Part shown: positions 1-64,000 of the stretch, one piece after another
Layout of the letters: each line of letters opens with the position of its first letter
Position numbering within the stretch: the first letter of the stretch is position 1
Assembly (NCBI GenBank): GCA_020629695.1
Contig: JAHDCV010000003.1
Location: forward strand, 45,587-109,586
DNA length: 64,000 bases
Source of the DNA: Acidimicrobiales bacterium
GTDB taxonomy: Bacteria > Actinomycetota > Acidimicrobiia > Acidimicrobiales > SZUA-35
Direction of reading: 5' to 3'
The notes under the pieces: generated by a model
Database searches by the model: none
What the model was told of the DNA's origin: nothing
Seen by the model: only the letters and a program-made list of their open reading frames with translations
Translations under genes and position numbers: made by a program

Positions 1-1813
1 CATCCGGTTGTTCGAAGACCTGCCACGCCGTGCCGGTCTTGCCCGCCACGGTGTAGTTCGGGATCGCCGCGGCTTCGCCGGTGCCGTACTCCACGACCGA
101 GGTCAACATCCGGGTGACCTCTTCGGCCGTCTCGGGTTCGATCACCCGTCGGGTCTGCTGGGCCGGACCCGCGACCTCGTTGCCCTCGTCGTCGATCCGT
201 GAGCGGACGAGGACCGGCGAGACATAGAGACCGTCGTTGGCGATCACGTTGAACGACGACAGGACCTGCACGGCGTTCACGAGCGGACCCTGGCCGATGG
301 CGTTCGAGCCGAGGTCGGCGCCGAACCACTCGTCCGACACCCGTCCCGAGGTCTCGCCCTTGAACCGCAGGCCCGTCGGCTGGCCGAAGCCGAAGTCCGC
401 GACGTACCCCTGCAGCGTCTCGCTCCCGATCGCCCGGGCGGCGGTGATGGTGCCGTTGTTCGAGGAGCGGGCGAGGATCTCGTCGAAGGTGTAGGTCGCC
501 GGCGCGGCGATGTGATCCTCGATGAAGATCTTGTCGCCGAGCTCGATCTCGAGCGGCACCTCGACGTGCGTGCCCGCCGTCCAACCGAGCTCTTCGACCG
601 CAGCGGCGGCGGTCACGATCTTCAGGACCGATCCGGGCTCGAAGGCATCGACCAGCGCGGCGTTGTACCGCGGCACCCGACACTCGCCGTCGGCGTCGCG
701 ATCCACGGTCGCCATCGCGAGCAGTTCACCCGTGGTCGGGTTCGACAGTGCCGCGGTGAGCAGCTGGGCGCCGGTCTCGACACACGTGTCGAGCAGTGAG
801 GCCTCGGTCACGTACTGGAGCCGACTGTCGATCGTGAGGACGACGTCGTAGCCCGACCGGGCCGGGTCGACCTCGTGGAGACCGCCGGTGATGGTGCCGA
901 ACTGACCGCGTTCGGACACGACCGAACCGTCGGAACCCTGGAGGACCTCGTCGAACTGCCACTCGATGCCGTAGATGCCCTCACCACCGGCGTCGACTCG
1001 ACCGACGACACTGCGCGCCAGCGTGCCCGACGGGTAGCTGCGGGCTTCCTCCGATCGGAGGAACACACCCTGGAGCAGCCTGCGGCGATCGGCATCGTCC
1101 CAGAGCGCGGCGACACGCTCGGCGGCGACGGGATCCAGACCGGTGGCGACGGCGCGATACCGATCGTTCGCCTTGACCGGTGTGAGCATCTCGGCCAGTT
1201 CGGCCGGATCCATACCGAGCTCGGGGGCGAGGAGCGCAGCCGCCTCGTCGCGGGTACCCGCCTCGGCGATCATGGCAGGGTCGGCGACGACCATGTCGGT
1301 GGGGCTCGACACGGCGAGCACGTAGCCGGCCCGGTCGAGGATCGCCCCGCGATAGCCGGGCAGCACATCGCTCGTCAGCCGCTGCTCTTCGCCGGCGCGG
1401 GCCAGCCCATCCGGATCGACGGTCTGGAGCTGGGCCAACCAGTAGGACAGCACGACACCCGAGCACAGCACCACGGCGAGCATGACCCGGTGACGGGCCG
1501 CGGTCTCGCCGGATCGACGCCGCTTGGTCCGACGGCGATCCGCCCGTCGACGGTCGGGGCTGTGGGCGATGCCGGCACGGGCCGGGTCGCGCCGGTCCAC
1601 GCCGCGACGCCGGTCCGAGCGATCACGGCGCTCGTCGGCCACGGCCTGGGTCGTCGACCGACGACGAGGGGTGGTCGGCGTCGAGCGGCGCGTCGACGAT
1701 CCGCCTGAACTCGTGCGCCGTTCGCGCTCGGCGCGCCCACGCTCGAGGCGGGCGTTGGGCTCCGACGTCGAACGACGAGGACGGCCCGAGCGGCGATCGC
1801 GGCGTTCGGTCAT
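1..1813 (-). CDS. ftsI: Class B penicillin-binding protein FtsI/PBP-B (transpeptidase), C-terminus cut by window edge
   Basis: Absent from the ORF track because it runs off the edge. The minus frame opens at ATG 1813 (ATGA overlap with the ftsL stop) and stays open to nt 2. My translation gives a TM helix VMLAVVLCSGVVLSYWL followed by the motifs S-V-L-K (EPGSVLKIV), SSN (ARSSNNG) and KTG (VAGKTGTA). Confidence 0.9.
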   Translation of the reverse strand, partial: MTERRDRRSGRPRRSTSEPNARLERGRAERERRTSSGGSSTRRSTPTTPRRRSTTQAVADERRDRSDRRRGVDRRDPARAGIAHSPDRRRADRRRTKRRRSGETAARHRVMLAVVLCSGVVLSYWLAQLQTVDPDGLARAGEEQRLTSDVLPGYRGAILDRAGYVLAVSSPTDMVVADPAMIAEAGTRDEAAALLAPELGMDPAELAEMLTPVKANDRYRAVATGLDPVAAERVAALWDDADRRRLLQGVFLRSEEARSYPSGTLARSVVGRVDAGGEGIYGIEWQFDEVLQGSDGSVVSERGQFGTITGGLHEVDPARSGYDVVLTIDSRLQYVTEASLLDTCVETGAQLLTAALSNPTTGELLAMATVDRDADGECRVPRYNAALVDAFEPGSVLKIVTAAAAVEELGWTAGTHVEVPLEIELGDKIFIEDHIAAPATYTFDEILARSSNNGTITAARAIGSETLQGYVADFGFGQPTGLRFKGETSGRVSDEWFGADLGSNAIGQGPLVNAVQVLSSFNVIANDGLYVSPVLVRSRIDDEGNEVAGPAQQTRRVIEPETAEEVTRMLTSVVEYGTGEAAAIPNYTVAGKTGTAWQVFEQPD

Positions 1814-2202
1814 GGGGCGTCGCCTTCGGCGCGCACGGCGACGAGATACACCGGGTCGTCGGCACGGACCATGCCGAGCGCCTCGGCCCGGGCGATGATG
1901 GTCTCCGGCGAACGAGCGTCGACGAGTTGCTGGACCAGACGGTCCTGCTCCCCCTCGGCTTCGGCGATCTGGAGGCGGACGTCGTCCAGCTCGCGCTGGC
2001 CCTGGACGAGGACGGCCTGGGCGGCCGCCACGACGAAACAGCCCACCATGAACACGATCGCGAGCGCGACGAGCACGCGCCGCTGACGCCGTCGGCGGTT
2101 GACCGCCCGGGCGTCGACCACCTTCAGACTCGGGCGGGAGGACTCCCGGGCCGGCGCGGTCGCCGGAGCGCGACGGGCGGCCTGGGCGCGGCGCTCACTC
2201 AT
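1810..2202 (-). CDS. ftsL: FtsL-like cell division protein (septum formation initiator family)
   Basis: 130 aa with a basic N-terminus, a single TM (VLVALAIVFMVGCFVVAAAQAVLV) and a coiled-coil-like ectodomain. It occupies the conserved slot between rsmH and ftsI, with 4-nt overlaps at both ends. Confidence 0.7.
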   Translation of the reverse strand: MSERRAQAARRAPATAPARESSRPSLKVVDARAVNRRRRQRRVLVALAIVFMVGCFVVAAAQAVLVQGQRELDDVRLQIAEAEGEQDRLVQQLVDARSPETIIARAEALGMVRADDPVYLVAVRAEGDAP

Positions 2203-3200
2203 GCCGCCACCCGCCCCGCGACGCGGGTCAGACCTCGGAGACGGGCCGACCGGGCGCGTGGGTTGCGCTCGAGCTCGGCATCGGAGGGACGCCGGCCGAG
2301 CGGCCGGTGTGCGGTGAATTCCTGGCTCGCCGCCACGGCGAGCCCGACCGGCACGGTGTCGGCGGTGCGATCCCGGATCACGGCCTTGGCGATCCGGTCC
2401 TCGCCGGAGTGATAGGTGAGGACGAGGCCACGTCCGCCGACATCGAGGCGATCGGTCGCGGCATCGAGCGCGGGCTCGAGGATCGTGAGCTCGTCGTTCA
2501 CCTCGATCCGGATGGCCTGGAAGGTCCGCTTCGCCGGGTGGCCACCCGTGCGTCGCGCCGCAGCGGGGATGGCGTTCACGACGATGTCGGCGAGGACCGC
2601 GGTGGTCTCGATCGGGCGGGCGGCGATGATCGCCGACGCGATCCGTCCGGCGAAGCGCTCGTCGCCGTAGCGGGACAGGATCCGGGCGAGCTCACCGTGG
2701 TTGCTGTCGTTCACGACGTCGGCGGCGGTGCGCACCGCATCGGGGCCCATGCGCATGTCGAGTGGGCCGTCGTTGCGAAACGAGAATCCCCGTTCGGCGT
2801 GATCGAGCTGGGGGGACGACACGCCGAGGTCGAACAGGAACCCGGCGATCACATCGACACCGGCGGCATCGAGGGCCTCGTCCAGCCGGTCGAAGCGCAG
2901 CCGATGCAGCGAGACCCGATCGGCGTGCGGGCGCAGTCGTTCGCCGGCCACGCGCAGCGCGACCGGATCGCGGTCGAGGGCGACGAGGCGGAGGTCGTCC
3001 CGGGCGTCGAGCACGGCCTTCGCATGACCGGCACCGCCGAGGGTCAGATCGAGCCAGACGCCGGCGGGAGCGAGGCGGGCCTCGTCGACGATCTCGTCGC
3101 ACATCACCGGGGTGTGATCGAAGGCCGACTGCCCACGATCGGCGTCCTCTTCGGGAGCGTTCGTGGCTGTCTCGCTTCGAATCGCTCGCTCGTGGGTCAT
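2199..3200 (-). CDS. rsmH: 16S rRNA (cytosine1402-N4)-methyltransferase RsmH/MraW
   Basis: Motifs HTPVM, DLTLGGAGHA, FDLGVSSPQLD and TYHSGEDR. The track ORF extends to 3329, but ATG 3200 gives a normal-length N-terminus, so the start is uncertain. Confidence 0.92.
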   Translation of the reverse strand: MTHERAIRSETATNAPEEDADRGQSAFDHTPVMCDEIVDEARLAPAGVWLDLTLGGAGHAKAVLDARDDLRLVALDRDPVALRVAGERLRPHADRVSLHRLRFDRLDEALDAAGVDVIAGFLFDLGVSSPQLDHAERGFSFRNDGPLDMRMGPDAVRTAADVVNDSNHGELARILSRYGDERFAGRIASAIIAARPIETTAVLADIVVNAIPAAARRTGGHPAKRTFQAIRIEVNDELTILEPALDAATDRLDVGGRGLVLTYHSGEDRIAKAVIRDRTADTVPVGLAVAASQEFTAHRPLGRRPSDAELERNPRARSARLRGLTRVAGRVAA

Positions 3201-3434
3201 GGTCCGCCGTGGCGCCGCTCGTCGGCCATGTCGTTCATCGGTAACCCCCCGGATGGCATCGCATGGCCGGGATGTCTCCCCGGTCCATGCTCGATGGATG
3301 CGGGCGGAGTTGTGGGGCAGAAGTTCCATCTACACCACCCGGAGGGCAACCGATGAACGAATGGCGGCGGCTGCCGATCCCTTCGTTGTCTGTGTTGTTG
3401 TGCGTTCTGTGTTCTTGGTTTGAAGGGGACGGGT

Positions 3435-3863
3435 TCAGTCGAAACCGAGGGACACGATCGAGTTGGCGAGTGACTCGGCCGACTCGTCGATCTCCTGGGT
3501 CTCCGTGAAGACCTGTTTGGGCCAGATCTCGACCCGCTTGTATCCGCCGGCCAGGACGACCTGGGATTCGAATCCCATCCCGTCCAGGAGGTCCCTCGGC
3601 AGGGTGATGCGGCCGGCTGCGTCCAAACGGACTTCCCTGACCTTGCGCATCATCCGCCGGAAGGCACCCGGCTCCATTTCGTTCGCTTCGACCGCCTTCG
3701 CGGCCTTGGCGGCAATCCTCTCGAATTCGCTTTCACTCCAGAGTCCGAGACAGCCATCCAGCACCGTGACGTAGCCACGTTCCGCAACGTGGGCACGGAA
3801 GGGCGCCGGCAGCACGACTCGACCTTTTGCATCGAGTGAGTGCTCGTATTCGCCGACGAACAA
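3435..3863 (-). CDS. mraZ: Transcriptional regulator MraZ
   Basis: The last 142 aa of track ORF 3435..4220 are MraZ, with two SpoVT/AbrB-like repeats (LDAKGRVVLPAPFR and LDAAGRITLPRDL). TTG at 3863 yields M-FVGEYEHSLDAKGR, the canonical N-terminus and length. The upstream part of the ORF is Pro/Gly/Arg-rich non-coding-looking sequence. Confidence 0.9.
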   Translation of the reverse strand: MFVGEYEHSLDAKGRVVLPAPFRAHVAERGYVTVLDGCLGLWSESEFERIAAKAAKAVEANEMEPGAFRRMMRKVREVRLDAAGRITLPRDLLDGMGFESQVVLAGGYKRVEIWPKQVFTETQEIDESAESLANSIVSLGFD

Positions 3864-3939
3864 GTCCGCACCTTCGTCCCGGTCACCGGGTGTCTTCTCC
3901 AACTCGGGGACCAGCTTCGGCGTGAACCTGGGCTGCTCC

Positions 3940-3974
3940 CCCACTGCGACCCACCATATGCCTCGACCCCCCAC
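3940..3974 (-). promoter_or_regulatory. Proximal cluster of three phased GTGGG direct repeats (candidate MraZ operator)
   Basis: CCCAC on the plus strand at 3940-3944, 3950-3954 and 3970-3974 (GTGGG on the minus strand), with 10- and 20-bp spacing. The boxes overlap the candidate -10, the spacer and the TSS region. Confidence 0.5.
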
Positions 3975-3981
3975 CGGACAA
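3953..3981 (-). promoter_or_regulatory. Candidate dcw/mraZ promoter (-35 TTGTCC, 17-nt spacer, -10 TATGGT)
   Basis: On the minus strand, TTGTCC (3981-3976) and TATGGT (3958-3953) are separated by 17 nt, about 90 nt upstream of the mraZ TTG. The -10 fits the actinobacterial TAnnnT pattern. Confidence 0.4.
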
Positions 3982-4023
3982 GCTTTCCCTGACACTTTTC
4001 GTGACCCCACAACCACCGAACGT

Positions 4024-4039
4024 GAGAACAGTTGTTCGA
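4024..4039. promoter_or_regulatory. SOS-box-like inverted repeat GAGAAC-AGTT-GTTCGA
   Basis: GAAC (4026-4029), N4, then GTTCGA (4034-4039). The right half is identical to the actinobacterial LexA consensus TCGAAC-N4-GTTCGA. The left half keeps the GAAC core but has GA instead of TC. Confidence 0.3.
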
Positions 4040-4156
4040 TCCACGGACCGGGGGCAGCACACACGCTGCGGAAAAACACGCGTGTGATTCCCGTGGGGCG
4101 AGGTGGTGGGTGGAGGGGGATTTTTTCTGCCGGTTCCCGGATCGATGGGACGACGC

Positions 4157-4220
4157 CCCACGGACGCCCCGATCCCCCACCACACCCCACCGGCGACCGG
4201 ACGATCCGAACCGCTCCCAC
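4157..4220 (-). promoter_or_regulatory. Distal cluster of four GTGGG direct repeats
   Basis: CCCAC on the plus strand at 4157-4161, 4176-4180, 4186-4190 and 4216-4220, with spacings of 19, 10 and 30 bp. It lies just upstream of the divergent lipoate-ligase-like gene start (4246). Confidence 0.3.
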
Positions 4221-4245
4221 CGGGCGGCGTGGCTACGGTGCGGCC

Positions 4246-4953
4246 ATGTCCGGGCCCGAGAACGCACCGACGACCGGACGTGTCGGCCGATGGAGCGTGA
4301 CCCGGACCCGCGGGCCTGCGGCCTCACTGCACGAGCGACCCGTGCCCGATCACGTGGTGCCGTCGGTGTGGGTCCACCAAACGACACGCCCTGCGCTCGT
4401 CCTGGGGTCCACCCAACCGCTCGAGCTCGTCCACATCGACGCCGCAGCGGCAGCCGGCGTCGAGATCTGCCGCCGCCGGAGTGGTGGCGGCCTGGTCCCG
4501 ATCGAACCCGAGTCGAACCTCTGGGTCGATGTCGTCGTGCCGTCCGGGGACCCGCTGTGGCACGACGACATCGGTCGATCGTTCGAGTGGCTGGGTCGCG
4601 TGTGGGCTGATGCGTTGCGCGACATCGGCGTCGAGTCGACGGTCACGGTCGGTCGCTGGCAGCCCGGACCACTCGGCCGACTGTGGTGCTTCGCCGGCCT
4701 CGGGCCGGGCGAGGTCGTGGCCCGAGGCCGGAAGGTCGTCGGACTGTCGCAACGCCGGACCCGCACCGCGGCACGGTTCCAGACGATGGCCATGACGGCG
4801 CCACACCCTCCCTGGGCCGACGTCCTGCTGGATGCGGACCGGGCGGCGGCGCTCACCGACGGCGACCCCTCGAGTGACCCGATTCCCGCCGGCATGTCCC
4901 TCGATCGACACGATCTCGAACGAGCGCTGCTCGAACGGATCGCCGAACGCTGA
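4246..4953 (+). CDS. Lipoate/biotin protein ligase-family (BPL_LplA_LipB catalytic domain) protein
   Basis: In-frame ATG at 4246 inside track ORF 3922..4953. Motifs RRRSGGGLV (LplA-type RRxSGGG) and GRKVVGLSQRR (ligase lysine context). The upstream ORF part overlaps the mraZ promoter region and looks non-coding. Confidence 0.7.
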   Translation: MSGPENAPTTGRVGRWSVTRTRGPAASLHERPVPDHVVPSVWVHQTTRPALVLGSTQPLELVHIDAAAAAGVEICRRRSGGGLVPIEPESNLWVDVVVPSGDPLWHDDIGRSFEWLGRVWADALRDIGVESTVTVGRWQPGPLGRLWCFAGLGPGEVVARGRKVVGLSQRRTRTAARFQTMAMTAPHPPWADVLLDADRAAALTDGDPSSDPIPAGMSLDRHDLERALLERIAER

Positions 4954-4965
4954 GCCGGGACGGGT

Positions 4966-5475
4966 TCAGGCCGCGGCCAGGTCGGGCGTGGGCACGTAGG
5001 GCGCCCAGCTCTCGGGGATCGATCCGTTCGACAGCCAGGTCCAGAGCCGATGCGCCGGAGGCCGCGGCAGTGCCCGAAGGGTGAGGTTCGTCGACGCGAG
5101 CAGCTTGTCGCTCTTCCGGGTGTTACACGGGCGACACGCCGCCACGACGTTGTCCCAACTGTGACGGCCACCCCGGGACTTCGGGATCACGTGGTCGACC
5201 GAGTCCGCACGACCACCGCAGTACTGACACCGTCCCCCGTCGCGCAACAGCACGGCCTTGCGGGACAGCGGCACCGTGGCGCGGTGGGGAATCCGCACGT
5301 ACTGACGGACTCTGGCCACCGCCGGCACCGGAACCGATCCCGTCGCGCTCCGGAAGTGCTGACCGCTCTCGGCCACGACGTCGACCCGATCGGCGAGCGT
5401 GAGGGTGACGGCACGGCGCGACGACACCACGCTGAGCGGCTCGTTCGTCACGTTGAGAATCAGGCACCGCCCCAT
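4966..5475 (-). CDS. HNH endonuclease
   Basis: CQYCGGRADSVDHVIPKSRGGRHSWDNVVAACRPCNTRK is an HNH/zinc-finger motif. The start is taken at MGRCLILNVTNEPL (ATG 5475); the track ORF extends to 5544. Confidence 0.85.
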   Translation of the reverse strand: MGRCLILNVTNEPLSVVSSRRAVTLTLADRVDVVAESGQHFRSATGSVPVPAVARVRQYVRIPHRATVPLSRKAVLLRDGGRCQYCGGRADSVDHVIPKSRGGRHSWDNVVAACRPCNTRKSDKLLASTNLTLRALPRPPAHRLWTWLSNGSIPESWAPYVPTPDLAAA

Positions 5476-5581
5476 GACCGAACGGTAGCCCTCCTGGCGA
5501 GGTCCGGTCGGCCGAATTGGCGACCGTCGACCGGATCGGCCCACTTGTGACGCTCTTGACCGCTCGGTCTAGATTGGCGCC

Positions 5582-6829
5582 ATGCAGCCGACGTACACCG
5601 CTGAAGCCGAGACGTTCCGCGAGAAGATCCAGGCCTTCCTCTCCGAGCACCTGCCCGCCGACTGGCAGGGAATCGGAGCGCTCGACCACGACGCCGCCAT
5701 GCAGTTCACGGGCGAGTGGCGCGACATCCTGCGCGACAACAAGCTCCTCGCCGCGAACTGGCCGGAGGCCTACGGCGGTGCCGGGTTGACGGCGCTCGAG
5801 TCGGTGATCATGGCCGAGGAGTTCCAGAAGGCCGGTGTGCCGACGGGCGGGCCGAACGACGTGTTCGGCATCCAGATGGTCGGCAACACGATCATCCAGT
5901 GGGGCACCGAGGAACAGAAGCAACACTTCCTGCCCCGCATCATCTCCGGCGAGGACACCTGGTGCCAGGGCTACTCCGAGCCGAACGCCGGCTCGGATCT
6001 CGGCAACCTCGGCTGCAAGGCCGAGCTCGACGGCGACGAATGGGTGATCAACGGCCAGAAGATCTGGACCTCGGCCGGCCATCTCGCCGACTGGATCTTC
6101 GTGCTCACCCGCACCGACGCCGAAGCGGCGAAGCACCGCGGCATCACGTTCCTGCTCGTGCCGATGGACCAGCCGGGCGTCGAGGTCCGACCGATCCAGA
6201 TGATCTCGGGTGAGTCCGAGTTCAACGAGGTCTTCTTCGACGATGCGAAGTGCGCGAAGGAGAACGTGATCGGTGAGGTCAACGGCGGCTGGGCCGTCGC
6301 CATGACCCTCCTCGGGTACGAGCGCGGCGAAGCCGCGGCGACCACGCCGGTCGCCTTCAAGGGCGAGATCGATCGCCTGCTCCAGATGGCGATCGAACGG
6401 GGCGTGAACGACGACCCGGCGATCCGCCAACGTCTCGCATGGTGCTATTCGAAGGTCGAGATCATGCGCTACCTCGGCATGCGGACCCTCACGAAGTTCC
6501 TCCAGGGCGAACATCCGGGCCCCGATGCCTCGATCTTCAAGCTGTACTGGTCCGAGTACCACCAGAAGGTCACCGAGCTCGCCGTGGACATCCTCGGGGC
6601 CGACGCCCTGCACTGGGAGGGCCAGCTCCCGTCGAGCAGCTTCTCGACCGACTCCAAGGGTGCCGCCAACAGCTCGGGTTCGTGGGTCGGCACCTTCCTC
6701 AACGCTCGCGCCGGCACGATCTACGCCGGCACCTCCCAGGTCCAGTCGAACATCATCGGCGAGATGGTCCTCGGCCTCCCCAAGGAACCGAAGGCCGACA
6801 AGGGCCCCTGGAACAAGATCCCCAAGTAG
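5582..6829 (+). CDS. Acyl-CoA dehydrogenase
   Basis: 415 aa with WCQGYSEPNAGSDL and other typical ACAD N-terminal, middle and C-terminal domain patterns (GxxWxTxA-like INGQKIWTSAG). Confidence 0.9.
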   Translation: MQPTYTAEAETFREKIQAFLSEHLPADWQGIGALDHDAAMQFTGEWRDILRDNKLLAANWPEAYGGAGLTALESVIMAEEFQKAGVPTGGPNDVFGIQMVGNTIIQWGTEEQKQHFLPRIISGEDTWCQGYSEPNAGSDLGNLGCKAELDGDEWVINGQKIWTSAGHLADWIFVLTRTDAEAAKHRGITFLLVPMDQPGVEVRPIQMISGESEFNEVFFDDAKCAKENVIGEVNGGWAVAMTLLGYERGEAAATTPVAFKGEIDRLLQMAIERGVNDDPAIRQRLAWCYSKVEIMRYLGMRTLTKFLQGEHPGPDASIFKLYWSEYHQKVTELAVDILGADALHWEGQLPSSSFSTDSKGAANSSGSWVGTFLNARAGTIYAGTSQVQSNIIGEMVLGLPKEPKADKGPWNKIPK

Positions 6830-6861
6830 TGGTTCGGCTCGCTGGGGCTCACCTCACGTAC

Positions 6862-6890
6862 CGAGTTCCTCGCCAGGGGCTCGGAACTCG
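6862..6890 (+). terminator. Hairpin downstream of the acyl-CoA dehydrogenase gene
   Basis: 8-bp arms CGAGTTCC / GGAACTCG with a 13-nt loop and no U-tract. Confidence 0.25.
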
Positions 6891-6912
6891 CCGTCGCCCG
6901 TAGGGTGGAGTC

Positions 6913-7161
6913 GTGATCGAGGGTCTCAGTCGGGAAGCCGTCGTCGCCTTGGCGCGGCGGCCGGATCTGTGGGCGACGGCGGCGAAGGCCACCGGTGGGC
7001 TCGCGCCGCGGGGCTGGTGGCGACGCGCACCGTTCCTGCCCCTGCCGGACCACGACTGGCTGCACTTCCGCCTCGTGACGGCCTACGGCGGGGACGGATC
7101 CGCCCCGATGCGTGGTGAGGATCTGGTCACCTGGCTCGAGTGGGTGAAGCGGACGTCGTGA
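6913..7161 (+). CDS. Small hypothetical protein (82 aa)
   Basis: GTG-start ORF with GC3-rich codon usage consistent with coding. I recognise no motif. Confidence 0.5.
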   Translation: MIEGLSREAVVALARRPDLWATAAKATGGLAPRGWWRRAPFLPLPDHDWLHFRLVTAYGGDGSAPMRGEDLVTWLEWVKRTS

Positions 7162-7165
7162 CCCG

Positions 7166-7186
7166 TCGACCTCGACCAGAGGTCGA
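7166..7186. terminator. Hairpin between convergent genes (bidirectional terminator candidate)
   Basis: TCGACCTC-GACCA-GAGGTCGA, an 8-bp perfect stem with a 5-nt loop, in the 33-bp gap between the stops at 7161 (+) and 7195 (-). Confidence 0.4.
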
Positions 7187-7194
7187 GTGTCCGA

Positions 7195-8100
7195 TCAGCG
7201 CGGCCCCGACCAACCGGGCAGCTGTCGGAAGGCGACCGCGGCCGCACCGATCAACGGACCGTCGGCGCCCAGACCGGCCGGCACGATCCGGGTCCCGCGG
7301 CTGAAGTCGAGCTGGCAGATCCGGTCGACCTCGGCCTGTGCCGCAGCGAAGAAGTCCTCGCCGAAGCCGAGCGCCACCGAGCCGGCCACGACGGCGAGGC
7401 GGAGATCCAGGAGGTTCGCCACGGATCCGACCGCGCGGCCGACCAGTCGGCCGGTCTCCACTCGGACCTCGAGGTCCAGCTCCGCCGCGGGTCGGCCGTG
7501 ATGGTGGGCGAGGGCGGTTCCCGACGCCTCGGCCTCGAGCACGCCCGTCACGTGATCCGGAAGTGCGCGCCCGTCGTCGGCGACGACCACATGGCCGATG
7601 TGTCCGGCGTTGCCCGCCGCACCATCGAGTAGCCGTCCGTCCAACACGATCCCGCCACCGACACCGGTCGACACAACCATCGCCAGGTAGTCGTCGACAC
7701 CCGCGGCCGCTCCCACCCACCCTTCGGCGAGGGCGAGCGCCTTGGCGTCGTTGTCGCACCACGTCGGGACCTCGACGTGTGCGGCGACCCGGGCGCGCAG
7801 CGGCACATCACGCCAGGCCGGGATGTTGAGCGGCGAGACCAGCTCGCCGCCCGCCGTCATGGGTCCGCCACAGCCGATGCCGCACCCGAGCAGGCCGTCC
7901 GGTCGTTCGAGGTCGTCGAGCAGGTCGAACACGACACCGATGAGACCCTCTTCGTCCAGATCGGGACGAGGTACCCGACGTTGGTCGAGGATCCGACCGT
8001 CGGCGTCGACCGCTCCGACGGCGAACTTCGTGCCGCCGATGTCGACCGCGAGAACGGGACCGGTCGTCGCCGGTCGGTCGGTCGGAACTCGATCACGCAC
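7195..8100 (-). CDS. ROK-family sugar kinase
   Basis: N-terminal VLAVDIGGTKFAVG (ATPase phosphate-1), a GNAGHIGH ROK signature and a Cys/Gly-rich GCGIGCGGP segment. No N-terminal HTH, so a kinase rather than a repressor. Confidence 0.85.
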   Translation of the reverse strand: MRDRVPTDRPATTGPVLAVDIGGTKFAVGAVDADGRILDQRRVPRPDLDEEGLIGVVFDLLDDLERPDGLLGCGIGCGGPMTAGGELVSPLNIPAWRDVPLRARVAAHVEVPTWCDNDAKALALAEGWVGAAAGVDDYLAMVVSTGVGGGIVLDGRLLDGAAGNAGHIGHVVVADDGRALPDHVTGVLEAEASGTALAHHHGRPAAELDLEVRVETGRLVGRAVGSVANLLDLRLAVVAGSVALGFGEDFFAAAQAEVDRICQLDFSRGTRIVPAGLGADGPLIGAAAVAFRQLPGWSGPR

Positions 8101-8202
8101 GTGCCGACCCTAACGAGCCGCCCGACGTAGCTCCGGCCCGACCCGCCTGCGCCTCGTCAGGCTTGTACGATCCCGAGCGCCGCCGGCCCGAAGGACGACC
8201 AC

Positions 8203-9198
8203 GTGACCGACTCCGCCACACCCACCGACTCCAAGCAGATGGACGAAGGCGCCGCTGCGACCTTCGCCGGGGCATTCGCCCGGATCGTGGACAACATGGC
8301 GACGGTCGTACAGGGAAAGCGTGAGGTCCTCTCCGATGCGCTGGTGTGCCTGATCGCCGGGGGCCATCTCCTGGTCGAGGACGTACCCGGTGTGGGCAAG
8401 ACGACCGTCGCAAAAGCCCTGGCCGCATCGTTCGGCGCCCCGCTCGGGCGCATCCAGTTCACCCCCGATCTCCTCCCCGCCGACGTCACCGGCGTGAGCG
8501 TCTGGAACCGGGCCACCTCGACCTTCGAGTTCCGACCCGGGCCGATCTTCGCCGGACTCGTCCTGGCCGACGAGATCAACCGGGCCTCGCCGAAGACCCA
8601 GTCGGCACTGCTCGAGGCCATGGCCGAACAGCAGGTGACGATCGACGGGACGACCCATCGGCTCCCGGATCCGTTCATGGTGATCGCGACACAGAATCCG
8701 ATCGAGCAGGAGGGCACCTATCCCCTGCCCGAGTCGCAGCTCGATCGATTCGAGATGAAGATCTCGATGGGGTACCCCGCCCGGGACGCCGAGCTCTCGA
8801 TCCTCGAGACCCACGCCGTCAGCGGGGTCGTCGACGATCTGGGGCCGGTCGCCAACGTCGACGACATCGTGCGACTCTCACGACTCGCCGCCCGGGTCGA
8901 GCTGAGTCCCGCGCTTCGCCACTATCTCGTCGACCTGGCCGACGCCTCCCGTCGCCACCCGTCGATCCAGCTGGGCATGTCTCCTCGGGCGACCCTGAGC
9001 CTCCAGCGTGTGGCGCGGGTCCGTGCCGCCGCCGACGGACGCACCTTCGTCCTGCCGGACGACGTGAAGGCCGTGGCGCCGGCGGTGATCGGCCATCGCC
9101 TCGTGCTCCAACCGGAGGCCGTGCTCAACGGCACGTCGCCCACCCAGCTGATCAACGACATCCAGGCGGCGGTGGCCACACCCCGAGATCGGGCCTGA
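8203..9198 (+). CDS. MoxR-like AAA+ ATPase
   Basis: Walker A VPGVGKTT, Walker B VLADEINRASPKTQSALLEAM, and the MoxR C-terminal lid. Confidence 0.92.
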   Translation: MTDSATPTDSKQMDEGAAATFAGAFARIVDNMATVVQGKREVLSDALVCLIAGGHLLVEDVPGVGKTTVAKALAASFGAPLGRIQFTPDLLPADVTGVSVWNRATSTFEFRPGPIFAGLVLADEINRASPKTQSALLEAMAEQQVTIDGTTHRLPDPFMVIATQNPIEQEGTYPLPESQLDRFEMKISMGYPARDAELSILETHAVSGVVDDLGPVANVDDIVRLSRLAARVELSPALRHYLVDLADASRRHPSIQLGMSPRATLSLQRVARVRAAADGRTFVLPDDVKAVAPAVIGHRLVLQPEAVLNGTSPTQLINDIQAAVATPRDRA

Positions 9199-10358
9199 TG
9201 CGCCCCACCCGAGCGGGCCTCGGCATCCTCGCCGTCGGTGTCGTCGTGGTCGGCCTCGGCCGGCTCTTCGGCGCCTTCGAGCTGTTCCTGCTCGGGGCGG
9301 GCCTGCTCGCCGCCTTCGGGCTCGCCGCGCTCGTCCATCTCACACTCGGCCTCGACCTCGGTGTCTCCCGAACCACCAGCCCGGCGGTGCTCCGGGCGGG
9401 CACACCCGCCCAGGTCGACCTCGTGCTGCACAACCGCGCTCGACGATCGACACCGGTGATGGAGCTGGTCGACCAGGTCGAGAACACCCAGGGTGCGCGT
9501 CTGCATCTCGCCGCGATCCGTCGAGGCGACGACGCCCGGGTGTCGTACCGTCTCCCGACTCGTCGCCGCGGTCCGCTGTCGGTCGGTCCGCTCTCACTCG
9601 ACCTGGGCGATCCGCTCGGTCTCGTGCATTCGCGCCTCGAAGCCGCGGGGGTGACCCCCCTCGTGGTGCGCCCCGCGTTGCTCGATTTCGCCCCCGTCCG
9701 GGCGACGGCGGGGCACGATCCGGTGGCCGACACCCAGCGCCATCGGGCGCTGGCGGTGGCCGGCGAGGAGTTCCACTCGCTTCGCCCGTACGTCGTCGGC
9801 GACGAGCTCCGCCGCGTGCACTGGCCCCACTCGGCCCGTACCGGCGAACTCGTGGTGCGGACCGAGGAGCGTGCCCGCACCGGCCGGGTCACGATCGCCC
9901 TCGACATCCGCCGTGATCCCGAGGGCGACCCCGACGCGTTCGAACGGGCCGTCTCGGCCGCTCTGTCGGCGCTGGTCGCCGCACATCGTGGCGGCGAGGC
10001 CGTCCAGTTCGTGACCACGGGGCTCGCCCCACCGGTCGAGGTCCGGAGCCGTGCCGATCTCGATCGGCTCGACGAGGAACTCGCGACGATCACCACCACC
10101 GAGGCGGCCAGCCTCGTGCGCACCGTCGAGCAGCTCGGACGGTCCGGCCGGGGTGGTCTCCTCGTCACCGTGTCCACCGGCGTCGACAGCGACGTCGCCG
10201 CCACTCTCGTTCGGGCCCGTCGCCGATTCGCCCATGTCATCACGATCGTCTGCGGCGACGGCGCCCCGGCGGGGGTGACGGGCATCGTGCGTCACGACGG
10301 CGTGCACGACCCCGTCGCCGAGTGGTCCCGAGCCGTGCGCACGAGGTCGGCGGCATGA
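9198..10358 (+). CDS. DUF58 (vWA-like) protein, MoxR partner
   Basis: In-frame ATG 9198 (ATGA overlap with the moxR stop) within track ORF 8346..10358. Two N-terminal TM helices and the DUF58 signature HSLRPYVVGDELRRVHWPHSARTGELVVR. Confidence 0.88.
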   Translation: MRPTRAGLGILAVGVVVVGLGRLFGAFELFLLGAGLLAAFGLAALVHLTLGLDLGVSRTTSPAVLRAGTPAQVDLVLHNRARRSTPVMELVDQVENTQGARLHLAAIRRGDDARVSYRLPTRRRGPLSVGPLSLDLGDPLGLVHSRLEAAGVTPLVVRPALLDFAPVRATAGHDPVADTQRHRALAVAGEEFHSLRPYVVGDELRRVHWPHSARTGELVVRTEERARTGRVTIALDIRRDPEGDPDAFERAVSAALSALVAAHRGGEAVQFVTTGLAPPVEVRSRADLDRLDEELATITTTEAASLVRTVEQLGRSGRGGLLVTVSTGVDSDVAATLVRARRRFAHVITIVCGDGAPAGVTGIVRHDGVHDPVAEWSRAVRTRSAA

Positions 10359-12700
10359 GTCCCGACCGACCGGCGATCCTCGAGCTGACCGCAGCGCTGC
10401 TGGTACCGGCCGCACTGTTCGGATTCACCCGCCTGTTCCTCGACAACGACGCCCTGGTGCCGATCGTCGGTGCGGCGCTGCTGTCGACGCTGCTCGCGGC
10501 GATCCTGCGGCGGCTCCGCGTGCCACTGCTCCTCGCCACGATCGCCTCGATCGTCGGGCTCGCCCTCCTCATCCAGCAGCGCTACGCACCGGGCACGGCC
10601 CGCGCCGGGGTCATTCCGACCGAGGAGACACGCGAAACCCTCCGGGCGCTGCTCGATGTCGGTATCGAGCGATTCCGGGCGACCAAGGCACCCGTGCCGT
10701 CCGAGGCGCCGTTCGTGGCCGGAGCGATGATCGCCGCGTGGGCCGCCGCCTTCCTCACCGACTGGGGGGCACACCGGCTGCGCCTCGCCTTCGAACCCGT
10801 CCTCCCGGCCGGCCTGCTGTTCATCTTCGGGTCGATCTACGGCTCCGAGGAGATGCGGCTCACCTCGGCCGCGGTCTTCGCCGCGGCGACGCTCACCTGG
10901 GCCGTGAGCCAACGAACCGTCCGACTGGCCACAGAACAGTCGTGGTTGACCATCGACCGACGCCGCGGCCCGATCGGCGTCGCCCAGGGTGCCCTCGGCA
11001 TCGGTGCGGTCGCGATCGCCTTCGGCCTGATCGCCGGGCCGCTCATCCCCGGCTCCGACGCCGAGGAACTCGTCCGCTTCCGGACCAGGAGCGATCCGTC
11101 TCGCGTCGTGCTCTCCCCCTTCGTCGACATCGAGTCCCGACTGGTCGACCAGACCTCGGTCGAGCTGTTCCAGGTCCGCTCCGAACGTCCGGCGTATTGG
11201 CGGATGGCGGGCCTCGATCTCTACGAGGACGACATCTGGAAGGTGTTCTCCAACTTCACGCCGACCGATGGCGCGCTGCCCGGTGCCGAGACCCGGGCCG
11301 GAACCACCGTCGCCGTGCGCCAGGACGTCACCATCACGAGCCTCTCGGGTGAGTGGCTCCCCGCGGCGTACGCACCTCGCGAGGTCGAGGTGGACTCCGT
11401 CGGCGTCACCTGGAACGCCGAGACCGGTTCGCTCATCACGGCGGAGAACGGCGCCATCGTCGAAGGGCTCAGCTACACCGTCGAATCGGTGCTGCCGATC
11501 TTCACCGTCGACGAGATCGAAGCGGCCTCCACCCGGGTCCCCGCCGACATCGCCGAGCGCTTCCTGGCGCTGCCCGACGACCTCCCGGAGATCGTGACGA
11601 GCGAGGCGGAGCGGATCACGGCCGACAGCACCAGCCGATTCGAATCGATGCTCGCCCTCCAGGACCACTTCCGGCAGTTCGACTACTCCGTGCGGCTCGG
11701 AGCGAGGAATCCAGACCTCGACCCGATCGAACAGTTCCTGGACGAGCGGGTCGGCTTCTGCCAGCAGTTCGCCGGCACGTTCGCCCTCATGGCCCGTCAC
11801 CTCGGAGCGCCGGCCCGTGTGGCCGTCGGTTTCACCTGGGGCGACCCGATCGGGCCACCCGATGAAGACGGATTCACCACCTACTCGGTGAGCGGACGCC
11901 AGACCCATGCCTGGCCCGAGGTCTGGTTCGAAGGCCTCGGCTGGGTGGCGTTCGAACCCACGCCGGGCCGAGGGGCCCCGGCTGCGGCGGCCTACACGGG
12001 CGTCGCCGCCCAGCAGGACTCGCTGGTGCAACCGGACGACCCGGCCGGACCGACGACCACCACGACCGACCCCGGCAGTGGGCTCGCGTTGCCGAGCTCC
12101 TCGGTCGATCTGGACGACCTCCTGGACCTGAACCCCGACGACGCCGCCGCGGGCACCGGCGCGACAGTCGACCAACCGCTGGACCTGCCATGGCGGCTCA
12201 TCACGATCGTGCTCGCCGCCCTCGCCTATCTGGTGGGTGTTCCGGCCTTCCATCGTGCTCGACGTGCCCGGCGAGCCCGCCGAGCACCCACCCGGGCCGC
12301 TGCGGTCGACGCCGCCTGGGCGGACATGGTCGAAACGGCCGAGGGCATCTCATTGCTTCGTCGTGGGGACGAGACCGAGCTCGAGTTCGCCGCTCGCATC
12401 GGCGAGGACCGGCGGTTCGACGGCGAGTCGCTCCGACGACTCGCCCGCCTCACCGCATCCGCCCGATACGGGCCGGAACCGTCGACGACCTCGGTCGAAC
12501 ACGCCCGATCGCTCTCCGATCAGCTCGTCGCGCAGATGCGACGCACCGGGACTCGAGGAATGTGGCTCCGGCGGGATCTCGCCCCGAGGCGCCTCCTGCG
12601 CCCCACCGATCGGACCGTGGCCGACGAACGTGCGCTTCCGGAATCACGACCGACCGTGCGTCTCGACCCGATCGAGCTGGAGTCGACGACCCCGCGCTGA
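10355..12700 (+). CDS. Transglutaminase-like multi-pass membrane protein
   Basis: ATG 10355 (ATGA overlap with the DUF58 stop). About 6 N-terminal TM helices, a transglutaminase core GFCQQFAGTFALMARHLGAPARVAVGF ... HAWPEVWFEGLGWVAFEPTP, and a C-terminal TM. Confidence 0.9.
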   Translation: MSPDRPAILELTAALLVPAALFGFTRLFLDNDALVPIVGAALLSTLLAAILRRLRVPLLLATIASIVGLALLIQQRYAPGTARAGVIPTEETRETLRALLDVGIERFRATKAPVPSEAPFVAGAMIAAWAAAFLTDWGAHRLRLAFEPVLPAGLLFIFGSIYGSEEMRLTSAAVFAAATLTWAVSQRTVRLATEQSWLTIDRRRGPIGVAQGALGIGAVAIAFGLIAGPLIPGSDAEELVRFRTRSDPSRVVLSPFVDIESRLVDQTSVELFQVRSERPAYWRMAGLDLYEDDIWKVFSNFTPTDGALPGAETRAGTTVAVRQDVTITSLSGEWLPAAYAPREVEVDSVGVTWNAETGSLITAENGAIVEGLSYTVESVLPIFTVDEIEAASTRVPADIAERFLALPDDLPEIVTSEAERITADSTSRFESMLALQDHFRQFDYSVRLGARNPDLDPIEQFLDERVGFCQQFAGTFALMARHLGAPARVAVGFTWGDPIGPPDEDGFTTYSVSGRQTHAWPEVWFEGLGWVAFEPTPGRGAPAAAAYTGVAAQQDSLVQPDDPAGPTTTTTDPGSGLALPSSSVDLDDLLDLNPDDAAAGTGATVDQPLDLPWRLITIVLAALAYLVGVPAFHRARRARRARRAPTRAAAVDAAWADMVETAEGISLLRRGDETELEFAARIGEDRRFDGESLRRLARLTASARYGPEPSTTSVEHARSLSDQLVAQMRRTGTRGMWLRRDLAPRRLLRPTDRTVADERALPESRPTVRLDPIELESTTPR

Positions 12701-12718
12701 GGTGCGGCGCTGAGGTGA

Positions 12719-13075
12719 TCAGTCGTCGGCGGGGTCCGGGGTGCCGTCGCCACGCATGCCGGGATTGGCGGCGCGGATGGCGCTCGAGACCTGGGTCATC
12801 CCGGCTCGGCCCATCAGTCGGAGGTTCCGCTCGAAGCCGAGCGCTCCGACGAGCATGATCAGGAAGCCGACGAATGCGACGAGGAAGTGGATGCGGAGGG
12901 TGCCGATCATCACGGCGGCCCCGATGACGAGCAGCGCCGTCGACCACTTCATCGACCCCAGCGCGTGACGGTAGACGGTGGTCTCGGAGACCTCTCGGGC
13001 CAACCGGGGATCGGATTCCTCGAGATGCTTCTCGATCTCGGAAAGGATCCGCTGTTCGTCTTCAGACAGGGGCAT
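12719..13075 (-). CDS. DUF3040 membrane protein
   Basis: MPLSEDEQRILSEIEKHLEESDPRLA is the DUF3040 N-terminus, followed by two TM helices. ATG 13075 is preceded by GAGAGG 7 nt upstream. Confidence 0.85.
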   Translation of the reverse strand: MPLSEDEQRILSEIEKHLEESDPRLAREVSETTVYRHALGSMKWSTALLVIGAAVMIGTLRIHFLVAFVGFLIMLVGALGFERNLRLMGRAGMTQVSSAIRAANPGMRGDGTPDPADD

Positions 13076-13258
13076 CAAGCGACCTCTCACACACTACGCC
13101 GACGGAAGTTTCGCGCACCGGAGTGCCCGAGACAACGCGGGCTTCAGTATTCCATCGGCACCGGGGAGGGCGATGTCACCCTCCAGCCTGGCTTTTCGGG
13201 ACATTCAGCACGACATCGGGCGGGGTTTCCTGCCCAGATCCCCGTTTCCAGGGTGTTC

Positions 13259-14593
13259 TCAGCGAGGTGGGAGCTGCGCCGGACCCCACATCTCGTCGCC
13301 GGGCTTGCCCTGTTCGAGGCCGTCTTCGGTCGCCAGAACCGCCGGGCCGATCGCTGTGTGCCCGAATCGTCGGCGGATCTCGTCGATGGCGGAGTTGGTC
13401 GCCTCGTCGACCTCGACCGACGTCCGGCCCGCCTCGGCCGGAGCCCCATCGCCAGCTCCCAACACGTCGTCGAAGCTGAGTTGGTCCGCCGCATCGGTGG
13501 TGAGTGACGTCACACCGACACCGAGCAGCCGCACCCCGTCGCCGAGATCGAGCTGATCGAACATCTCCCGGGCGGTTCGATGGATGGTCGGAGCGGAGTG
13601 CGTGCTCCGTTCCAACGTGTGCGAGCGGGTCACGGTCCGGAAGTCGGCATGACGGAGTTTCAGGACCACGGTTCGTCCGCGCACGCCGCTGGCACGCATC
13701 CGGGCGGCGACGGCGTCGGCCATTCGTACCAACTCACGGTCGAGTGTCCCCCGGTCGACCAGGTCATGGGCGAACGTCTCCTCGTGGCTGATCGACTTCG
13801 CGGCCCGATTCGTCTCGACCTCGCGCCGATCGTGCGCTCTCGCCATCGCGTGGAGGTGTTGCCCCTGGGCCTGACCCAGCACCCCGACGAGCCGTTCGAG
13901 CGTCACCGTCCGGAGATCGGCGACCCGGACGACGCCGAGCCGGGCGAGTTTGTCGTGGGTCTTCGGTCCGACTCCCCACAACGCACGGACGGGCAAGGGG
14001 TCGAGGAACGCCTGCTCGCCTCCCGCCGGCACCACGTACACCCCGGGTCCGGGCAGGATCGATCGACCTTCGATCCGGGGTTTGGCCTCGACACTGGCCA
14101 GCTTGGCGATGAGCTTCGACGTCCCGCCGCCCACCGACGCCGGAAGTCGCTCCTGCTCACGGATCCGATCGCGGATCACCCTGGCGATCGCCTCGGGCGG
14201 ACCGAGGAGGCGGGTGGCGCCGGCGACATCGAGGAACGCCTCGTCGAGCGAGATCGGCTCCACCGAGGGTGTCACGTCGTCGAAGATCGCCATGATCCTC
14301 GCGGAGACCTCCTGGTAGCGCGAGTGGTCGCCGTGCAGGAAGACCGCGTGGGGGCAGAGCTGGCGAGCACGGGCCGAGGGCATGGCCGACCGGATGCCGT
14401 GGACCCTGGCCTCGTAGGAGGCGGCGGCGACGACACCCCGGTCGCTGGATCCGCCGACGATCACCGGCCGCCCCCGGAGCGACGGGTCGTCGCGGATCTC
14501 GACCGAGGCGTAGAAGGCGTCCATGTCGACGTGCAGCACCGTCGGCTGCTCCCGCTGAGGTCGTGGCGTCGTCACCCCATCACCCGAGGGCAC
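13259..14593 (-). CDS. dinB: DNA polymerase IV (Y-family, DinB)
   Basis: [23 protein letters not shown], and the little-finger domain. The GTG start directly abuts the Nudix stop (TGA-GTG, 0-nt gap). Confidence 0.93.
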
Positions 14594-15178
14594 TCACCGG
14601 CGATGGAGTTGCGCCGTGGCCAGGTGCGCCCCGTCGAGGCGATACCCGAAGCGGCGGCCGTCGTCGACGCCGTCGTCGAGATGGGCGAGCAGGGGTTCGT
14701 GGACCCACGGTGGGCCCTCGATCAGATTCGAGCGCGCCGTGTCGAGATCGAGGAACGCCGCGGTCTCGACGATCCCGTCCGGGTCGTCGATGTGGATCTC
14801 GCCGTGGATCTCGGCGGGATCGGCCCGGTGGGCCACGACCCGGAGATGGAACCCGGCGTCGGGAGCGACGACCTCGACCTCGTAGAGCGGGACACTCCAA
14901 CGAGCGACCGACAGCCCCGTCTCCTCACGCACTTCCCGGGTCAGCGCCTCGACGGGCTGTTCGCCGAGGTCGATCACACCACCAGGCGTCGACCAATCGA
15001 GGCTCCCGTTGCGGCGGCGGTTCTGCACGAGCAGGACGGAGTCGCCCCGCCGGACCACCCCCGCGGCCACCGACCACCGGCGGAGGCCGGCGACGACCTC
15101 GGACCCGAGGTCGTAGCGCGCCGCCGTCGCCGCGTGGTCGCCGTCGTGGAGTGCGACGGGATCCGGGATCGACGACAT
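14594..15178 (-). CDS. NUDIX hydrolase
   Basis: Nudix box GGVIDLGEQPVEALTREVREETGL. The start is taken at ATG 15178 (MSSIPDPV). The track ORF to 15604 overlaps the opposite-strand gene and is Arg/Gly-rich. Confidence 0.85.
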   Translation of the reverse strand: MSSIPDPVALHDGDHAATAARYDLGSEVVAGLRRWSVAAGVVRRGDSVLLVQNRRRNGSLDWSTPGGVIDLGEQPVEALTREVREETGLSVARWSVPLYEVEVVAPDAGFHLRVVAHRADPAEIHGEIHIDDPDGIVETAAFLDLDTARSNLIEGPPWVHEPLLAHLDDGVDDGRRFGYRLDGAHLATAQLHRR

Positions 15179-15211
15179 CCGGCCATCATGCCAGGGCCGT
15201 AGGCTCCGGGC

Positions 15212-15610
15212 ATGACGTCGGACGACGCGACCGATCCCGGGACCGAACTGAGCGTGCCGGACCCGGCCGAGCATCCGCTTCCCTTCGAGGGCCTCCGGGC
15301 GCCCGAGCCCGTCGACGCCACCCCACCGACCGGCGCCCGGGTCCTGGCGATGGGCTCGATCCTGCTCGGCGGACTGCTCGGCGGCCTCATCGGTTTCGGG
15401 ATCGGAGACGCACTCGGCTCCGTCGGGACCGAGACCGTGCAAGGCGCCGACGGCAGTGAGAACTGGTCCGCGATCGGCGCCGTCATCGGCGCCGTGGTCG
15501 GGGCCCTCGGCGTCGGCGTCGTGGCGAGCCTCACGCTGCGGGCCATGAACGAGTGGTCGGCGGTCAAACATCCCGAAGATCCGAATCCGAATCGACGAGG
15601 GCATCTGTGA
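15212..15610 (+). CDS. Gly-rich small membrane protein, unknown function
   Basis: 132 aa with two glycine-zipper-like TM segments (LAMGSILLGGLLGGLIGFGIG and IGAVIGAVVGALGVGVVASL). GTGA overlap with the next gene. Confidence 0.6.
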   Translation: MTSDDATDPGTELSVPDPAEHPLPFEGLRAPEPVDATPPTGARVLAMGSILLGGLLGGLIGFGIGDALGSVGTETVQGADGSENWSAIGAVIGAVVGALGVGVVASLTLRAMNEWSAVKHPEDPNPNRRGHL

Positions 15611-16446
15611 CGACTCCCGAACCCCTGCACCTCGAGCTACGAGACCTGGCCGCGGGGCTCGCTGTCGAGGCCGGTGAGGACGCGCTCCGACGTCGCGACG
15701 ACGTCATCGCGTCGGCCGAGACCAAGTCATCGGCGACGGATCTGGTCACGGAAGCCGATCGTGCCGCCGAGCGCCTCATCATCGACGGCATCACGGCCGC
15801 ACGGCCAGGCGACGGCATCGTCGGCGAAGAGGGCGGGGACCGGGCGTCGACGACCGGCCTGTCGTGGTTCATCGATCCGATCGACGGCACCACCAACTTC
15901 GTCTACGGCATCCCGGACTGGGCGGTCTCGATCGCCGTCGCGGAGATCGATCCCGCTCGACCCGATCAACCCGGCCGCGTCGTCGCCGCCGCGGTGTCCG
16001 ACCCCGGCAAGGGCCTGCTCTACACCGCGGCGGAGGGCGCCGGCGCACAACTCGACGGCGCGACGATCCGGTGCTCGACGACGAGCGATCTCGGTCTGTC
16101 ACTCGTCGGCACGGGGTTCAGCTACCTCGCCGATCGACGACGCCACCAGGCCGGCGTCATCGGTGAACTGCTGCCGTCGATCCGCGACATCCGGCGCCAC
16201 GGTGCAGCGGCGCTCGATCTCTGCTCGGTGGCTGCGGGGCGCCTCGACGCCTACTTCGAACTGGGTCTGAACTCCTGGGATCTCGCCGCTGGCTGGCTCA
16301 TCGCCACCGAGGCGGGAGCGGTCGTCGACGACCTCCGAGGCGGCTCGCCGAGCGCGACCTTCACCTTCGCCTCCACGCCCGGCATCGCCGAGACGCTGGG
16401 CGATGAGCTCCGCCGGCTCGACGCGGACCGTCCACCATCGGGCTGA
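15607..16446 (+). CDS. Inositol monophosphatase-family protein (SuhB/ImpA/HisN-like)
   Basis: Motifs VGEEGG, WFIDPIDGTTNF and WDLAAG. GTG 15607 overlaps the upstream stop; the track ORF starts at 15553. Confidence 0.9.
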   Translation: MTTPEPLHLELRDLAAGLAVEAGEDALRRRDDVIASAETKSSATDLVTEADRAAERLIIDGITAARPGDGIVGEEGGDRASTTGLSWFIDPIDGTTNFVYGIPDWAVSIAVAEIDPARPDQPGRVVAAAVSDPGKGLLYTAAEGAGAQLDGATIRCSTTSDLGLSLVGTGFSYLADRRRHQAGVIGELLPSIRDIRRHGAAALDLCSVAAGRLDAYFELGLNSWDLAAGWLIATEAGAVVDDLRGGSPSATFTFASTPGIAETLGDELRRLDADRPPSG

Positions 16447-16500
16447 TTCCCGGGTCGCCGGGCATGGTGCCTGACAGATCACCCTCGGTTGGGCCAACAT

Positions 16501-17190
16501 GTGCCGGTGGGAACACACATCCTGACGGTTGAAGACGACGAGCGGATTCGCCAGGCGGTGAAGCTCGCGCTGCTCGACGAGGGCTGGGCGGTCTCCGAAG
16601 CCGCGAACGGGGAGGACGCGCTCAACGTCTTCACGGCGGAGCCGACCGACGTCGTCCTGATCGACATCATGCTTCCCGGTATCGACGGGTTCGAGGTGTG
16701 TCGCTCCATCCGTCGCCGCAGTGACGTGCCGATCATCATGGTGACGGCTCGGGCCGACACCCACGACGTCGTGGCCGGCCTCGAGGCGGGCGCCGACGAC
16801 TACCTGACCAAGCCGTTCGCACCGAAGGAGCTCTCCGCCCGGATCCGGGCGCTGCTGCGCCGGAGCCGCAACGCCGACTCCGGCGAACTCGACCGGATCA
16901 CCGTCGGCGACCTCGAGATCCGTCCCGACGAGGGGGTCGTGAACCGGGGTGGGGAGGAACTCCACCTGACCAAGACCGAGTTCAAACTCCTCGTCGAGCT
17001 CGCCTCCTCCCCCGGCAAGGTGTTCAGCCGGGAGGCCCTGCTCGAGCGGGTGTGGGGCTACGACTACTTCGGCGACGGCCGGCTGGTGGATGTCCACATC
17101 CGCCGGCTGCGTACGAAGGTCGAAGCCGATCCGGCGAGCCCTCGCTACGTCGTGACCTCCCGCGGCCTCGGCTACAAGCTGCAGACCTGA
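16501..17190 (+). CDS. mtrA: OmpR-family response regulator (MtrA-like)
   Basis: Receiver domain (ILTVEDDERI ... DVVLIDIMLPGIDG ... KPF) plus a winged-helix domain (LTKTEFKLLVELA ... VDVHIRRLRTKVE). The start is ambiguous among TTG 16489, GTG 16501 and GTG 16507. Confidence 0.9.
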   Translation: MPVGTHILTVEDDERIRQAVKLALLDEGWAVSEAANGEDALNVFTAEPTDVVLIDIMLPGIDGFEVCRSIRRRSDVPIIMVTARADTHDVVAGLEAGADDYLTKPFAPKELSARIRALLRRSRNADSGELDRITVGDLEIRPDEGVVNRGGEELHLTKTEFKLLVELASSPGKVFSREALLERVWGYDYFGDGRLVDVHIRRLRTKVEADPASPRYVVTSRGLGYKLQT

Positions 17191-17201
17191 CCGGCGGACG
17201 G

Positions 17202-18659
17202 ATGGCCCGGCGACCGCCTCGGACCCGACGACTCGGGCTCCAGGCCAGGGTCGCGCTGTTCTACGCTCTCGGCGCGCTCCTGTTCTCGTCGGCCCTCGCC
17301 GGGACAGCGTTCGTCGTCACCCGGAACCGGCTCGTCGACAGCGCCGCCGAGCGGGCGAGAGACCAGGTCGAAGCCAACGCCGGCCGAATCCGGAACGGCC
17401 TGGAAGACCTCCCACCGCCGGACCAACGCGAAGCCGTGGCCGAAGGCGAACTCGACACCGTCGAGCTCACGCTGGACGGCACGTTCCGTCCGAACCGGAC
17501 GCGTTCGCTCCTCGTGTTCGAGGGTGAATCACGTTCGATCGGCGGTGTGGAGGCCGACGCCGTGCCCCAACCACTGCGCATCGTCGTGCAGGACGGTTCG
17601 GCCGGTCAGATCATCACGACCAACGCCGATGGGCAGAGCCTGCTCGCGATCGGTGTCTTCATCGCCGCGATCGACGCCGAGTACTACGAGCTCGCTCGGC
17701 TCGACGAACTCGACGACACCCTCGCGACGCTCCGCAACATCCTCGCCGGATCCGCGATCGGCACCGCCGGACTCGGGGCGGCGCTCGGGGCCTGGTCGGC
17801 CCGCCGGTTGCTCCGCCCGATCGGCAACGTGAGCCGGACCGCACAACGCATCGCCGCCGGCGACCTGAGCGAGCGGCTCGACCCGGCCGTCGACCCCGAT
17901 CTCGCTCGGCTCGCGACCTCGTTCAACTCGATGGTCGCCACACTCGCCGAGCGACTCGAACGTGACTCCCGCTTCGCCTCCGACGTGTCGCACGAGCTGC
18001 GTTCCCCGCTGATGACCCTCACCGCGTCCATCGAGGTGCTCGAACGCCGCCAGGATCAGCTGCCCGAGGTCGCCGGCCAGGCCGTCGAACTCCTCGGCAC
18101 CGACATCCGCCGCTTCCAGCGTCTCGTCGAGGACCTGCTCGAGATCAGTCGGGCCGATGCCGGAGCCGCTTCGCTCGAGCTGTCACCGCTGCTGCTCAGC
18201 GAGTTCCTCGAACAGGTCGTCGCGACGACCGCCGCGCCCGGTGTCGAGATCAGCCATCCGGCCGACGCCGACGACCTCATCATCTCTGCTGACAAACGCC
18301 GCCTCGCCCAGATCATCTCCAATCTCGTCGACAACGCCGACAAGTACGGCGGCGGCGCCACCGACGTCGGCTACGAGGGCCGCGGCGACGTCGTGCGACT
18401 CTGGGTCGGCGATCGGGGTGCCGGGGTTCCGCTCGCCGACCGGGCACGGATCTTCGATCGATTCAGCCGCGCCGGCGGCGAGGCCGGTCGGCGCGCCACG
18501 GCGACCGGCTCCGGCCTGGGATTGTCACTGGTGGCCGAACACGTCCGGCTCCACGAGGGACGGGTGTGGGTGGACGACCGTCCGGACACCGAGGACGGCG
18601 CCTGGTTCGTGGTCGAGATCCCGGTCGGTGACGTCGAGTCCGATGGGGAGTTCGCATGA
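17202..18659 (+). CDS. mtrB: Sensor histidine kinase (MtrB-like)
   Basis: ATG 17202. Two TM helices flank an extracytoplasmic loop, followed by HAMP, an H-box SHELRSPL, and N/G boxes NLVDNADKYG and GSGLGLSLV. Confidence 0.9.
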   Translation: MARRPPRTRRLGLQARVALFYALGALLFSSALAGTAFVVTRNRLVDSAAERARDQVEANAGRIRNGLEDLPPPDQREAVAEGELDTVELTLDGTFRPNRTRSLLVFEGESRSIGGVEADAVPQPLRIVVQDGSAGQIITTNADGQSLLAIGVFIAAIDAEYYELARLDELDDTLATLRNILAGSAIGTAGLGAALGAWSARRLLRPIGNVSRTAQRIAAGDLSERLDPAVDPDLARLATSFNSMVATLAERLERDSRFASDVSHELRSPLMTLTASIEVLERRQDQLPEVAGQAVELLGTDIRRFQRLVEDLLEISRADAGAASLELSPLLLSEFLEQVVATTAAPGVEISHPADADDLIISADKRRLAQIISNLVDNADKYGGGATDVGYEGRGDVVRLWVGDRGAGVPLADRARIFDRFSRAGGEAGRRATATGSGLGLSLVAEHVRLHEGRVWVDDRPDTEDGAWFVVEIPVGDVESDGEFA

Positions 18660-19312
18660 GTTGGTTCCGCGCCATGTCGGCCGTGATCGCCGTCGCCGTC
18701 GTGGCCTCGTCGTGCGGCGTACCCACCGACAACGACGTCGAGTTGATCGACACCGAGGGATTCGCTGCCTTGACCGACCCCGACACCTCGGAGTCGACCG
18801 GGGCGACGACACCGTTCCTCGTGCAGGGAGACGCGTTCGCGCTCTACTTCATCAACGGCAACCAGGAACTGGAGTCGGTCGTGCGTCCCTTCGCCGAGGG
18901 CACGACCCAGGCCGATCTCGTCCAGGCCCTGGTCGATGGGCCGTCCGTGGGGGAACAAGCCGACGCCGTGCTCGTCACCCGGCTCCAGCCCACGGCGGCG
19001 CCCCGGATCGTCCGCAACGAGAGCGGCACGCTGACGATCCTGGTCGCAGACGAGGCCGAGGTCCGCAATGACGAGAACCTGCGCGACATCTTCGGCCAGC
19101 TGGTCTGCACCATGGGTCGCCTCGTCGGTGTCGATCGGGTTGCGGTGGAAGACGGCGAAGGGCCGATTCCGTTCAGCCCCGGTGACGGCGCGCCGCAGCC
19201 GACGGTGTCGATCGAGGAGTACGGCGGCTGCGAACCGCAGTCCACCCTGCTCACGACGACCGTGCCGGACGGGGCGGACTCGACGACCGTGACCGTCGCC
19301 GAGGACGGCTGA
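18656..19312 (+). CDS. Short LpqB-like lipoprotein (GerMN-type domain)
   Basis: ATGA overlap with the mtrB stop. Lipoprotein signal with lipobox VVASS-C. In the conserved third position of the mtrAB-lpqB operon but only 218 aa. Confidence 0.65.
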   Translation: MSWFRAMSAVIAVAVVASSCGVPTDNDVELIDTEGFAALTDPDTSESTGATTPFLVQGDAFALYFINGNQELESVVRPFAEGTTQADLVQALVDGPSVGEQADAVLVTRLQPTAAPRIVRNESGTLTILVADEAEVRNDENLRDIFGQLVCTMGRLVGVDRVAVEDGEGPIPFSPGDGAPQPTVSIEEYGGCEPQSTLLTTTVPDGADSTTVTVAEDG

Positions 19313-19321
19313 GCGACCCGG

Positions 19322-20350
19322 TCAGACGAACGAGACGCCGCCACGCGGGGCGGCCCGCTTCCACCAGGTCTCGACGTCGAGCTCGACACCGGGCTCCGCG
19401 AAAGCGACCAACGAGCCGCCGAATCCGCCACCCGTGAGACGGGCACCGAGCACGCCGGGGGTGGCCCGCACGCGGGCCACCATCGCATCGACCTCGTCGT
19501 TCGAGGTCTCGTAGTCCTCGGCGAGCGAGCGGTGACCCTCGTCGAGCAGCCGACCGGCGTCGACGACGTCGCCGGCGGCGAAGGCCTCGATCATCGACAG
19601 GACGCGTGCGTTCTCGGTCACGATGTGACGACCGCGACGTCGCAGCACCGCATCGTCGAGCGCCTCGACCTCAGCCAGGGCGACCTCGCGGAGCGGGCCG
19701 AGCCGTCGGGTGAGTTCGGCCGCAGACGCCGCTCGGTCGTTGTACTGCGACCCCTCCAACTGGCGATACACGCCGGAGTGGACCACGAGGACATCGAGAC
19801 CGTCGGGCAGCGTCACGGGATCCGTCTCGAGCGTCGCACAGTCGAGCAGGAGCGCCTGGCCCGTGCCGGACACGGCGATCGCCGCCTGATCCATGATCCC
19901 GATGTTGACACCGAACGCATCGATCTCCGCTTGACGGCAGGCCTGCGCCAGCGCCATGCGGTCGTGGTCCCATGCCGATCCCGGACCGGCGAGCGCCAGC
20001 GCCACACCGCAGGACAATGCGGAACTCGACGACAACCCCGAGGCGGGCGGCAGGTCCGACGTCAGATGTGCGGTCAGCCCGACCTCGGGTCCGAGGTCGA
20101 GTTGTGCGAGCAGCGACGGCAGGAATCGGCCCCAGGATCCGAGTACGGCGGTGTCGGGGGCATCGAGGCGATAGGACACGGCACCCTCGGCGGTGTCGGA
20201 CGTGAGATCGATGCGGCCCGGCGTGGTCGCACCGCGGATCGTGATCCCGACGCTGAGGGCCATCGGCAACACGAGGCCACCGGAATAGTCGGTGTGTTCT
20301 CCGATGAGATTCACCCGACCGGGGCTGAACACGTGCACATCGGTGGTCAT
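19322..20350 (-). CDS. galK: Galactokinase (GHMP kinase)
   Basis: Galactokinase signature GRVNLIGEHTDYSGG and GHMP ATP motif PPASGLSSSSALSCG. Confidence 0.9.
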   Translation of the reverse strand: MTTDVHVFSPGRVNLIGEHTDYSGGLVLPMALSVGITIRGATTPGRIDLTSDTAEGAVSYRLDAPDTAVLGSWGRFLPSLLAQLDLGPEVGLTAHLTSDLPPASGLSSSSALSCGVALALAGPGSAWDHDRMALAQACRQAEIDAFGVNIGIMDQAAIAVSGTGQALLLDCATLETDPVTLPDGLDVLVVHSGVYRQLEGSQYNDRAASAAELTRRLGPLREVALAEVEALDDAVLRRRGRHIVTENARVLSMIEAFAAGDVVDAGRLLDEGHRSLAEDYETSNDEVDAMVARVRATPGVLGARLTGGGFGGSLVAFAEPGVELDVETWWKRAAPRGGVSFV

Positions 20351-20366
20351 GCGACAACGTCCTGGT

Positions 20367-21395
20367 TCATGCGAAGAACTCCCGAGCGACCGACCACAGC
20401 TGGGGGTTCACCGGTTTCAGCTCGGCGACGGCGTCGGCGATCGGCACCCGGATCACCTCGTCGGCCACGTAGGCCACCATCTGGCCCCATGCCTCGTCGT
20501 GCACGGCGTCGATCGCCGCGACCCCGTACCACGTCGACAGCACCCGATCGAACGGTGTGGGTGACCCACCACGCTGCACGTGGCCGAGCACCGTGACCCG
20601 GGTCTCGAACCCGGTGCGGTGCTCGATCTCGGAGGCGACGAGGTTGCCGATGCCGCCGAGCCGGATGTGTCCGTACTGGTCGTATTCGTCCGCCGGGATC
20701 TCGATCGTCCCGGGCACGGGCTTCGCTCCCTCGGCCACGACGACGATCGACGCGTACTTGCCCCGCTCGTGTCGGCGGGCGAGCGCGGCGCAGACGTCTT
20801 CGATGTCGAACGCCTCTTCGGGGATGAGTGTCATCGTCGCTCCCCCGGCGATGCCCGACCACGTCGCGATGTGGCCGACGTGGCGACCCATGACCTCGAT
20901 CACCATCACCCGGTTGTGCGACTCGGCCGTCGTGTGGAGCCGATCGATCGCCTCGGTCGCGATCGACACGGCGGTGTCGAACCCGAACGTGCGCTCCGTG
21001 ATCCCGATGTCGTTGTCGATCGTCTTCGGCACACCGATGACGGGCAGCCCGTCGCGGTGGAGCTCGGCGGTGCACGACAACGTGCCCTCACCACCGATCG
21101 CGACGATCGCGTCGAGCTGTTCGCGTTCGATCGTCGCCCGGATCCGCTCCACGCCGTCGGGGAACATGTACGGCTGGATCCGAGAGGTTCCGAGGATCGT
21201 GCCGCCCCGCGGAAGCGTGCCCCGCAGGCCCTCGACATCGAGTTCCATGAACTCGCCGTCCATCACGCCACGCCAACCGTCGATGAATCCGAGGAGCTCG
21301 TCGCCGTAGTGCCGTTCGCCCTTCCGCACGATCGCCCGGATGACCGCATTGAGGCCCGGACAGTCCCCGCCCCCGGTCAGGATGCCGACTCGCAT
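20367..21395 (-). CDS. pfkA: 6-phosphofructokinase (ATP- or PPi-dependent)
   Basis: MRVGILTGGGDCPGLNAVIR, IGGEGT, GVPKTIDNDI and MGRHVGHIA. ATG 21395 is preceded by GGAGGA; the track ORF extends to 21434. Confidence 0.92.
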   Translation of the reverse strand: MRVGILTGGGDCPGLNAVIRAIVRKGERHYGDELLGFIDGWRGVMDGEFMELDVEGLRGTLPRGGTILGTSRIQPYMFPDGVERIRATIEREQLDAIVAIGGEGTLSCTAELHRDGLPVIGVPKTIDNDIGITERTFGFDTAVSIATEAIDRLHTTAESHNRVMVIEVMGRHVGHIATWSGIAGGATMTLIPEEAFDIEDVCAALARRHERGKYASIVVVAEGAKPVPGTIEIPADEYDQYGHIRLGGIGNLVASEIEHRTGFETRVTVLGHVQRGGSPTPFDRVLSTWYGVAAIDAVHDEAWGQMVAYVADEVIRVPIADAVAELKPVNPQLWSVAREFFA

Positions 21396-21499
21396 TCGCG
21401 TTCCTCCGCTTCTCCCTGTACCACCAGAGCCCATCTCTCGGCGGTCGCTTCGCGGCGCTGCGAATCCGTTCAGCCTACGCGCACGAAACGCCGTCTACG

Positions 21500-22990
21500 G
21501 TGCGTTCCATGGCAGTCGTGATCGCACTGGACGCAGGCACCACCGGAGTTCGAGCCCTCGCCATCGCCGAGGATTCCTCGGTGGTCGGATGGTCGTATCG
21601 GGAATTCACCCAGCACTTCCCGCAACCCGGCTGGGTCGAACACGACGCCACCGAGATCTGGACCTCCATCCAGACCGTGATCGCGGAGCTGATGAGCACC
21701 CTCGATCAGCCGGTGGCGGCGATCGGGATCACCGACCAGCGCGAAACGGTGGTCGCCTGGGACCGTCGCACCGGCGCGCCGAGGCACCGAGCGATCGTCT
21801 GGCAGGATCGTCGGACCGCCGACACCTGCGAGGCCCTCGAGGCGGCGGGCCACCTCGACACGGTCCGGCATCGGACCGGGCTCGTGCTGGATCCGTACTT
21901 CTCGGGCACGAAGTTCGCGTGGTTGCTGAACGAAGGCGGCGTCCAGGTCGACGAACACCTCGCCCTGGGCACGATCGACTCGTGGCTCGTGTGGAAGCTG
22001 ACCGGCGGCGCCGCCCACGTGACCGAACCCTCGAACGCGAGCCGGACGATGCTGTTCGACATCCGGGAGATGGCCTGGTCGGACGAGCTGTGCGATCTGC
22101 TCGGTGTCCCGATGGCCGCGCTGCCCGAGGTCCGACCCACCTCGGGTCGGTTCGGTGAAACCGCCGACACGACCGCCCTCGGCGCCGGCATCCCGATCTC
22201 GGGGATCGCCGGCGACCAGCAAGCGGCGTTGTTCGGTCAGGCCTGCTTCGAGACCGGGATGACCAAGAACACCTACGGCACCGGATCGTTCCTGCTCATG
22301 AACGTCGGCAACGAGTGTCCGGACCCCGTCGACGGGCTCCTCACCACGGTCGGCTGGACCCTCGGGGAAGGACAGGCGCCGACGTATGCCTTCGAGGGGG
22401 CGGTGTTCGTGACCGGCGCCGCCATCCAGTGGCTCCGCGATGGCCTCGGCATCATCGACGAAGCCGCCGAGATCGGCCCGCTCGCGGCGTCGGTTCCCGA
22501 CTCGGGGGACGTCTTCCTCGTGCCGGCGTTCGCCGGGCTCGGCTCCCCCTGGTGGGACCCGTATGCCCGGGGCACGATCGTCGGCATCACCCGGGGTACC
22601 GGCCGAGCGGAGATCGCCCGAGCGACGGTCGAGTCGATGGCGTTCCAGGTGCGCGACCTGGTCGACCTCATGGCGGGAGCGGCCGGACGCCCACCGGCCG
22701 AGCTGCGCGTCGACGGTGGTGCCTCGGTGATGGATCTCCTCCTCCAGATCCAGGCCGATCAACTCGGCGTGACCGTGACCCGGCCGTCGAACCAGGAGAC
22801 CACCGCGCTCGGCGCGGCCTACCTGGCCGGACTGGCCGAGGGGTTCTGGGGCTCACTCGACGAGGTCACGGCCGCATGGGCGGTCGATGCCCGCTTCGCA
22901 CCGACGTCCGAGCGAGCCGCCGCCGACCGGCTCCACGGCCGGTGGCTGCAGGCCGTCGAGCGCAGCCGAGGCTGGGCCCGCACGAGCTGA
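21500..22990 (+). CDS. glpK: Glycerol kinase
   Basis: FGGY family: IALDAGTTGVRA, ITDQRETVVAWD and GIAGDQQAALFGQ. Start at GTG 21500 or ATG 21509. Confidence 0.95.
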   Translation: MRSMAVVIALDAGTTGVRALAIAEDSSVVGWSYREFTQHFPQPGWVEHDATEIWTSIQTVIAELMSTLDQPVAAIGITDQRETVVAWDRRTGAPRHRAIVWQDRRTADTCEALEAAGHLDTVRHRTGLVLDPYFSGTKFAWLLNEGGVQVDEHLALGTIDSWLVWKLTGGAAHVTEPSNASRTMLFDIREMAWSDELCDLLGVPMAALPEVRPTSGRFGETADTTALGAGIPISGIAGDQQAALFGQACFETGMTKNTYGTGSFLLMNVGNECPDPVDGLLTTVGWTLGEGQAPTYAFEGAVFVTGAAIQWLRDGLGIIDEAAEIGPLAASVPDSGDVFLVPAFAGLGSPWWDPYARGTIVGITRGTGRAEIARATVESMAFQVRDLVDLMAGAAGRPPAELRVDGGASVMDLLLQIQADQLGVTVTRPSNQETTALGAAYLAGLAEGFWGSLDEVTAAWAVDARFAPTSERAAADRLHGRWLQAVERSRGWARTS

Positions 22991-23027
22991 GGACCACACA
23001 TCGTCGCATCGTGGTTCCGACGACTCG

Positions 23028-23051
23028 GTTCTTGACCGAGCGGTCAAGAAC
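23028..23051. promoter_or_regulatory. Perfect inverted repeat, candidate TetR operator
   Basis: GTTCTTGACCG-AG-CGGTCAAGAAC has 11-bp perfect arms and a 2-nt spacer and ends 17 nt upstream of the TetR GTG start (23069). It is relatively AT-rich for this genome. Confidence 0.6.
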
Positions 23052-23068
23052 TGCCTACCGTCAACCGC

Positions 23069-23695
23069 GTGTCCACGACGGCAGATGAACGCAAGCTGAC
23101 CCCTCGGGGCAGAGATCGTCGTCAGAGCCTGCTCGCGTACGCCACGAAACGTTTCGCCGAGAACGGCTACCACCCGACGTCCGTGGCCGACATCGTCGAC
23201 GGTGTCGGAGTCGGCAAGGGTGTCTTCTACTGGTACTTCCCGTCGAAGGACGATCTGCTCCGGGAGATCCTGCGGGATTCGATCTACGACCTCCGCAAGA
23301 CCCAACAGGCATCGATCGACGCCGTCGACGGTCCGCTCGACAAACTCGAAGCCGGTGTCCGCGCCTCGATGGCCTGGTCGATGACGCATCCCGAGATCCT
23401 CCGCCTGGTGGCCTTCGCCTGGACCGAGCAGACCTTCGCCGATGCGCTCCGTCGAGGTGAACAGATCCTCGTCGCCGACACGGCCAAGCACCTCCGGGCT
23501 GCGATCGACGCCGGCGACATCGCCGAGGGCGATCCCGAACTCCTCGCCGTCGCGGTGAACGGCATCAGCCGTCAGCTCTCCACACCCGACACCGGACAGG
23601 TGAAGGGTGGCGCGATGACGTCGATCGACGAAGCCCAGATCCAGGAACGCATCGAGCTGGGTGTGCGCATGGTCCTGCACGGCGTCCGTGGCTGA
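23069..23695 (+). CDS. TetR-family transcriptional regulator
   Basis: N-terminal HTH FAENGYHPTSVADIVDGVGVGKGVFYWYFPSKDDLL. Confidence 0.92.
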   Translation: MSTTADERKLTPRGRDRRQSLLAYATKRFAENGYHPTSVADIVDGVGVGKGVFYWYFPSKDDLLREILRDSIYDLRKTQQASIDAVDGPLDKLEAGVRASMAWSMTHPEILRLVAFAWTEQTFADALRRGEQILVADTAKHLRAAIDAGDIAEGDPELLAVAVNGISRQLSTPDTGQVKGGAMTSIDEAQIQERIELGVRMVLHGVRG

Positions 23696-24431
23696 CGACC
23701 AGACCCGAAACGCACCGCCGCAGGCGGTCAGCGTCGACGCACCGCCGCAGGCGGTCATCTTCGACACACCGCCGCAGGCGGTCATCTTCGACAAGGACGG
23801 CACGCTCGTCGACTTCGAGCGGACGTGGTCGTTGCCGTCGGTCCGGGCGATCCGTGCCGCCGCCCACTCCCCCGCCGCAGCGGCGGAGGCAGCCGATGCG
23901 CTCGGGCTCGATCTCGAGACCGGCCGGTTCGCCGACGACTCGTTGTTCCTGCTCGGACCCAACGACGCCTGCGACGACGCGACGCGCCACCTGCTCGACC
24001 TCGTCCGCTATCGGGAGGTGCTCGACGCGGAGTCCGGCCGGGCCGTCGCACCGATGCCGGGGGCCGAGGCGTTGCTCGACCTCCTCGACGGGAGGGGGCT
24101 CCCACGAGCGGTCATGACGAACGACAGCGAGGCCGCCGCGATCCGCCAGCTGACGCGGCTCGGCTGGCTCGATCGGTTCGACGCCGTGCTCGGCTTCGAC
24201 TCCGGTCACGGGGCGAAACCCGACCCGTCCCCGGTGCTCGCCGCCGCTGCCGCGCTGGGAGTGCCCGCCGCCGCGTGTGTGATGGTCGGCGACACCGGTC
24301 ACGACATCGACGCCGGCCGCGCCGCGGGCATGCGGACGATCCTGATCGATCCGGATCGCCGCTACCCCGGACTCGCCGCCGACATCGTCGTCGACGACCT
24401 CGACGGAATCGTGGCCTGGCTCGACTCGTGA
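23688..24431 (+). CDS. HAD-superfamily hydrolase (phosphoglycolate phosphatase-like)
   Basis: Motif I IFDKDGTLVDFE, motif II VMTND, motif III/IV GAKPDP ... MVGDTGHDIDAG. The only in-frame starts are GTG 23688 and GTG 23661, both overlapping the tetR 3' end. The repeat region contains no ATG, GTG or TTG. Confidence 0.85.
   Translation: MADDQTRNAPPQAVSVDAPPQAVIFDTPPQAVIFDKDGTLVDFERTWSLPSVRAIRAAAHSPAAAAEAADALGLDLETGRFADDSLFLLGPNDACDDATRHLLDLVRYREVLDAESGRAVAPMPGAEALLDLLDGRGLPRAVMTNDSEAAAIRQLTRLGWLDRFDAVLGFDSGHGAKPDPSPVLAAAAALGVPAAACVMVGDTGHDIDAGRAAGMRTILIDPDRRYPGLAADIVVDDLDGIVAWLDS
23712..23792 (+). repeat. 3 x 27-bp near-perfect in-frame tandem repeat, each unit with the palindrome ACCGCC-GCA-GGCGGT
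   Basis: The units are 23712-23738, 23739-23765 and 23766-23792. Units 2 and 3 differ at 1 nt; unit 1 differs from unit 2 at 2 nt. They encode (A/T)PPQAV(S/I)(V/F)D three times. Confidence 0.95.
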
Positions 24432-24532
24432 CCGAGGCGGTCACCCGTCGCCGCCAGACGTCGGCGGCGGTGATCGGTCCGGACGTCGAGTCGATCGGCG
24501 AACCGGGACGGCCCACCTGGAACACTGGGGCC

Positions 24533-25351
24533 ATGGGGACCGAGGCCGACACGATCGCTGCGACCGAGCAACCGGTCACGAGGGCTCGGCTGGCCGCCGA
24601 CCTGGCCGAACTCGGCGTCGCCGCCGGCGACCGTGTGGAGGTACACGCGTCGATCTCCTCCCTCGGCTGGGTGCCGGGCGGAGCCCAGACCGTCCTGCTC
24701 GCTCTGCTCGATGCCGTCGGGTCCGCCGGCACGCTGGTGTTCCCGACCCAGACGGGGCAGCTCAGTGATCCCGCCGGATGGGGCGACCCGCCCGTGCCCG
24801 AGCCGTGGATCCCGGTCCTGCGGGCGGAACTCCCCGCCTTCGATCCGGCTCTGACGCCGAGCCGCGGGATGGGGGTGCTGCCCGAAGTCGCCCGATCCCA
24901 TCCCGGGGCGGTTCGCTCCGCCCACCCGTTGCTGTCGTTCGTCGCGATCGGGCCGGACGCCGCGTCGTTGATGGCCCCGCATGCCCTCGCACCCGCCTTC
25001 GGCGAGACGTCGCCACTCGGGCGCCTCACCGCCGCGGGGGCGTCCGTCCTGCTGCTCGGTGTGGACCACGGGGCCTGCACGGCGCTCCACCTCGCCGAGC
25101 ACCGCTCGACCTGGCCGTCGAAACGTGAGGTCGAGGTCTCGGCGCCGATCCTGGATCGAGGCGGTCGACGGGAGTGGGTGACCTGGACCGACCTCGAGCT
25201 CGACGAAGACGACTTCACGAGCCTGGGTGCGGCCTGGATCGCCGACGGGGGCGGCCGTACGGGCCGTGTCGGCGCGGCCGAGGCCCGCCTCGAGCCGATG
25301 CCGGAGCTGGTCGAGTTCGCCGAGGCCTGGATGACGACCAACCGGACCTGA
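24533..25351 (+). CDS. Aminoglycoside N3-acetyltransferase-family protein, AAC(3)-like
   Basis: VEVHASISSLGWVPGGAQTVLLALLDAVGSAGTLVFPTQTG and later HGACTALHLAEH match the AAC(3)/Antibiotic_NAT pattern. An alternative GTG 24428 overlaps the HAD stop (GTGA). Confidence 0.8.
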   Translation: MGTEADTIAATEQPVTRARLAADLAELGVAAGDRVEVHASISSLGWVPGGAQTVLLALLDAVGSAGTLVFPTQTGQLSDPAGWGDPPVPEPWIPVLRAELPAFDPALTPSRGMGVLPEVARSHPGAVRSAHPLLSFVAIGPDAASLMAPHALAPAFGETSPLGRLTAAGASVLLLGVDHGACTALHLAEHRSTWPSKREVEVSAPILDRGGRREWVTWTDLELDEDDFTSLGAAWIADGGGRTGRVGAAEARLEPMPELVEFAEAWMTTNRT

Positions 25352-25369
25352 CCCCGGGTGCGGCCGGGC

Positions 25370-26437
25370 TCAGCTCATGCCGAGCGGCTCCCACGTCCAG
25401 CGGCGGGCGGCGTCCGCGCCGAAGATGCGGACCTCGGTGCCATCGGCCGTGACGAGCGACTCGGCGGGCTCGACGGCGTCGTCGGCTCGACGGGTCAACC
25501 GGACCGTCGCACTCGATCGCTCCACGCCGTAGTGGTCGGCGCCGTGGTGGGAGACGAACCCCTCGAGCCGATCGAGGGCGTCGAGTTCGTGGAACAGCTC
25601 CGCCACCACCTCGAGTGCGTACGGTGCGTTGAAGATGCCGGCGGCGACCTTGGCGGCCTCCTTGGCACTCAGCGGATGCGGGGCGGAGTCGGTCCCGTAG
25701 AAGAACGACGGGTCCCCCGAGGTCGCGGCCGCGGCGATCGCTCGGCGCTCGTCGGCGGAGTTGATCACCGGCTTGCAGTACAGATGCGGCCGCATGCCGT
25801 TCGCCAACAGATCGGTGCGATCGCAGGTGAGGTGGTGCGGGGTGATCGAGCCGCCGACCTGGCGGTGGTCCCGCACGATGTCGAGCCCGGCCCGGGTCGA
25901 GATGTGTTCCACGGTCACGCGGAGCTCCGGGATCTGTTCGACCACGGGCAGGAGCTGGTGCTCGATGAAGTGGGCCTCCCGGTCGAACAGGTCGATCGCG
26001 GGGTCGGTCGACTCGGCGTGCACGAGCAGCGGGACCCCGGCGGCGGCCATCGCCTCGAGGGTGGCACGATGGCCGAGCAGCGACGATCCCCCGGCGGCGC
26101 TGTTGGTGGTCGCCCCCGCCGGGTAGTACTTCGCACCGAAGACGACACCGTCGGCGACGCCGGCGAGCATGTCGGCCACGTCGAGCTGGTCGTTCAGATA
26201 CAGGACCATCATCGGGGTGAAGTCCGGACGGGCATCGGGGCCGGCGGCGGCGAGAATCCGGTCCCGATACGCGGCAGCCGCCGCGGTCGAGGTGACCGGC
26301 GGGACGAGGTTCGGCATGATGACCGCGTGACGGAACGTCGTCGCCGTGAACGGCGCCACGGCGTCCAGCATCTCGTCATCACGGAGGTGCACGTGCCAGT
26401 CGTCCGGGGCGGCGATGTCGACGGTGATCTCGTTCAC
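25370..26437 (-). CDS. pyrC: Dihydroorotase, class II (E. coli PyrC type)
   Basis: APDDWHVHLRD near the N-terminus and a length of about 350 aa. GTG 26437 overlaps the GNAT stop. Confidence 0.88.
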   Translation of the reverse strand: MNEITVDIAAPDDWHVHLRDDEMLDAVAPFTATTFRHAVIMPNLVPPVTSTAAAAAYRDRILAAAGPDARPDFTPMMVLYLNDQLDVADMLAGVADGVVFGAKYYPAGATTNSAAGGSSLLGHRATLEAMAAAGVPLLVHAESTDPAIDLFDREAHFIEHQLLPVVEQIPELRVTVEHISTRAGLDIVRDHRQVGGSITPHHLTCDRTDLLANGMRPHLYCKPVINSADERRAIAAAATSGDPSFFYGTDSAPHPLSAKEAAKVAAGIFNAPYALEVVAELFHELDALDRLEGFVSHHGADHYGVERSSATVRLTRRADDAVEPAESLVTADGTEVRIFGADAARRWTWEPLGMS

Positions 26438-27048
26438 GGCCGCAACCTAGCCCCGGCTCGGACGGGGTCGTCCGGCCGGAGACGGAACAGCACGTGTCGC
26501 TGCAGTTCGTGCCCGTCCGGCAGCGCCGGGTGGTCGAAGTCGTCCTCGGGGTCGCGGGTCATGCCGAGCTTCTGCATGACCCGCTGGGACGCCAGGTTGC
26601 GGGTGCCGGTGAAGGACACGATCTCGTGGAGACCGAGCCGACCGAACCCGTCATCGAGCACCGCCCGTGCTCCTTCGGGGGCCAGGCCACGTCCCCACGC
26701 CGAGCGGGCGAGCCGCCAGCCGACCTCCACGATCTCGTTGCCGGGGTTCGCGGTCGTGATCGGCAGGTCCCAGCGGGGTACGGCGAGCCCGATGAAGCCG
26801 AGAGACCCGGGCCGGTCGCGGAGCTCGACCGCCCAGAGCCCCAGGCCACGTCGGTCGAACGACTGCTCGATCCGATCGATCATGGCGTCCGAAGCCGCAC
26901 GGTCGAGGGTCGACGGGAAGTGCCGCATGACCTCGGCGTCCGCGTTGAGTGCGGCGAACGGCACCCGATCGTCATCGATCCAACGCCGCAGACGCAGGCG
27001 TTCGGTCAGCAGTGCGGTCGGTACGGGTGGTACCGACGGCGCGGTCAT
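26434..27048 (-). CDS. GNAT-family N-acetyltransferase (RimJ/RimL-like)
   Basis: 204 aa with a LERLRLRRW-type N-terminus, GFIGL, and the acetyl-CoA region [19 protein letters not shown] overlap with the upstream aminotransferase. Confidence 0.8.
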
Positions 27049-28226
27049 TCCCCGTCGAGGCGGGTGAGGGCCTTGCGCAGGTTCCGGATCGCCTGGTTCG
27101 TTCGCTGCTCGTTCTCGATGAGTGCGAACCGGACGTTGCCCTCACCGCCCGGGCCGAAGCCCGAACCCGGCGAGCAGGCCACCTCGGCTTCCTTCACGAG
27201 GAACGAGGCGAATTCGACGGAGTTCATGTCGGAGTACTCCGGCGGGATCGGAGCCCAGACGAACATCGTGCCCTTCGGCTTCTCGATCTCCCAGCCGATG
27301 CGGTTGAGACCCTCGACCAGAGTGTCGCGACGCTTCTGGTAGATCGCGTTCACGAGCTGCGGATGCTCGGTCGCCTCGTTGAGCGTCACGGTCGCGGCGA
27401 TCTGGATCGGCTGGAACGTGCCGTAGTCCAGGTACGACTTCAGCTTCGCGAGCGCTGCCACGACCTCGGGGTTGCCCATCAGGAACGCGACCCGCCAGCC
27501 GGCCATGGAGAACGACTTCGTCATCGAGTACAGCTCGACACAGCAGTCCTTCGCCCCCGGCACCTGGAGGATCGAGGGTGGCTGGTACCCGTCGAAGCCG
27601 AGGTCGGCGTAGGCGTTGTCGTGCACGATGATCATCTCCCGCTCCTTGGCGAAGTCGATCACCCGGGCGAAGAAGTCGAGGTCGACACACACCGTCGTCG
27701 GGTTGTGCGGGAACGAGATGACGAGGGTCCGGGGCTTCGGCCAGGAGTACTCCCATGCCTTCTCGAGGTTCTGGATGAACTCGTCACCCTGGGCGAGGGG
27801 CACCTCGCGGATCTGGGCGCCGGCGAAGATGGGGCCCCAGATGTGGATCGGATACGACGGCGCGGGCACGAGGCAGGCGTCACCTGGCTGGAGCAGCACC
27901 CACATCAGGTGCGTGAATCCCTCCTTGGCGCCGATGACGTTGAGGACCTCGGTCTCCGGATCGAGGTCGACATCGAATCGACGCTTGTAGTGATCCGCGG
28001 CGGCCTGACGCAGTTTCGGAATGCCCTTCGACGCCGAGTAGCGGTGGTTGCGCTCCTTGGTCGCCGCCTCGACGAGTTTGTCGACGGCCACGTCCGGTGA
28101 CGGCAGATCGGGGTTGCCGAACCCGAAATCGATCACGTCCTTGCCCGCTCGCCGGGCTTCCATCTTGAGATCGTTGATGATCGCCAACACGTAGGGCGGC
28201 AGATGGTTGATCCGACGGAAGTCCAT
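27045..28226 (-). CDS. Class I/II PLP-dependent aminotransferase (alanine/aspartate aminotransferase-like)
   Basis: [16 protein letters not shown] ... [10 protein letters not shown], and the PLP lysine context [15 protein letters not shown]. Start at ATG 28226 or GTG 28250. Confidence 0.9.
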
Positions 28227-28255
28227 GCCGCGCAGACTAGGCCCGACCACCGTCG

Positions 28256-28292
28256 TTGACGTGGAGGATTCGATGGGGATCCGTCACGTCAA
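28256..28292 (-). promoter_or_regulatory. Imperfect 14-bp-arm inverted repeat between glk and the aminotransferase gene
   Basis: TTGACGTGGAGGAT-(9 nt)-ATCCGTCACGTCAA pairs at 12 of 14 positions. The outer 8 bp, TTGACGTG / CACGTCAA, are perfect. Confidence 0.35.
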
Positions 28293-28310
28293 TGTGCAAC
28301 AAACTTGCGT

Positions 28311-29276
28311 TCACTCACTCCGGAAGAGGGTGCGGGCGTTCAATGCTGCGCCGATGGCGCCTGCCTCAGGCCCGAGTTGTGCCGGCACGACCGGCACACG
28401 AGGACGGTGATCGCCCCCCATCGTCGCGCCGGGAAGGCGCTCACGCACCTCCGAGATGAAGCTCTGGTTGATCGACGTCAGCCCGCCCCCCAGAACGACG
28501 AGATCGGGATCGAGCAGAACCACCAACGAGGCGATGCCCTGGGCGACCCAGGTCGCGAACCGGTCGAGGACCTCGAGCGCATCGCGGTCGCCCTCGGCAT
28601 GCGCCGCGGCGACGTGTTCGCCGCGGATGAGCCCGGGCTCGCCGCCGGCGATGTCGACGATGCGTTGCCCTCGCCCCTCGGTGACGATCACCCTGGCGAG
28701 GTTCGCGAGCCCGGTCCCGGAGGCCACGGCCTCCCAGCAGCCCTTCTGCCCGCACGCACAGGTCGGACCGGACCGATCCACCAGCATGTGGCCGGGTTCA
28801 CCCGCGAACCCGTTCGCTCCACGGACGAGTCGACCGGCGATGATCAACGCCCCACCGATCCCGGTGCCCTGCGTGACGAGCACGACGTGATCGTGACCCT
28901 TCGCGGCACCGAGTCGGTGCTCGGCGAGCGCCGCACACGAGGCGTCGTTCTCGGCGACCGCGGGGATGTTGAACTCACGTCGGAGCCGGCCGGCGATGTC
29001 GAGGTTCAGCACTCCCTGGACGTTGGGGCCGTAGCGCAGCACACCCTGGTGGTCGACGAGGCCGGGGATGCCGCACCCGATCGCGACCGGGCTTCCGGTC
29101 TGCTCGATCAACTGGCGAGCGACGTCGACGATCGCCTCGGGCACGAGCGACGGGTCGTGCTTCGGTGTGGCCGCCCGGGCCCTCGCCTCGATCTCCCCGG
29201 TGGTGGGGTCGCAGACGACGCCGAGCACCTTCGTGCCGCCGACGTCGATACCGATGTAACGCCGTGTCGATTCCAC
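28311..29276 (-). CDS. glk: ROK-family glucokinase
   Basis: YIGIDVGGTKVLGVV, GEPGHM, and the Zn motif CACGQKGCWE. GTG 29276 leaves a 28-nt gap to the upstream stop; the track ORF to 29369 would overlap it. Confidence 0.88.
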   Translation of the reverse strand: MESTRRYIGIDVGGTKVLGVVCDPTTGEIEARARAATPKHDPSLVPEAIVDVARQLIEQTGSPVAIGCGIPGLVDHQGVLRYGPNVQGVLNLDIAGRLRREFNIPAVAENDASCAALAEHRLGAAKGHDHVVLVTQGTGIGGALIIAGRLVRGANGFAGEPGHMLVDRSGPTCACGQKGCWEAVASGTGLANLARVIVTEGRGQRIVDIAGGEPGLIRGEHVAAAHAEGDRDALEVLDRFATWVAQGIASLVVLLDPDLVVLGGGLTSINQSFISEVRERLPGATMGGDHRPRVPVVPAQLGPEAGAIGAALNARTLFRSE

Positions 29277-29304
29277 GGGGGTGAAGGCTAGGCGGCGGGA
29301 CCGC

Positions 29305-30975
29305 TCAGTTCGTCGTCGACACCCTGGACAGGATCGCCCGGCTGAGACCGGCATCGGAGGTCCAGGCACGTGCCACGGGGTGGTCGCTCACCAGCACGAC
29401 CTGGCGGGACGACGCCGTGTCGATCAGGACGTCGAGCAGGTCGCGGATCTCGACATCGGCGAGATGGTCGAACTGCGAGGTGATCACGAGCGGTGTCACC
29501 ACCGTGTCGTGTCGGGATGCGTCGAGGCGCGCCCGGAGACGGACGAGCGCATCGGCGAGTCCATTGACCGGGCCACGGCGGGAGGCATCCAGCTCGGCTT
29601 CGCAATGCCGGAAGTCGAGCAACGACGCGGCGGCGGACTCCTCGAGGCGGTCGATCCGCAGGAGGGCGGCTTCGTGGCGGTGCAGTACCTGGCGGGTCCG
29701 GTCGACCTCGGCCTGGAGTGCGGCGAGCTCCTCGGGCTCGAGCGCCCATCCGGTCAGCTCCGCTCGGCGCTGGCGGACCCACGACTCCAACCAATCGGCG
29801 AACAGATCCACACCGATCTCGGTCGGGACCTCGATCTTGTTCGAGAACATGACCTCGCGAGCCGCAGCCACCGCCACGGCGTAGTCGGGATTCTCGACGG
29901 CGATGACGAGCTGGGAGATCGACGCACCCAGATCGGCGGGCAGCACCGGACCCATCAGGCGGCGGGCCATGGCGTCGACGTCGCGTCGGATCTCGCCGAT
30001 CTCGTGACGGACCGGGTCCGACGCGAGGTCGCGACGGATCGCCGCCGCCTCCTCGGTCGCGAGCATCACCCTGGAGCGGGCCGAATCGAGCCTCGCCGCT
30101 GCGTCGCCACGTGGTGTCGGCCGGAGGCGGTACATGACGTAAGCCGAGTAGGTCGGCTGATCGATCTTGTCCAGCAGGTCGGCGAGCTCGGCGTCCTCTT
30201 CGGGGGTGCGAGGCGGCTTCGCCCGGAAGCTCAGGATGCCCGAAGCGGCGGGGCGGTTCGCCAGCTCCTCGAGCCGGGCCTCGTCGTCGACGCCGAGCAA
30301 CAGCGGTTCGGCCTCGGCCTCGGCGCGTGCCAGCTCGGCTCGGGCATCGTCGAGATTCGTCTCGGCTTCCCGTTCCAATCGTTCCAACCCGGCCAGGTGG
30401 TCGACGACCTCGGAGTAGCGCTGCTCGAAGTCGAACCAGGCCCGGCGGAGCTCGTCGATCTCGGGATCGGTGGTCTCGACCACCGACGGCACGGAACGCA
30501 AGGCGTCGAGCGTGGCCTCGACCTCCAACAGCAACGGATCGGTCGACGGATCCGACACGTTCGCACGCCGCAACTCGAGCTCGAGCTCACGGAGCGCCGC
30601 GGCGATGCCCGGGCGGAGTTCGTTGCGCGCTTCTTCGACCCGGACCGCATCGATCTGGGCTCGGCGGTGTGCCTGATCGAGGGCCGCGGACAGCGCCGCC
30701 TGGGTCTCCACGCTCGCCACGGGCTGGTCGAAGTCGAGGATGTGGTCGGCGCTGTGGTCGGGGTCCACGGTGATCGGTTCGGCGGCGACCTCCAGCAGCA
30801 GTCCACCGTCCTCGACGAGTCCGCCGACGGCCCCTGGCTGGCCACTCGCCAGGCGACTGAGCGCATCGAGCACCCGATGGCGTGAGTCAGCGTCGAGTCC
30901 GGCGACGACCGTCAGGAACGGGTGCAGGTCGACCGACCCATGCCCATCGTCGAAGTCGAGCCGGAGAAATCGCAT
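29305..30975 (-). CDS. Large coiled-coil protein with a degenerate SMC/RecF-like head (no P-loop)
   Basis: MRFLRLDFDDGHGSVDLHPFLTVVAGLDADSRHR is in register with SMC/RecF heads but lacks GxxGxGKS. About 400 aa are A/E/R/L-rich. The C-terminus is VITSQFDHLAD...SSRQVVLVSDH. An alternative GTG start lies at 30999. Confidence 0.7.
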   Translation of the reverse strand: MRFLRLDFDDGHGSVDLHPFLTVVAGLDADSRHRVLDALSRLASGQPGAVGGLVEDGGLLLEVAAEPITVDPDHSADHILDFDQPVASVETQAALSAALDQAHRRAQIDAVRVEEARNELRPGIAAALRELELELRRANVSDPSTDPLLLEVEATLDALRSVPSVVETTDPEIDELRRAWFDFEQRYSEVVDHLAGLERLEREAETNLDDARAELARAEAEAEPLLLGVDDEARLEELANRPAASGILSFRAKPPRTPEEDAELADLLDKIDQPTYSAYVMYRLRPTPRGDAAARLDSARSRVMLATEEAAAIRRDLASDPVRHEIGEIRRDVDAMARRLMGPVLPADLGASISQLVIAVENPDYAVAVAAAREVMFSNKIEVPTEIGVDLFADWLESWVRQRRAELTGWALEPEELAALQAEVDRTRQVLHRHEAALLRIDRLEESAAASLLDFRHCEAELDASRRGPVNGLADALVRLRARLDASRHDTVVTPLVITSQFDHLADVEIRDLLDVLIDTASSRQVVLVSDHPVARAWTSDAGLSRAILSRVSTTN

Positions 30976-31045
30976 GCCCGAGTCAACGGCAAGGGGCACC
31001 GTGTGCCCGAGTCCTGAATCACGGGACCTCCGTCCCGAGCGTGGC

Positions 31046-31522
31046 TCAGATGCGGCGGGCGACCTCGGCCCGGAATCCGTCCAGGGCGGCCCGGACGATC
31101 TTGGTCTCGACCCGCCGCTTCACGAATCCCGGCAGGGGCAGTGCGAGATCGATGGCGAGTTCGTAGGTGACTTCGGTGACCGGCTCACCACCCGGCCCCG
31201 ACTCCCCCGTCGAGCGGAAGCGATACGAGCCGTCGAGGCGGCGCGTGATGTCACCGGAACGTTGGGTCCAACGGATCATGGCGGGCGCCGCCGTGTGGTC
31301 GTAGTCGAGGGTGTACTCGGCCTGGCGGCCGACCGCTTCGGCCGCGAACTTCGCAGCCAGAACCCGACCGTGCTCGTCCTCGGTGAGCACCTCGGCGGTC
31401 GCGACCCCGTCGGCCCACCGGGGATAACTCGCGATGTCGGACGCCACGGCGTAACACAGCTCCGGGTCGGCATGGACCCGGGCGGTCACCTGGGTGTATT
31501 CGTCAGGGATGTCGGACGTCAC
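31046..31522 (-). CDS. SRPBCC/START-like (polyketide cyclase/dehydrase family) protein
   Basis: GTG 31522, 158 aa. The pattern VHADPELCYAVASDIASYPRWADGV ... YELAIDLALPLPGFVKRRV is typical of the SRPBCC fold. It is the lower half of track ORF 31046..32068. Confidence 0.7.
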   Translation of the reverse strand: MTSDIPDEYTQVTARVHADPELCYAVASDIASYPRWADGVATAEVLTEDEHGRVLAAKFAAEAVGRQAEYTLDYDHTAAPAMIRWTQRSGDITRRLDGSYRFRSTGESGPGGEPVTEVTYELAIDLALPLPGFVKRRVETKIVRAALDGFRAEVARRI

Positions 31523-31533
31523 GGGTCGGCACC

Positions 31534-31950
31534 CTACCGGTCGTCGGACCGGGGGTCGAAGTCTCCGTCCCGAGCTCCCACCCATGCCATCACGCCGAGA
31601 CCGAACATCGGGACGAGGACCGCGAACGCGACCGTCGTGAACGGCCGCGAGACCGCAGCCCCGACCCCGACGACACTCTGGACCCCCGCGAGCACACGAA
31701 GAAGGCGGCGACGTGCGGGCGGATGGTGGGGAGCCGCCATCAGGAGCAGACCGCCGAGGGTCACGAACTCCTCGCGACTGCGGGCCGATCCGATCACGAC
31801 CCCCGCGGCCATCAGGGCGGCGCCGGCCACGAACGCGACACACGCCAGGGCGACGAGGGGAAGCCGGAGATCTTCGGATGCGACGGCGAGCACGGCGACC
31901 ACGACACCGACCACGGTGATCGCCACGTCGATCCGATCGATCGGCTTCAT
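31534..31950 (-). CDS. Small integral membrane protein (4 TM)
   Basis: ATG 31950 (ATGA overlap with the GT4 stop). Hydrophobic helices throughout. Confidence 0.6.
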   Translation of the reverse strand: MKPIDRIDVAITVVGVVVAVLAVASEDLRLPLVALACVAFVAGAALMAAGVVIGSARSREEFVTLGGLLLMAAPHHPPARRRLLRVLAGVQSVVGVGAAVSRPFTTVAFAVLVPMFGLGVMAWVGARDGDFDPRSDDR

Positions 31951-33104
31951 CGCGCACCATCCGACACCGGCGCACCCGCGAGGTCGACCTCGTCGATGGC
32001 CTCGGCGAGACGAGCGGCGAGATCGTCCTGATCGAATTCGTCGAGCACCCGCCGACGGGCGGCCGCACCCATCCGCGCCCGTCGCGCCGGATCGACGACC
32101 ATCTGTTCGATGGCCCGGGCGACCGCGCCCGCGTCGGTGGGATCGTCGACGATCAGACCGCTGACGTCGTGATCGACCGCCTCGTGGGCGCCGCCGGAGC
32201 GTCCGGCGATCTGTGGCAGTCCGCAGGCCGCGGCCTCGAGGAACGAGATCCCGAAGCCCTCCTGCTCCAGACCACCCCACCGACTGCTGCATGGCATCAC
32301 CATCAGGTCAGCGGCGCCGTAGAGCCGCACGACGTCGTCGTCGTCGAGCCGACCGGGCAGCTCGATCCGCCCCGGGCCGTCATCGGCGAGGCGTCGCAAG
32401 CGGTCGAGCTCGCGACCCGAACCAGCGAGGACGGCGCGCAGGTCGGGATGACGACGCTGCAACCGGTGCATCGCTTCGATCACCACGTGCATGCCCTTGC
32501 GCGGCACCAACCGATTGACCGAGGCGATCACGATGTCGTCCCGACCGAAGCCTCGGGCCAGGCGCTCCGCTGTCCGTTCCGAGGACCCCAGCGGATGGAA
32601 GCGGGCGTGGTCCACCCCGGGCGGCACCAGGACCGACGGGCGCCGCAGGCCGGCGCAACGCTCGGCTTCGGCGAGTGGATACCCACCGGCCGAGATCCAG
32701 AGATGCGCACCCCGGAGCACCCGCCGGAGGACCCGATCGATCCCGGGGACACGCCCCGGCACGGTGACCTCGGCGCCGTGGAGCACCACCGCGTACGGCA
32801 GGGACAACCGCGGCGCGATGGCACCGAGGGGCACCGCGGGATCGACCACGACGAGTTCGGCACCGTGGTCGCGGGCCGCGGCGTCGATCCGCCCGACCAA
32901 CCACGGCCAGGGCCCGAGCCACGGTTCGGGTGCGCGGTCGATGCGGTGCGGCGATGCGGCATCGAACGCGGCGTCGCCGTCGTGGGGTGTGGTCAGGACA
33001 CGCACGTCATCACCCGGCAGGCGGCGCCAGAGGTCCCACAGGTAGCTCTGGATCCCGCCGATCTTCGGTGGGTAGTCGTTGGTCACCAACAGGTGGCGTC
33101 GCAC
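31947..33104 (-). CDS. GT4-family glycosyltransferase (PimB-like mannosyltransferase)
   Basis: HLLVTNDYPPKIGGIQSYLW N-terminus and the GT4 C-terminal motif EQEGFGISFLEAAACGLPQIAGRSGG. GTG 33104 lies 4 nt after the queG stop; the track ORF extends to 33314. Confidence 0.85.
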   Translation of the reverse strand: MRRHLLVTNDYPPKIGGIQSYLWDLWRRLPGDDVRVLTTPHDGDAAFDAASPHRIDRAPEPWLGPWPWLVGRIDAAARDHGAELVVVDPAVPLGAIAPRLSLPYAVVLHGAEVTVPGRVPGIDRVLRRVLRGAHLWISAGGYPLAEAERCAGLRRPSVLVPPGVDHARFHPLGSSERTAERLARGFGRDDIVIASVNRLVPRKGMHVVIEAMHRLQRRHPDLRAVLAGSGRELDRLRRLADDGPGRIELPGRLDDDDVVRLYGAADLMVMPCSSRWGGLEQEGFGISFLEAAACGLPQIAGRSGGAHEAVDHDVSGLIVDDPTDAGAVARAIEQMVVDPARRARMGAAARRRVLDEFDQDDLAARLAEAIDEVDLAGAPVSDGAR

Positions 33105-33108
33105 CCCG

Positions 33109-34260
33109 TCAGTCTGGTGCCTCGACGCCACGCTTCGGCACCTCGATCCGGGCTTCGGCTTGGACGTCGGGATCCGCATCGGGACCGAGGCGACCGAGGA
33201 CGGCATCGGCGCCGAGGCGACGCAGCGACCACCGGGCGTGTCGCCGCAGCTCGACCACCGGAGAGCGGGCGTAGCGCTCGAGCATCCGGAGCACCTCCTG
33301 AGCGTCGGGGTCACCCACGTTGCCGAGGATCACCAACGCCGTGCGGCGGACGACGTCGGGGTCGCGGCCGGCGAGATACCAACGTCCGTGACGGGCCATG
33401 AGCGCGGCGTCGTCGAGGGCGAGCAGATCGAGGAGGTCGACGTGGTCGAGCTGGTCGGCCTCGGCCGGCGGTGGGGCCGCACGGTCGGCCCCGATGCTCG
33501 GCGGGCAGACGTCCTGGCACTCGTCGCAGCCGTAGAGACGATCGCCGAGGGGCACGCGCTGTTCGATCGGAATCGGCTCGGCGGCCTGGACCGACCAGGC
33601 GAGGCAGCGGCGGGCATCGACGACCCCCGGGGCCAGGATGGCCTCGGTCGGGCAGTCGTCGATGCAACGGCGACAAGGCCCACAACCATCGGCGACGGGC
33701 TCGGTTCCGTCCCCGACGTCGGCATCGGTCACGACGACGCCGAGCACGACCCAACTCCCGTGCCCGGGCACGAGGAGGTTGGCGTTCTTCCCGAACCAAC
33801 CCAGCCCGGCCCGCCAGGCCACGGCGCGATCGACGATGTGGTTCTGATCGGCGAGCACGACGGCCCGATGGCCGTCGGCCCGGAGTCGGTCGGCGATCAG
33901 TTCGAGCCGGGATCGCAGCTCGGCGTAGTGGTCCCGGCGTGCGTAGGCGGCGACCCGCCCGGCCGGGCCGGCGCCATCCGACGGCGCCGGTGTCTCCCGC
34001 CGGTAGTTCCATGCGCCGGCGACGAGCGTGCGGGCCCCGGGAAGTGTCCGCCCGGGGTCGGTCGAGCGGTCCGGGTTGCGGTAGGTGAACTGCATCGACC
34101 CCGCGAGTCCGACGGCTCGTCGTTGGTGGAGCACGGTGCGCGCCGGCTCGAGCACCTCAGCAGCGCAGAAGCCAACGGCCGCCAGCCCGGCCTGTTCGCC
34201 AATCGTGCGAATCTCGGCGGCGAGGGGCACCGAGCCAGCGGCGGGATCCGAACGGGTCAC
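33109..34260 (-). CDS. queG: Epoxyqueuosine reductase QueG
   Basis: Two ferredoxin-type clusters, CGPCRRCIDDCP and CDECQDVCPP, with a cobalamin-domain region and a C-terminal HEAT-like segment. Confidence 0.85.
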   Translation of the reverse strand: MTRSDPAAGSVPLAAEIRTIGEQAGLAAVGFCAAEVLEPARTVLHQRRAVGLAGSMQFTYRNPDRSTDPGRTLPGARTLVAGAWNYRRETPAPSDGAGPAGRVAAYARRDHYAELRSRLELIADRLRADGHRAVVLADQNHIVDRAVAWRAGLGWFGKNANLLVPGHGSWVVLGVVVTDADVGDGTEPVADGCGPCRRCIDDCPTEAILAPGVVDARRCLAWSVQAAEPIPIEQRVPLGDRLYGCDECQDVCPPSIGADRAAPPPAEADQLDHVDLLDLLALDDAALMARHGRWYLAGRDPDVVRRTALVILGNVGDPDAQEVLRMLERYARSPVVELRRHARWSLRRLGADAVLGRLGPDADPDVQAEARIEVPKRGVEAPD

Positions 34261-34317
34261 GACGCCAGCCTGCCCGGTGGAGCGGGCGGGTGCAGCGCCG
34301 TGGCCCCGGTTTCGCCG

Positions 34318-34509
34318 TCATCCCGCCGACTGGTGCCGCAGCGTCGGCACCAGTCCGGCGTCGCCGAGGCGACGGAGCGCCGCGAACTCGGCCACGTCGA
34401 TGATCACGGCCGAGTCGGGCTCGCGACCGGTGATGAACGTGACGACGCAGTCGTCACAGCTGTCGGTCTCGGCGCGAACGCAGGTCCCGCAATCGATGGT
34501 GATGCTCAT
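34318..34509 (-). CDS. Small Cys4 (CxxC...CxxC) protein, 63 aa
   Basis: MSITIDCGTCVRAETDSCDDCVVTF. It is the C-terminal piece of the spurious track ORF 34318..35847 and is divergent from the ADH-mft operon. Confidence 0.6.
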   Translation of the reverse strand: MSITIDCGTCVRAETDSCDDCVVTFITGREPDSAVIIDVAEFAALRRLGDAGLVPTLRHQSAG

Positions 34510-34587
34510 GGGGCGGAACCTACGCAGGGGGTCTGACAGCCACCGGGATGCGGACCGAGCACGGTCGATCCGGATAGGTTCTCCGAC

Positions 34588-35754
34588 GTGCAGGCCCTCG
34601 AGTTCCGCCGAGAAGAAGCCCGATTCGTGGCGTCGGCCGTCGCGTCCCGACTCCGCCCGGGGTCCGGCGCCTCGGTCGGTCCGCTCCATTTCATGGAGCG
34701 AGCACAGGCGCCCGATCTCCCGACCGAGGAGTGGATCCGGGTCCGGACCCGCCTGGCCGGCATCTGTGGCAGCGACCTCGCCACCGTCGAAGGCCGGGCG
34801 GCCCGCTACTTCGAACCGTGGATCACGTTCCCCTTCGTGCCCGGCCACGAGGTCGTCGGCACGACCGAGGACGGTCGGCGCGTGGTGCTCGAGCCGGTGC
34901 TCGGCCATGCCACCCGCGGCTTCGAGCCACCGTTCGACGGCGCCGCCCAGGCCGATGGGGACGACTACCGCCACCTCGTCGGTGGTGATCTCGAGCCGGG
35001 GATCCAGACCGGCTCGTGTGCGTCGACCGGCGGCGGTTGGGCCACCGAGTTCGTCGCCCATCCGAGCCAACTCCACGCCGTGCCGGACGACCTCAGCGAC
35101 GAAGCCGCGGTGATGATCGAGCCCGTCGCCGGAGGCGTGCACGCCGCGCTGCGGGCCGAGGTCTCCGACGGCGCCACCGTCGCCGTGATCGGGGCGGGCA
35201 CGATGGGGCTCGCGACCGTCGCCGCACTGCGCCATCTCACGCCTGCGGGGACGATCATCGCCGGGGCACGTCATCCGCATCAGAAGAAGCTCGCCGCCGA
35301 GTTCGGCGCCGACGTCGTCGTCGACGGCGACGGGATCGGCCGAGCCGTGCGTCGTGCGACGGGCAGCTACATGATCGGCCCCGATCTCTCCGGTGGCGCC
35401 GATGTGGTGATCGACGCGGTCGGCACCAGCGACTCGCTCCGCACCGCCATCGCGATCACGCGGCCACGCGGCCGGGTCGTGCTGTTGGGCATGCCCGGCA
35501 AGGTCTCGATGGAGCTCACGGCCCTGTGGCATCGCGAGACCGAGCTGGTCGGTGCCTACACCTACGGCACCGAGCACCTGCCGGACGGCACCACCCGACA
35601 CTCGTTCGACCTCGCGATGGATCTCGGCCGGTCGGTCGACCTCGGCGCACTCGTGAGCGCGACCTACCCCCTCGCCCGCTACGTCGACGCGCTCGACCAC
35701 GCGGCCAACGCCGGTCGGCTCGGTGCGGTCAAGGTCTGCTTCGACCTGCGCTGA
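34588..35754 (+). CDS. Zn-dependent (MDR-family) alcohol/polyol dehydrogenase, adjacent to mftA
   Basis: GICGSDL, FVPGHEVVG and the Rossmann motif VAVIGAGTMG. It ends 22 nt before mftA. Confidence 0.88.
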   Translation: MQALEFRREEARFVASAVASRLRPGSGASVGPLHFMERAQAPDLPTEEWIRVRTRLAGICGSDLATVEGRAARYFEPWITFPFVPGHEVVGTTEDGRRVVLEPVLGHATRGFEPPFDGAAQADGDDYRHLVGGDLEPGIQTGSCASTGGGWATEFVAHPSQLHAVPDDLSDEAAVMIEPVAGGVHAALRAEVSDGATVAVIGAGTMGLATVAALRHLTPAGTIIAGARHPHQKKLAAEFGADVVVDGDGIGRAVRRATGSYMIGPDLSGGADVVIDAVGTSDSLRTAIAITRPRGRVVLLGMPGKVSMELTALWHRETELVGAYTYGTEHLPDGTTRHSFDLAMDLGRSVDLGALVSATYPLARYVDALDHAANAGRLGAVKVCFDLR

Positions 35755-35776
35755 CCTCGTCGCTACAGTCCTGGGC

Positions 35777-35929
35777 ATGAACCCTCCTGTTGCCGCTCCG
35801 TCGCTCGACACCACCGACGAGTCCGTCACGGCCGACCCCGGCGTCACCGAGGCCGTCGTCGACCCGCTCGTCGACGACGAGCTGCTCGTCGAGGAGATCT
35901 CGATCGACGGGATGTGCGGCGTCTACTGA
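35777..35929 (+). CDS. mftA: Mycofactocin precursor peptide MftA
   Basis: 50 aa ending in ...DDELLVEEISIDGMCGVY, the invariant MftA C-terminus (IDGMCGVY). ATG 35777 lies inside track ORF 35723..35929. Confidence 0.93.
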   Translation: MNPPVAAPSLDTTDESVTADPGVTEAVVDPLVDDELLVEEISIDGMCGVY

Positions 35930-35933
35930 GCCG

Positions 35934-36251
35934 GTGTCCGTCGATCTCGATCAAGCCTGGGAGCTGAACGACCAGGTCGCGCTGCGGCCCGAGCCGTTCG
36001 GCGCGCTCGCCTACCACTACGGCAACCGTCGCCTCACGTTCCTCCGGGCCCATGAGCTCGTCGAGGTCGTCGAACGGCTCGCCGAGACCACCGACGTGGC
36101 CGACGCCTTCGATCGGGCCGGGGTCGCCGAGACCCGTCGGCCCGCCTTCCTCAAGGCACTCGCCGCCCTCGCCGCCGGCGACTTCATCCGTCCCCGAACC
36201 ACCGCGACGGATTCCCGTGGCGCCAGCACGACCGACACCGAGGCCGCATGA
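35934..36251 (+). CDS. mftB: Mycofactocin peptide chaperone MftB (PqqD-like RRE protein)
   Basis: GTG 35934, 4 nt after the mftA stop. WELNDQVALRPEPFGALAYHYGNRRLTFL is the MftB/PqqD-like pattern, and the gene sits between mftA and mftC. Confidence 0.88.
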   Translation: MSVDLDQAWELNDQVALRPEPFGALAYHYGNRRLTFLRAHELVEVVERLAETTDVADAFDRAGVAETRRPAFLKALAALAAGDFIRPRTTATDSRGASTTDTEAA

Positions 36252-37387
36252 CCACCGCTCCCCCGTCGCCCAACCGCCTGACCGATCAGATGAAGGCCGG
36301 GCTCGACGCCCCGATCTGCCTCACATGGGAACTGACCTACGCCTGCAACCTGGCGTGCGTGCACTGCCTGTCGTCGTCGGGCCGTCGCGACCCGCGTGAG
36401 CTGGACACCGCCGAGGCCGAGGCCGTCATCGACGAACTGCAGCGGATGCAGGTGTTCTATGTGAACATCGGCGGCGGCGAACCGACCATCCGTCCGGACT
36501 TCTTCCATCTCGTCGACTACGCGGTCGACCACGGCGTCGGCGTGAAGTTCTCCACGAACGGCTCCCGGATCGATGCGGATGTCGCCCGACGCCTCGCAGG
36601 CAGCGACTACATCGACATCCAGCTCTCGATCGACGGCGCCGACGCCGCGACGAACGACGCCGTGCGCGGCGAGGGCTCGTTCGCGACCGCGATCGAGGCC
36701 ATGGAGCATCTCGCCGCGGCCGACTTCGGCGAGTTCAAGATCTCGGTGGTGATGACCCGCCACAACGTGGCACAGCTCGATGCGTTCCAGACGCTGGCCG
36801 ACCGCTACGGCGCCCAGCTCCGACTCACCCGGCTGCGCCCGTCCGGACGCGGCGTGGACTCCTGGGACGAGCTCCATCTGCGAGCCGAGCAGCAGGTCCA
36901 GCTCTACCACTGGCTGCTCGACCGGCCCGAGACGCTCACGGGCGACTCGTTCTTCCACCTGAATGCACTCGGCCCCGAGAACCTGCCCGGCCTGAACCTG
37001 TGCGGTGCCGGACGTGTCGTGTGCCTGATCGACCCGGTCGGCGACGTCTACGCCTGCCCGTTCGTGCTGCACGACGAGTTCCGTGCCGGCAACGTCCGCG
37101 ACACCGGCGGGTTCACCCGTATCTGGCGTGAGTCGGACCTGTTCACCGAGCTGCGTGAGCCCCAGTCGGCCGGTGCGTGTGCGTCGTGCGGCGAGTTCGA
37201 CGCCTGCCAGGGCGGGTGCATGGCGGCGAAGTTCTTCACCGGACTGCCGCTCGACGGCCCGGACCCCGAGTGCGTGACCGGGCACGGCGAACTCGCCCTC
37301 GCGTCGGCCGGGTCGATCCCTTCGACGACCTCGGACCACTCCAAGCCCGTCCGGGTGGCGTTGTCACCCACCCGTCGACAGGGCTGA
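36248..37387 (+). CDS. mftC: Mycofactocin radical SAM maturase MftC (SPASM domain)
   Basis: LTYACNLACVHC (CxxxCxxC) and C-terminal SPASM cysteines (CGAGRVVC...CPF...CASCGEFDACQGGC). ATGA overlap with mftB. Confidence 0.95.
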   Translation: MTTAPPSPNRLTDQMKAGLDAPICLTWELTYACNLACVHCLSSSGRRDPRELDTAEAEAVIDELQRMQVFYVNIGGGEPTIRPDFFHLVDYAVDHGVGVKFSTNGSRIDADVARRLAGSDYIDIQLSIDGADAATNDAVRGEGSFATAIEAMEHLAAADFGEFKISVVMTRHNVAQLDAFQTLADRYGAQLRLTRLRPSGRGVDSWDELHLRAEQQVQLYHWLLDRPETLTGDSFFHLNALGPENLPGLNLCGAGRVVCLIDPVGDVYACPFVLHDEFRAGNVRDTGGFTRIWRESDLFTELREPQSAGACASCGEFDACQGGCMAAKFFTGLPLDGPDPECVTGHGELALASAGSIPSTTSDHSKPVRVALSPTRRQG

Positions 37388-37495
37388 ACCGCACCGCCTC
37401 CTGCGGGCCTGACGATCCGCCGCCGGCTGCTCTACGCTCCCGCTCGATCGCGATCCACGCGTTCTGGTTCCCGACCCACCGAGAGAGAGACCCCC

Positions 37496-37996
37496 ATGGC
37501 AACGATCACGCTCCGCGGCAACCCGATGGACACCGTCGGCGAGGTGCCGGCCGCCGGGACGACGGCCCCCGACTTCACGCTCACGGGCGGCGACCTCGGC
37601 CCCGTCACGAAGGACTCGCTCGCCGGGAGCCGCGTCGTGCTGAACATCTTCCCCAGCGTCGACACGCCGACCTGTGCGACGTCGGTCCGGACCTTCAACG
37701 CCCGCGCCGCCGAGATGGACAACACCAAGATCGTCAACGTCTCCGCCGACCTGCCGTTCGCCCAGGGTCGGTTCTGTGGTGCGGAGGGCATCGAGAACGC
37801 CTCGACCGCGTCGACCTTCCGCAGCCCCTCGTTCCAGGAGGACTACGGCGTCAAGGTCGGCGAGGGTGTCTTCGCCGGTCTGTGCGCACGGGCCGTGGTC
37901 GTGCTCGACACCGATGGCACGGTGCTGCACAGCGAGCTGGTCGGTGAGATCGCCGACGAACCCGACTACGACGCCGCCATCAACGCCCTCGCCTGA
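37496..37996 (+). CDS. tpx: Thiol peroxidase Tpx
   Basis: APDFTLTGGDL ... LNIFPSVDTPTCATS carries the peroxidatic Cys context. 166 aa, with a GAGAGAGAG SD-like tract upstream. Confidence 0.92.
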   Translation: MATITLRGNPMDTVGEVPAAGTTAPDFTLTGGDLGPVTKDSLAGSRVVLNIFPSVDTPTCATSVRTFNARAAEMDNTKIVNVSADLPFAQGRFCGAEGIENASTASTFRSPSFQEDYGVKVGEGVFAGLCARAVVVLDTDGTVLHSELVGEIADEPDYDAAINALA

Positions 37997-38031
37997 CCGA
38001 GACCCGGTGGCCTGACCGTCGGACGGTCTGG

Positions 38032-38048
38032 CCCGGGTTCACCCCGGG
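38032..38048. terminator. Small GC hairpin between convergent tpx and the lipoprotein gene
   Basis: CCCGGG-TTCAC-CCCGGG. A 15-bp palindrome GACCGTC-G-GACGGTC also lies at 38014-38028. Confidence 0.25.
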
Positions 38049-39071
38049 TCAGATCGTCCAGCTGTCGGCGATCAGGGCGAGGAGCAGCGGTTCGGGGCCA
38101 CTCGTGTCGAGCACGACCCGCACGCTCGTCCAGTCGAGCCCGCCGTAGAGCTCGGTCCCGGCGTTGTGGAACTCCACGACCTTGGCGTCGGGGAAGACCT
38201 CCGCGGTGTTCACGATCGTGTTGCCCCGACTCACGACGACGTCGTGGCCGATCACCTCGGTCGCACTCAGCGCGCCGCTGCTGGCCAGGCCGGCGAGGAA
38301 GTCGGCGATGGTCGACTCGATGGGGTCGCCCGTCCCGTCCTGGGCTCCCCAGACCCGGGTGCCGGTGTCCGTGGCGAGTTCGGACGCCGTCAGCACGACG
38401 TCGTTGTCGATGTCGATGAAGCCGTCGGACGAGAACAACACCCCGTCCGGGCCGACCCGCGCCGCCAGCGCCGTGCGGTCGGAGAGCTCGCCGACGATCT
38501 CGAGCGCCGCCACCGAGGCCACCGAGTCGGGGATGCCTTCGTCCCGGATCGGCGCAGGAACGGCCTGGATGAACGACACCGCGACCCAGCCGGCCCCGAC
38601 CGATCCGTCGGGAAGCACGAGCTGGACCGGCACCCAGTCGCGGCTGCCGTCGTTCGAGATCTCGTTGTAGAGCACGAGGCCCGTGGCGTCGTGGGACAGC
38701 GCCGTGAGGATCTCTCCTTCGAGGCCGGGCGCCGCCCGCACGTTGAGGGTGTCGGTCGCGTCGACGCCGGTCACCCGGAATCGACTGGCGAGTTCCTGCC
38801 ACTCGGCGTCGGGCTCGAGCAGATCGACCGTCTCGGCCAGCGTGGTCGAGGGCGCGAGCGCCGGCTCGACGGTGGTCTCGGTGACCGACGCAGCGTCGCT
38901 CGTCGAGGTCGTGTCGGCCGGTGGCAGTGTGGTGGCCACCTGCGTCGTGGGCGTCGGATCGGCGACCTCGACGTCGCCGCCGCCCGTACACGCCGTGCCG
39001 ATCAGGCCGACCACCGCCACGAGCACGACGATTCGTCGGGGTCGAACACGTGCGGGAGCGCTGTTCACCAT
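38049..39071 (-). CDS. Secreted lipoprotein with an SH3b-like domain, unknown function
   Basis: Signal peptide plus lipobox (VVGLIGTA-C), a Thr/Pro-rich linker, and TLNVRAAPGLEGEILTAL (bacterial SH3-like). Confidence 0.7.
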   Translation of the reverse strand: MVNSAPARVRPRRIVVLVAVVGLIGTACTGGGDVEVADPTPTTQVATTLPPADTTSTSDAASVTETTVEPALAPSTTLAETVDLLEPDAEWQELASRFRVTGVDATDTLNVRAAPGLEGEILTALSHDATGLVLYNEISNDGSRDWVPVQLVLPDGSVGAGWVAVSFIQAVPAPIRDEGIPDSVASVAALEIVGELSDRTALAARVGPDGVLFSSDGFIDIDNDVVLTASELATDTGTRVWGAQDGTGDPIESTIADFLAGLASSGALSATEVIGHDVVVSRGNTIVNTAEVFPDAKVVEFHNAGTELYGGLDWTSVRVVLDTSGPEPLLLALIADSWTI

Positions 39072-39201
39072 GACCGGAGGCTAGAGGCTCGACCCCGCCG
39101 AGTCCGGGACTGCCGACCGGTGGAGGTGCTGTGCCATCATGGCGGCTCCACGGCCGGGACGACGAGCGCCCGCGGTCGACGAAGCCCAGGAGCACCCCCG
39201 A

Positions 39202-41487
39202 ATGGTCGGACTGATCGGCACCCGCGTCGAGCGCAACGAGGATCCCCTCCTCCTCACCGTCGGCGGCAAGTACGTCGATGACCTGGCTCCGGCCGATGCA
39301 CTCCACGTCACCTTCGTGCGATCGACCATGGCCCATGCCCGGATCACCGTCGACACGAGCGATGCGGCCGACGCCGACGGCGTCGTCGGGGTGTTCACCG
39401 CCACCGACCTCGAACTCACGCCGTTCCCGCCGGACATGCCACTGCTCAACCAGCAGATGCTCCGCACCCATCTCGCCACCGACACCGTGAGGTTCGTCGG
39501 CGAGCCGATCGCCGTCGTCGTCACCGATGACCGTGCCGCGGGAGTCGACGCCGCCGAGCTCGTCGTCGTCGACTACGACCCGCTTCCGGCCGTGGTCGAC
39601 CCCGGCTCGTCGATCGGTGCCGATCCGGTCTTCCCTGAGGCCGGGACCAACGTCGTGTTCGCACTCCCGTTCGCCGAGCCCGAGCAGAACCCGATGGACG
39701 ACTGTGAGGTCACCGTCTCGCTCTCGTTCCGCAATCAGCGCCTCGCTCCCTGTCCGCTCGAGCCGCGTTCGACCGCCGCGAGCTGGGACGGCGAACGCCT
39801 CACCCAGTGGTCGACGACCCAGGGTGCGCACGGAACCCGCGATGCCGTCGCCCGCCACACCGGTCTCGATCCCGAGGCCGTCCGGATCATCTGCCCCGAC
39901 GTCGGAGGTGGCTTCGGCGCCAAGAACGGCGGGTACCCGGAGGACATCGTCGTGGCCATGTTGGCCATGCGCCTCGACCGGCCGATGCGCTGGGCCGAGA
40001 CCCGGACCGAGTCGATGCTGGGCCTCGTCCACGGACGCGGCCAGGACTTCGAGGCCACACTCGGCGGCGATCGTGCGGGCAATCTGTCGGTGTATCGACT
40101 CCACATCACTCAGGACGCCGGCGCCTATCCCGCCATCGGTGCCGTGCTTCCGTTCATCACGGCGCAGATGGCCACCGGGGTCTATGACATCCCGACCATG
40201 CAGTTCTCGTCGAACTCCGTGATCACGAACACGGTGCCGATGGGTGCGTATCGAGGTGCCGGGCGGCCGGAGGCGGCCGCCGCGATCGAGCGGATGATCG
40301 ATCTGTACGCGAACGAGATCGGCATGGATCCGGCCGAGGTGCGGCGACGCAACGCCTGGCCCGACGACGCCTTCCCGCTCACGACGTCGGCCGGCGCCAA
40401 CATGGACACCGGCGCCTACACCACGGTGCTCGATCGGGCGCTCGCCGAGGCCGACTACGCCGGCTTGCGGGCACGACAGGCCGAACGCCGCGACGCCGGC
40501 GACGGGCCGCTGCTCGGCATCGGGATGTCGTTGTACGTCGAGATCACGAACCCGATGAGCAACGAGGAGTACGGCTCGATGACCGTGCACCCCGACGGAT
40601 CGGCGACCGTGCTGACCGGATCGTCGGCCCACGGGCAGGGGCACCACACCTCCTTCGCGATGATCGCGTCGGACACCACCGGGATCCCGTTCGATCGCAT
40701 CGAGGTCCGCCACGGCGACACCGACGAGGTCCCCCGCGGCGGTGGAACGGGCGGATCGAAGTCGCTCCAGGTCGGCGGATCAGCGGTCCGAGGCGCGGCG
40801 ATCGAGGCCGTCGAGCGCGGTCGTCAGCTGGCCGCCGACCTGCTCGAGGCGAACCCCGACGACATCACACTCGACGTCACGACGGGCCGCTTCCACGTCG
40901 CCGGAACCCCGGCGGTCGACGTCGGTTGGGGCGAGGTCGCCACGAAGGCGATGGCCGACGCCGAGCCGGACCCCGACTCGGTCGAGGTCCGTGGCCTCAA
41001 GACCGAGCACGACTTCCAGCCCGGTGGGGCGACGTTCCCCTTCGGGGCCCACATCGCCGTGGTCGACGTCGACCCGGCCACCGGTGAGGTCACGCTCGTC
41101 CGGCATGTCGCCGTCGACGACGCCGGCACCATCATCAACCCGATGCTCGTCGACGGCCAGGTGCACGGTGGTCTCGCCCAGGGCATCGCGCAGGCGCTGA
41201 TCGAGGAGTTCGTCTACGACGACGCCGGCAATCCGCTGACGTCGAACTTCATGGACTACGGCATCCCCGCGGCGACCGAGCTGCCGACGTTCGAGCGCTT
41301 CCCGAACGTCACGCCCACTCCCCACAATCCGCTTGGGGCGAAGGGCATCGGCGAATCGGGCACGATCGGCGCCACACCCGCCGTGCAGAACGCCGTGGTC
41401 GATGCGCTCGCGCACCTCGGCGTCACCCACGTCGACATCCCGACCACACCCGAGCGGGTGTGGCGGGCGATGCAGCGGTCGGGCTGA
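39202..41487 (+). CDS. Molybdopterin-binding large subunit of the xanthine dehydrogenase/CoxL family (form II-like)
   Basis: RVERNEDPLLLTVGGKYVDD N-terminus, the active-site loop GAYRGAGRPEA, and the C-terminal GAKGIGESGTIGATPAV. ATG 39202 lies within track ORF 39139. Confidence 0.9.
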   Translation: MVGLIGTRVERNEDPLLLTVGGKYVDDLAPADALHVTFVRSTMAHARITVDTSDAADADGVVGVFTATDLELTPFPPDMPLLNQQMLRTHLATDTVRFVGEPIAVVVTDDRAAGVDAAELVVVDYDPLPAVVDPGSSIGADPVFPEAGTNVVFALPFAEPEQNPMDDCEVTVSLSFRNQRLAPCPLEPRSTAASWDGERLTQWSTTQGAHGTRDAVARHTGLDPEAVRIICPDVGGGFGAKNGGYPEDIVVAMLAMRLDRPMRWAETRTESMLGLVHGRGQDFEATLGGDRAGNLSVYRLHITQDAGAYPAIGAVLPFITAQMATGVYDIPTMQFSSNSVITNTVPMGAYRGAGRPEAAAAIERMIDLYANEIGMDPAEVRRRNAWPDDAFPLTTSAGANMDTGAYTTVLDRALAEADYAGLRARQAERRDAGDGPLLGIGMSLYVEITNPMSNEEYGSMTVHPDGSATVLTGSSAHGQGHHTSFAMIASDTTGIPFDRIEVRHGDTDEVPRGGGTGGSKSLQVGGSAVRGAAIEAVERGRQLAADLLEANPDDITLDVTTGRFHVAGTPAVDVGWGEVATKAMADAEPDPDSVEVRGLKTEHDFQPGGATFPFGAHIAVVDVDPATGEVTLVRHVAVDDAGTIINPMLVDGQVHGGLAQGIAQALIEEFVYDDAGNPLTSNFMDYGIPAATELPTFERFPNVTPTPHNPLGAKGIGESGTIGATPAVQNAVVDALAHLGVTHVDIPTTPERVWRAMQRSG

Positions 41488-41488
41488 G

Positions 41489-44338
41489 TCAGGCTCGAGT
41501 GCTGGACAACTCGTGCAGGATGCGCAGGACGGCCGGAATCCCACCGACGGCCTGTTCGACCGGCTGCGGCCGGGCGAACCGGAACCCCTGGGCGAACGTT
41601 CCGCCCGAGTCTCGGTAGGCGGCGGCCTGCTCGTCGGTCTCGACCCCTTCGGCGATCACGAACAGGCCGAGCGACCCGCCCAGTCCGAGCACGACGGCGA
41701 CCACGTCGGCCTGCGCATCGGGCTGGTCGAGTTCGGCGACGAAGCTGCGGTCGATCTTGACCGTGTCGACCGGCAACCGACGGAGATGGCTGAGTGAGCT
41801 GAAGCCCGTCCCGAAGTCGTCGAGCGAGATCCGCAGGCCCATGGAGCGGAGGGCGTCGAGCCGCGACACGGCGACGTCGAGCTGCTCCATCACGGCGGTC
41901 TCGGTGACCTCGAAGGTGATGAGCTCCGGTCGCACGCCCGACTCGGCGAGCATGACCTGCACGGCATCGACCAGGTCCTCCTCGGCCAGTTCCCGGGCCG
42001 ACAGATTGATCGCGACCCCGCACCCCGGCACCGCGTCCTGCCAGGTCGCGGTGTCGGTCATGGCCCGACGCATGAGCTGGCGGCCGAGGGGCACGATCAG
42101 ACCCGTCTCCTCGGCCACCGGGATGAACTCCGCCGGCGACACCGGCGTGCCGGCGCGGTTCCACCGGGCGAGCGCCTCGAAGCCGGTGACGGCGCCCGCG
42201 CCGAGGTCGACGACCGGCTGGTAGTGGAGGGTGAGCTCGTCGCCCTCGATCGCCTCGCGCAGCGCGAGCTCGAGACTGTTGCGTTCTGCGGACCGATCGG
42301 CGAGCTCCACGGTGAACGTCGCGAACCGATCTCGGCCGAGATCCTTCGCCCGGTACATGGCGAGGTCTGCGCGAACGAGTGCCTCACCAGCGGAACAGTC
42401 CAGTGCGGATTTCGTGACCACACCGATCGAGCCGCTCAGCCGCATCGGGCCGACCGAGGTCGTGATCGGCCGGCGGAGGGCGTCGCTCAGGCGGTCCGCG
42501 AGCACCATCGCCTGGTCGTCGCTCTCGCACGCGGTGCAGAGCAACACGAACTCATCGCCGCCATAGCGGGCGAGCATGTCCGGCTCCCGGGTGAGCGACC
42601 GGAGCCGTGTCGCGATCGCCCGGAGGACCTCGTCGCCGACGGCGTGGCCGTGCGCGTCGTTGACGATCTTGAACCGGTCGAGATCGATGAAGAAGACCGC
42701 CCCGATCCGACGGTCGCCGGCTCGATCCTCCTCGAGCAGGCGAACCACCTCGCCGCGGTTGAGCAGGCCGGTCAGGGCGTCGTGGGATGCCTGGTGTCGC
42801 AGGGCTCGCTGCTGCTCGAACCGCTGTGTCTCGTCACGGATGACGAGGCTGAGGCCACGGCTGGCGCCGTCGTGCCACGCCGCCAGGGCCTGGACGTGGC
42901 GGAGGCCATCGTCGTGGATGATCAGCAGTGGTGTCTCGCTCGACACCCGATCGGTTCGAGGGCCGACGTCGCCGGCCTCGCCAGCCAGGGGTTCGATCGC
43001 GTTGGTCAGCAGATCCACCATCGGATCGACGAATCGGGATCCCCGCCGGTTCGGCACGAACAGCCGGCACAACGGCTGACCGATCACATCGCGTCCGAAC
43101 AGCCGCTCGGCCGCGGGATTGGCCTCGACGACGACGAAGCCGTCGTCGACGTCGAGGATCGCCTCGGCGACCGCATCGAACACCGACCGCAGCCGGGCGT
43201 GGACCCGCTCGATCTCCTCCCGACGTTGGACCTCGACACGCTCGGCGTCCTGGAGGCGTGCGGCCATCGAGTCGACCGAGCGGGCCAACTCCCCGACCTC
43301 GTCGATCCGGTCCGAGCCGATGCGGACGTCGAGTTCACCTCGGCCGATCCGACGTGTGGCGAACGCGATCTCGCGGATCGGCCGGCTGAGGCGCTCCCCG
43401 AAGATCAGCGCCGCGATCATGGCGAGGGCCACACCCGTCGCCAGGGCCCCGAGCATGGTCGCCCGGTACTCGTCGACGCCGTACATCGCTTCCGAGCGAT
43501 CCATCTTCACCACGACGCCCCAGCCACTGACCGGTTCGATCCTGGTGACGGCCAACACCGGCTCCGAGCGATAGTCCCGGCTGTCGACGAACCGCGCGGC
43601 CACACCGTTGACGGCCTGGATGATCGGGAGATCGGTCCGTTCGGCCGGGACGGACCCCGAGAGGACGGCGCCGGGCCGGAACCGGAGGGGCGAGATGAAC
43701 GACGCCGAACCGTCGGGGTTGCGCTGTGCGATGCTCGTCTCGCCCGTCTCGGACAGGCCGGTGTAGTCGAGGCCCACGGCGGTGACCGCCATCAGGTCGA
43801 TCTCGACCACGAGCCGCCCGAGTTCCGCGTCCGCCGCACCGGCGAACCCGGGAATGCCGACCTCGACGAATCCCGAAGGCGACCCGTGCCCGGCGGCCAT
43901 CGCTCGAATGGCCGGACCGGGCCCAGCGGCCCGCCGATCCGGTGTGAATCCGTCGACCGCCTCGCGAGGAAGACCGGCGACGGGCCTGCCGTTCGTGTCC
44001 AGCCGGACGACGGACCGCACATCGGCGAACGACGCGAGCACCTCGCTGAGGTGTTCCTGTTCGGCGACCGGGCCCAGCATGATCGCCAGGCGGTAGTCCG
44101 GGTCCGACGCGATCACGTCCGCGATCTCGAGGTCGCCACGCACGATCTCGGTGAGCCGCCCGACCTGGGCCGAGGCCTGCCCCTCCAACCGGGTGAGCAC
44201 ACTGTCGGTGACGAGATCGGCCTGACGCTGCGCGGCGACGACGGCGAAGAGCCCGAGGGGCAGCGTGGCGACGGCGATCGAGGCGATCACGAGGCGGATG
44301 CGAAGCGACCGGAAGCGAGGCTCGGGCGATGAAGCCAT
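41489..44338 (-). CDS. Membrane sensor with HAMP-PAS-GGDEF-EAL domains (c-di-GMP turnover)
   Basis: Two TM helices flank a large extracytoplasmic domain. HAMP follows, then an intact GGDEF (RYGGDEFVLL) and an EAL (FEALARW ... DDFGTGFSSL). Confidence 0.92.
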   Translation of the reverse strand: MASSPEPRFRSLRIRLVIASIAVATLPLGLFAVVAAQRQADLVTDSVLTRLEGQASAQVGRLTEIVRGDLEIADVIASDPDYRLAIMLGPVAEQEHLSEVLASFADVRSVVRLDTNGRPVAGLPREAVDGFTPDRRAAGPGPAIRAMAAGHGSPSGFVEVGIPGFAGAADAELGRLVVEIDLMAVTAVGLDYTGLSETGETSIAQRNPDGSASFISPLRFRPGAVLSGSVPAERTDLPIIQAVNGVAARFVDSRDYRSEPVLAVTRIEPVSGWGVVVKMDRSEAMYGVDEYRATMLGALATGVALAMIAALIFGERLSRPIREIAFATRRIGRGELDVRIGSDRIDEVGELARSVDSMAARLQDAERVEVQRREEIERVHARLRSVFDAVAEAILDVDDGFVVVEANPAAERLFGRDVIGQPLCRLFVPNRRGSRFVDPMVDLLTNAIEPLAGEAGDVGPRTDRVSSETPLLIIHDDGLRHVQALAAWHDGASRGLSLVIRDETQRFEQQRALRHQASHDALTGLLNRGEVVRLLEEDRAGDRRIGAVFFIDLDRFKIVNDAHGHAVGDEVLRAIATRLRSLTREPDMLARYGGDEFVLLCTACESDDQAMVLADRLSDALRRPITTSVGPMRLSGSIGVVTKSALDCSAGEALVRADLAMYRAKDLGRDRFATFTVELADRSAERNSLELALREAIEGDELTLHYQPVVDLGAGAVTGFEALARWNRAGTPVSPAEFIPVAEETGLIVPLGRQLMRRAMTDTATWQDAVPGCGVAINLSARELAEEDLVDAVQVMLAESGVRPELITFEVTETAVMEQLDVAVSRLDALRSMGLRISLDDFGTGFSSLSHLRRLPVDTVKIDRSFVAELDQPDAQADVVAVVLGLGGSLGLFVIAEGVETDEQAAAYRDSGGTFAQGFRFARPQPVEQAVGGIPAVLRILHELSSTRA

Positions 44339-44386
44339 GGGTCTTCATCGGTCCCGGGACGCAGAACCTGAGTCGATCGGCCCAGA

Positions 44387-44794
44387 TCACCCCGGATCGA
44401 TGGGTCTCGCGACGCTCAGCTCATGGCCGTCCGGATCACGGATGTGGAAGTACCGCTCGCCCCAGGGAGCATCGCTCGGAGTCGTCTCGGAGACGAAACC
44501 TCGGTCGGCGAAGCGGGCGTGGATCTCGTCGGGGTCGTCGACGTGCACGATCCAGCGTCCCCACCCGACCCGATCGGTCGGCGCCGCCGGCCCGACCGGG
44601 TCGGTGCCTTCGCGCCGCAGCGCGAGGTTGAGAAACGATCCGTCGTGGATGTCGTCGCCACCCAGTCGGATCGAGGTGAACGCCGAGTCGGAACCGCCGA
44701 ACACGATCGTGCCGGCGAGCACCGCATAGAACTCGACCGACGCCGACATGTCGGTGACGTGCAGGGTGACGGCGCTCAGTCGGACGGTGCCCAC
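44387..44794 (-). CDS. VOC-family (glyoxalase/bleomycin resistance) protein
   Basis: LSAVTLHVTDMSASVEFY ... DPDGHEL. Confidence 0.8.
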   Translation of the reverse strand: MGTVRLSAVTLHVTDMSASVEFYAVLAGTIVFGGSDSAFTSIRLGGDDIHDGSFLNLALRREGTDPVGPAAPTDRVGWGRWIVHVDDPDEIHARFADRGFVSETTPSDAPWGERYFHIRDPDGHELSVARPIDPG

Positions 44795-44873
44795 GAGTCG
44801 AAGTGTGCTGGATGGACCACCCCGTCCGGGTGATCCTGCTCAACATCGCCGCCGCGCTGCCGACGGGCGGATC

Positions 44874-46154
44874 ATGGTTCCCACCAACTCCACCCCCCGC
44901 TGGCGCGACACCGCACTCGGCGCCTCGATCGTCCGACTGCGTGACGGCATCATCGTGCGACACTCCTTCGACCGACTGCTGGTCGCGGCCGCCGTGGCGG
45001 CACTGCTCGCCGTCACCGCCACTCGAGCCGAAGCCGAGCTCACCTCACCGCTCATGCTCGTCATGTTCGGTGCCGGTGCACTCACGATCCTCGGACATCT
45101 GACCCTGGCCCTCGTCGACGAGCTCGGTGCCCGTCGCACACGGACGTCGGTGGCGCTGCTGGCCGACCTCGATCGGCTCGATCTCCACGGGGCCCGGCTT
45201 CGCAGCATGTACCTCCGCCAACGTTCGCTCCGCTCGGTCCGGCTCTCCAATGCCGACCTGCGACGTGCCGATCTCGCCGGCGCCGACCTGACCGACGCGC
45301 GCCTCACCGAGGCGGACCTCTCGGGCGCCAACCTGACCGGAGCCACGCTCGCTGGGGCCAGCCTGTTCCGGATCCGCGGTCGCCAGGCGTGCTTCGACGG
45401 CGCCGATCTGAGCGGCGCCTCGCTCGACCGGGCCGCGCTGCGGGGTGCTCGACTCCACAAGGCGTGCCTGGTCCAGGCATCGCTGCGAGCCTCGGATCTC
45501 CGGCGGGCCGATCTCCGTGAGGCGGAGTTCTGGGGGGCCGATCTCCGCGGCGCCGATCTGCGGGGCGCCGACCTCCGCGAAGCGGACCTCACCGGCGCCA
45601 ACCTCCGCGGCGCCGACCTCCGCGGCGCGAAGATCGACGGCGTCATCGCCGAGCCGTCGCAGGTCCGCTCCGCACGTGGCGGGCAGAACATGCCGGTCGA
45701 GACCGATGACGCCATCCGCCTTCCGACGCCGGTGATCGAACTCCGCCCGCAGCCGGAACCGACGACCGGTTCGACCGCGTCGTCGGAAGCTCGCCGTCGG
45801 GTCGCCGCCGGGGCCATGGCCATGGGCGTCGCCGCGATGGCGGTCGCCGGCGTCTCGCTCGTCGCCCTGCCGACCGACGACGTCGAACCGGTGGTGCTCA
45901 ACACCGTGCAGGAACGCGCCTCGCTCGACATCGTCGGGGAGGGCGCGATCGAGCTCGAGCTGATCAGTGCGAGCGGGACCGAACTCGAGCGAGCGAGACT
46001 GCCGCTCGACCGGGACGTACTCGCTGATCGGCCGGATGTCGTCGCCGTGCGTGCCCGCTCGCTCGAGGGCGACGACATCGAGTGCGAGATCCGTCGCGGC
46101 ACCCGGGTCCACCAGGCCGGACCGGCTGTCGACGTCACCTGCGTGATGCCGTGA
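44874..46154 (+). CDS. Membrane-anchored pentapeptide-repeat protein
   Basis: ATG 44874. Two N-terminal TM helices, about 30 A(D/N)LxG-type pentapeptide repeats, a third TM, and a ~100-aa C-terminal domain. Confidence 0.8.
   Translation: MVPTNSTPRWRDTALGASIVRLRDGIIVRHSFDRLLVAAAVAALLAVTATRAEAELTSPLMLVMFGAGALTILGHLTLALVDELGARRTRTSVALLADLDRLDLHGARLRSMYLRQRSLRSVRLSNADLRRADLAGADLTDARLTEADLSGANLTGATLAGASLFRIRGRQACFDGADLSGASLDRAALRGARLHKACLVQASLRASDLRRADLREAEFWGADLRGADLRGADLREADLTGANLRGADLRGAKIDGVIAEPSQVRSARGGQNMPVETDDAIRLPTPVIELRPQPEPTTGSTASSEARRRVAAGAMAMGVAAMAVAGVSLVALPTDDVEPVVLNTVQERASLDIVGEGAIELELISASGTELERARLPLDRDVLADRPDVVAVRARSLEGDDIECEIRRGTRVHQAGPAVDVTCVMP
45171..45642 (+). repeat. Coding 15-nt periodicity (pentapeptide repeats)
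   Basis: Repeated GCCGATCTCCGCGGC-like units encoding ADLRG/ANLTG, internal to the CDS. Confidence 0.9.
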
Positions 46155-46256
46155 GGCACCGGTCGGGCCGCGACGCCGTGATCACCCGGTTCTGACGCCC
46201 CCAGGGTCACCCCGACCGCTCGCCCTCGGCGGTCCGGTCGGCCACACTGTGCACCG

Positions 46257-47471
46257 ATGAGTGCACCCATCTCGGCACCGCAGCCACCTCCGCCGCCCTC
46301 GGGCGAGGCACCCGAACTCGGGCGCATCGGCCCCGGCGGCGGTCACGCCGCAGCCGGCTGGTTTCCGGACCCCTGGGGGTCGACGACCGGCTCGGATCAG
46401 TGGCGCTGGTGGGACGGCCACACCTGGACCGCACACACCAGAGACGCCGCCGGACGGGAACCCCGGCTGCCGTCCTGGTTGTCGGTACCGGTGTTGGTCG
46501 CCCTCGTGTTCACGGTGCCGACGCTCGGATATCTCCTGTTCGCCAACCCCATGTCGGTCGTGCTCGGGCTCGTCCCGATCGCGATCGTGTGGCCGGTGCT
46601 CGCTTGGCTCGACCGGGTCGAGCCCGAACCGCTCGCCGCGAGGATCCACGCCGTGCTGTGGGGGGCGACTGTGGCCGGGTTCATCGCCGTGGTGATCAAC
46701 ACCATCGTCGATGTGGCCGCGGGTTCGACCGTCGCCGCGGTCGTGTCGGCCCCGATCGTCGAAGAGCTCGGGAAGGCCGCCGGCATTCTCTGGATGGTGC
46801 GACGGCACGAGGTCGACAGCGTCATGGACGGCCTCGTCTACGCCGGGTGGGTCGGACTCGGGTTCGCCGTGATCGAGGACATGACCTACTTCGCACTCGC
46901 TCCCGACGGCGCCCTGGTCGGCACGTTCGTGATGCGAGCGCTCCTGACCCCATTCGCCCATCCGTTGTTCACCGCCTGGACGGGCCTCGCGATCGGCCGG
47001 GCGATCGAGGCCGGTCGACCACCGACGTCGGGGTTGTGGTGGGGCCTCCCCCTCGCGATCGGATCACACGCCGCCTGGAACGGATCGCTCAGCCTCGCCG
47101 ATGCGACCGGGGAAGGCGCCATCATCGGTGTCGCCGCCCTTGCCTTCGTCGTGCTGTTCTTCGCCGCGGCGATCGCCGTCGCCCGTGAACGCCGCCGGGA
47201 GGAACGTCGCCTCGTGTCGTTGGCGCCGACGCTGGCCGCCCGCTACGGCCTCCATCCCGCCGAGTGGGAGATCTTCGGTCATTGGGACACCATGATCCGC
47301 GCCCGCAAGCAGCTCCCCCGCTCCGCCCGCCAGTCGTTCGACGACATGCATGCCGCGATGGCTCGTCTCGCTGCGCTGCACGACCGGCCGGGCGGTGTCG
47401 ACCCCGTCGAGGAACAACGACTCTGGGCCCAACTCCACCGCGCTCGTCAAGGGGCCGCGGCCGCCGACTGA
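46257..47471 (+). CDS. PrsW-family intramembrane metalloprotease with an N-terminal DUF2510-like domain
   Basis: GWFPDPWGS...WRWWDGHTWTAHT (DUF2510-like), multiple TM helices, and the PrsW motifs VEELGKAAG and SHAAWN. Confidence 0.8.
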   Translation: MSAPISAPQPPPPPSGEAPELGRIGPGGGHAAAGWFPDPWGSTTGSDQWRWWDGHTWTAHTRDAAGREPRLPSWLSVPVLVALVFTVPTLGYLLFANPMSVVLGLVPIAIVWPVLAWLDRVEPEPLAARIHAVLWGATVAGFIAVVINTIVDVAAGSTVAAVVSAPIVEELGKAAGILWMVRRHEVDSVMDGLVYAGWVGLGFAVIEDMTYFALAPDGALVGTFVMRALLTPFAHPLFTAWTGLAIGRAIEAGRPPTSGLWWGLPLAIGSHAAWNGSLSLADATGEGAIIGVAALAFVVLFFAAAIAVARERRREERRLVSLAPTLAARYGLHPAEWEIFGHWDTMIRARKQLPRSARQSFDDMHAAMARLAALHDRPGGVDPVEEQRLWAQLHRARQGAAAAD

Positions 47472-48949
47472 CCGGTCGCCAACCGTTCGTCGAGGAGCGC
47501 CTCGACGCCCGCATGCGGATCGTCGCCGAGCTCGGTCTGTGCTCGGCGGAGTTCACCGACCAACGCGACGAAGACCTCGTGCAACGCGGGGTCGTCGATC
47601 CGATTGTCGATCTCGAGCGGGTCGGCAACGAGGTCGAACAACTCCAGTTCGGGTGGCTCCGACGGCCCGCTCGCCCCCGGTTGGCCGAGCGGGTCGTTGT
47701 AGTAACAGATCAACTTGTGGGTCCGGCTCCGCACGCCGTAGTGCGCCGGCACGTCGTGGCTCGCGTCGTGGTGCATCCAGTAGCGGTAGTACATCGTGGT
47801 CGGCCAGTCGGCCGGGGTGTCGCCGTCGAGGAGCGGCGTGATCGGACGGCCTTGGACGTGGTCGGGCAGACCGATCCCGGCCAGGTCGAGCAAGGTGACT
47901 CCGAGATCGACGTTCACGACCAGCTCGTCGGTCACGACGCCCGCCGCGACCCGAGCCGGATAGCGGATGAGCAGCGGCATCGTCAGCGACTCCTCGTACA
48001 TCAGGCGCTTGTCGAACCACCCGTGATCCCCGAGGAAGAACCCCTGGTCGGAGGTGTAGACGACGACGGTGTCCTCCGCGAGTCCGCACTCCTCGAGGTG
48101 GTCGAGCAGGCGCCCGACCCCCTTGTCGATCGATGCGACGGTCCGGAGGTAGCGCTTGATGTAGCGCTGATACCGCCAGTCGATCTCGGCCTCGCGGTCC
48201 AGACCCGGTGGCACGGGTGCGCCGAGATCGATCATCGGGTGCAGGTCCATCATCCGCATGCGGACCGCCTGGACGACCTCTGCCCGCCCGACGAGGTCGT
48301 CACGGAACGTGTCGGGCTCGGGAATCGTCACGTCGTCGTACAGCGTGGCGAACTCGACGGCCGGCTCCCACGTGCGGTGTGGGGCCTTGTGATGACAGAA
48401 CAGGGCGAACGGGGCGTCGTCGTCGATCTCGCCGCGCTCGCGGTCCGAACGCCACCGGTCGATCACGTCGATGCAGTCATCGGTGATGAGGTCGGTCACG
48501 TAGCCACCTCGTTCGACGACCCGCCCCTCGGCTTCGAGCATGACGGGGTTGTGGTAGTGACCCTGCCCCGGCAACACACGCCACGAGTCGAAGCCACTCG
48601 GATCGTTGCCCGGGCCGTGGCCGAGGTGCCACTTCCCCACGATCGCCGTCCGATAGCCGGCATCCCGCAGAGCGGTCGGCACGTTCCAGAGCGAGTTGTC
48701 GAGCGGCGTCGTGAGCGTCGTGACGCCGTTCACGTGGTTGTAGGTGCCGGTGAGGATCGCTGCCCGGCTCGGGGTGCAGATCGAGTTGGTGCAGAACGCC
48801 GAATCGAATCGCATGCCCTCGTCGGCGATCCGGTCGAGGTTCGGCGTCTCGTTGATCCGAGAGCCGTACGCCGAGATGGCGTGGGCGGCGTGATCGTCGC
48901 TCATGATGAACAGCACATTCGGACGACATCGTGGAGGGTCGGCGGTCAC
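47447..48949 (-). CDS. Cys-type sulfatase (arylsulfatase family)
   Basis: NVLFIMSDDH and the formylglycine motif CTPSRAAILTG. GTG 48949 was chosen as the start. The track ORF to 49402 crosses the intergenic region and the opposite-strand small gene. Confidence 0.88.
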   Translation of the reverse strand: MTADPPRCRPNVLFIMSDDHAAHAISAYGSRINETPNLDRIADEGMRFDSAFCTNSICTPSRAAILTGTYNHVNGVTTLTTPLDNSLWNVPTALRDAGYRTAIVGKWHLGHGPGNDPSGFDSWRVLPGQGHYHNPVMLEAEGRVVERGGYVTDLITDDCIDVIDRWRSDRERGEIDDDAPFALFCHHKAPHRTWEPAVEFATLYDDVTIPEPDTFRDDLVGRAEVVQAVRMRMMDLHPMIDLGAPVPPGLDREAEIDWRYQRYIKRYLRTVASIDKGVGRLLDHLEECGLAEDTVVVYTSDQGFFLGDHGWFDKRLMYEESLTMPLLIRYPARVAAGVVTDELVVNVDLGVTLLDLAGIGLPDHVQGRPITPLLDGDTPADWPTTMYYRYWMHHDASHDVPAHYGVRSRTHKLICYYNDPLGQPGASGPSEPPELELFDLVADPLEIDNRIDDPALHEVFVALVGELRRAQTELGDDPHAGVEALLDERLATGQSAAAAP

Positions 48950-48977
48950 GGGTCGAAGTGTCGCACGGGTGCACCGT

Positions 48978-48991
48978 TCACAGAAATGTGA
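48978..48991. promoter_or_regulatory. Inverted repeat TCACA-GAAA-TGTGA in the divergent intergenic region
   Basis: 5-bp arms with a 4-nt spacer, in a locally AT-richer 210-bp gap. Confidence 0.25.
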
Positions 48992-49034
48992 CGGTTTGAT
49001 GTCGACGCTGCGCGGCGGGCCGCCCACGCAGGGT

Positions 49035-49054
49035 GCGAATTCGGCGAAATTCGC
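49035..49054. promoter_or_regulatory. Inverted repeat GCGAATT-CGGCGA-AATTCGC
   Basis: 7-bp perfect arms with a 6-nt spacer, in the same intergenic region. Confidence 0.3.
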
Positions 49055-49159
49055 GCGCGCATTGGGTAATCCGACTTGCACACAACGCCCGAACGGCAGT
49101 ACCGTCGTCACACAACCGCAACACGTCCACCGCCCCCGCCAGGCAAAAGGAACCCGCCC

Positions 49160-49354
49160 GTGTCGCTTCTCAGCACCGCACTCTTCGCCATCGGCGTTCT
49201 GATGATCGCTTCGTTCGTCTGCACGCTCGCCTACATCTCGTCGCACATGCTCACCGAGACGATCCGCGCCAATGCGCGCCGCCGGGAGATCGAGGCCGCC
49301 CGTTCGGCTCGCCAGCACGAGCGCATCGAGCAGCCGGTCGGCGTCTCGGTCTGA
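49160..49354 (+). CDS. Small single-pass membrane protein (64 aa)
   Basis: GTG 49160 is preceded by AAAGGA 8 nt upstream. It has a TM helix LLSTALFAIGVLMIASFVCTLAYI and then a basic helical tail. Confidence 0.5.
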   Translation: MSLLSTALFAIGVLMIASFVCTLAYISSHMLTETIRANARRREIEAARSARQHERIEQPVGVSV

Positions 49355-49450
49355 CACCTCGCCGTACCGACGGCGATGAGGGAGCCGTCCGGCTGAGCCC
49401 ATAGGGTCTCGGGGTCGACGATCGGCCCGCCGGCCGCGCTGGAGTCCCCG

Positions 49451-50668
49451 ATGCCCCTCCCCTCGCTGTCCAAACTCGCCGAACAGAACCCCTGGGCGAC
49501 GAACCCCTGGTTCGAGACCGTCGCCGTTGCACAGCAGCGTGCGAAGAAGCGCCTGCCGTCCTCCGTCTACGGCGCACTGATCGCCGGCGCCGAGGCCGGG
49601 GTGTCGATGAACGACAACCTCACGGCCTTCGACGAGCTCGGCATCCGACCCATCACAGCCGGGCAGTCCGCCAAGCGTGAGCTGGCGACGACCGTCATGG
49701 GTCAGTCACTCTCGATGCCGGTCATGATCTCGCCGACCGGCGTGCAGGCCGTGCACCCCGACGGCGAGGTCGCCGTCGCCCGGGCCGCCGCCGCTCGAGG
49801 CATCCCGATGGGGCTCTCGTCGTTCGCGTCGAAGCCACTCGAGGACGTCATCGATGCCAACCCGTCGACCTTCTTCCAGATCTACTGGGCCGGCGATCGC
49901 GACTCGATGGTCGCCCGGATGGAGCGGGCGAAGGCGGCCGGTGCCGTCGGCTTGATCCTCACCCTCGACTGGTCGTTCTCGCACGGCCGCGACTGGGGCT
50001 CTCCGGCGATCCCGCAGTCGATCGATCTCCAGACGGCGCTCGCGCACGCTCCGGACGTCGCCCGTAAGCCCGCGTGGCTGCTCGACTGGGTCCGCTCCGG
50101 TGCGCTGCCCGATCTCGGTGTTCCGAACTTCGTCACGCCCGGCGACCGGGTGCCCGGGTTCTTCGAGGCCTACGGCGTCTGGATGGGCACACCGCCGGTC
50201 ACCTGGGACGATGTCGCCTGGCTCCGTGAGGAGTGGGGTGGCCCGTTCATGGTGAAAGGCATCAGCCGGGCCGACGAGGCCCGCCGAGCCGTCGATGCCG
50301 GCGCGACCGCCATCTCGGTGTCGAATCACGGCGGCAACAATCTCGACGGTGCGCCCGCACCGATCCGTGTGCTGCCCGAGGTCGTCGACGCCGTCGCGGA
50401 CCAGATCGAGGTCGTGATGGACGGCGGCATCCGCCGCGGCTCCGACGTGGTGAAGGCCGTGGCCCTCGGCGCCAAGGCCGTCCTCATCGGCCGGGCGTAT
50501 CTCTGGGGGCTCGCCGCCAACGGCCAGGCCGGGGTCGAGAACGTGCTCGACATCCTCCGGGGCGGCATCGACGCCACCATGTTCGGCCTCGGCAAGGAGT
50601 CCATCGAGGACCTCTCCCCCGACGACATCGTCGCTCCGGAGGGGTTCTTCCCACCTCGCATCGGCTGA
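49451..50668 (+). CDS. mftD: FMN-dependent alpha-hydroxy-acid dehydrogenase family, MftD-like (pre-mycofactocin synthase candidate)
   Basis: N-terminus NPWFETVAVAQQRAKKRLPSSVY, SVSNHGGNNLDG, GGIRRGSDVVKAVALGA and GQAGVENVLDILRGG match my recollection of MftD/LldD1-type sequences. Confidence 0.8.
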   Translation: MPLPSLSKLAEQNPWATNPWFETVAVAQQRAKKRLPSSVYGALIAGAEAGVSMNDNLTAFDELGIRPITAGQSAKRELATTVMGQSLSMPVMISPTGVQAVHPDGEVAVARAAAARGIPMGLSSFASKPLEDVIDANPSTFFQIYWAGDRDSMVARMERAKAAGAVGLILTLDWSFSHGRDWGSPAIPQSIDLQTALAHAPDVARKPAWLLDWVRSGALPDLGVPNFVTPGDRVPGFFEAYGVWMGTPPVTWDDVAWLREEWGGPFMVKGISRADEARRAVDAGATAISVSNHGGNNLDGAPAPIRVLPEVVDAVADQIEVVMDGGIRRGSDVVKAVALGAKAVLIGRAYLWGLAANGQAGVENVLDILRGGIDATMFGLGKESIEDLSPDDIVAPEGFFPPRIG

Positions 50669-50670
50669 CG

Positions 50671-51864
50671 GTGTCGGCGCTGTTTCCCCGCCGCGACCGG
50701 TTCGAGCTGCCCGACGGAGTCGTCTACCTCGACGGCAACTCGCTCGGCCCGCTGCCCCTCGGTGTCGCCGAGCGGGCGATGGCCACCATTCGGGACGAGT
50801 GGGGCGGCGAGCTGATCCGGGCGTGGAACTCGGCGGGCTGGATGGACGCCCCGCGACGGGTCGGCGACAAGCTCGCGCCGATCATCGGCGCCCCGGCCGG
50901 CTCAGTCGTCGTCGGCGACACCCTCTCGATCAAAGTCGTCCAGGCCGTCGCCGCCGGGTGCCGTCTCCGTCCCGGACGCACGACGGTGCTCTCCGACACC
51001 GGCAACTTCCCATCGGATCTCTACGTCACCCGATCACTGCTCGACCAGCTCGACGGCGAGCATCGACTCCTCACCGTCGATCCGGAGCAGGTCGCTGACC
51101 ACCTCGACGACGAGGTCGCCGTGTTGCTCCTGACCGAGGTCGACTACCGCACCGGCCGCCGCCACGACATGGCCGCGCTCACCGAGGCCGCCCACGCGGT
51201 CGGCGCGATCGTGGTCTGGGATCTCGCACACTCCGCCGGTGCCGTCCCGCTGGACGTCGCCGGCTGCGGCGTCGACCTGGCCGTGGGCTGCACCTACAAG
51301 TATCTCAACGGTGGGCCCGGCGCCCCGGCGTTCATCCACGTGCGACCGGACCTGGTCGACGAGGTCGAGCCGCTGCTCGCCGGCTGGCTCGGCCACGCGG
51401 CACCGTTCGCCATGGAATCGACCTATCGACCGGGCGCTGGCATCGAACGGCTCCGAGTCGGCACCCCGCCGGTCGTGCAGATGGCGATGCTCGACCACGC
51501 GCTCGATCTGTGGGTCGACACCGACGTCGCTGCGCTGCATGCCGCCTCGATCGAGCTGAGTGAACAGCTCATCGCCGAGGTGGGGCGCCGATGCCCGCAA
51601 CTCACGCTCGTGTCACCGAAGGACCCGGACGGGCGCGGCTCTCACGTGTCGTTCGCCGCCCCGATGGCCGAGCAGATCATGCAGGCACTCATCGACCGCG
51701 ACGTGATCGGCGACGTGCGACCGCCGAGCCTCCTCCGCTTCGGCATCACGCCGCTGTATCTCGATGCCGGCGACATCACCGCGGCGGTCGATGCGCTGGC
51801 CGACATCTTCGAGACCGACGCGCAGCACGACCCGAAGTACGCCGCCGCCCGAGCGGTGACCTGA
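50671..51864 (+). CDS. kynU: Kynureninase
   Basis: GTG 50671, 2 nt after the mftD stop. VYLDGNSLGPLP and the PLP-Lys context GCTYKYLNGGPGAPAF. Confidence 0.88.
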   Translation: MSALFPRRDRFELPDGVVYLDGNSLGPLPLGVAERAMATIRDEWGGELIRAWNSAGWMDAPRRVGDKLAPIIGAPAGSVVVGDTLSIKVVQAVAAGCRLRPGRTTVLSDTGNFPSDLYVTRSLLDQLDGEHRLLTVDPEQVADHLDDEVAVLLLTEVDYRTGRRHDMAALTEAAHAVGAIVVWDLAHSAGAVPLDVAGCGVDLAVGCTYKYLNGGPGAPAFIHVRPDLVDEVEPLLAGWLGHAAPFAMESTYRPGAGIERLRVGTPPVVQMAMLDHALDLWVDTDVAALHAASIELSEQLIAEVGRRCPQLTLVSPKDPDGRGSHVSFAAPMAEQIMQALIDRDVIGDVRPPSLLRFGITPLYLDAGDITAAVDALADIFETDAQHDPKYAAARAVT

Positions 51865-51868
51865 GCCG

Positions 51869-52852
51869 TCAGGCCTTGCGGGCCAGCACCAGACCGAAGT
51901 CCTCGGCGTGGTCCGTGAACCACTCCAACCCTTCGAAGCCCACATCGGTGAGCTCCTCCGAGAGGCGATCGGGGCGGAACTTCGTGGACACCTCGACCCG
52001 CAGTTCCTCGCCCTCGCCGAATTCGACGTCGAGATCGAGCCGTTCGATCCGAGCGCTCATCGGCATCCGCGCCCGGAGCCGCAGGTCCATACGTTCTTCT
52101 TTGGCGTCCCAGAACGGGATGTAGTCGAAGGCATCCGCATCGAGATCGGCGTCCATCTCGCGGTTGAGCACGGTCACCACGTTGCGGATGAACGCCTCGG
52201 TCACGCCGGTTGCGTCGTGATAGGCGTCGACGATCCGGGAGACCCGCTTCACGAGGTCGACCCCGAGCAGCAGCGAGTCACCCGCTTCCAGGGAGTCGGC
52301 GATCGCACCGAGGAACGCTCGGCGCTCCTCGACGTGGAAGTTGCCGATCGTGCCACCGAGGAACGCGATCAGGCGGGTGCCGCCCTTCGGCAGATGGCGC
52401 AGATGGCGGGTGAAGTCGCCGACGACGGCATGGACGTCCGCGTGCTCGTACCGCTCACCCAGCATGGCACCCGCGTCACGCAGGGTCTGCTCGGACACGT
52501 CCATGATCACGATGTCCCGGAGCTGACCGGTCTCGGCGAAGGCGTCGAGCAGTGTGCGCGTCTTGTCGGAGGTTCCCGAGCCGAGTTCGATCACGGTGTC
52601 GGCACCGGTCGATGCGGCGATCTCGCCGGCACGGCGCCCGAGAATCGAGCGCTCGGCCTCGGTCGGGTAGTACTCCGGGAGCCGGGTGATGGCGTCGAAC
52701 AAGTCCGACCCGCGGTCGTCGTACAACCACATCGGCGGGAGCGTCTTGGGGTGACCGGTGAAGGCACGTCGGATGTCGGTCGACATGGCCTCGTCGGCCC
52801 AGTCGGCGGGGAGGTGCACATCGACATGCACGGGGGTGGACGCGTCGGACAT
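51869..52852 (-). CDS. egtD: L-histidine N-alpha-methyltransferase EgtD
   Basis: TLPPMWLYDDRGSDLFDAITRLPEYYPTEAERSIL and ELGSGTSDKT (SAM site). Confidence 0.9.
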   Translation of the reverse strand: MSDASTPVHVDVHLPADWADEAMSTDIRRAFTGHPKTLPPMWLYDDRGSDLFDAITRLPEYYPTEAERSILGRRAGEIAASTGADTVIELGSGTSDKTRTLLDAFAETGQLRDIVIMDVSEQTLRDAGAMLGERYEHADVHAVVGDFTRHLRHLPKGGTRLIAFLGGTIGNFHVEERRAFLGAIADSLEAGDSLLLGVDLVKRVSRIVDAYHDATGVTEAFIRNVVTVLNREMDADLDADAFDYIPFWDAKEERMDLRLRARMPMSARIERLDLDVEFGEGEELRVEVSTKFRPDRLSEELTDVGFEGLEWFTDHAEDFGLVLARKA

Positions 52853-52863
52853 GTGGGGACCTC

Positions 52864-54168
52864 TCAGGCGTCGGTGGCGAGGCGGACACCGGAGAGGTGC
52901 CAGCGGGTGTGCAGATGGAAGAAGTTGCGATACGTCAGGCGAGCGTGCCCGGGTGGGGTGAAGGCCGAACCGCCACGGAGCACGTGCTGGTTCGCCATGA
53001 ACTTGCCGTTGTATTCACCGATCGCCCCCTCGGGCGGCCGGTAGCCGGGGTACGGCCGGTAGGCGGACTCGGTCCACTGCCAGGCGGTGTCGAAGACCTG
53101 CCGGAGCGACGTCGTCTCGGTCGCGGCGCCCGGTGGATGCCAGGCGATGTCCCGATCGATCCCGGCCGCGACCGCAGCCCCATCGCTGGACTCGGCGATG
53201 GTCGTGTTCACCGCCGCCTCCCACTCGAACTCGGTCGGGAGTCGGACGCCGGCCCAGGTCGCGTATGCGTCGGCCTCGTAGAACGAGACGTGCACGACCG
53301 GTTCGTGCGGGTCGACCGGCCGGCGCCCGGTGAGGGTGTGGACCGACCAGTGGTCACCTTCGTCCCGCCAGTAGAGCGGTGCACGCCACCCTTCACCCCG
53401 ACTCTTGTACCACCCGTCCGACAGCCACAGTTCGGGCCGGTCGTAACCGTCGTCGGCGATGAACTCGAGCCACTCCCCCGCCGTCACGAGTCGGTCGGCC
53501 AGTCGGAACGGTCGCAGGAGCGCCTGGTGGAACGGACCCTCGTTGTCGAAGTGGAAGTTCGCGGTGTCGGCGACACCGATGTCGACGATGTTGCCGGCGA
53601 ACTCCAGCCACTGGAGCGGACCCGGATCGGCGGCCGCGACGTGCGACTCGCGTACGTAGGCGTCGTCGACGACGTTGCCGCTGACGACGTGCTTCGCGTC
53701 CATCAACAGCAGCTCCTGGTGCTGCTCCTCGTGGTGGGTGCCGAGTTCGATCAGCGTGGTGAGCGACGACGGATCCGCGATCGACTCGAGGAGGGCGACC
53801 ACGCGCTCGTCGACGGCAGCCCGGTAGGTGCCGATCTCGGCGGCGCTCGGGCGGGTCACGAAGCCGCGCTCGGGTCGGGGGTGCCGTTCACCGACGGCGT
53901 CGTAGTAACTGTTGAACAGATAGGCGTAGTTCGGATGGAACCACTCGAACCCCGGCTCGTGTGGCAGCAACAGGAACTGCTCGAAGAACCAGGTGATGTG
54001 GGCTCGGTGCCACTTGGTCGGGCTGACGTCCGCGATCGTCTGGACGGTCTGATCAGCCTCGGACAGCGGCGCGGCCAGCGCTTCGGTGCGTTCACGAACG
54101 GTGCGGAATCGTTCGATCAGGGCCGAACGCACGTCGGCGTCGGCGGACAGGGCGGGAGACGGAGTCAC
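52864..54168 (-). CDS. egtB: Ergothioneine sulfoxide synthase EgtB (DinB-like + FGE-like domains)
   Basis: SPTKWHRAHITWFFEQF, HHEEQHQELLL (iron His triad region), and a C-terminal FGE-sulfatase-like domain RGGSAFTPPGHARLTYRNF. Confidence 0.9.
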   Translation of the reverse strand: MTPSPALSADADVRSALIERFRTVRERTEALAAPLSEADQTVQTIADVSPTKWHRAHITWFFEQFLLLPHEPGFEWFHPNYAYLFNSYYDAVGERHPRPERGFVTRPSAAEIGTYRAAVDERVVALLESIADPSSLTTLIELGTHHEEQHQELLLMDAKHVVSGNVVDDAYVRESHVAAADPGPLQWLEFAGNIVDIGVADTANFHFDNEGPFHQALLRPFRLADRLVTAGEWLEFIADDGYDRPELWLSDGWYKSRGEGWRAPLYWRDEGDHWSVHTLTGRRPVDPHEPVVHVSFYEADAYATWAGVRLPTEFEWEAAVNTTIAESSDGAAVAAGIDRDIAWHPPGAATETTSLRQVFDTAWQWTESAYRPYPGYRPPEGAIGEYNGKFMANQHVLRGGSAFTPPGHARLTYRNFFHLHTRWHLSGVRLATDA

Positions 54169-54266
54169 ACCATCTTCAACACGGCACGACCCCGGTCATG
54201 TTCCGACAACCACCAGACAATTCGGGTGAGGTCCCGAAACGGGTGAACCGAGCCCCGGGCATGGGC

Positions 54267-54303
54267 GTGCCCGGCCGGTTGGAGGGGGCAACCGGCCGGG
54301 CAC
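54267..54303 (-). terminator. Strong GC hairpin downstream of the flotillin gene
   Basis: GTGCCCGGCCGGTTG-(7 nt)-CAACCGGCCGGGCAC is a 15-bp perfect stem, 17 nt after the stop at 54320. There is no U-tract, as in I-shaped actinobacterial terminators. Confidence 0.6.
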
Positions 54304-54319
54304 GAACGGTGACGCAGGG

Positions 54320-55666
54320 TCAGGCGTCCTCGACATCCGAGGAGGTGTCGTGGGGCGACTCGACGGGTGCGGCGTCGGCGTCGATCACCTCGACGACGTC
54401 GGCCGCGGTCACGAGGCTGGCCGAACGACCGGTGAGGGCACCGAGCATGTCGACCCCCGTGGCCGCCTCGATCTGTTCGGCCATCGAGATGACCGCCGCC
54501 GGCATCTGGCGGGCGATCGACGGAACCGCACCGTCGCCACCACCGCCGTCGATCACGGTGATCCGGTCGATGTCGATGCCTGACACCGTGTCGGTGATCT
54601 GCTCGACGAGGCCGGGCAACATGTTGAGGACGAGCACGTCCTTCGCGTCATCGCCGGCCTCCGCGTACTGCACCGCGAGCCGTCGGAAGACCTCGATCTG
54701 GGCGGCGCCGTCCTCGAGGATCGCCGCAGCCTGACCCTTGGCCTCCAGCTCCATGGCCTGCTTGCGGGCCCGGGCGGGCTCCAACACGTCGGCTTCCAAC
54801 CGACGCTTCTGGAGTTCGATCCGCTCCATCTCGAGCTTCTGCTCGGCCTCGACCCTGGCCAGCTCGGAAGCCACACCTGCCCGCTTCTCCGACGACATCG
54901 CCTCGGCCTCGAGCTCGGCCCGGCGAACCCGCAGCTTGTTCTCCTCTTCGGCGATCGCGAGGTCGGCCTGCAGCCGGGCGAGCTCTGCTCGCTGCCGCCC
55001 GGTGGCTTCGGCCTCCTCCGCCTCGGCGGTCTGGCCGGCCTCGGACTCGCGGGCCTCGCGCAGCACGTTCGCCGTCCGGCGACGACCGACGGCTTCGAGG
55101 TAGCCGACCTGATCGGTCACGTTCTGGATCTTCAGCACGTCGAGTTCGAGCCCCAGGGTCTTGATGTCGTCGTCGGCCTCGTCGATCAGCGTCTGGGCGA
55201 ACTTCAGGCGATCCTCGTTGACCTCTTCCGGTGTCAGGGTCGACAACACACCACGCAGGTTCGCCTCCAGGTTCTCCTTGGCGATCTGCTGGATGTACTC
55301 CGACGGGCGACCGAGGAAACGCTCCACGGAGTTCTCGAGCACTCCCTCGTTGCTCGACACCTTGATGTTGGCCACACCCTGCACGTCGAGCGGGATCGCC
55401 CCCTTCGAGTAGGCGTTCGTCACCGACACCTCGATCGGGATCGTGTTGAGGTCCATGTAGTCGACCTTCTCCAACAACGGGATCCGCAGCGTGCGACCCC
55501 CCTTCAGCACCCGGTAGCCCACCGAACGACCATCGGGAAGGGCCCGACTGCGACCGGAGACCACCGCCACCCGGTTGGGCGGACAGATGATGATCAGACT
55601 CTTCACCGCCGTGGCGACCGACAGCACGGCCACCACCAACAACACCGCAATGATCACGAACCACAT
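54320..55666 (-). CDS. Flotillin-like SPFH-domain protein (YqiK/FloT type)
   Basis: N-terminal TM, an SPFH domain, and a long Ala/Glu-rich flotillin coiled-coil. AGAGGAG lies upstream of ATG 55666. Confidence 0.9.
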   Translation of the reverse strand: MWFVIIAVLLVVAVLSVATAVKSLIIICPPNRVAVVSGRSRALPDGRSVGYRVLKGGRTLRIPLLEKVDYMDLNTIPIEVSVTNAYSKGAIPLDVQGVANIKVSSNEGVLENSVERFLGRPSEYIQQIAKENLEANLRGVLSTLTPEEVNEDRLKFAQTLIDEADDDIKTLGLELDVLKIQNVTDQVGYLEAVGRRRTANVLREARESEAGQTAEAEEAEATGRQRAELARLQADLAIAEEENKLRVRRAELEAEAMSSEKRAGVASELARVEAEQKLEMERIELQKRRLEADVLEPARARKQAMELEAKGQAAAILEDGAAQIEVFRRLAVQYAEAGDDAKDVLVLNMLPGLVEQITDTVSGIDIDRITVIDGGGGDGAVPSIARQMPAAVISMAEQIEAATGVDMLGALTGRSASLVTAADVVEVIDADAAPVESPHDTSSDVEDA

Positions 55667-55704
55667 GCTTGTGTCTCCTCTTTCTCCGTTGTTCCGACTT
55701 CTGG

Positions 55705-56364
55705 CTAGGTCTCGAGCTCGGCGAGCGACGCGACCAGGGCGGTCCCGTTCTCCATGGCCACGACGACGATCGGCGCGCCCCGGCCGAAGGTCTCGGTGCT
55801 GCGTTCGTCGGCGTGGCGGGCCACCAGGAACTGCGGCTGGCCGCCGAGCGAGATCCGCACCCGTCCCCGGCGTCCGGGTTCGATCGGCAGGACCACCGCA
55901 CCGGCCCGGCCGGTCAGCGTCCGTTGCGTCACGTTGGAATCGACCGAGCTGCGACGCAGCGCCGAGAAGAGGAGCGAGTTCGTGACCGCAGCCACGCCAC
56001 CGACCAGAAGCGCCGACAGCAGTGTCACGGCGGAGGCGTAGTCGAGGAGCGTGAAGATGGTCCCGGCGATGCCGAAGAAGGCCGAGCCGAACACGACCGA
56101 ACGGAACGACAACAGCCCCGCGAGTGTGTCGCCGACCATGCTCCCGCCGGCGCCGACCGCGATCGAGTCGTCACCGGGCGCGTCGATCGGCGTGCCGTCG
56201 GCGTCCAGCTCGATGCCCTCGACGTCGAGCACATCGGCATCGCCGACGTCGAGGCCGCCGGCATCCGCGTCGAGATCGCCAGCGAGCTCGCCCAGACCGC
56301 CGAAGATCATCGGTCCGGCGAAGGCCACTCCGAAGATCGTCATCGCCACGTAGAACCAGATCAC
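55705..56364 (-). CDS. NfeD/YqiJ-like membrane protein
   Basis: TM helices plus a C-terminal OB-like NfeD segment (GRAGAVVLPIEPGRRGRVRISLGGQPQFLVAR). GTG 56364 has GGAGGA 8 nt upstream; the track start 56469 would overlap padR. Confidence 0.75.
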   Translation of the reverse strand: MIWFYVAMTIFGVAFAGPMIFGGLGELAGDLDADAGGLDVGDADVLDVEGIELDADGTPIDAPGDDSIAVGAGGSMVGDTLAGLLSFRSVVFGSAFFGIAGTIFTLLDYASAVTLLSALLVGGVAAVTNSLLFSALRRSSVDSNVTQRTLTGRAGAVVLPIEPGRRGRVRISLGGQPQFLVARHADERSTETFGRGAPIVVVAMENGTALVASLAELET

Positions 56365-56440
56365 GGTCGCGCTCCTCCACTCGTTGCGTCGCTCAACGCC
56401 GCGGCCATCGATCGGGTTCCCGCCGGGGCCGACCCGAACC

Positions 56441-56779
56441 TCACGATCGGGCCAACACGGTGTCGACACCGTTGCGCACGGCGTTCCAATCGGCGGTCCA
56501 GGCGGCGAGCACGTCGCGCCCGATCTCGGTGATCTCGTAGACCTTCCGGGCCGGCCCGCTCTCGGAGGGGGTGAGGTGACCCTCGATTCGCCCTCGTGAC
56601 TCGAGCCGCTTGAGCACGAGGTAGATCGAGCCCTCGTTCGGCACCGCGAGGCCGTCGGCGTTCAGCTTCTGCACCAGGGCGTAGCCGTAGTCCGGCTCCT
56701 TGCCGATCGACGCGAGCACACACATGTCGAGCACGCCCTTGAGGATCTGTGCGTGGTGCACTTCGATGCGCGATGCCAT
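56441..56779 (-). CDS. PadR-family transcriptional regulator
   Basis: ILKGVLDMCVLASIGKEPDYGYALVQKL ... SIYLVLKRLESRGRIEG. Confidence 0.9.
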   Translation of the reverse strand: MASRIEVHHAQILKGVLDMCVLASIGKEPDYGYALVQKLNADGLAVPNEGSIYLVLKRLESRGRIEGHLTPSESGPARKVYEITEIGRDVLAAWTADWNAVRNGVDTVLARS

Positions 56780-56804
56780 GTATGCATGGTACTCATGATT
56801 GAGG

Positions 56805-56824
56805 AGTAGTCAACCACGACTACT
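56805..56824. promoter_or_regulatory. Inverted repeat AGTAGTC-AACCAC-GACTACT upstream of padR (candidate operator)
   Basis: 7-bp perfect arms, 26-45 nt upstream of the padR ATG, in a locally AT-rich stretch. Confidence 0.4.
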
Positions 56825-56865
56825 AGCTGCGGTGTGCGAACGGCCCGGTCAGCGAACGCGGACGG

Positions 56866-57774
56866 TCAGTCGGCGAGCAGCGCCCGCGCTCGACCGAACG
56901 TCTCGATCGTGCGCAAGGCGTCCGCCTGCTCCGGGTCGGCACAGCGGATGACGACGTCGTCGACACCGGCCGCAGCGAGCTTCCGGAGTTCGTCGGCGAT
57001 CTCCTCGGCGCCGCCCGAGAGCAGCGCCTCGCGCGGCATCCCGCGATAGCCGGCGGAGACGATCGCGTCGGCTCGGCGATGCGCCGTCGGCCCGTCGATG
57101 TCGGCCACGACGTCACGCCGGAGCGCGATCCGAGGTGTGCGTCCGTGCCGCTCGCAGGCCTCCCGGTACCGGTCGGCGCCAAGGCGGAGCATGTCGCCGC
57201 CCACGCCGGGGCTGGCATACCAGGCGCCCCAGCGGGCGGCGCGCTCGATCGGCTGCTCGCCCACCCCGGAGCCGATCCACCACTCGTGGCCACCGGCCGG
57301 CACCGGACGGGTCGACGCCCCGACGACGTCGAATCGCTCGGAGGTCACGGTCTCGCCCCGGAGCAGGCCGTCGATCACTTCGATCGCCGCGTCGGTCGTG
57401 GCGCCCCGCCGGGTGAGGTCGGCCCCGAACGCGCCGAACTGCGCCTCACCCGAGCCGATCCCCGTCTGCACGATGATCGGAGCGTCGAGCATCGATCCGA
57501 GGGTGCCGAGCTGTTCGGCGACGAGCACCGGCGACCACAGCGGCAGCAGGAACAGTGCGCCGGCGGGACGGGACGGATCCCACTCGGCGAGGAGTCGACC
57601 GAGCACGGGTGTGTTCTGGATGTACTGACCGTCCGGGCCTGCGTTGTGGCGGTCGCCGATGGTGAGGTGGTCCAGATCGACGTCCCGAGCGACCCTCGTG
57701 CGCTCGACCATCCAGGCGATCGCCTCACGCCCCGGACGACCGATCGACGACGACACCGAGATCCCGACTCGCAT
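56866..57774 (-). CDS. LLM-class (luciferase-like) flavin/F420-dependent oxidoreductase
   Basis: 302 aa with a TIM-barrel LLM pattern (HLTIGDRHN..., GIGSGEAQF). Confidence 0.8.
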   Translation of the reverse strand: MRVGISVSSSIGRPGREAIAWMVERTRVARDVDLDHLTIGDRHNAGPDGQYIQNTPVLGRLLAEWDPSRPAGALFLLPLWSPVLVAEQLGTLGSMLDAPIIVQTGIGSGEAQFGAFGADLTRRGATTDAAIEVIDGLLRGETVTSERFDVVGASTRPVPAGGHEWWIGSGVGEQPIERAARWGAWYASPGVGGDMLRLGADRYREACERHGRTPRIALRRDVVADIDGPTAHRRADAIVSAGYRGMPREALLSGGAEEIADELRKLAAAGVDDVVIRCADPEQADALRTIETFGRARALLAD

Positions 57775-57780
57775 GCCGAG

Positions 57781-57814
57781 GAGTCTGACACGGAGGGCCC
57801 GGCCGACCAGACTC
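57781..57814. promoter_or_regulatory. Inverted repeat GAGTCTG-(20 nt)-CAGACTC in the 45-bp divergent LLM/LLM intergenic region
   Basis: 7-bp perfect arms spanning almost the entire gap between starts 57774 (-) and 57820 (+). Confidence 0.3.
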
Positions 57815-57819
57815 TCCGC

Positions 57820-58896
57820 ATGTCCGACATCGATCGACCGTCGCTGCGCGTCGAGTCACTCATGCCCCTCGGCAAGCTCGACCCGGGCCTCCGCGAACCC
57901 GACACCCCGCTCGACATCCGCGAGGTCGGTGGACTCGCCGCCACCGCGGAATCCGTCGGTCTCGACGCCGTGCTCGTCGAGGAGACGAAGGACGACCCGT
58001 TCCAGCTGCTCGCGGTGGCTGCCGGCCCGACGGACCGGATCGGTCTCGGCACCTCGGTGGCGATGGCCTTCCCGCGGTCGCCGACGGTCACCGCCATGTC
58101 GGCGTGGTCACTCCAGAAGCTGTCGGGCGGGCGATTCATCCTCGGTCTCGGCACCCAGGTCCGAGCCCACATGACCCGTCGCTACGGCTACGACTGGCAC
58201 GCACCCGCGCCGTGGATGCGCGACACCGTCAACGCGATCCGAGCGGTGTGGAACACCTGGCAGACCGGCGAGCAGCTTGCGTTCACCTCGGACCACTTCG
58301 ACCTCGACCTGATGGTGCCGCTGTTCGACCCGGGCCCGATCGAGCACCCCGACATCCCGATCCACGTCGCCGCGATCGGGCCGAACATGTGCGGCGTCGC
58401 CGGTGAGGTCGCCGACGGCGTCCGCCTGCACCCGGTGTGCACGCCGCACTTCATCGACAGCGAGATGAAGCCTGCGGTGGCGAAGGGTGCCGCGCGATCG
58501 GATCGAGACCCCAGCACGGTCGAGTGGTGCATGAAGCCGCTCATCGGCACCGCCGCCACCGAGGCCGAGTTGGCCCGTGTTGTCGACACCGTCCGGGCAC
58601 GGACCGCGTTCTACCTGTCGACCCCCAGCTATCGCCGCACGTTCGCCGCCCACGACTGGCTCGACCTCGCCGAGCAGGCGTCGGTCCTCAGTCGACAGCA
58701 GCGATGGGACGAGCTGCCCGACCTCGTACACGACGAGATGCTGCACACCGTCGCGACGATCGGCACCCACGACCAGATCGGCGGGTTGCTGCGAGAGCGT
58801 TACGCCGGCCGGGTCGACCGGATCGAGTTCTCCATCCCCATCCGTGGTCCGGAGGACGCCGAACGGTTCCAGCAGATCCTGACCGAGGTCCGGTGA
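57820..58896 (+). CDS. LLM-class F420-dependent oxidoreductase
   Basis: ATG 57820 within track ORF 57079. RIGLGTSVAMAFPRSP ... GRFILGLGTQVRAHMTRRYG is typical of the F420-dependent LLM subgroup. Confidence 0.85.
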   Translation: MSDIDRPSLRVESLMPLGKLDPGLREPDTPLDIREVGGLAATAESVGLDAVLVEETKDDPFQLLAVAAGPTDRIGLGTSVAMAFPRSPTVTAMSAWSLQKLSGGRFILGLGTQVRAHMTRRYGYDWHAPAPWMRDTVNAIRAVWNTWQTGEQLAFTSDHFDLDLMVPLFDPGPIEHPDIPIHVAAIGPNMCGVAGEVADGVRLHPVCTPHFIDSEMKPAVAKGAARSDRDPSTVEWCMKPLIGTAATEAELARVVDTVRARTAFYLSTPSYRRTFAAHDWLDLAEQASVLSRQQRWDELPDLVHDEMLHTVATIGTHDQIGGLLRERYAGRVDRIEFSIPIRGPEDAERFQQILTEVR

Positions 58897-59579
58897 CCGA
58901 CCTCGCTCGACGCCGATCCGCCGAGGTGGCGACGGGTTCGTGGTTGTTCGTGCCGCTCGGCTCGACCGAGCAGCACGGCCCCCACCTTCCGCTCGCCACC
59001 GACACGCTCATCGCGACCGCGCTGGCCTCGGCGATGGCCGAGCGGGTCATCGAGACGGGAGCACCCGCCACGGTCGCGCCACCGCTCCCCTACGGCGCAG
59101 CCGGAGAGCACCAGTCGTTTCCCGGCACGCTCTCCATCGGCCACGACGCGCTGCAGACAGTGCTCGTCGAACTCGCGCGCTCGGCCCGCCATCACCACGA
59201 CGCCGTCGTGTTCGTGAACGGCCACGGCGGCAACCATCCGACCGTGGTCGAGGTGGCCGACCAGCTCACCGCCGAAGGCCACCGGGTGGCGATGGCCGGG
59301 CCGAGCGACCCCGCCGGCGACGCCCATGCCGGCCTCACCGAGACCTCACTCATGCTCCACCTCCACCCGGATCTCGTCGACATGCAGCGGGCGGAGCCCG
59401 GCAATCGCGAGCCGCTCAGCGCGATCCTGCCCGCCATGCGCGACGGCGGGATCGAGGTCGTGTCCCCGAACGGTGTGCTGGGCGATCCGGTCGGAGCCAC
59501 CGCCGAGCACGGTGCGCGACTCTTCCGCGAGATGATCGAGCGCGCCGCGTCGAGCATCGCCGAACAGCTCGCTCGTTGA
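58893..59579 (+). CDS. mftE: Creatininase-family protein, MftE-like (mycofactocin precursor peptidase candidate)
   Basis: GTG 58893 (GTGA overlap with the LLM stop). LFVPLGSTEQHGPHLPLATDT, YGAAGEHQSFPGTLSI, FVNGHGGN, DAHAGLTETS and SPNGVLGDP. Confidence 0.78.
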   Translation: MTDLARRRSAEVATGSWLFVPLGSTEQHGPHLPLATDTLIATALASAMAERVIETGAPATVAPPLPYGAAGEHQSFPGTLSIGHDALQTVLVELARSARHHHDAVVFVNGHGGNHPTVVEVADQLTAEGHRVAMAGPSDPAGDAHAGLTETSLMLHLHPDLVDMQRAEPGNREPLSAILPAMRDGGIEVVSPNGVLGDPVGATAEHGARLFREMIERAASSIAEQLAR

Positions 59580-59649
59580 CCGACACCACCGGAACCTGCC
59601 CGTGGGTGGGCGCCCGGACCACGCGTCGCTGCCGTGCCACGATCTGCCC

Positions 59650-60207
59650 ATGTGGTCACGGTGGATTGCAGCGACATCGGTGCTCTTCCTGACCGGTTGT
59701 GCCTCCTCGTCGCCGGGCGCCATCAGCGGATCGACGACCGAAGCCCCGACGGCGGCGCTCGAGACGACGATCGATGTCACCGAGCTCCTCGACACCGTCG
59801 TGCTGCCCACCACCGCCCACGGCGACGGCGAGTGGATCTGGCCCGAGCGTGCGGACGCGCACGCGCTCCTCGCCGAGTTCCTCGGCCACATCGAACGCGG
59901 CGACTTCGAAGCTGCGGCCGGCCTCCTGCTCCGGCCGCTCGAGGCCGACCCGGCTGACCATGACGGCATCGGCCGCCTGGCCCCCGAGTCGTTCGACACC
60001 GCCGGTGTCGGCGACGCACTCCGGAGATGGTGTTCCGAGGGCTGCGACACCACCGTGCCGCCCATGCACGAGCTCACCCTCACCGAGACCGGAGGTGACG
60101 ACACGCGACCGGCCTTCTGGGGCATCGGCACCGGCTCCGAACGCATCCAAGCGGTGAGCTGGGAAGGAGTCACCGGCATCGACGGCCTGCCACGACGGGG
60201 CTCCTGA
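59650..60207 (+). CDS. Lipoprotein, unknown function
   Basis: ATG 59650. Signal peptide plus lipobox VLFLTG-C. Confidence 0.65.
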   Translation: MWSRWIAATSVLFLTGCASSSPGAISGSTTEAPTAALETTIDVTELLDTVVLPTTAHGDGEWIWPERADAHALLAEFLGHIERGDFEAAAGLLLRPLEADPADHDGIGRLAPESFDTAGVGDALRRWCSEGCDTTVPPMHELTLTETGGDDTRPAFWGIGTGSERIQAVSWEGVTGIDGLPRRGS

Positions 60208-60233
60208 CGACGTCCCGCTCTAGCATCGCGGTC

Positions 60234-62279
60234 GTGAACGGACGGAGCTCGCGGCACCCCGATCGGCGCGCCGCCGTCGCCTCGGCGCTGTCGATCGCAC
60301 TCGTCGTGGCGTCGACGGTCGGTATCGCCACCCCGGCGTCCGCCGACGCGACGGTGCCGAACACCCCGACCGAGAGCGGTCTCGAGGTCACGCTGCGGGC
60401 CGTCGCGACCCTGCCCGACTCCTCGATCGGCACCGCGCCGAGGCTGAACGGCATGGCGTTCACCGACGATCGGCTGTTCGTGGTCGCCGAACGCGACGGC
60501 GTGATTCACGAGTTGACCGGTGACCTCGGCGGACCCCTGACCTCGACGGTCTTCCTCGATGTCGCCGCGGCCATGGCGACAGCAGGCTCGCCACTCGACC
60601 GGACCTCGTCGTTCCACGGCGGCCTGCGCTCCGTGGCCTTCCATCCGGGTGCGGCGTCGAACGGCCGGTTCTATGTCTCGGCGATGACGGCCCGCGCCGG
60701 CGCTCCGGCCGGCACCCGCTACCTCAGCGACGTCGCCGAGCCGATCGTCGCCGACAGCGTGCTGCTCGAGTTCCGGATGGACCCGACCACAGGGGTCGCC
60801 GATCCCGCGTCGCTGCGTGAGGTCTTCCGGGTCGGCATGCCCGTCTACGACCACCCCATCAAACAGATCGCGTTCGACCAGACGCTCGGCCCGGGCGACC
60901 CCGGCTACGGACTGCTCCACATCGGCCACGGCGACGGCAGCGTGCAGTCGGCGATCGCCGGCGGCGGGCAGAATCCGGACGCTCTCGGCAAGGTGCTCCG
61001 CATCGACCCGCTCGCCGCGGGCGGCGAGCCCTACTCGGTCCCGAGCGACAACCCCTTCGTCGGCGATCCCGGCATGCCGGACGAGGTGTTCTCCCTCGGT
61101 CACCGGAATCCGCACTCCATCGCGTTCGCCACGGTCGATGGTCGACGGGTCGCGTTGGTGGCCGAACCCGGGCGGGACAACGTCGAGGAGATCAACCTGC
61201 TCACGAGCGGCGGCGATTTCGGTTGGCCCGCCCGCGAGGGCACGTTCGTGCACCGCCCGGAGGGCGGTGGCGGCGAGCTCGGCATCGATCCGCTCCCGGA
61301 GGACGAAGCCACCTTCGGCTTCACCTACCCGGTCGCCCAGTACGCAACCGGCAACCCTCGCGGCGAGCGCTTCGGCGGCTTCGGTGTGGTCGGCGGGTTC
61401 GCGATCGAGAACGGATCGGCGCTCGACGGCCAGTTCTTCTTCGCCGACTTCCCCACCCGCGGCACGTTGTTCCACACGCCGGTCGACGAGTTGGCTGCTG
61501 CGGTCACCACCCTCGACACCGCCGACCCGAGCAGGGATGAACCGTCCGAGCTGCGCCAGGCGGGCATCGGCATCGCCGCGATCCGCTTCGACCACGATGC
61601 CGACCCGGACACACCGGCCCTCGTCCGGGCCTCACTGACCGACGTGTTCGACGACGCGCCGACCTACGAGACCGATCGGGCCGACGTCCGGTTCGGTCAG
61701 GGGCCGCACGGCGAGCTCTACCTCACCTCGAAGCGGAACAACACCGTCTACCTCGTGCTCGAATCGGTGCCCCCCGCCGGGTCCGACCAAGGCGACGACC
61801 CCGATGCACACGACGACCCCGACGACGGCCCGGCGAACGATGAACCGGCGAGGGACGACCCCGGCACCATCGACGACGCGACGTCCCTCGCCGGAGTCGT
61901 CGGCGCCGTCGACTACCACCCACACGACGCAACCGTCCTCCGGCTCTACCACGCGTTCTTCGACCGGGAAGCCGACCTCGGCGGAGCGAAGTACTGGCTC
62001 GAGGAACGCCGCCGTGGCGTGTCGGTCGAGGAGATGACCGCCCTGTTCGCCACCTCACCCGAGTTCCGACTCCGCTACGGCGACGTCGACGACGCCGGAT
62101 TCCTCGACGTCGTCTACGCCAACGTGCTCGACCGCACCCCCGACGCCGCCGGCTACGAGTACTGGCTCGGCGAGATGGCCGCCGGCCTGTCCCGGCCGGA
62201 CCTCGTGCTGATGTTCTCGATCGCCCCGGAGTTCATCGGACTCCACCCCTACGGCGTGCCGCTTTCGAGCCCGGCGTGA
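60234..62279 (+). CDS. Secreted PQQ-type glucose/sorbosone dehydrogenase-like beta-propeller with a C-terminal DUF4214 domain
   Basis: RR-containing signal peptide, GSDH-like motifs (HGGLRSVAFHP, FSLGHRNPHSIAF, GGDFGWP), an acidic D/P-rich linker, and DUF4214 repeats (YHAFFDREADLGGAKYW and LDRTPDAAGYEYW). Confidence 0.8.
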   Translation: MNGRSSRHPDRRAAVASALSIALVVASTVGIATPASADATVPNTPTESGLEVTLRAVATLPDSSIGTAPRLNGMAFTDDRLFVVAERDGVIHELTGDLGGPLTSTVFLDVAAAMATAGSPLDRTSSFHGGLRSVAFHPGAASNGRFYVSAMTARAGAPAGTRYLSDVAEPIVADSVLLEFRMDPTTGVADPASLREVFRVGMPVYDHPIKQIAFDQTLGPGDPGYGLLHIGHGDGSVQSAIAGGGQNPDALGKVLRIDPLAAGGEPYSVPSDNPFVGDPGMPDEVFSLGHRNPHSIAFATVDGRRVALVAEPGRDNVEEINLLTSGGDFGWPAREGTFVHRPEGGGGELGIDPLPEDEATFGFTYPVAQYATGNPRGERFGGFGVVGGFAIENGSALDGQFFFADFPTRGTLFHTPVDELAAAVTTLDTADPSRDEPSELRQAGIGIAAIRFDHDADPDTPALVRASLTDVFDDAPTYETDRADVRFGQGPHGELYLTSKRNNTVYLVLESVPPAGSDQGDDPDAHDDPDDGPANDEPARDDPGTIDDATSLAGVVGAVDYHPHDATVLRLYHAFFDREADLGGAKYWLEERRRGVSVEEMTALFATSPEFRLRYGDVDDAGFLDVVYANVLDRTPDAAGYEYWLGEMAAGLSRPDLVLMFSIAPEFIGLHPYGVPLSSPA

Positions 62280-62328
62280 CCCCCTGCTAGTTTCGGCCCG
62301 TTCGCACAACGACCGTCCAGGGGGACTG

Positions 62329-63477
62329 ATGAAGACTCGTGCTGCCGTGCTGTGGGGCGTCGATGAGGAGTGGAAGGTCGAGGAGATCGAACTCGACCCG
62401 CTGAAGCCGGGCGAGGTCCTCGTGAAGACCGCGTACGCCGGCATGTGCCACTCCGACGAGCATCTGGTGACCGGTGACCTCGTGCCGCCCGACGAGATGC
62501 TGCAGATGATCGGCTTCGAGTCGATGTTCCCGATCATCGGCGGCCACGAGGGTTCGGGTGTCGTGACCGAGATCGGTGAGGGTGTCACCGACCTCGCCGT
62601 CGGCGACCACGTCTCGGTCAGCTTCGTCCCCTCGTGCGGCAAGTGCCACTGGTGTGCCACCGGGCGCCAGAACCTCTGCGATCTGGGTGCGACGACGCTG
62701 CTCGGCCCGATGATCTCCGACGGGACCTACCGTCACCACTGCAACGGGTCCGACTGCAACCGGATGGCTCAGCTCGGCACGTTCTCCGAGCACATGGTCG
62801 TCGACCAGCGCTCGCTCGTGAAGGTCGATGACGACCTCGACCTCCGTGCCGTGGCGCTCGTGTCGTGTGGTGTCGCGACCGGCGTCGGCTCGGCTCGCAA
62901 CCGGGCCGAGGTGAAGCACGGCGACACCGTCGTGGTCGTCGGTATCGGCGGCATCGGCGCCAATGCGGTGCAGGGGGCCAAGGTCGCCGGGGCCGGCAAC
63001 ATCGTCGCCGTCGACACCAACCCCGACAAGCAGGAGGCTGCCGAGGAGTTCGGCGCCACCCACTTCTACACCTCGCTCGAGGACGCGACGCTGGCCGTGA
63101 TGGAGATGACCCGCGGCCGGATGGCCGACTCGGCGATCCTGACCCCCGGCGTCACCCCCGGCGAGATGATGGACCCGGCGCTGAACATCATCTCCAAGGA
63201 CGGCACGCTCGTCGTGACCGGCCTCGCCCCGATGGCCGCTCGCGACGTCAAGCTCGACCTGTTCGGCCTGGCCATGTACAACAAGCAGATCCGGGGCACG
63301 ATCTTCGGTTCGGAGAGCCCCCGAGCCGCGATCCCGATGCTGCTCGACGAATACCGCCGGGGTGCGCTGAAGCTCGACGAGCTGGTGACCAAGGAGTACT
63401 CGCTCGACGACATCAACCAGGGCTACCAGGACATGCGCGACGGGAAGAACATCCGTGGCGTGATCAAGTTCGACTGA
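62329..63477 (+). CDS. Zn-dependent MDR alcohol dehydrogenase of the NDMA-dependent (nicotinoprotein, mycofactocin-associated) type
   Basis: MKTRAAVLWGVDEEWKVEEIELDPLKPGEVLVKTAYAGMCHSDEHLVTGDL ... GGHEGSGVV ... CGKCHWCATGRQNLC. Confidence 0.85.
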   Translation: MKTRAAVLWGVDEEWKVEEIELDPLKPGEVLVKTAYAGMCHSDEHLVTGDLVPPDEMLQMIGFESMFPIIGGHEGSGVVTEIGEGVTDLAVGDHVSVSFVPSCGKCHWCATGRQNLCDLGATTLLGPMISDGTYRHHCNGSDCNRMAQLGTFSEHMVVDQRSLVKVDDDLDLRAVALVSCGVATGVGSARNRAEVKHGDTVVVVGIGGIGANAVQGAKVAGAGNIVAVDTNPDKQEAAEEFGATHFYTSLEDATLAVMEMTRGRMADSAILTPGVTPGEMMDPALNIISKDGTLVVTGLAPMAARDVKLDLFGLAMYNKQIRGTIFGSESPRAAIPMLLDEYRRGALKLDELVTKEYSLDDINQGYQDMRDGKNIRGVIKFD

Positions 63478-63484
63478 GCCCGCC

Positions 63485-64000
63485 TTGACGGACACCTCCT
63501 CGTCCTACGGTCCGGGCACCCGGGACCGCCTCCTCGACGCGGTCGTCGGTCGCCCGACCGAGATCGACGTCGTGGTCGCGTCGCTCATGTCGGGCCGGCA
63601 CCTCCTGCTGGAGGGGCCGCCGGGTACGGGCAAGTCGACGATGTTGCGCGCCGTGGCCGACGCGGCCGACACACCGTTCGAGTTCGTCGAGGGCAACGCG
63701 GAGTTGACCCCCGCCCGCTTCATCGGCCACTTCGATCCGGCCCGGATCCTCGACGCCGGTTACACACCCGAGGTGTGGATCGACGGCCCCCTGGCCCGGG
63801 CGATGCGAGATGGCGCACTGCTGTACGTCGAGGAGATCAATCGGATCCCGGAGGAGACGCTCAACGTCCTCGTCACGGTCATGTCCGAAGGGGACCTCAC
63901 CGTGCCCCGCCTCGGGCGGATCGACGCCCACCCCGGGTTCCGGCTGGTCGCCGCCATGAACCCCTACGACGTGGTCGGCACCGCCCGGATCTCCGGGGCG
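63485..64000 (+). CDS. MoxR/CbbQ-like AAA+ ATPase, 3' end cut by window edge
   Basis: Not in the ORF track. The frame from TTG 63485 is open to the window end. Walker A LEGPPGTGKST and Walker B LLYVEEINRIPEETLNVL. The start codon is uncertain. Confidence 0.8.
   Translation, partial: MTDTSSSYGPGTRDRLLDAVVGRPTEIDVVVASLMSGRHLLLEGPPGTGKSTMLRAVADAADTPFEFVEGNAELTPARFIGHFDPARILDAGYTPEVWIDGPLARAMRDGALLYVEEINRIPEETLNVLVTVMSEGDLTVPRLGRIDAHPGFRLVAAMNPYDVVGTARISGA

Follow-up and report, generated by a model that had tools for sequence, protein, structure and literature searches.

Persistence of a lineage-specific 27-bp coding minisatellite near the start of a HAD-IA phosphatase gene of Acidimicrobiales

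Coding variable-number tandem repeats (VNTRs) of bacteria are mostly located in genes for surface or secreted proteins and have many copies. Their units lie head to tail and have lengths that are a multiple of 3; as they evolve through slipped-strand mispairing, copy number varies and units are homogenised while the open reading frame (ORF) is kept. The array described here lies within a gene for a HAD hydrolase in a 64-kb stretch of Acidimicrobiales DNA (64,000 nucleotides, termed the window). It consists of near-identical, head-to-tail units of a multiple-of-3 length, with variable copy number and concerted evolution, and belongs with the coding minisatellites. It differs from known coding VNTRs in being carried by a cytosolic enzyme, in having only 2 to 4 copies, in duplicating strand 1 and the catalytic Asp, in abutting an overlapping stop/start and in being retained down to 58% protein identity.

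Other families of bacterial repeats resemble this locus in part. The MIRU at senX3-regX3 of Mycobacterium tuberculosis consists of three 77-bp units in H37Rv and of two 77-bp units and one 53-bp unit in CDC1551, and is similarly an actinobacterial minisatellite between co-oriented operon genes whose copies vary between strains (PMC3635867; PMC4213456). MIRUs, however, are intergenic, measure 53 to 77 bp or more and are scattered over many loci (PMC3635867; PMC4213456), whereas the HAD array has a 27-bp unit inside the downstream ORF, contains neither a stop nor a start codon and is present at one locus in the 64 kb. REPs are short, GC-rich stem-loops that sometimes occur in tandem after a gene within an operon (PMC3184786), and by analogy a REP-like effect of the HAD hairpins on mRNA stability is possible. 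REPs are extragenic and present in many copies per genome (PMC3184786), while the HAD hairpins are coding, occupy one locus and come from tandem duplication of gene sequence. PARCELs are also tandem, in-frame coding repeats with dyad-symmetric DNA and varying number, but encode a 25-residue amphipathic motif within horizontally spread ORFs of unknown function, often membrane targeted (PMC2996958), and the HAD array has no sequence or architectural relationship to them. The defining features of the MIRU, REP and PARCEL families are lacking from the HAD array.

The array is located within a run of genes in the order FGGY kinase, tetR, HAD and AAC(3)-like acetyltransferase, in which the following features were identified.

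23069..23695, plus strand: tetR-family regulator of 208 aa (PF00440, E = 5.9e-16), with orthologs 84 to 96% identical
23688..24431, plus strand: HAD-IA hydrolase of 247 aa from GTG 23688 (PF00702, PF13419, TIGR01509)
23712..23738, plus strand: repeat unit 1, GCACCGCCGCAGGCGGTCAGCGTCGAC, encoding APPQAVSVD; an extra copy outside the fold
23739..23765, plus strand: repeat unit 2, GCACCGCCGCAGGCGGTCATCTTCGAC, encoding APPQAVIFD; an extra copy
23766..23792, plus strand: repeat unit 3, ACACCGCCGCAGGCGGTCATCTTCGAC, encoding TPPQAVIFD; supplies the real beta-strand 1 and the motif I nucleophile Asp
23787..23804, plus strand: HAD motif I, FDKDGT; invariant columns in a 60-sequence alignment
24428..25351, plus strand: AAC(3)-like N-acetyltransferase (PF02522; NF033082 below its cut-off)

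Tandem Repeats Finder detected an array with a period of 27 at 23710-23792 (3.1 copies, 94% matches, 0 indels), whose score of 145 was the highest among the 73 rows obtained for the window. This result agreed with a preliminary description of three in-frame 27-bp units at 23712-23792, in which letters and coordinates were accurate. Units 1 and 2 differ by 2 bases and units 2 and 3 by 1 base. A 15-mer common to the units, ACCGCCGCAGGCGGT, occurred at 23714, 23741 and 23768 only in a search of the 64 kb with up to 2 mismatches allowed, the number of matches expected from shuffles being 0.85. The array shares the frame of the HAD ORF, 27 nt being nine codons, and the ORF is open in the window and in all orthologs; the translation previously given, APPQAVSVD-APPQAVIFD-TPPQAVIFD and then KDGTLVD, is correct in this frame. 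Each nine-codon unit comprises a Pro-rich linker and beta-strand 1, ending at the catalytic Asp. Completion of motif I by the third unit, also proposed at that stage, was borne out by the Pfam HAD domains, which begin there. The array starts 17 nt after the tetR stop (23693-23695) and contains no in-frame ATG, GTG or TTG, as had likewise been noted. Derivation of the 27-bp period from a partial match located 27 bp downstream, GTCGACTTCGA at 23808, was rejected, as slippage there would duplicate KDGT.

A protein search detected, among the matches listed, only four close relatives of the window HAD, and all four have an N-terminal 9-residue repeat.

P0002 (DNA, L001): 89% identity to the window HAD; 3 copies; unit PPKAVSFD
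P0003 (DNA, L005): 86% identity to the window HAD; 3 copies; units PPQAGSVD / PPQAVIFD
P0004 (DNA, L003/L004): 62% identity to the window HAD; 2 copies and a partial copy; unit PPPxAVVFD
P0005 (DNA, L002): 58% identity to the window HAD; 4 copies; unit TRPEAAVFD

In the DNA of all of these orthologs, the units are 27 bp, have the same phase and end at the junction of FD and KDGT. The FGGY-tetR-HAD-AAC(3) synteny is common to the four orthologous lineages, which are uncultured Acidimicrobiales (L002 is an Acidimicrobiales MAG, and L006, the only repeat-bearing locus that genome and metagenome scans yielded, is the same as L002). A comparison of copy number with relatives had been suggested in the preliminary description; these lineages have 2, 3, 3 and 4 copies, such that the five lineages including the window exhibit 2 (plus a partial), 3, 3, 3 and 4, with exactly 3 in each of the three closest. 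No array was present in ∼150 more-distant HAD loci (≤47% identity) from genome and metagenome scans, all of which were single copy, or in the 115 other proteins of the best-match list. A protein search with TetR added only partial contigs and one further lineage, L167, having a tetR ortholog of 84% identity in which the GTG is lost and unrelated sequence, without a HAD gene, follows the stop.

The mean distance between units was 2.7 within a genome versus 7.0 between genomes. Lineage-specific states were shared among units: Lys replaces Gln (CAG to AAG) in all three L001 units, all four L002 units have the RPEA version and two L005 units have GGG for GGT. Comparison of the sequences therefore indicates concerted evolution, in which the units of a genome are kept alike, and an array that is ancestral to the ortholog lineages and has undergone repeated homogenisation and changes in size; repeated independent origin at exactly the same phase is less parsimonious. 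One of the original suggestions for the locus was a very recent triplication, by slipped-strand mispairing or unequal crossover, with a potentially variable copy number. The mechanism and the variability, at 2 to 4 copies, are supported by these data but the recent date is not, given that the concertedly evolving array is common to lineages whose HAD proteins are 58 to 62% identical. An old and persistent, lineage-specific, in-frame 27-bp minisatellite at the start of the HAD-IA phosphatase gene is well supported.

Variation within the species was approached through contigs of at least 99.7% identity to the window, which were found in at least 10 sequencing runs and one NCBI MAG. All of these conspecific contigs terminate within the array or at its border. 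Those on the left end just before unit 1 (L172 and L173) or at the end of unit 1 (L168), while L171 and L174 (99.75% identical to the window) extend past unit 1 and an ACA-type unit, ending at ...ATCTTCG; the second unit of these two contigs has A as its first base, versus the GCA-type unit of the window. Right contigs begin with 0.2, 1 or 2 units. De Bruijn assembly was simulated with k = 31, which we take to be the k value of the Logan assemblies. The window allele by itself, or a two-copy allele by itself, assembled without interruption, whereas an allele with at least 2 identical ACA units reproduced the ends of L171, L174, L176, L180 and L181 to within one base. The remaining contig ends fitted mixtures of alleles differing at the first base of the unit or in the number of units. 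These contig ends indirectly suggest that copy number or allele is probably polymorphic within populations; coverage loss at GC-rich hairpins could be an alternative cause of the breaks. The locus systematically breaks metagenome assemblies.

The HAD product scored 101.8 bits with PF00702, 87.2 bits with PF13419 and 59 bits with TIGR01509 (cut-off, 29.4 bits), and residues F34, D35, K36, D37, G38 and T39 are invariant in 60 homologs. GTG 23688 and the tetR stop lie in an 8-nt overlap, GTGGCTGA, which points to translational coupling of tetR and HAD. The arrangement is kept in L001, L002 and L005, while L003 has a GTGA overlap instead. Two potential starts, GTG 23688 and 23661, had been put forward; the former is conserved in the three lineages just named and the latter is GCG in L002. 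Conservation of the start codon among orthologs hence points to 23688 as the HAD start, and HAD is most likely translated from this GTG via coupling to tetR, an annotation that corrects the start codon from 23661 to 23688. The AAC(3)-like gene probably starts with a GTG overlapping the HAD stop (GTGA) and is probably the third gene of the coupled unit. Its exact 307-aa product is recorded on 9 contigs, and an exact look-up of the 272-aa version gave no match.

Substitutions were distributed unevenly along the gene. Between the window and L001, the 35 codons of the N terminus and array exhibited 1 synonymous and 10 non-synonymous changes, as compared to 45 synonymous and 16 non-synonymous changes in the other 212 codons (Fisher p = 8e-5), and other close pairs had a similar pattern. 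This distribution indicates that the array peptide is under relaxed constraint. In the array, 1 synonymous change was observed versus 7 to 9 expected (P ∼0.002 to 0.005, or ∼0.1 if units are treated as non-independent), a depletion that hints at nucleotide-level constraint on the array. Array changes were restricted to unit positions 1, 10 and 19 to 22, outside the stem described below, with one exception at the closing pair. We rejected another reading frame or an antisense ORF as the source of these odd substitutions. Outside the N terminus and array, evolution of the gene clearly proceeds in the HAD frame, and within units it is simply the non-stem positions that vary. An AlphaFold model of HAD, based on the 60-sequence alignment, was confident (mean pLDDT, 91.8) and located beta-strand 1 at residues 31 to 34, within the third unit. 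Residues 1 to 27, which include unit 1 as residues 9 to 17, had a pLDDT of ∼50 and no secondary structure in the model, and the extra units are thus predicted to form a disordered N-terminal tail.

Each unit contains the palindrome ACCGCC-GCA-GGCGGT, as reported previously, located at 23714, 23741 and 23768, and another palindrome lies between the FGGY gene and tetR.

23028..23051, no strand assigned: perfect palindrome GTTCTTGACCG-AG-CGGTCAAGAAC (11+2+11; inverted repeat I17), upstream of tetR
23714..23728, plus strand: palindrome/hairpin 1, ACCGCC-GCA-GGCGGT; stem extendable to ACGC...GCGT, −13.5 kcal/mol
23741..23755, plus strand: palindrome/hairpin 2, ACCGCC-GCA-GGCGGT, −9.3 kcal/mol
23768..23782, plus strand: palindrome/hairpin 3, ACCGCC-GCA-GGCGGT, −9.3 kcal/mol

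A GC-rich hairpin could be folded in every unit of every lineage, with energies of −7.5 to −14.1 kcal/mol and a stem of 5 to 8 bp per unit in all three deep lineages, from different letters: ACCGCC-GCA-GGCGGT in the window group, CGGCC-CGA-GGCCG in L002 and CACCACCG-CTCG-CGGTGGTG in L003. In an alignment of stems in the window register, 90.5% of cells were paired. Only one pair was changed on both sides, from C-G to G-C at unit positions 5/15 of L002, by a Pro-to-Arg change and a synonymous Ala change. The L003 stem is longer and its register is shifted by 1.5 nt; this shifted register did not fit the other lineages when applied to them. The stem in unit 1 of L003 is held by G-U pairs, which are workable only in the sense RNA. 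The Val codon contributes a T that pairs with the rare A-ending codons GCA, ACA and CCA (3 to 5% usage). Synonymous resampling gave a perfect stem of this length with P values of 0.009 for the window, ∼0.3 for L002 and 0.0014 for L003, and a minimum free energy (MFE) this low with P values of ∼0.08, 0.4 to 0.65 and 0.02 to 0.05, respectively. These results indicate that the PPxAV peptide and GC-rich codons account for much of the hairpin. Among high-GC single-copy relatives, a stem of at least 5 bp was present in 1 of 42 and one of at least 6 bp in 0 of 42, with a mean energy of −4.5 kcal/mol; the rarity of such stems in these relatives ties the hairpin to the repeat state.

The surroundings of the hairpins exhibited few signals of other kinds. 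The tetR stop and the first hairpin are separated by 18 nt in the window versus 7 nt in L002, and the fold of the whole region was unremarkable (z = −1.4). No Rfam match was obtained in 22800-24600 at E ≤ 1 and no terminator-like site in 22800-24700, the sequence after the hairpins being CAUCUUCGAC, which has no U tract; a scan for the sigma-70 consensus only found no promoter-like site near the array. The hairpin could be a promoter of slippage, could be kept perfect via template switching or could itself be the selected feature. Perfect stems can arise and be preserved through template switching (PMC8794818), and such mutagenesis at quasipalindromes could yield three different perfect palindromes and a ‘compensatory’ pair without selection; this is a mechanism rather than an element and for the HAD array is a candidate only.

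Taken together, we consider it reasonably probable that the locus is a slippage-driven coding minisatellite, homogenised and resized, which is translated as a disordered tail and coupled to tetR. Slipped-strand mispairing or unequal recombination between units would add, remove and homogenise copies, and such events would account for both the 2 to 4 copies across lineages and the similarity of units within a genome. The GC-rich palindrome of each unit probably stabilises misaligned or hairpin intermediates, and template switching may keep these palindromes perfect. Ribosomes that terminate on tetR would reinitiate at GTG 23688 to translate HAD. In the resulting protein, both extra units would belong to a disordered N-terminal tail with decoy copies of strand 1, the last unit alone folding, and this tail probably has little effect on the HAD enzyme. 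In the mRNA, the three hairpins, located 26 nt past the GTG, may have a modest tuning effect on HAD translation or on the stability of the transcript.

Some observations sit uneasily with a near-neutral minisatellite: at least 2 copies are found in all three deep lineages despite turnover, exactly three copies are found in all three closest lineages and synonymous changes are depleted in the array. As a neutral low-copy array should collapse to one copy, some selection on the array is plausible. This selection could act on the tandem hairpins, whose influence on tetR-HAD coupling was another of the original suggestions, as an RNA-level element that sets the output ratio of HAD (and the AAC(3)-like protein) to TetR, possibly through slowing or blocking of ribosomes after reinitiation or, by analogy with REP stem-loops, through barriers to processing or 3′ exonucleases; copy number would then be a slowly adjustable dial. 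Such an element appears rather unlikely to us. It is favoured mainly by persistence of the array, with at least 2 copies kept in all lineages, and by retention of a hairpin in all units of all lineages despite their differing sequence. The compensatory C-G to G-C change, the sense-only G-U pairs in unit 1 of L003, the pairing of rare A-ending codons with the Val T (and the low probabilities of a perfect stem in the window and L003), the rarity of comparable hairpins in the 42 single-copy relatives and the synonymous depletion point in the same direction. Hairpin energy, however, is not unusual for the peptide and codon usage, covariation amounts to a single independent event that template switching can mimic without selection (PMC8794818) and the distance from the tetR stop is not conserved; the whole-region fold and the absence of an Rfam match or a terminator-like U tract in the regions searched also count against a dedicated RNA element. 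The stronger version, in which the repeat is a selected, copy-number-adjustable cis-regulatory module derived from the gene's own first codons, is a tentative proposition that we likewise regard as unlikely.

A role for the PPxAVxFD tail in the protein, for example as a flexible spacer, as an autoinhibitory pseudo-strand or as a motif for interaction or oligomerisation, would be in keeping with the invariably in-frame position of the array and its translation with the enzyme, with the unvarying Pro, Ala and Asp positions across all units and with persistence of the tail in all lineages. The invariant Pro and Ala codons are, however, also the hairpin stems, such that DNA or RNA explains them equally well, and the extra units tolerate non-conservative changes in the strand (I to S, V to G and F to V). 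Together with the ratio of 10 non-synonymous differences to 1 synonymous, the predicted disorder and the absence of such a tail from the other HAD homologs examined, these points make a protein-level role improbable. Operators for the adjacent TetR or another dimeric regulator, a reading of the three palindromes at 27-bp spacing that was among the original suggestions, are more doubtful still. The three identical 15-bp palindromes adjoin the tetR gene and share the half-site letters ACCG/CGGT with the palindrome at 23028-23051, but the ACCG-CGGT spacing is 7 nt in the repeat versus 2 nt upstream, and the sites lie inside the HAD ORF without a promoter-like site nearby in the sigma-70 consensus scan. 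The TetR helix-turn-helix region is 100% identical in the four orthologs and the core TTGACCG-NN-CGGTCAA is found at the same place in L001, L002, L003 and L004, yet the repeat palindromes vary among lineages in sequence, arm length and spacer. The combination of an invariant helix-turn-helix, a site conserved upstream and ORF-internal sites that vary disfavours the operator reading of the repeats; judging from this conservation, the candidate autoregulatory operator of TetR is probably the upstream palindrome, GTTCTTGACCG-NN-CGGTCAAGAAC. Mis-assembly of a single-copy or different-copy locus as a triplication is the least credible explanation and can be considered extremely improbable. The region is hard to assemble, with many conspecific contigs breaking at the array, but the 81-bp array is shorter than a typical read, two other lineages have identical complete arrays in independent assemblies (L003 = L004; L005 = L169 = L170) and conspecific contigs reach into the array from both sides, individually showing units 1, 2 and 3. 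Furthermore, the units differ at 3 positions, differences that would not be created by artefactual collapse or expansion.

The locus demonstrates that a short coding repeat that looks, in a single genome, like a recent accident can be an ancient and continuously remodelled trait of a branch of a gene family. It also provides a clean natural case of concerted evolution of a minisatellite duplicating the edge of the catalytic motif of a cytosolic enzyme without destroying the enzyme. If the hairpins are functional, the array would represent a simple and evolvable form of expression tuning at translationally coupled gene junctions. Should the tentative regulatory module be real, the amounts of HAD and acetyltransferase per TetR would be set by two to four hairpins, with at least 2 copies maintained by selection across the Acidimicrobiales lineages and heritable tuning supplied by slippage.

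Two contigs of a same-species NCBI MAG, GCA_020630995.1, were found to stop exactly at the two sides of the 27-bp repeat array, L172 on the left and L179 on the right, with ends reading ...CGAAAC and TTCGAC|AAGG.... As these ends abut the array on both sides, the entire array is missing from this assembly.

Inspection of the array detected a second perfect palindrome of 10 bp, GCGTCGACGC, which includes a SalI site and spans the junction between units 1 and 2 (window 23731-23740); this palindrome was absent from the junction between units 2 and 3. Beyond the array, GTCGACTTCGA (window 23808-23818, coding for VDFE) is located exactly 27 bp past the GTCATCTTCGA of the last unit, indicating that the 27-bp periodicity weakly extends one step into the HAD gene, probably by coincidence. 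Another tandem repeat, present at window 45495-45642 with a period of 15 and 5 to 6 copies (a period of 45 with alternative scoring), looks like a coding region for pentapeptide repeats.

Two further features were located around the tetR and HAD genes.

Window 23028-23051 (FGGY kinase-tetR intergenic region): perfect 24-bp palindrome, GTTCTTGACCG-AG-CGGTCAAGAAC
Window 24428-25351: AAC(3)-like acetyltransferase gene, 307 aa from a probable GTG start that overlaps the HAD stop codon (GTGA)

The core of the palindrome was retained in all four of the orthologous loci, and this palindrome is the probable autoregulatory operator of TetR. In a Logan assembly, a tetR ortholog with 84% identity (L167:940-1021) has GCG in place of the HAD start codon GTG, and the sequence downstream of its stop codon is unrelated and contains an inverted repeat (CCCAGGGTTCAG...CTGAACCGCCCTGGG); this lineage appears to be without a HAD gene at the tetR-adjacent position.

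Translation of the acetyltransferase probably starts at the GTG rather than at ATG 24533; the 307-aa version of the product is on record for nine contigs and the 272-aa version for none. With this start, tetR, HAD and the acetyltransferase gene would all be joined by overlapping stop and start codons. A local stem at window 23670-23701, TGGTC...GACCA, is predicted to fold around GTG 23688, the start codon of HAD, and its counterpart in L002, an orthologous locus with four units, is longer (GGGTCGTC...GACGACCC). The TGGTC...GACCA stem may act as a hairpin masking the HAD start site, one that would be opened by ribosomes completing tetR.

Follow-up and report, generated by a model that had tools for sequence, protein, structure and literature searches.

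Mycofactocin genes of an Acidimicrobiales bacterium lie in loosely linked modules that very probably form a complete set

The mycofactocin (mft) genes of this Acidimicrobiales bacterium very probably constitute a complete and functional set, distributed along a single strand in loosely linked modules that span approx. 31 kb, and most of this set lies inside the window, that is, the whole stretch of 64,000 nucleotides that was analysed. Such dispersal is usual among Acidimicrobiia and does not point to loss of the pathway. The identity, integrity and order of the genes, and the conservation of this order, were observed in the window and in the genomes compared with it. The set can be read as three modules. 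The first would be formed by a Zn-dependent alcohol dehydrogenase gene followed by mftA, mftB and mftC; the second by mftD alone, with a kynureninase gene that in this species begins 2 nt later; and the third by a same-strand string of LLM, mftE, (g58), GSDH, the NDMA alcohol dehydrogenase, MoxR, VWA and mftF, the last two of which would fall just outside the 3' end of the window. The gaps are 12.1 kb from mftC to mftD, 8.2 kb from mftD to mftE and approx. 5.9 kb from mftE to mftF, and other genes occupy approx. 11.4 kb (CoxL-like through sulfatase) and approx. 8 kb (kynureninase through LLM) between the modules; unlike in the canonical Mycobacterium-type organisation, the genes of this set do not form a contiguous mftABCDEF block. 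The features are given below, with equivalog membership decided by the curated NCBIfam/TIGRFAM cutoffs (bits versus cutoff). Labels such as L020 or L087 designate the mft loci and contigs compared.

34588..35754, + strand: Zn-dependent MDR alcohol dehydrogenase (Zn-ADH), 22 nt upstream of mftA
35777..35929, + strand: mftA, mycofactocin precursor peptide, 50 aa (TIGR03969, 46.8 bits versus 25, E 1.8e-12)
35934..36251, + strand: mftB, precursor-binding chaperone, 105 aa (TIGR03967, 107.3 bits versus 33, E 3.7e-31)
36248..37387, + strand: mftC, radical SAM/SPASM maturase, 379 aa (TIGR03962, 618.6 bits versus 265, E 2.7e-186)
49451..50668, + strand: mftD, FMN-dependent premycofactocin synthase, 405 aa (TIGR03966, 668.2 bits versus 470.85)
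57820..58896, + strand: LLM-class oxidoreductase, TIGR03617 subfamily, annotated as F420-dependent (347.4 bits versus 278.15)
58893..59579, + strand: mftE, creatininase-family peptidase, 228 aa (TIGR03964, 276.2 bits versus 172)
60234..62279, + strand: glucose/sorbosone dehydrogenase-like (GSDH) and DUF4214 protein (Pfam GSDH, DUF4214)
62329..63477 (alternative start 62347), + strand: NDMA-dependent (nicotinoprotein) Zn alcohol dehydrogenase (TIGR03989, 509.4 bits versus 440)
63485..64000, + strand: MoxR-like AAA ATPase, 5' part, truncated at the end of the window; on the conspecific contig L087 the gene extends to window-equivalent 64528
Window-equivalent approx. 64618-65436, after MoxR: VWA/CoxE, on conspecific contig L087
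Window-equivalent approx. 65433-66866, same orientation, overlapping the VWA gene by 4 nt: mftF, on conspecific contig L087

The MftA peptide ends in ...EEISIDGMCGVY (IDGMCGVY) and carries the invariant Cys-Gly-Val-Tyr end; the identical gene in other assemblies has been assigned to PF23709 (MftA). The mftB gene starts with GTG at 35934, 4 nt past the mftA stop, and mftC overlaps mftB through an ATGA and shows CNLACVHC as its CxxxCxxC motif; thus, the contiguous mftABC run at 35777-37387, with its GTG start and ATGA coupling, is as the earlier note had described it. MftC is 72-81% identical to its counterparts in the Acidimicrobiia loci retrieved with mftC. The Zn-ADH upstream of mftA gave only sub-cutoff matches to Zn-ADH families, the best being L-idonate 5-dehydrogenase with 88 bits, and it was rejected as a member of TIGR03989 (41 bits versus a cutoff of 440). 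A homologue with 65-71% identity is found immediately upstream of mftA/B in eight relatives (L007, L011, L012, L014, L016, L018 and L020, as well as L027, where it is inverted). This gene is likely co-transcribed with mftA, and its product is a candidate client or partner of mycofactocin.

The third module contains a string of genes around a second dehydrogenase. The TIGR03989 alcohol dehydrogenase (ADH) is a predicted mycofactocin-dependent client enzyme; this family has been reported to be restricted to mycofactocin-containing species (Haft 2011, PMC3023750), and 16 of the 36 well-flanked Acidimicrobiia-type loci have a homologue no more than 10 kb from mftC. MoxR and VWA would probably be maturation or activation factors of this ADH. 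Between mftE and the ADH lies the GSDH/DUF4214 gene, which stayed below cutoff on TIGR03606 (41 bits), is 69% identical in the sister species (GCA_020630195.1, L098), and is absent from three more distant relatives (L100-L102), where the ADH directly follows mftE; it is probably a passenger. The LLM protein is 87% identical in the sister species, where its gene is translationally coupled to mftE by the same 4-nt overlap as here; it is a genus-level neighbour with an unproven, putative role in the pathway. Other TIGR03617-like LLM genes, one of them confirmed on the model (L022), were seen beside mftA, in divergent orientation, in six further loci.

The chemistry and function of the Acidimicrobiia mft set are expected to be the known ones, and we infer its enzymology, co-expression and product from sequence, taking as template the mycobacterial pathway summarised in PMC11778925 and PMC6529628. 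MftA would be presented by MftB to MftC, which would oxidatively decarboxylate and cyclise the C-terminal Val-Tyr; the modified dipeptide would be released by MftE, and its oxidative deamination by MftD would yield the redox-active premycofactocin, to be glycosylated by MftF. The mature cofactor would then re-oxidise the NAD(H) that is tightly bound in the embedded ADH of family TIGR03989. A more far-reaching proposal is that in Acidimicrobiia the client has become the centre of a rearranged mft system, with mftE-ADH-MoxR-VWA-mftF as a conserved unit in which late maturation is co-regulated with one dehydrogenase, and with lineage-specific neighbours that may fill the missing functions. According to this proposal, mycofactocinol might be re-oxidised in place of the absent MftG by the TIGR03617-type LLM oxidoreductase, or else by the CoxL-like molybdoenzyme next to mftC, for which no partner subunits were found among the genes scanned. 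We consider this proposal doubtful, and favour a complete set of loosely linked modules with the known chemistry.

The genes far from mftABC had been recognised in the earlier note as an LldD-family enzyme with an MftD-type N-terminus, 12 kb downstream of mftC, and a creatininase-family protein with MftE-type motifs, 21 kb downstream; it was proposed there that they could be paralogues recruited to other chemistry. In that case MftD could, for example, act together with the kynureninase, and MftE with the oxidoreductase of the LLM class: only 2 nt separate mftD from the kynureninase gene, and LLM and mftE overlap by 4 nt, which suggests co-translation with non-mft genes and is compatible with other roles. 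However, when the family-specific HMMs were run as that note had advised, 49451-50668 and 58893-59579 scored over 100 bits above the equivalog cutoffs of MftD (TIGR03966) and MftE (TIGR03964), respectively, whereas mftD was below cutoff for both LldD models (230.2 versus 550 and 249.6 versus 376) and mftE for the creatininase model TIGR04448 (125.3 versus 235). Given these wide margins, the two distal genes encode genuine MftD and MftE rather than generic LldD or creatininase paralogues. The window has no further copy of either, and the nearest named homologues of mftE carry the MftE annotation. MftD shares 71-78% identity with its counterparts in Acidimicrobiia loci that have mftD closer to mftC (L008, L009, L013, L017 and L020-L023) versus 64-70% with those of other actinobacteria, a pattern that parallels MftC. 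Likewise, the non-mft neighbours are not constant: kynureninase is missing from the position after mftD in the sister species, and in L100-L102 the LLM upstream of mftE is replaced by an unrelated, HupE/UreJ-type membrane protein while mftE-ADH-MoxR-VWA-mftF is maintained. Recruitment to other chemistry is thus quite improbable. As a correction, the start codon of mftE is GTG, and within the sequence GTGA it overlaps the stop codon of the LLM gene that precedes it. The genes from mftC to mftD include tpx, the orphan CoxL-like gene and a GGDEF-EAL sensor, all present as described, and others; a 325-aa ORF between the mft pieces, the putative lipoprotein of the earlier note, was assigned to no family in the family scan.

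Another aspect of the earlier note was the absence of mftF and mftG from the 64 kb, from which it was suggested that a scattered but functional pathway truly without mftF would make only aglycone premycofactocin. The absence holds for the window: neither MftF nor MftG was found there by the family scan of 62 candidate genes, nor by six-frame tblastn with verified MftF and near-cutoff MftG queries (best E 0.43-0.96). For mftF it does not hold beyond the window, since contigs of the same species from other samples carry this gene, with its start approx. 1.4 kb past position 64000. On L087, which matches window positions 60824-64000 with 99.94% identity (2 mismatches in 3177 nt), the gene at 4610-6043 scores 338.6 bits on TIGR03965 against a cutoff of 280. 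In a second conspecific contig, L088, which is 99.91% identical to the window where the two overlap, the gene order is the same and a 477-aa GT2 occupies the mftF position; three more contigs of this species agree with this continuation up to the point where they end. The sister species and more distant relatives also have the mftE-to-mftF module, and in the survey of Haft (2011, PMC3023750) MftC, MftB and MftF always co-occur. The lack of mftF is an artefact of the window edge, and an aglycone product made for want of this gene is highly improbable.

With regard to the accessory genes, no match to MftG (three models) or MftR was detected among the window genes scanned at E <= 1e-5, the best tblastn hit of the near-cutoff MftG query in the window had an E of 0.43, and the genes called in the next 9 kb after the window include none of the GMC type. 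Because MftG is missing from about 25% of the genomes that have mftC, its absence is unremarkable; MftG and MftR near the cluster are not defining features of a mycofactocin system.

The dispersal of the mft genes, together with the lack of a dedicated MftR-type regulator nearby, could also be seen in a pathway in decay, the scattered genes being remnants that are being lost. This is hard to believe: none of the mft ORFs in the window is truncated and each aligns with its HMM from end to end, their G+C content at the third codon position (0.86-0.90) is in the usual range for coding genes predicted in the window, the modules are conserved across several species, and the client ADH is 97% identical between the sister species, which implies purifying selection. 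Least credible of all is that the separation results from chimeric joins of unrelated contigs during assembly or binning; although the source genome is metagenome-derived and several assemblies break at approx. 60.8 kb, within the DUF4214-containing gene, each of three independent assemblies (two from Logan, and the NCBI MAG with contig JAHDIC010000021.1) has one contig that bears mftC, mftD and mftE in unchanged order and with at least 99.8% identity, the sister species has the mftD-to-mftF layout on one contig of 111 kb, and the G+C content is uniform across the region (0.67-0.72).

The statements that the earlier note made on the sequence itself, i.e., that mftA, mftB, mftC, mftD and mftE are in the window, intact and separated, were borne out, and its notion of a functional but scattered pathway gains from five intact equivalog-level genes, a layout repeated in the three assemblies, and the synteny with related genomes that was found when these were compared. 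The comparison included OZ242337.1 ('Ca. Aldehydirespiratoraceae', L022), L013, L017, L011, L020 and the sister species, and revealed shared modules, Zn-ADH-mftABC and mftE-(ADH)-MoxR-VWA-mftF, together with a frequent dispersal of mftD, mftE and mftF, in which spacing and inserted genes vary by species. The mftE-ADH-MoxR-VWA-mftF module recurs in the sister species and in L100-L102; it lacks the ADH in L011 and has extra spacing in L013 and L017. Unlike the window, L022, L013 and L017 have mftABCDE nearly contiguous, and L020 is compact, with the order mftABC, g40, mftD (inverted), egtD/egtB and mftE within 10 kb. Among the 36 Acidimicrobiia-type mftC loci with adequate flanks, mftD, mftE and mftF are all within 10 kb of mftC in only two, and none of them is in 21; in other actinobacteria all three are within this distance in 7 of 9 loci. 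Contiguity, which the earlier note took as the reference, is therefore the norm in Mycobacterium and in most of the other actinobacteria sampled but not in Acidimicrobiia. Since a loose layout is normal for the lineage, its presence here is ordinary. No paper linking mycofactocin with Acidimicrobiia was found in the literature searched.

The mycobacterial cluster mftABCDEF (Rv0691A-Rv0696, MSMEG_1421-1426) has the same six protein families, each above the cutoff here on equivalog models derived from the mycobacterial genes, and shares with this species the CGVY end of MftA and the tight mftA-mftB-mftC coupling. In contrast with it, mftD, mftE and mftF are here 12, 21.5 and approx. 28 kb from mftABC, no MftR or MftG was found nearby, and mftE and mftF flank the client dehydrogenase module rather than adjoin. 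The ADH resembles, by description, the NDMA-dependent nicotinoprotein Zn ADH Mno/Mdo of M. smegmatis (MSMEG_6242), whose locus, MSMEG_6236-6242, presumably also encodes MoxR-like and VWA proteins; that locus is far from the mft cluster of M. smegmatis, whereas here the dehydrogenase genes are interleaved with mftE and mftF. A genetic link of the Mno/Mdo ethanol/methanol dehydrogenase to mycofactocin function has been reported (PMC6529628). As in this species, a TIGR03989 ADH lies within or beside the mft genes in Thermomicrobium roseum and on a plasmid of Haloterrigena turkmenica (Haft 2011, PMC3023750); those clusters were described as single neighbourhoods, in contrast with the ADH-MoxR-VWA genes between mftE and mftF, and the mftABC and mftD genes located elsewhere, that are found here.

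The mycobacterial picture of a contiguous mftABCDEF cluster fails in Acidimicrobiia, where mftABC is mostly on its own and a client ADH with its MoxR and VWA partners lies between mftE and mftF. A gene absent from a fixed window is not thereby absent from the genome, as illustrated by mftF. In this class, which is abundant in the environment, mycofactocin capacity would be underestimated or misassigned by cluster-based genome mining tuned to a single contiguous block.

Genes were called in the window, where the G+C content is about 70% throughout, by third-position G+C (GC3), and 62 candidates (61 called genes plus an additional ORF at 33109-34260) were scored against NCBIfam, which holds curated equivalog models for MftA-G and MftR. 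All the genes that an earlier note had described were found in their places, including tpx, the CoxL-like gene, the GGDEF-EAL protein and others downstream of mftC, as well as the contiguous mftA, mftB and mftC directly behind a Zn-ADH; these three mft genes pass their equivalog cutoffs. The genes on which the argument turns are the following:

34588-35754, Zn-ADH, ending 22 nt upstream of mftA
35777-35929, mftA, product ending in ...IDGMCGVY; TIGR03969, 46.8 bits (cutoff 25)
35934-36251, mftB, GTG start 4 nt past the mftA stop; 107.3 bits (cutoff 33)
36248-37387, mftC, ATGA overlap with mftB, motif CNLACVHC; 618.6 bits (cutoff 265)
49451-50668, mftD; TIGR03966, 668.2 bits (cutoff 470.85)
58893-59579, mftE; TIGR03964, 276.2 bits (cutoff 172)
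62329-63477, NDMA-dependent alcohol dehydrogenase (ADH); TIGR03989, 509.4 bits (cutoff 440)

The two distal genes had been considered as possible paralogues recruited to other chemistry, that is, as generic members of the LldD and creatininase families. When they were scored accordingly, the product of 49451-50668 fell under the cutoff of both LldD models (230.2 versus 550, and 249.6 versus 376 bits), and that of 58893-59579 under the creatininase cutoff (125.3 versus 235). The window MftD is 71-78% identical to Acidimicrobiia MftD proteins encoded closer to mftC and 64-70% identical to those of other actinobacteria, a pattern similar to that of the MftC identities, and the closest named MftE homologues carry the MftE annotation. 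Because the specific cutoffs are passed, the generic ones are failed, and identities and annotation agree, both genes are classed from their sequences as MftD and MftE orthologues and not as recruited paralogues.

The separated loci are a genuine feature of this genome. mftC, mftD and mftE occur in the window order on one contig in two Logan assemblies (contigs of 35.5 and 31.8 kb) and in an NCBI MAG (contig JAHDIC010000021.1 of GCA_020630995.1, 39.4 kb), all three being at least 99.8% identical to the window over the compared parts. Several short-read assemblies break at about 60824-60848, inside a gene at 60234-62279 that encodes a glucose/sorbosone dehydrogenase-like (GSDH)/DUF4214 protein; a second DUF4214 protein, 41-43% identical to part of it, is found nearby in the sister species GCA_020630195.1 (L098), and a repeated DUF4214 segment is probably the cause of these breaks. 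The ORF between mftE and this gene (59602-60207, + strand) has no family match and is absent in the sister species. A conspecific NCBI MAG carries an insertion near 59777-59831 (about 155 nt, made up of 100 unaligned nt plus a repeat of 59777-59831), with which the called gene has 135 instead of 201 aa, and Tandem Repeats Finder returned nothing between 59.4 and 62.4 kb to explain this indel; the ORF is unlikely to be a real conserved gene. At the other end of the window, the start of the dcw cluster (2-3944, - strand; mraZ, rsmH, ftsL and a class B penicillin-binding protein) supports a chromosomal rather than a plasmid location. Close to it, residues 72-126 of a 169-aa ORF (4966-5475, - strand) resemble the HNH region of IscB/Cas9d (E 1.5e-11, far under the family cutoffs), and it most likely encodes a stand-alone HNH endonuclease.

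The absence of mftF and mftG from the 64 kb is literally true. None of the 62 candidates matched the MftF model, and a six-frame search of the window with a verified MftF from a Streptomyces locus (460.6 bits versus a cutoff of 280) gave a best E of 0.96. In a related locus, L011, the order is ...GT4-QueG-ZnADH-mftABC-QueF-mftE-MoxR-x-MftF, with an MftF of 299.4 bits, and mftF was therefore suspected past the window edge; the window ends (64000) within the gene of a MoxR-like AAA ATPase, whose start is at 63485. A look-up of the ADH protein from its recorded ATG start at 62329 retrieved five contigs from five sequencing runs (from the alternative GTG at 62347 it matched nothing), which are 99.76-99.94% identical to the last 2.7-3.2 kb of the window. 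In all five, genes for MoxR (347 aa) and VWA/CoxE follow, and the only two that are long enough, L087 and L088, have a 477-aa GT2 next. The GT2 of L087, a contig with 2 mismatches in 3177 nt, scores 338.6 bits on TIGR03965 (MftF; cutoff 280). In window-equivalent coordinates this mftF lies at about 65433-66866 on the + strand, about 5.9 kb downstream of mftE and with a 4-nt overlap with the VWA gene, and begins about 1.4 kb beyond the window. With an MftF encoded on the conspecific continuation, the missing mftF is read as a window-edge artefact, and the aglycone premycofactocin that had been deduced from its lack falls with it. Of the scattered functional pathway proposed in the earlier note, the intact, dispersed, equivalog-level genes stand and the mftF-less product does not.

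As for MftG and MftR, neither the three MftG models nor that of MftR found a match among the scanned window genes. A six-frame search of the window with a near-cutoff MftG from a Streptomyces locus (383.1 versus 387.45) gave a best E of 0.43, no GMC-type gene was called within 9 kb beyond the window end, and no homologue of the Streptomyces MftG lies within 10 kb of mftC in the Acidimicrobiia-type loci among the matches listed. About 25% of mftC-containing genomes are without mftG according to PMC11778925, which leaves open what takes its place.

Another aspect of this system is the company that mftE and mftF keep. On the 111-kb contig of the sister species the order is mftD, egtD, egtB, flotillin, x, PadR, ..., luciferase-like-class oxidoreductase (LLM), mftE, GSDH, ADH, MoxR, VWA and GT2. 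In three more distant relatives (L100-L102; MftE 57-59% identical) it is mftE, ADH, MoxR, VWA and GT2, followed, as in L087, by a large coiled-coil protein and an RNase T/GIY-YIG protein. This synteny in relatives, for which the earlier note had called, points to mftE-ADH-MoxR-VWA-mftF as the conserved unit. The nicotinoprotein family TIGR03989, to which the ADH belongs, is restricted to mycofactocin-encoding species (Haft 2011, PMC3023750); MSMEG_6242 of M. smegmatis, by its description the counterpart of the ADH, is needed together with the mft genes for growth on ethanol (PMC6529628). Between the sister species and the window or L087, identity is 97% for ADH, 87% for LLM, 83% for VWA, 81% for MoxR, 67% for MftE and 48% for MftF (L087 4610-6043 versus L098 15832-17235). 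So fast a divergence of MftF between sister species, next to an ADH at 97% and MoxR/VWA at 81-83%, is unusual and might reflect a different glycosylation.

When reference genomes were scanned with the MftC sequence, at least 80 loci were listed; the best MftC identity was 81%, and the listed matches did not include the genome of the window. Nearly all of the nearest among these (72-81% identity) are MAGs, and their labels read Acidimicrobiia, Acidimicrobiales, Ilumatobacteraceae, Microthrixaceae or 'Ca. Aldehydirespiratoraceae'. Layout was counted in those listed loci in which mftC is flanked by at least 8 kb on each side, and tblastn coordinates were used for lower-G+C loci (L012, L016, L020, L070), on which the GC3-based caller is poor. 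Among these matches, mftD, mftE and mftF all lie within 10 kb in 2 of 36 Acidimicrobiia-type loci and in 7 of 9 from other actinobacteria (Streptomyces, Amycolatopsis, Thermomonospora and others), and none of the three does so in 21 and 0, respectively; the spread-out layout is ordinary for the Acidimicrobiia lineage. The GT4-QueG-ZnADH-mftABC context of the window is common to a sub-clade (L011, L012, L014, L016, L018, L020, L027), and L007 shares ZnADH-mftABC. In L020 the window order is found within 10 kb, as mftABC, g40 (a gene called between mftABC and mftD in the window), mftD (inverted), egtD/egtB and mftE, and the window looks like such an arrangement expanded by other genes.

Downstream of mftC these are tpx, a family-less ORF, the CoxL-like molybdoenzyme, GGDEF-EAL, a glyoxalase-fold protein, a pentapeptide-repeat protein, a PrsW-like protease and a sulfatase; mftD is followed by kynureninase, egtD, egtB, flotillin, a PadR regulator and two LLM-class oxidoreductases, and then mftE. 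The CoxL-like large subunit (39202-41487, + strand) best fits glyceraldehyde dehydrogenase alpha (605 bits, under the cutoff of 790), and the scanned window genes include no CoxM- or CoxS-type partner; homologues 63-66% identical lie just downstream of mftC in L007 (3443-5716, 17 nt after mftC) and L012 (12322-14580). The kynureninase gene (50671-51864, + strand; TIGR01814, 255.6 versus 246.4 bits) starts 2 nt past the mftD stop. No homologue was found near mft genes in 80 related loci among the matches listed, and in the sister species egtD directly follows mftD; this rules out a conserved mftD-kynureninase unit, and the gene looks like a species-specific insertion. The egtD-egtB pair of ergothioneine biosynthesis (51869-54168, - strand; 299 and 532 bits, both over cutoff), which egtA, egtC and egtE do not adjoin in the window, lies no more than 10 kb from mftC in L012, L014, L018 and L020 and adjoins mftD in the sister species.

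The LLM gene next to mftE (57820-58896, + strand) belongs to the TIGR03617 subfamily, annotated as F420-dependent (347 bits versus 278). Its stop overlaps the mftE start by 4 nt (GTGA), as in the sister species (L098 8928-10004), and a HupE/UreJ-type membrane protein takes its place in L100-L102; a role as a conserved mft accessory is weakened by this restriction of the coupling to the two species. Divergent TIGR03617-like genes (33-37% identical) lie upstream of mftA, within about 650 nt of mftB, in L010, L013, L015, L017, L021 and L022, and two more lie about 4 kb away; the L022 copy (8354-9235, - strand), the only divergent one scored on TIGR03617, reaches 321 bits (cutoff 278). The LLM is a possible lineage-specific link to mycofactocin; that either it or the CoxL-like enzyme stands in for MftG is speculative, on thin evidence.

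When 34-52 kb and L087 were scanned for consensus sigma-70 promoters and intrinsic terminators, matches were no more numerous than in shuffled sequence; since such scans are uninformative at 70% G+C, operon boundaries were taken from gene spacing only. The identity, integrity, order and cross-species conservation of the genes are direct observations, and co-expression of the mft genes and the product are predictions. On the model of the pathway in mycobacteria (summaries in PMC11778925 and PMC6529628), MftB would present MftA to MftC, which would modify the C-terminal Val-Tyr; MftE would release the modified dipeptide, MftD would oxidise it to premycofactocin and MftF would glycosylate the latter, and the cofactor would serve the embedded TIGR03989 dehydrogenase. 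Literature searches for mycofactocin with Acidimicrobiia found no paper in the library searched, and those with luciferase-like and with 'Aldehydirespiratoraceae' found nothing relevant. On all membership criteria open to testing this is a mycofactocin system, and as such an ordinary finding, with gene arrangement as its sole difference from the canonical mycobacterial cluster. All that is mildly new is that Acidimicrobiia as a rule have dispersed mft genes together with a client-centred mftE...mftF module.
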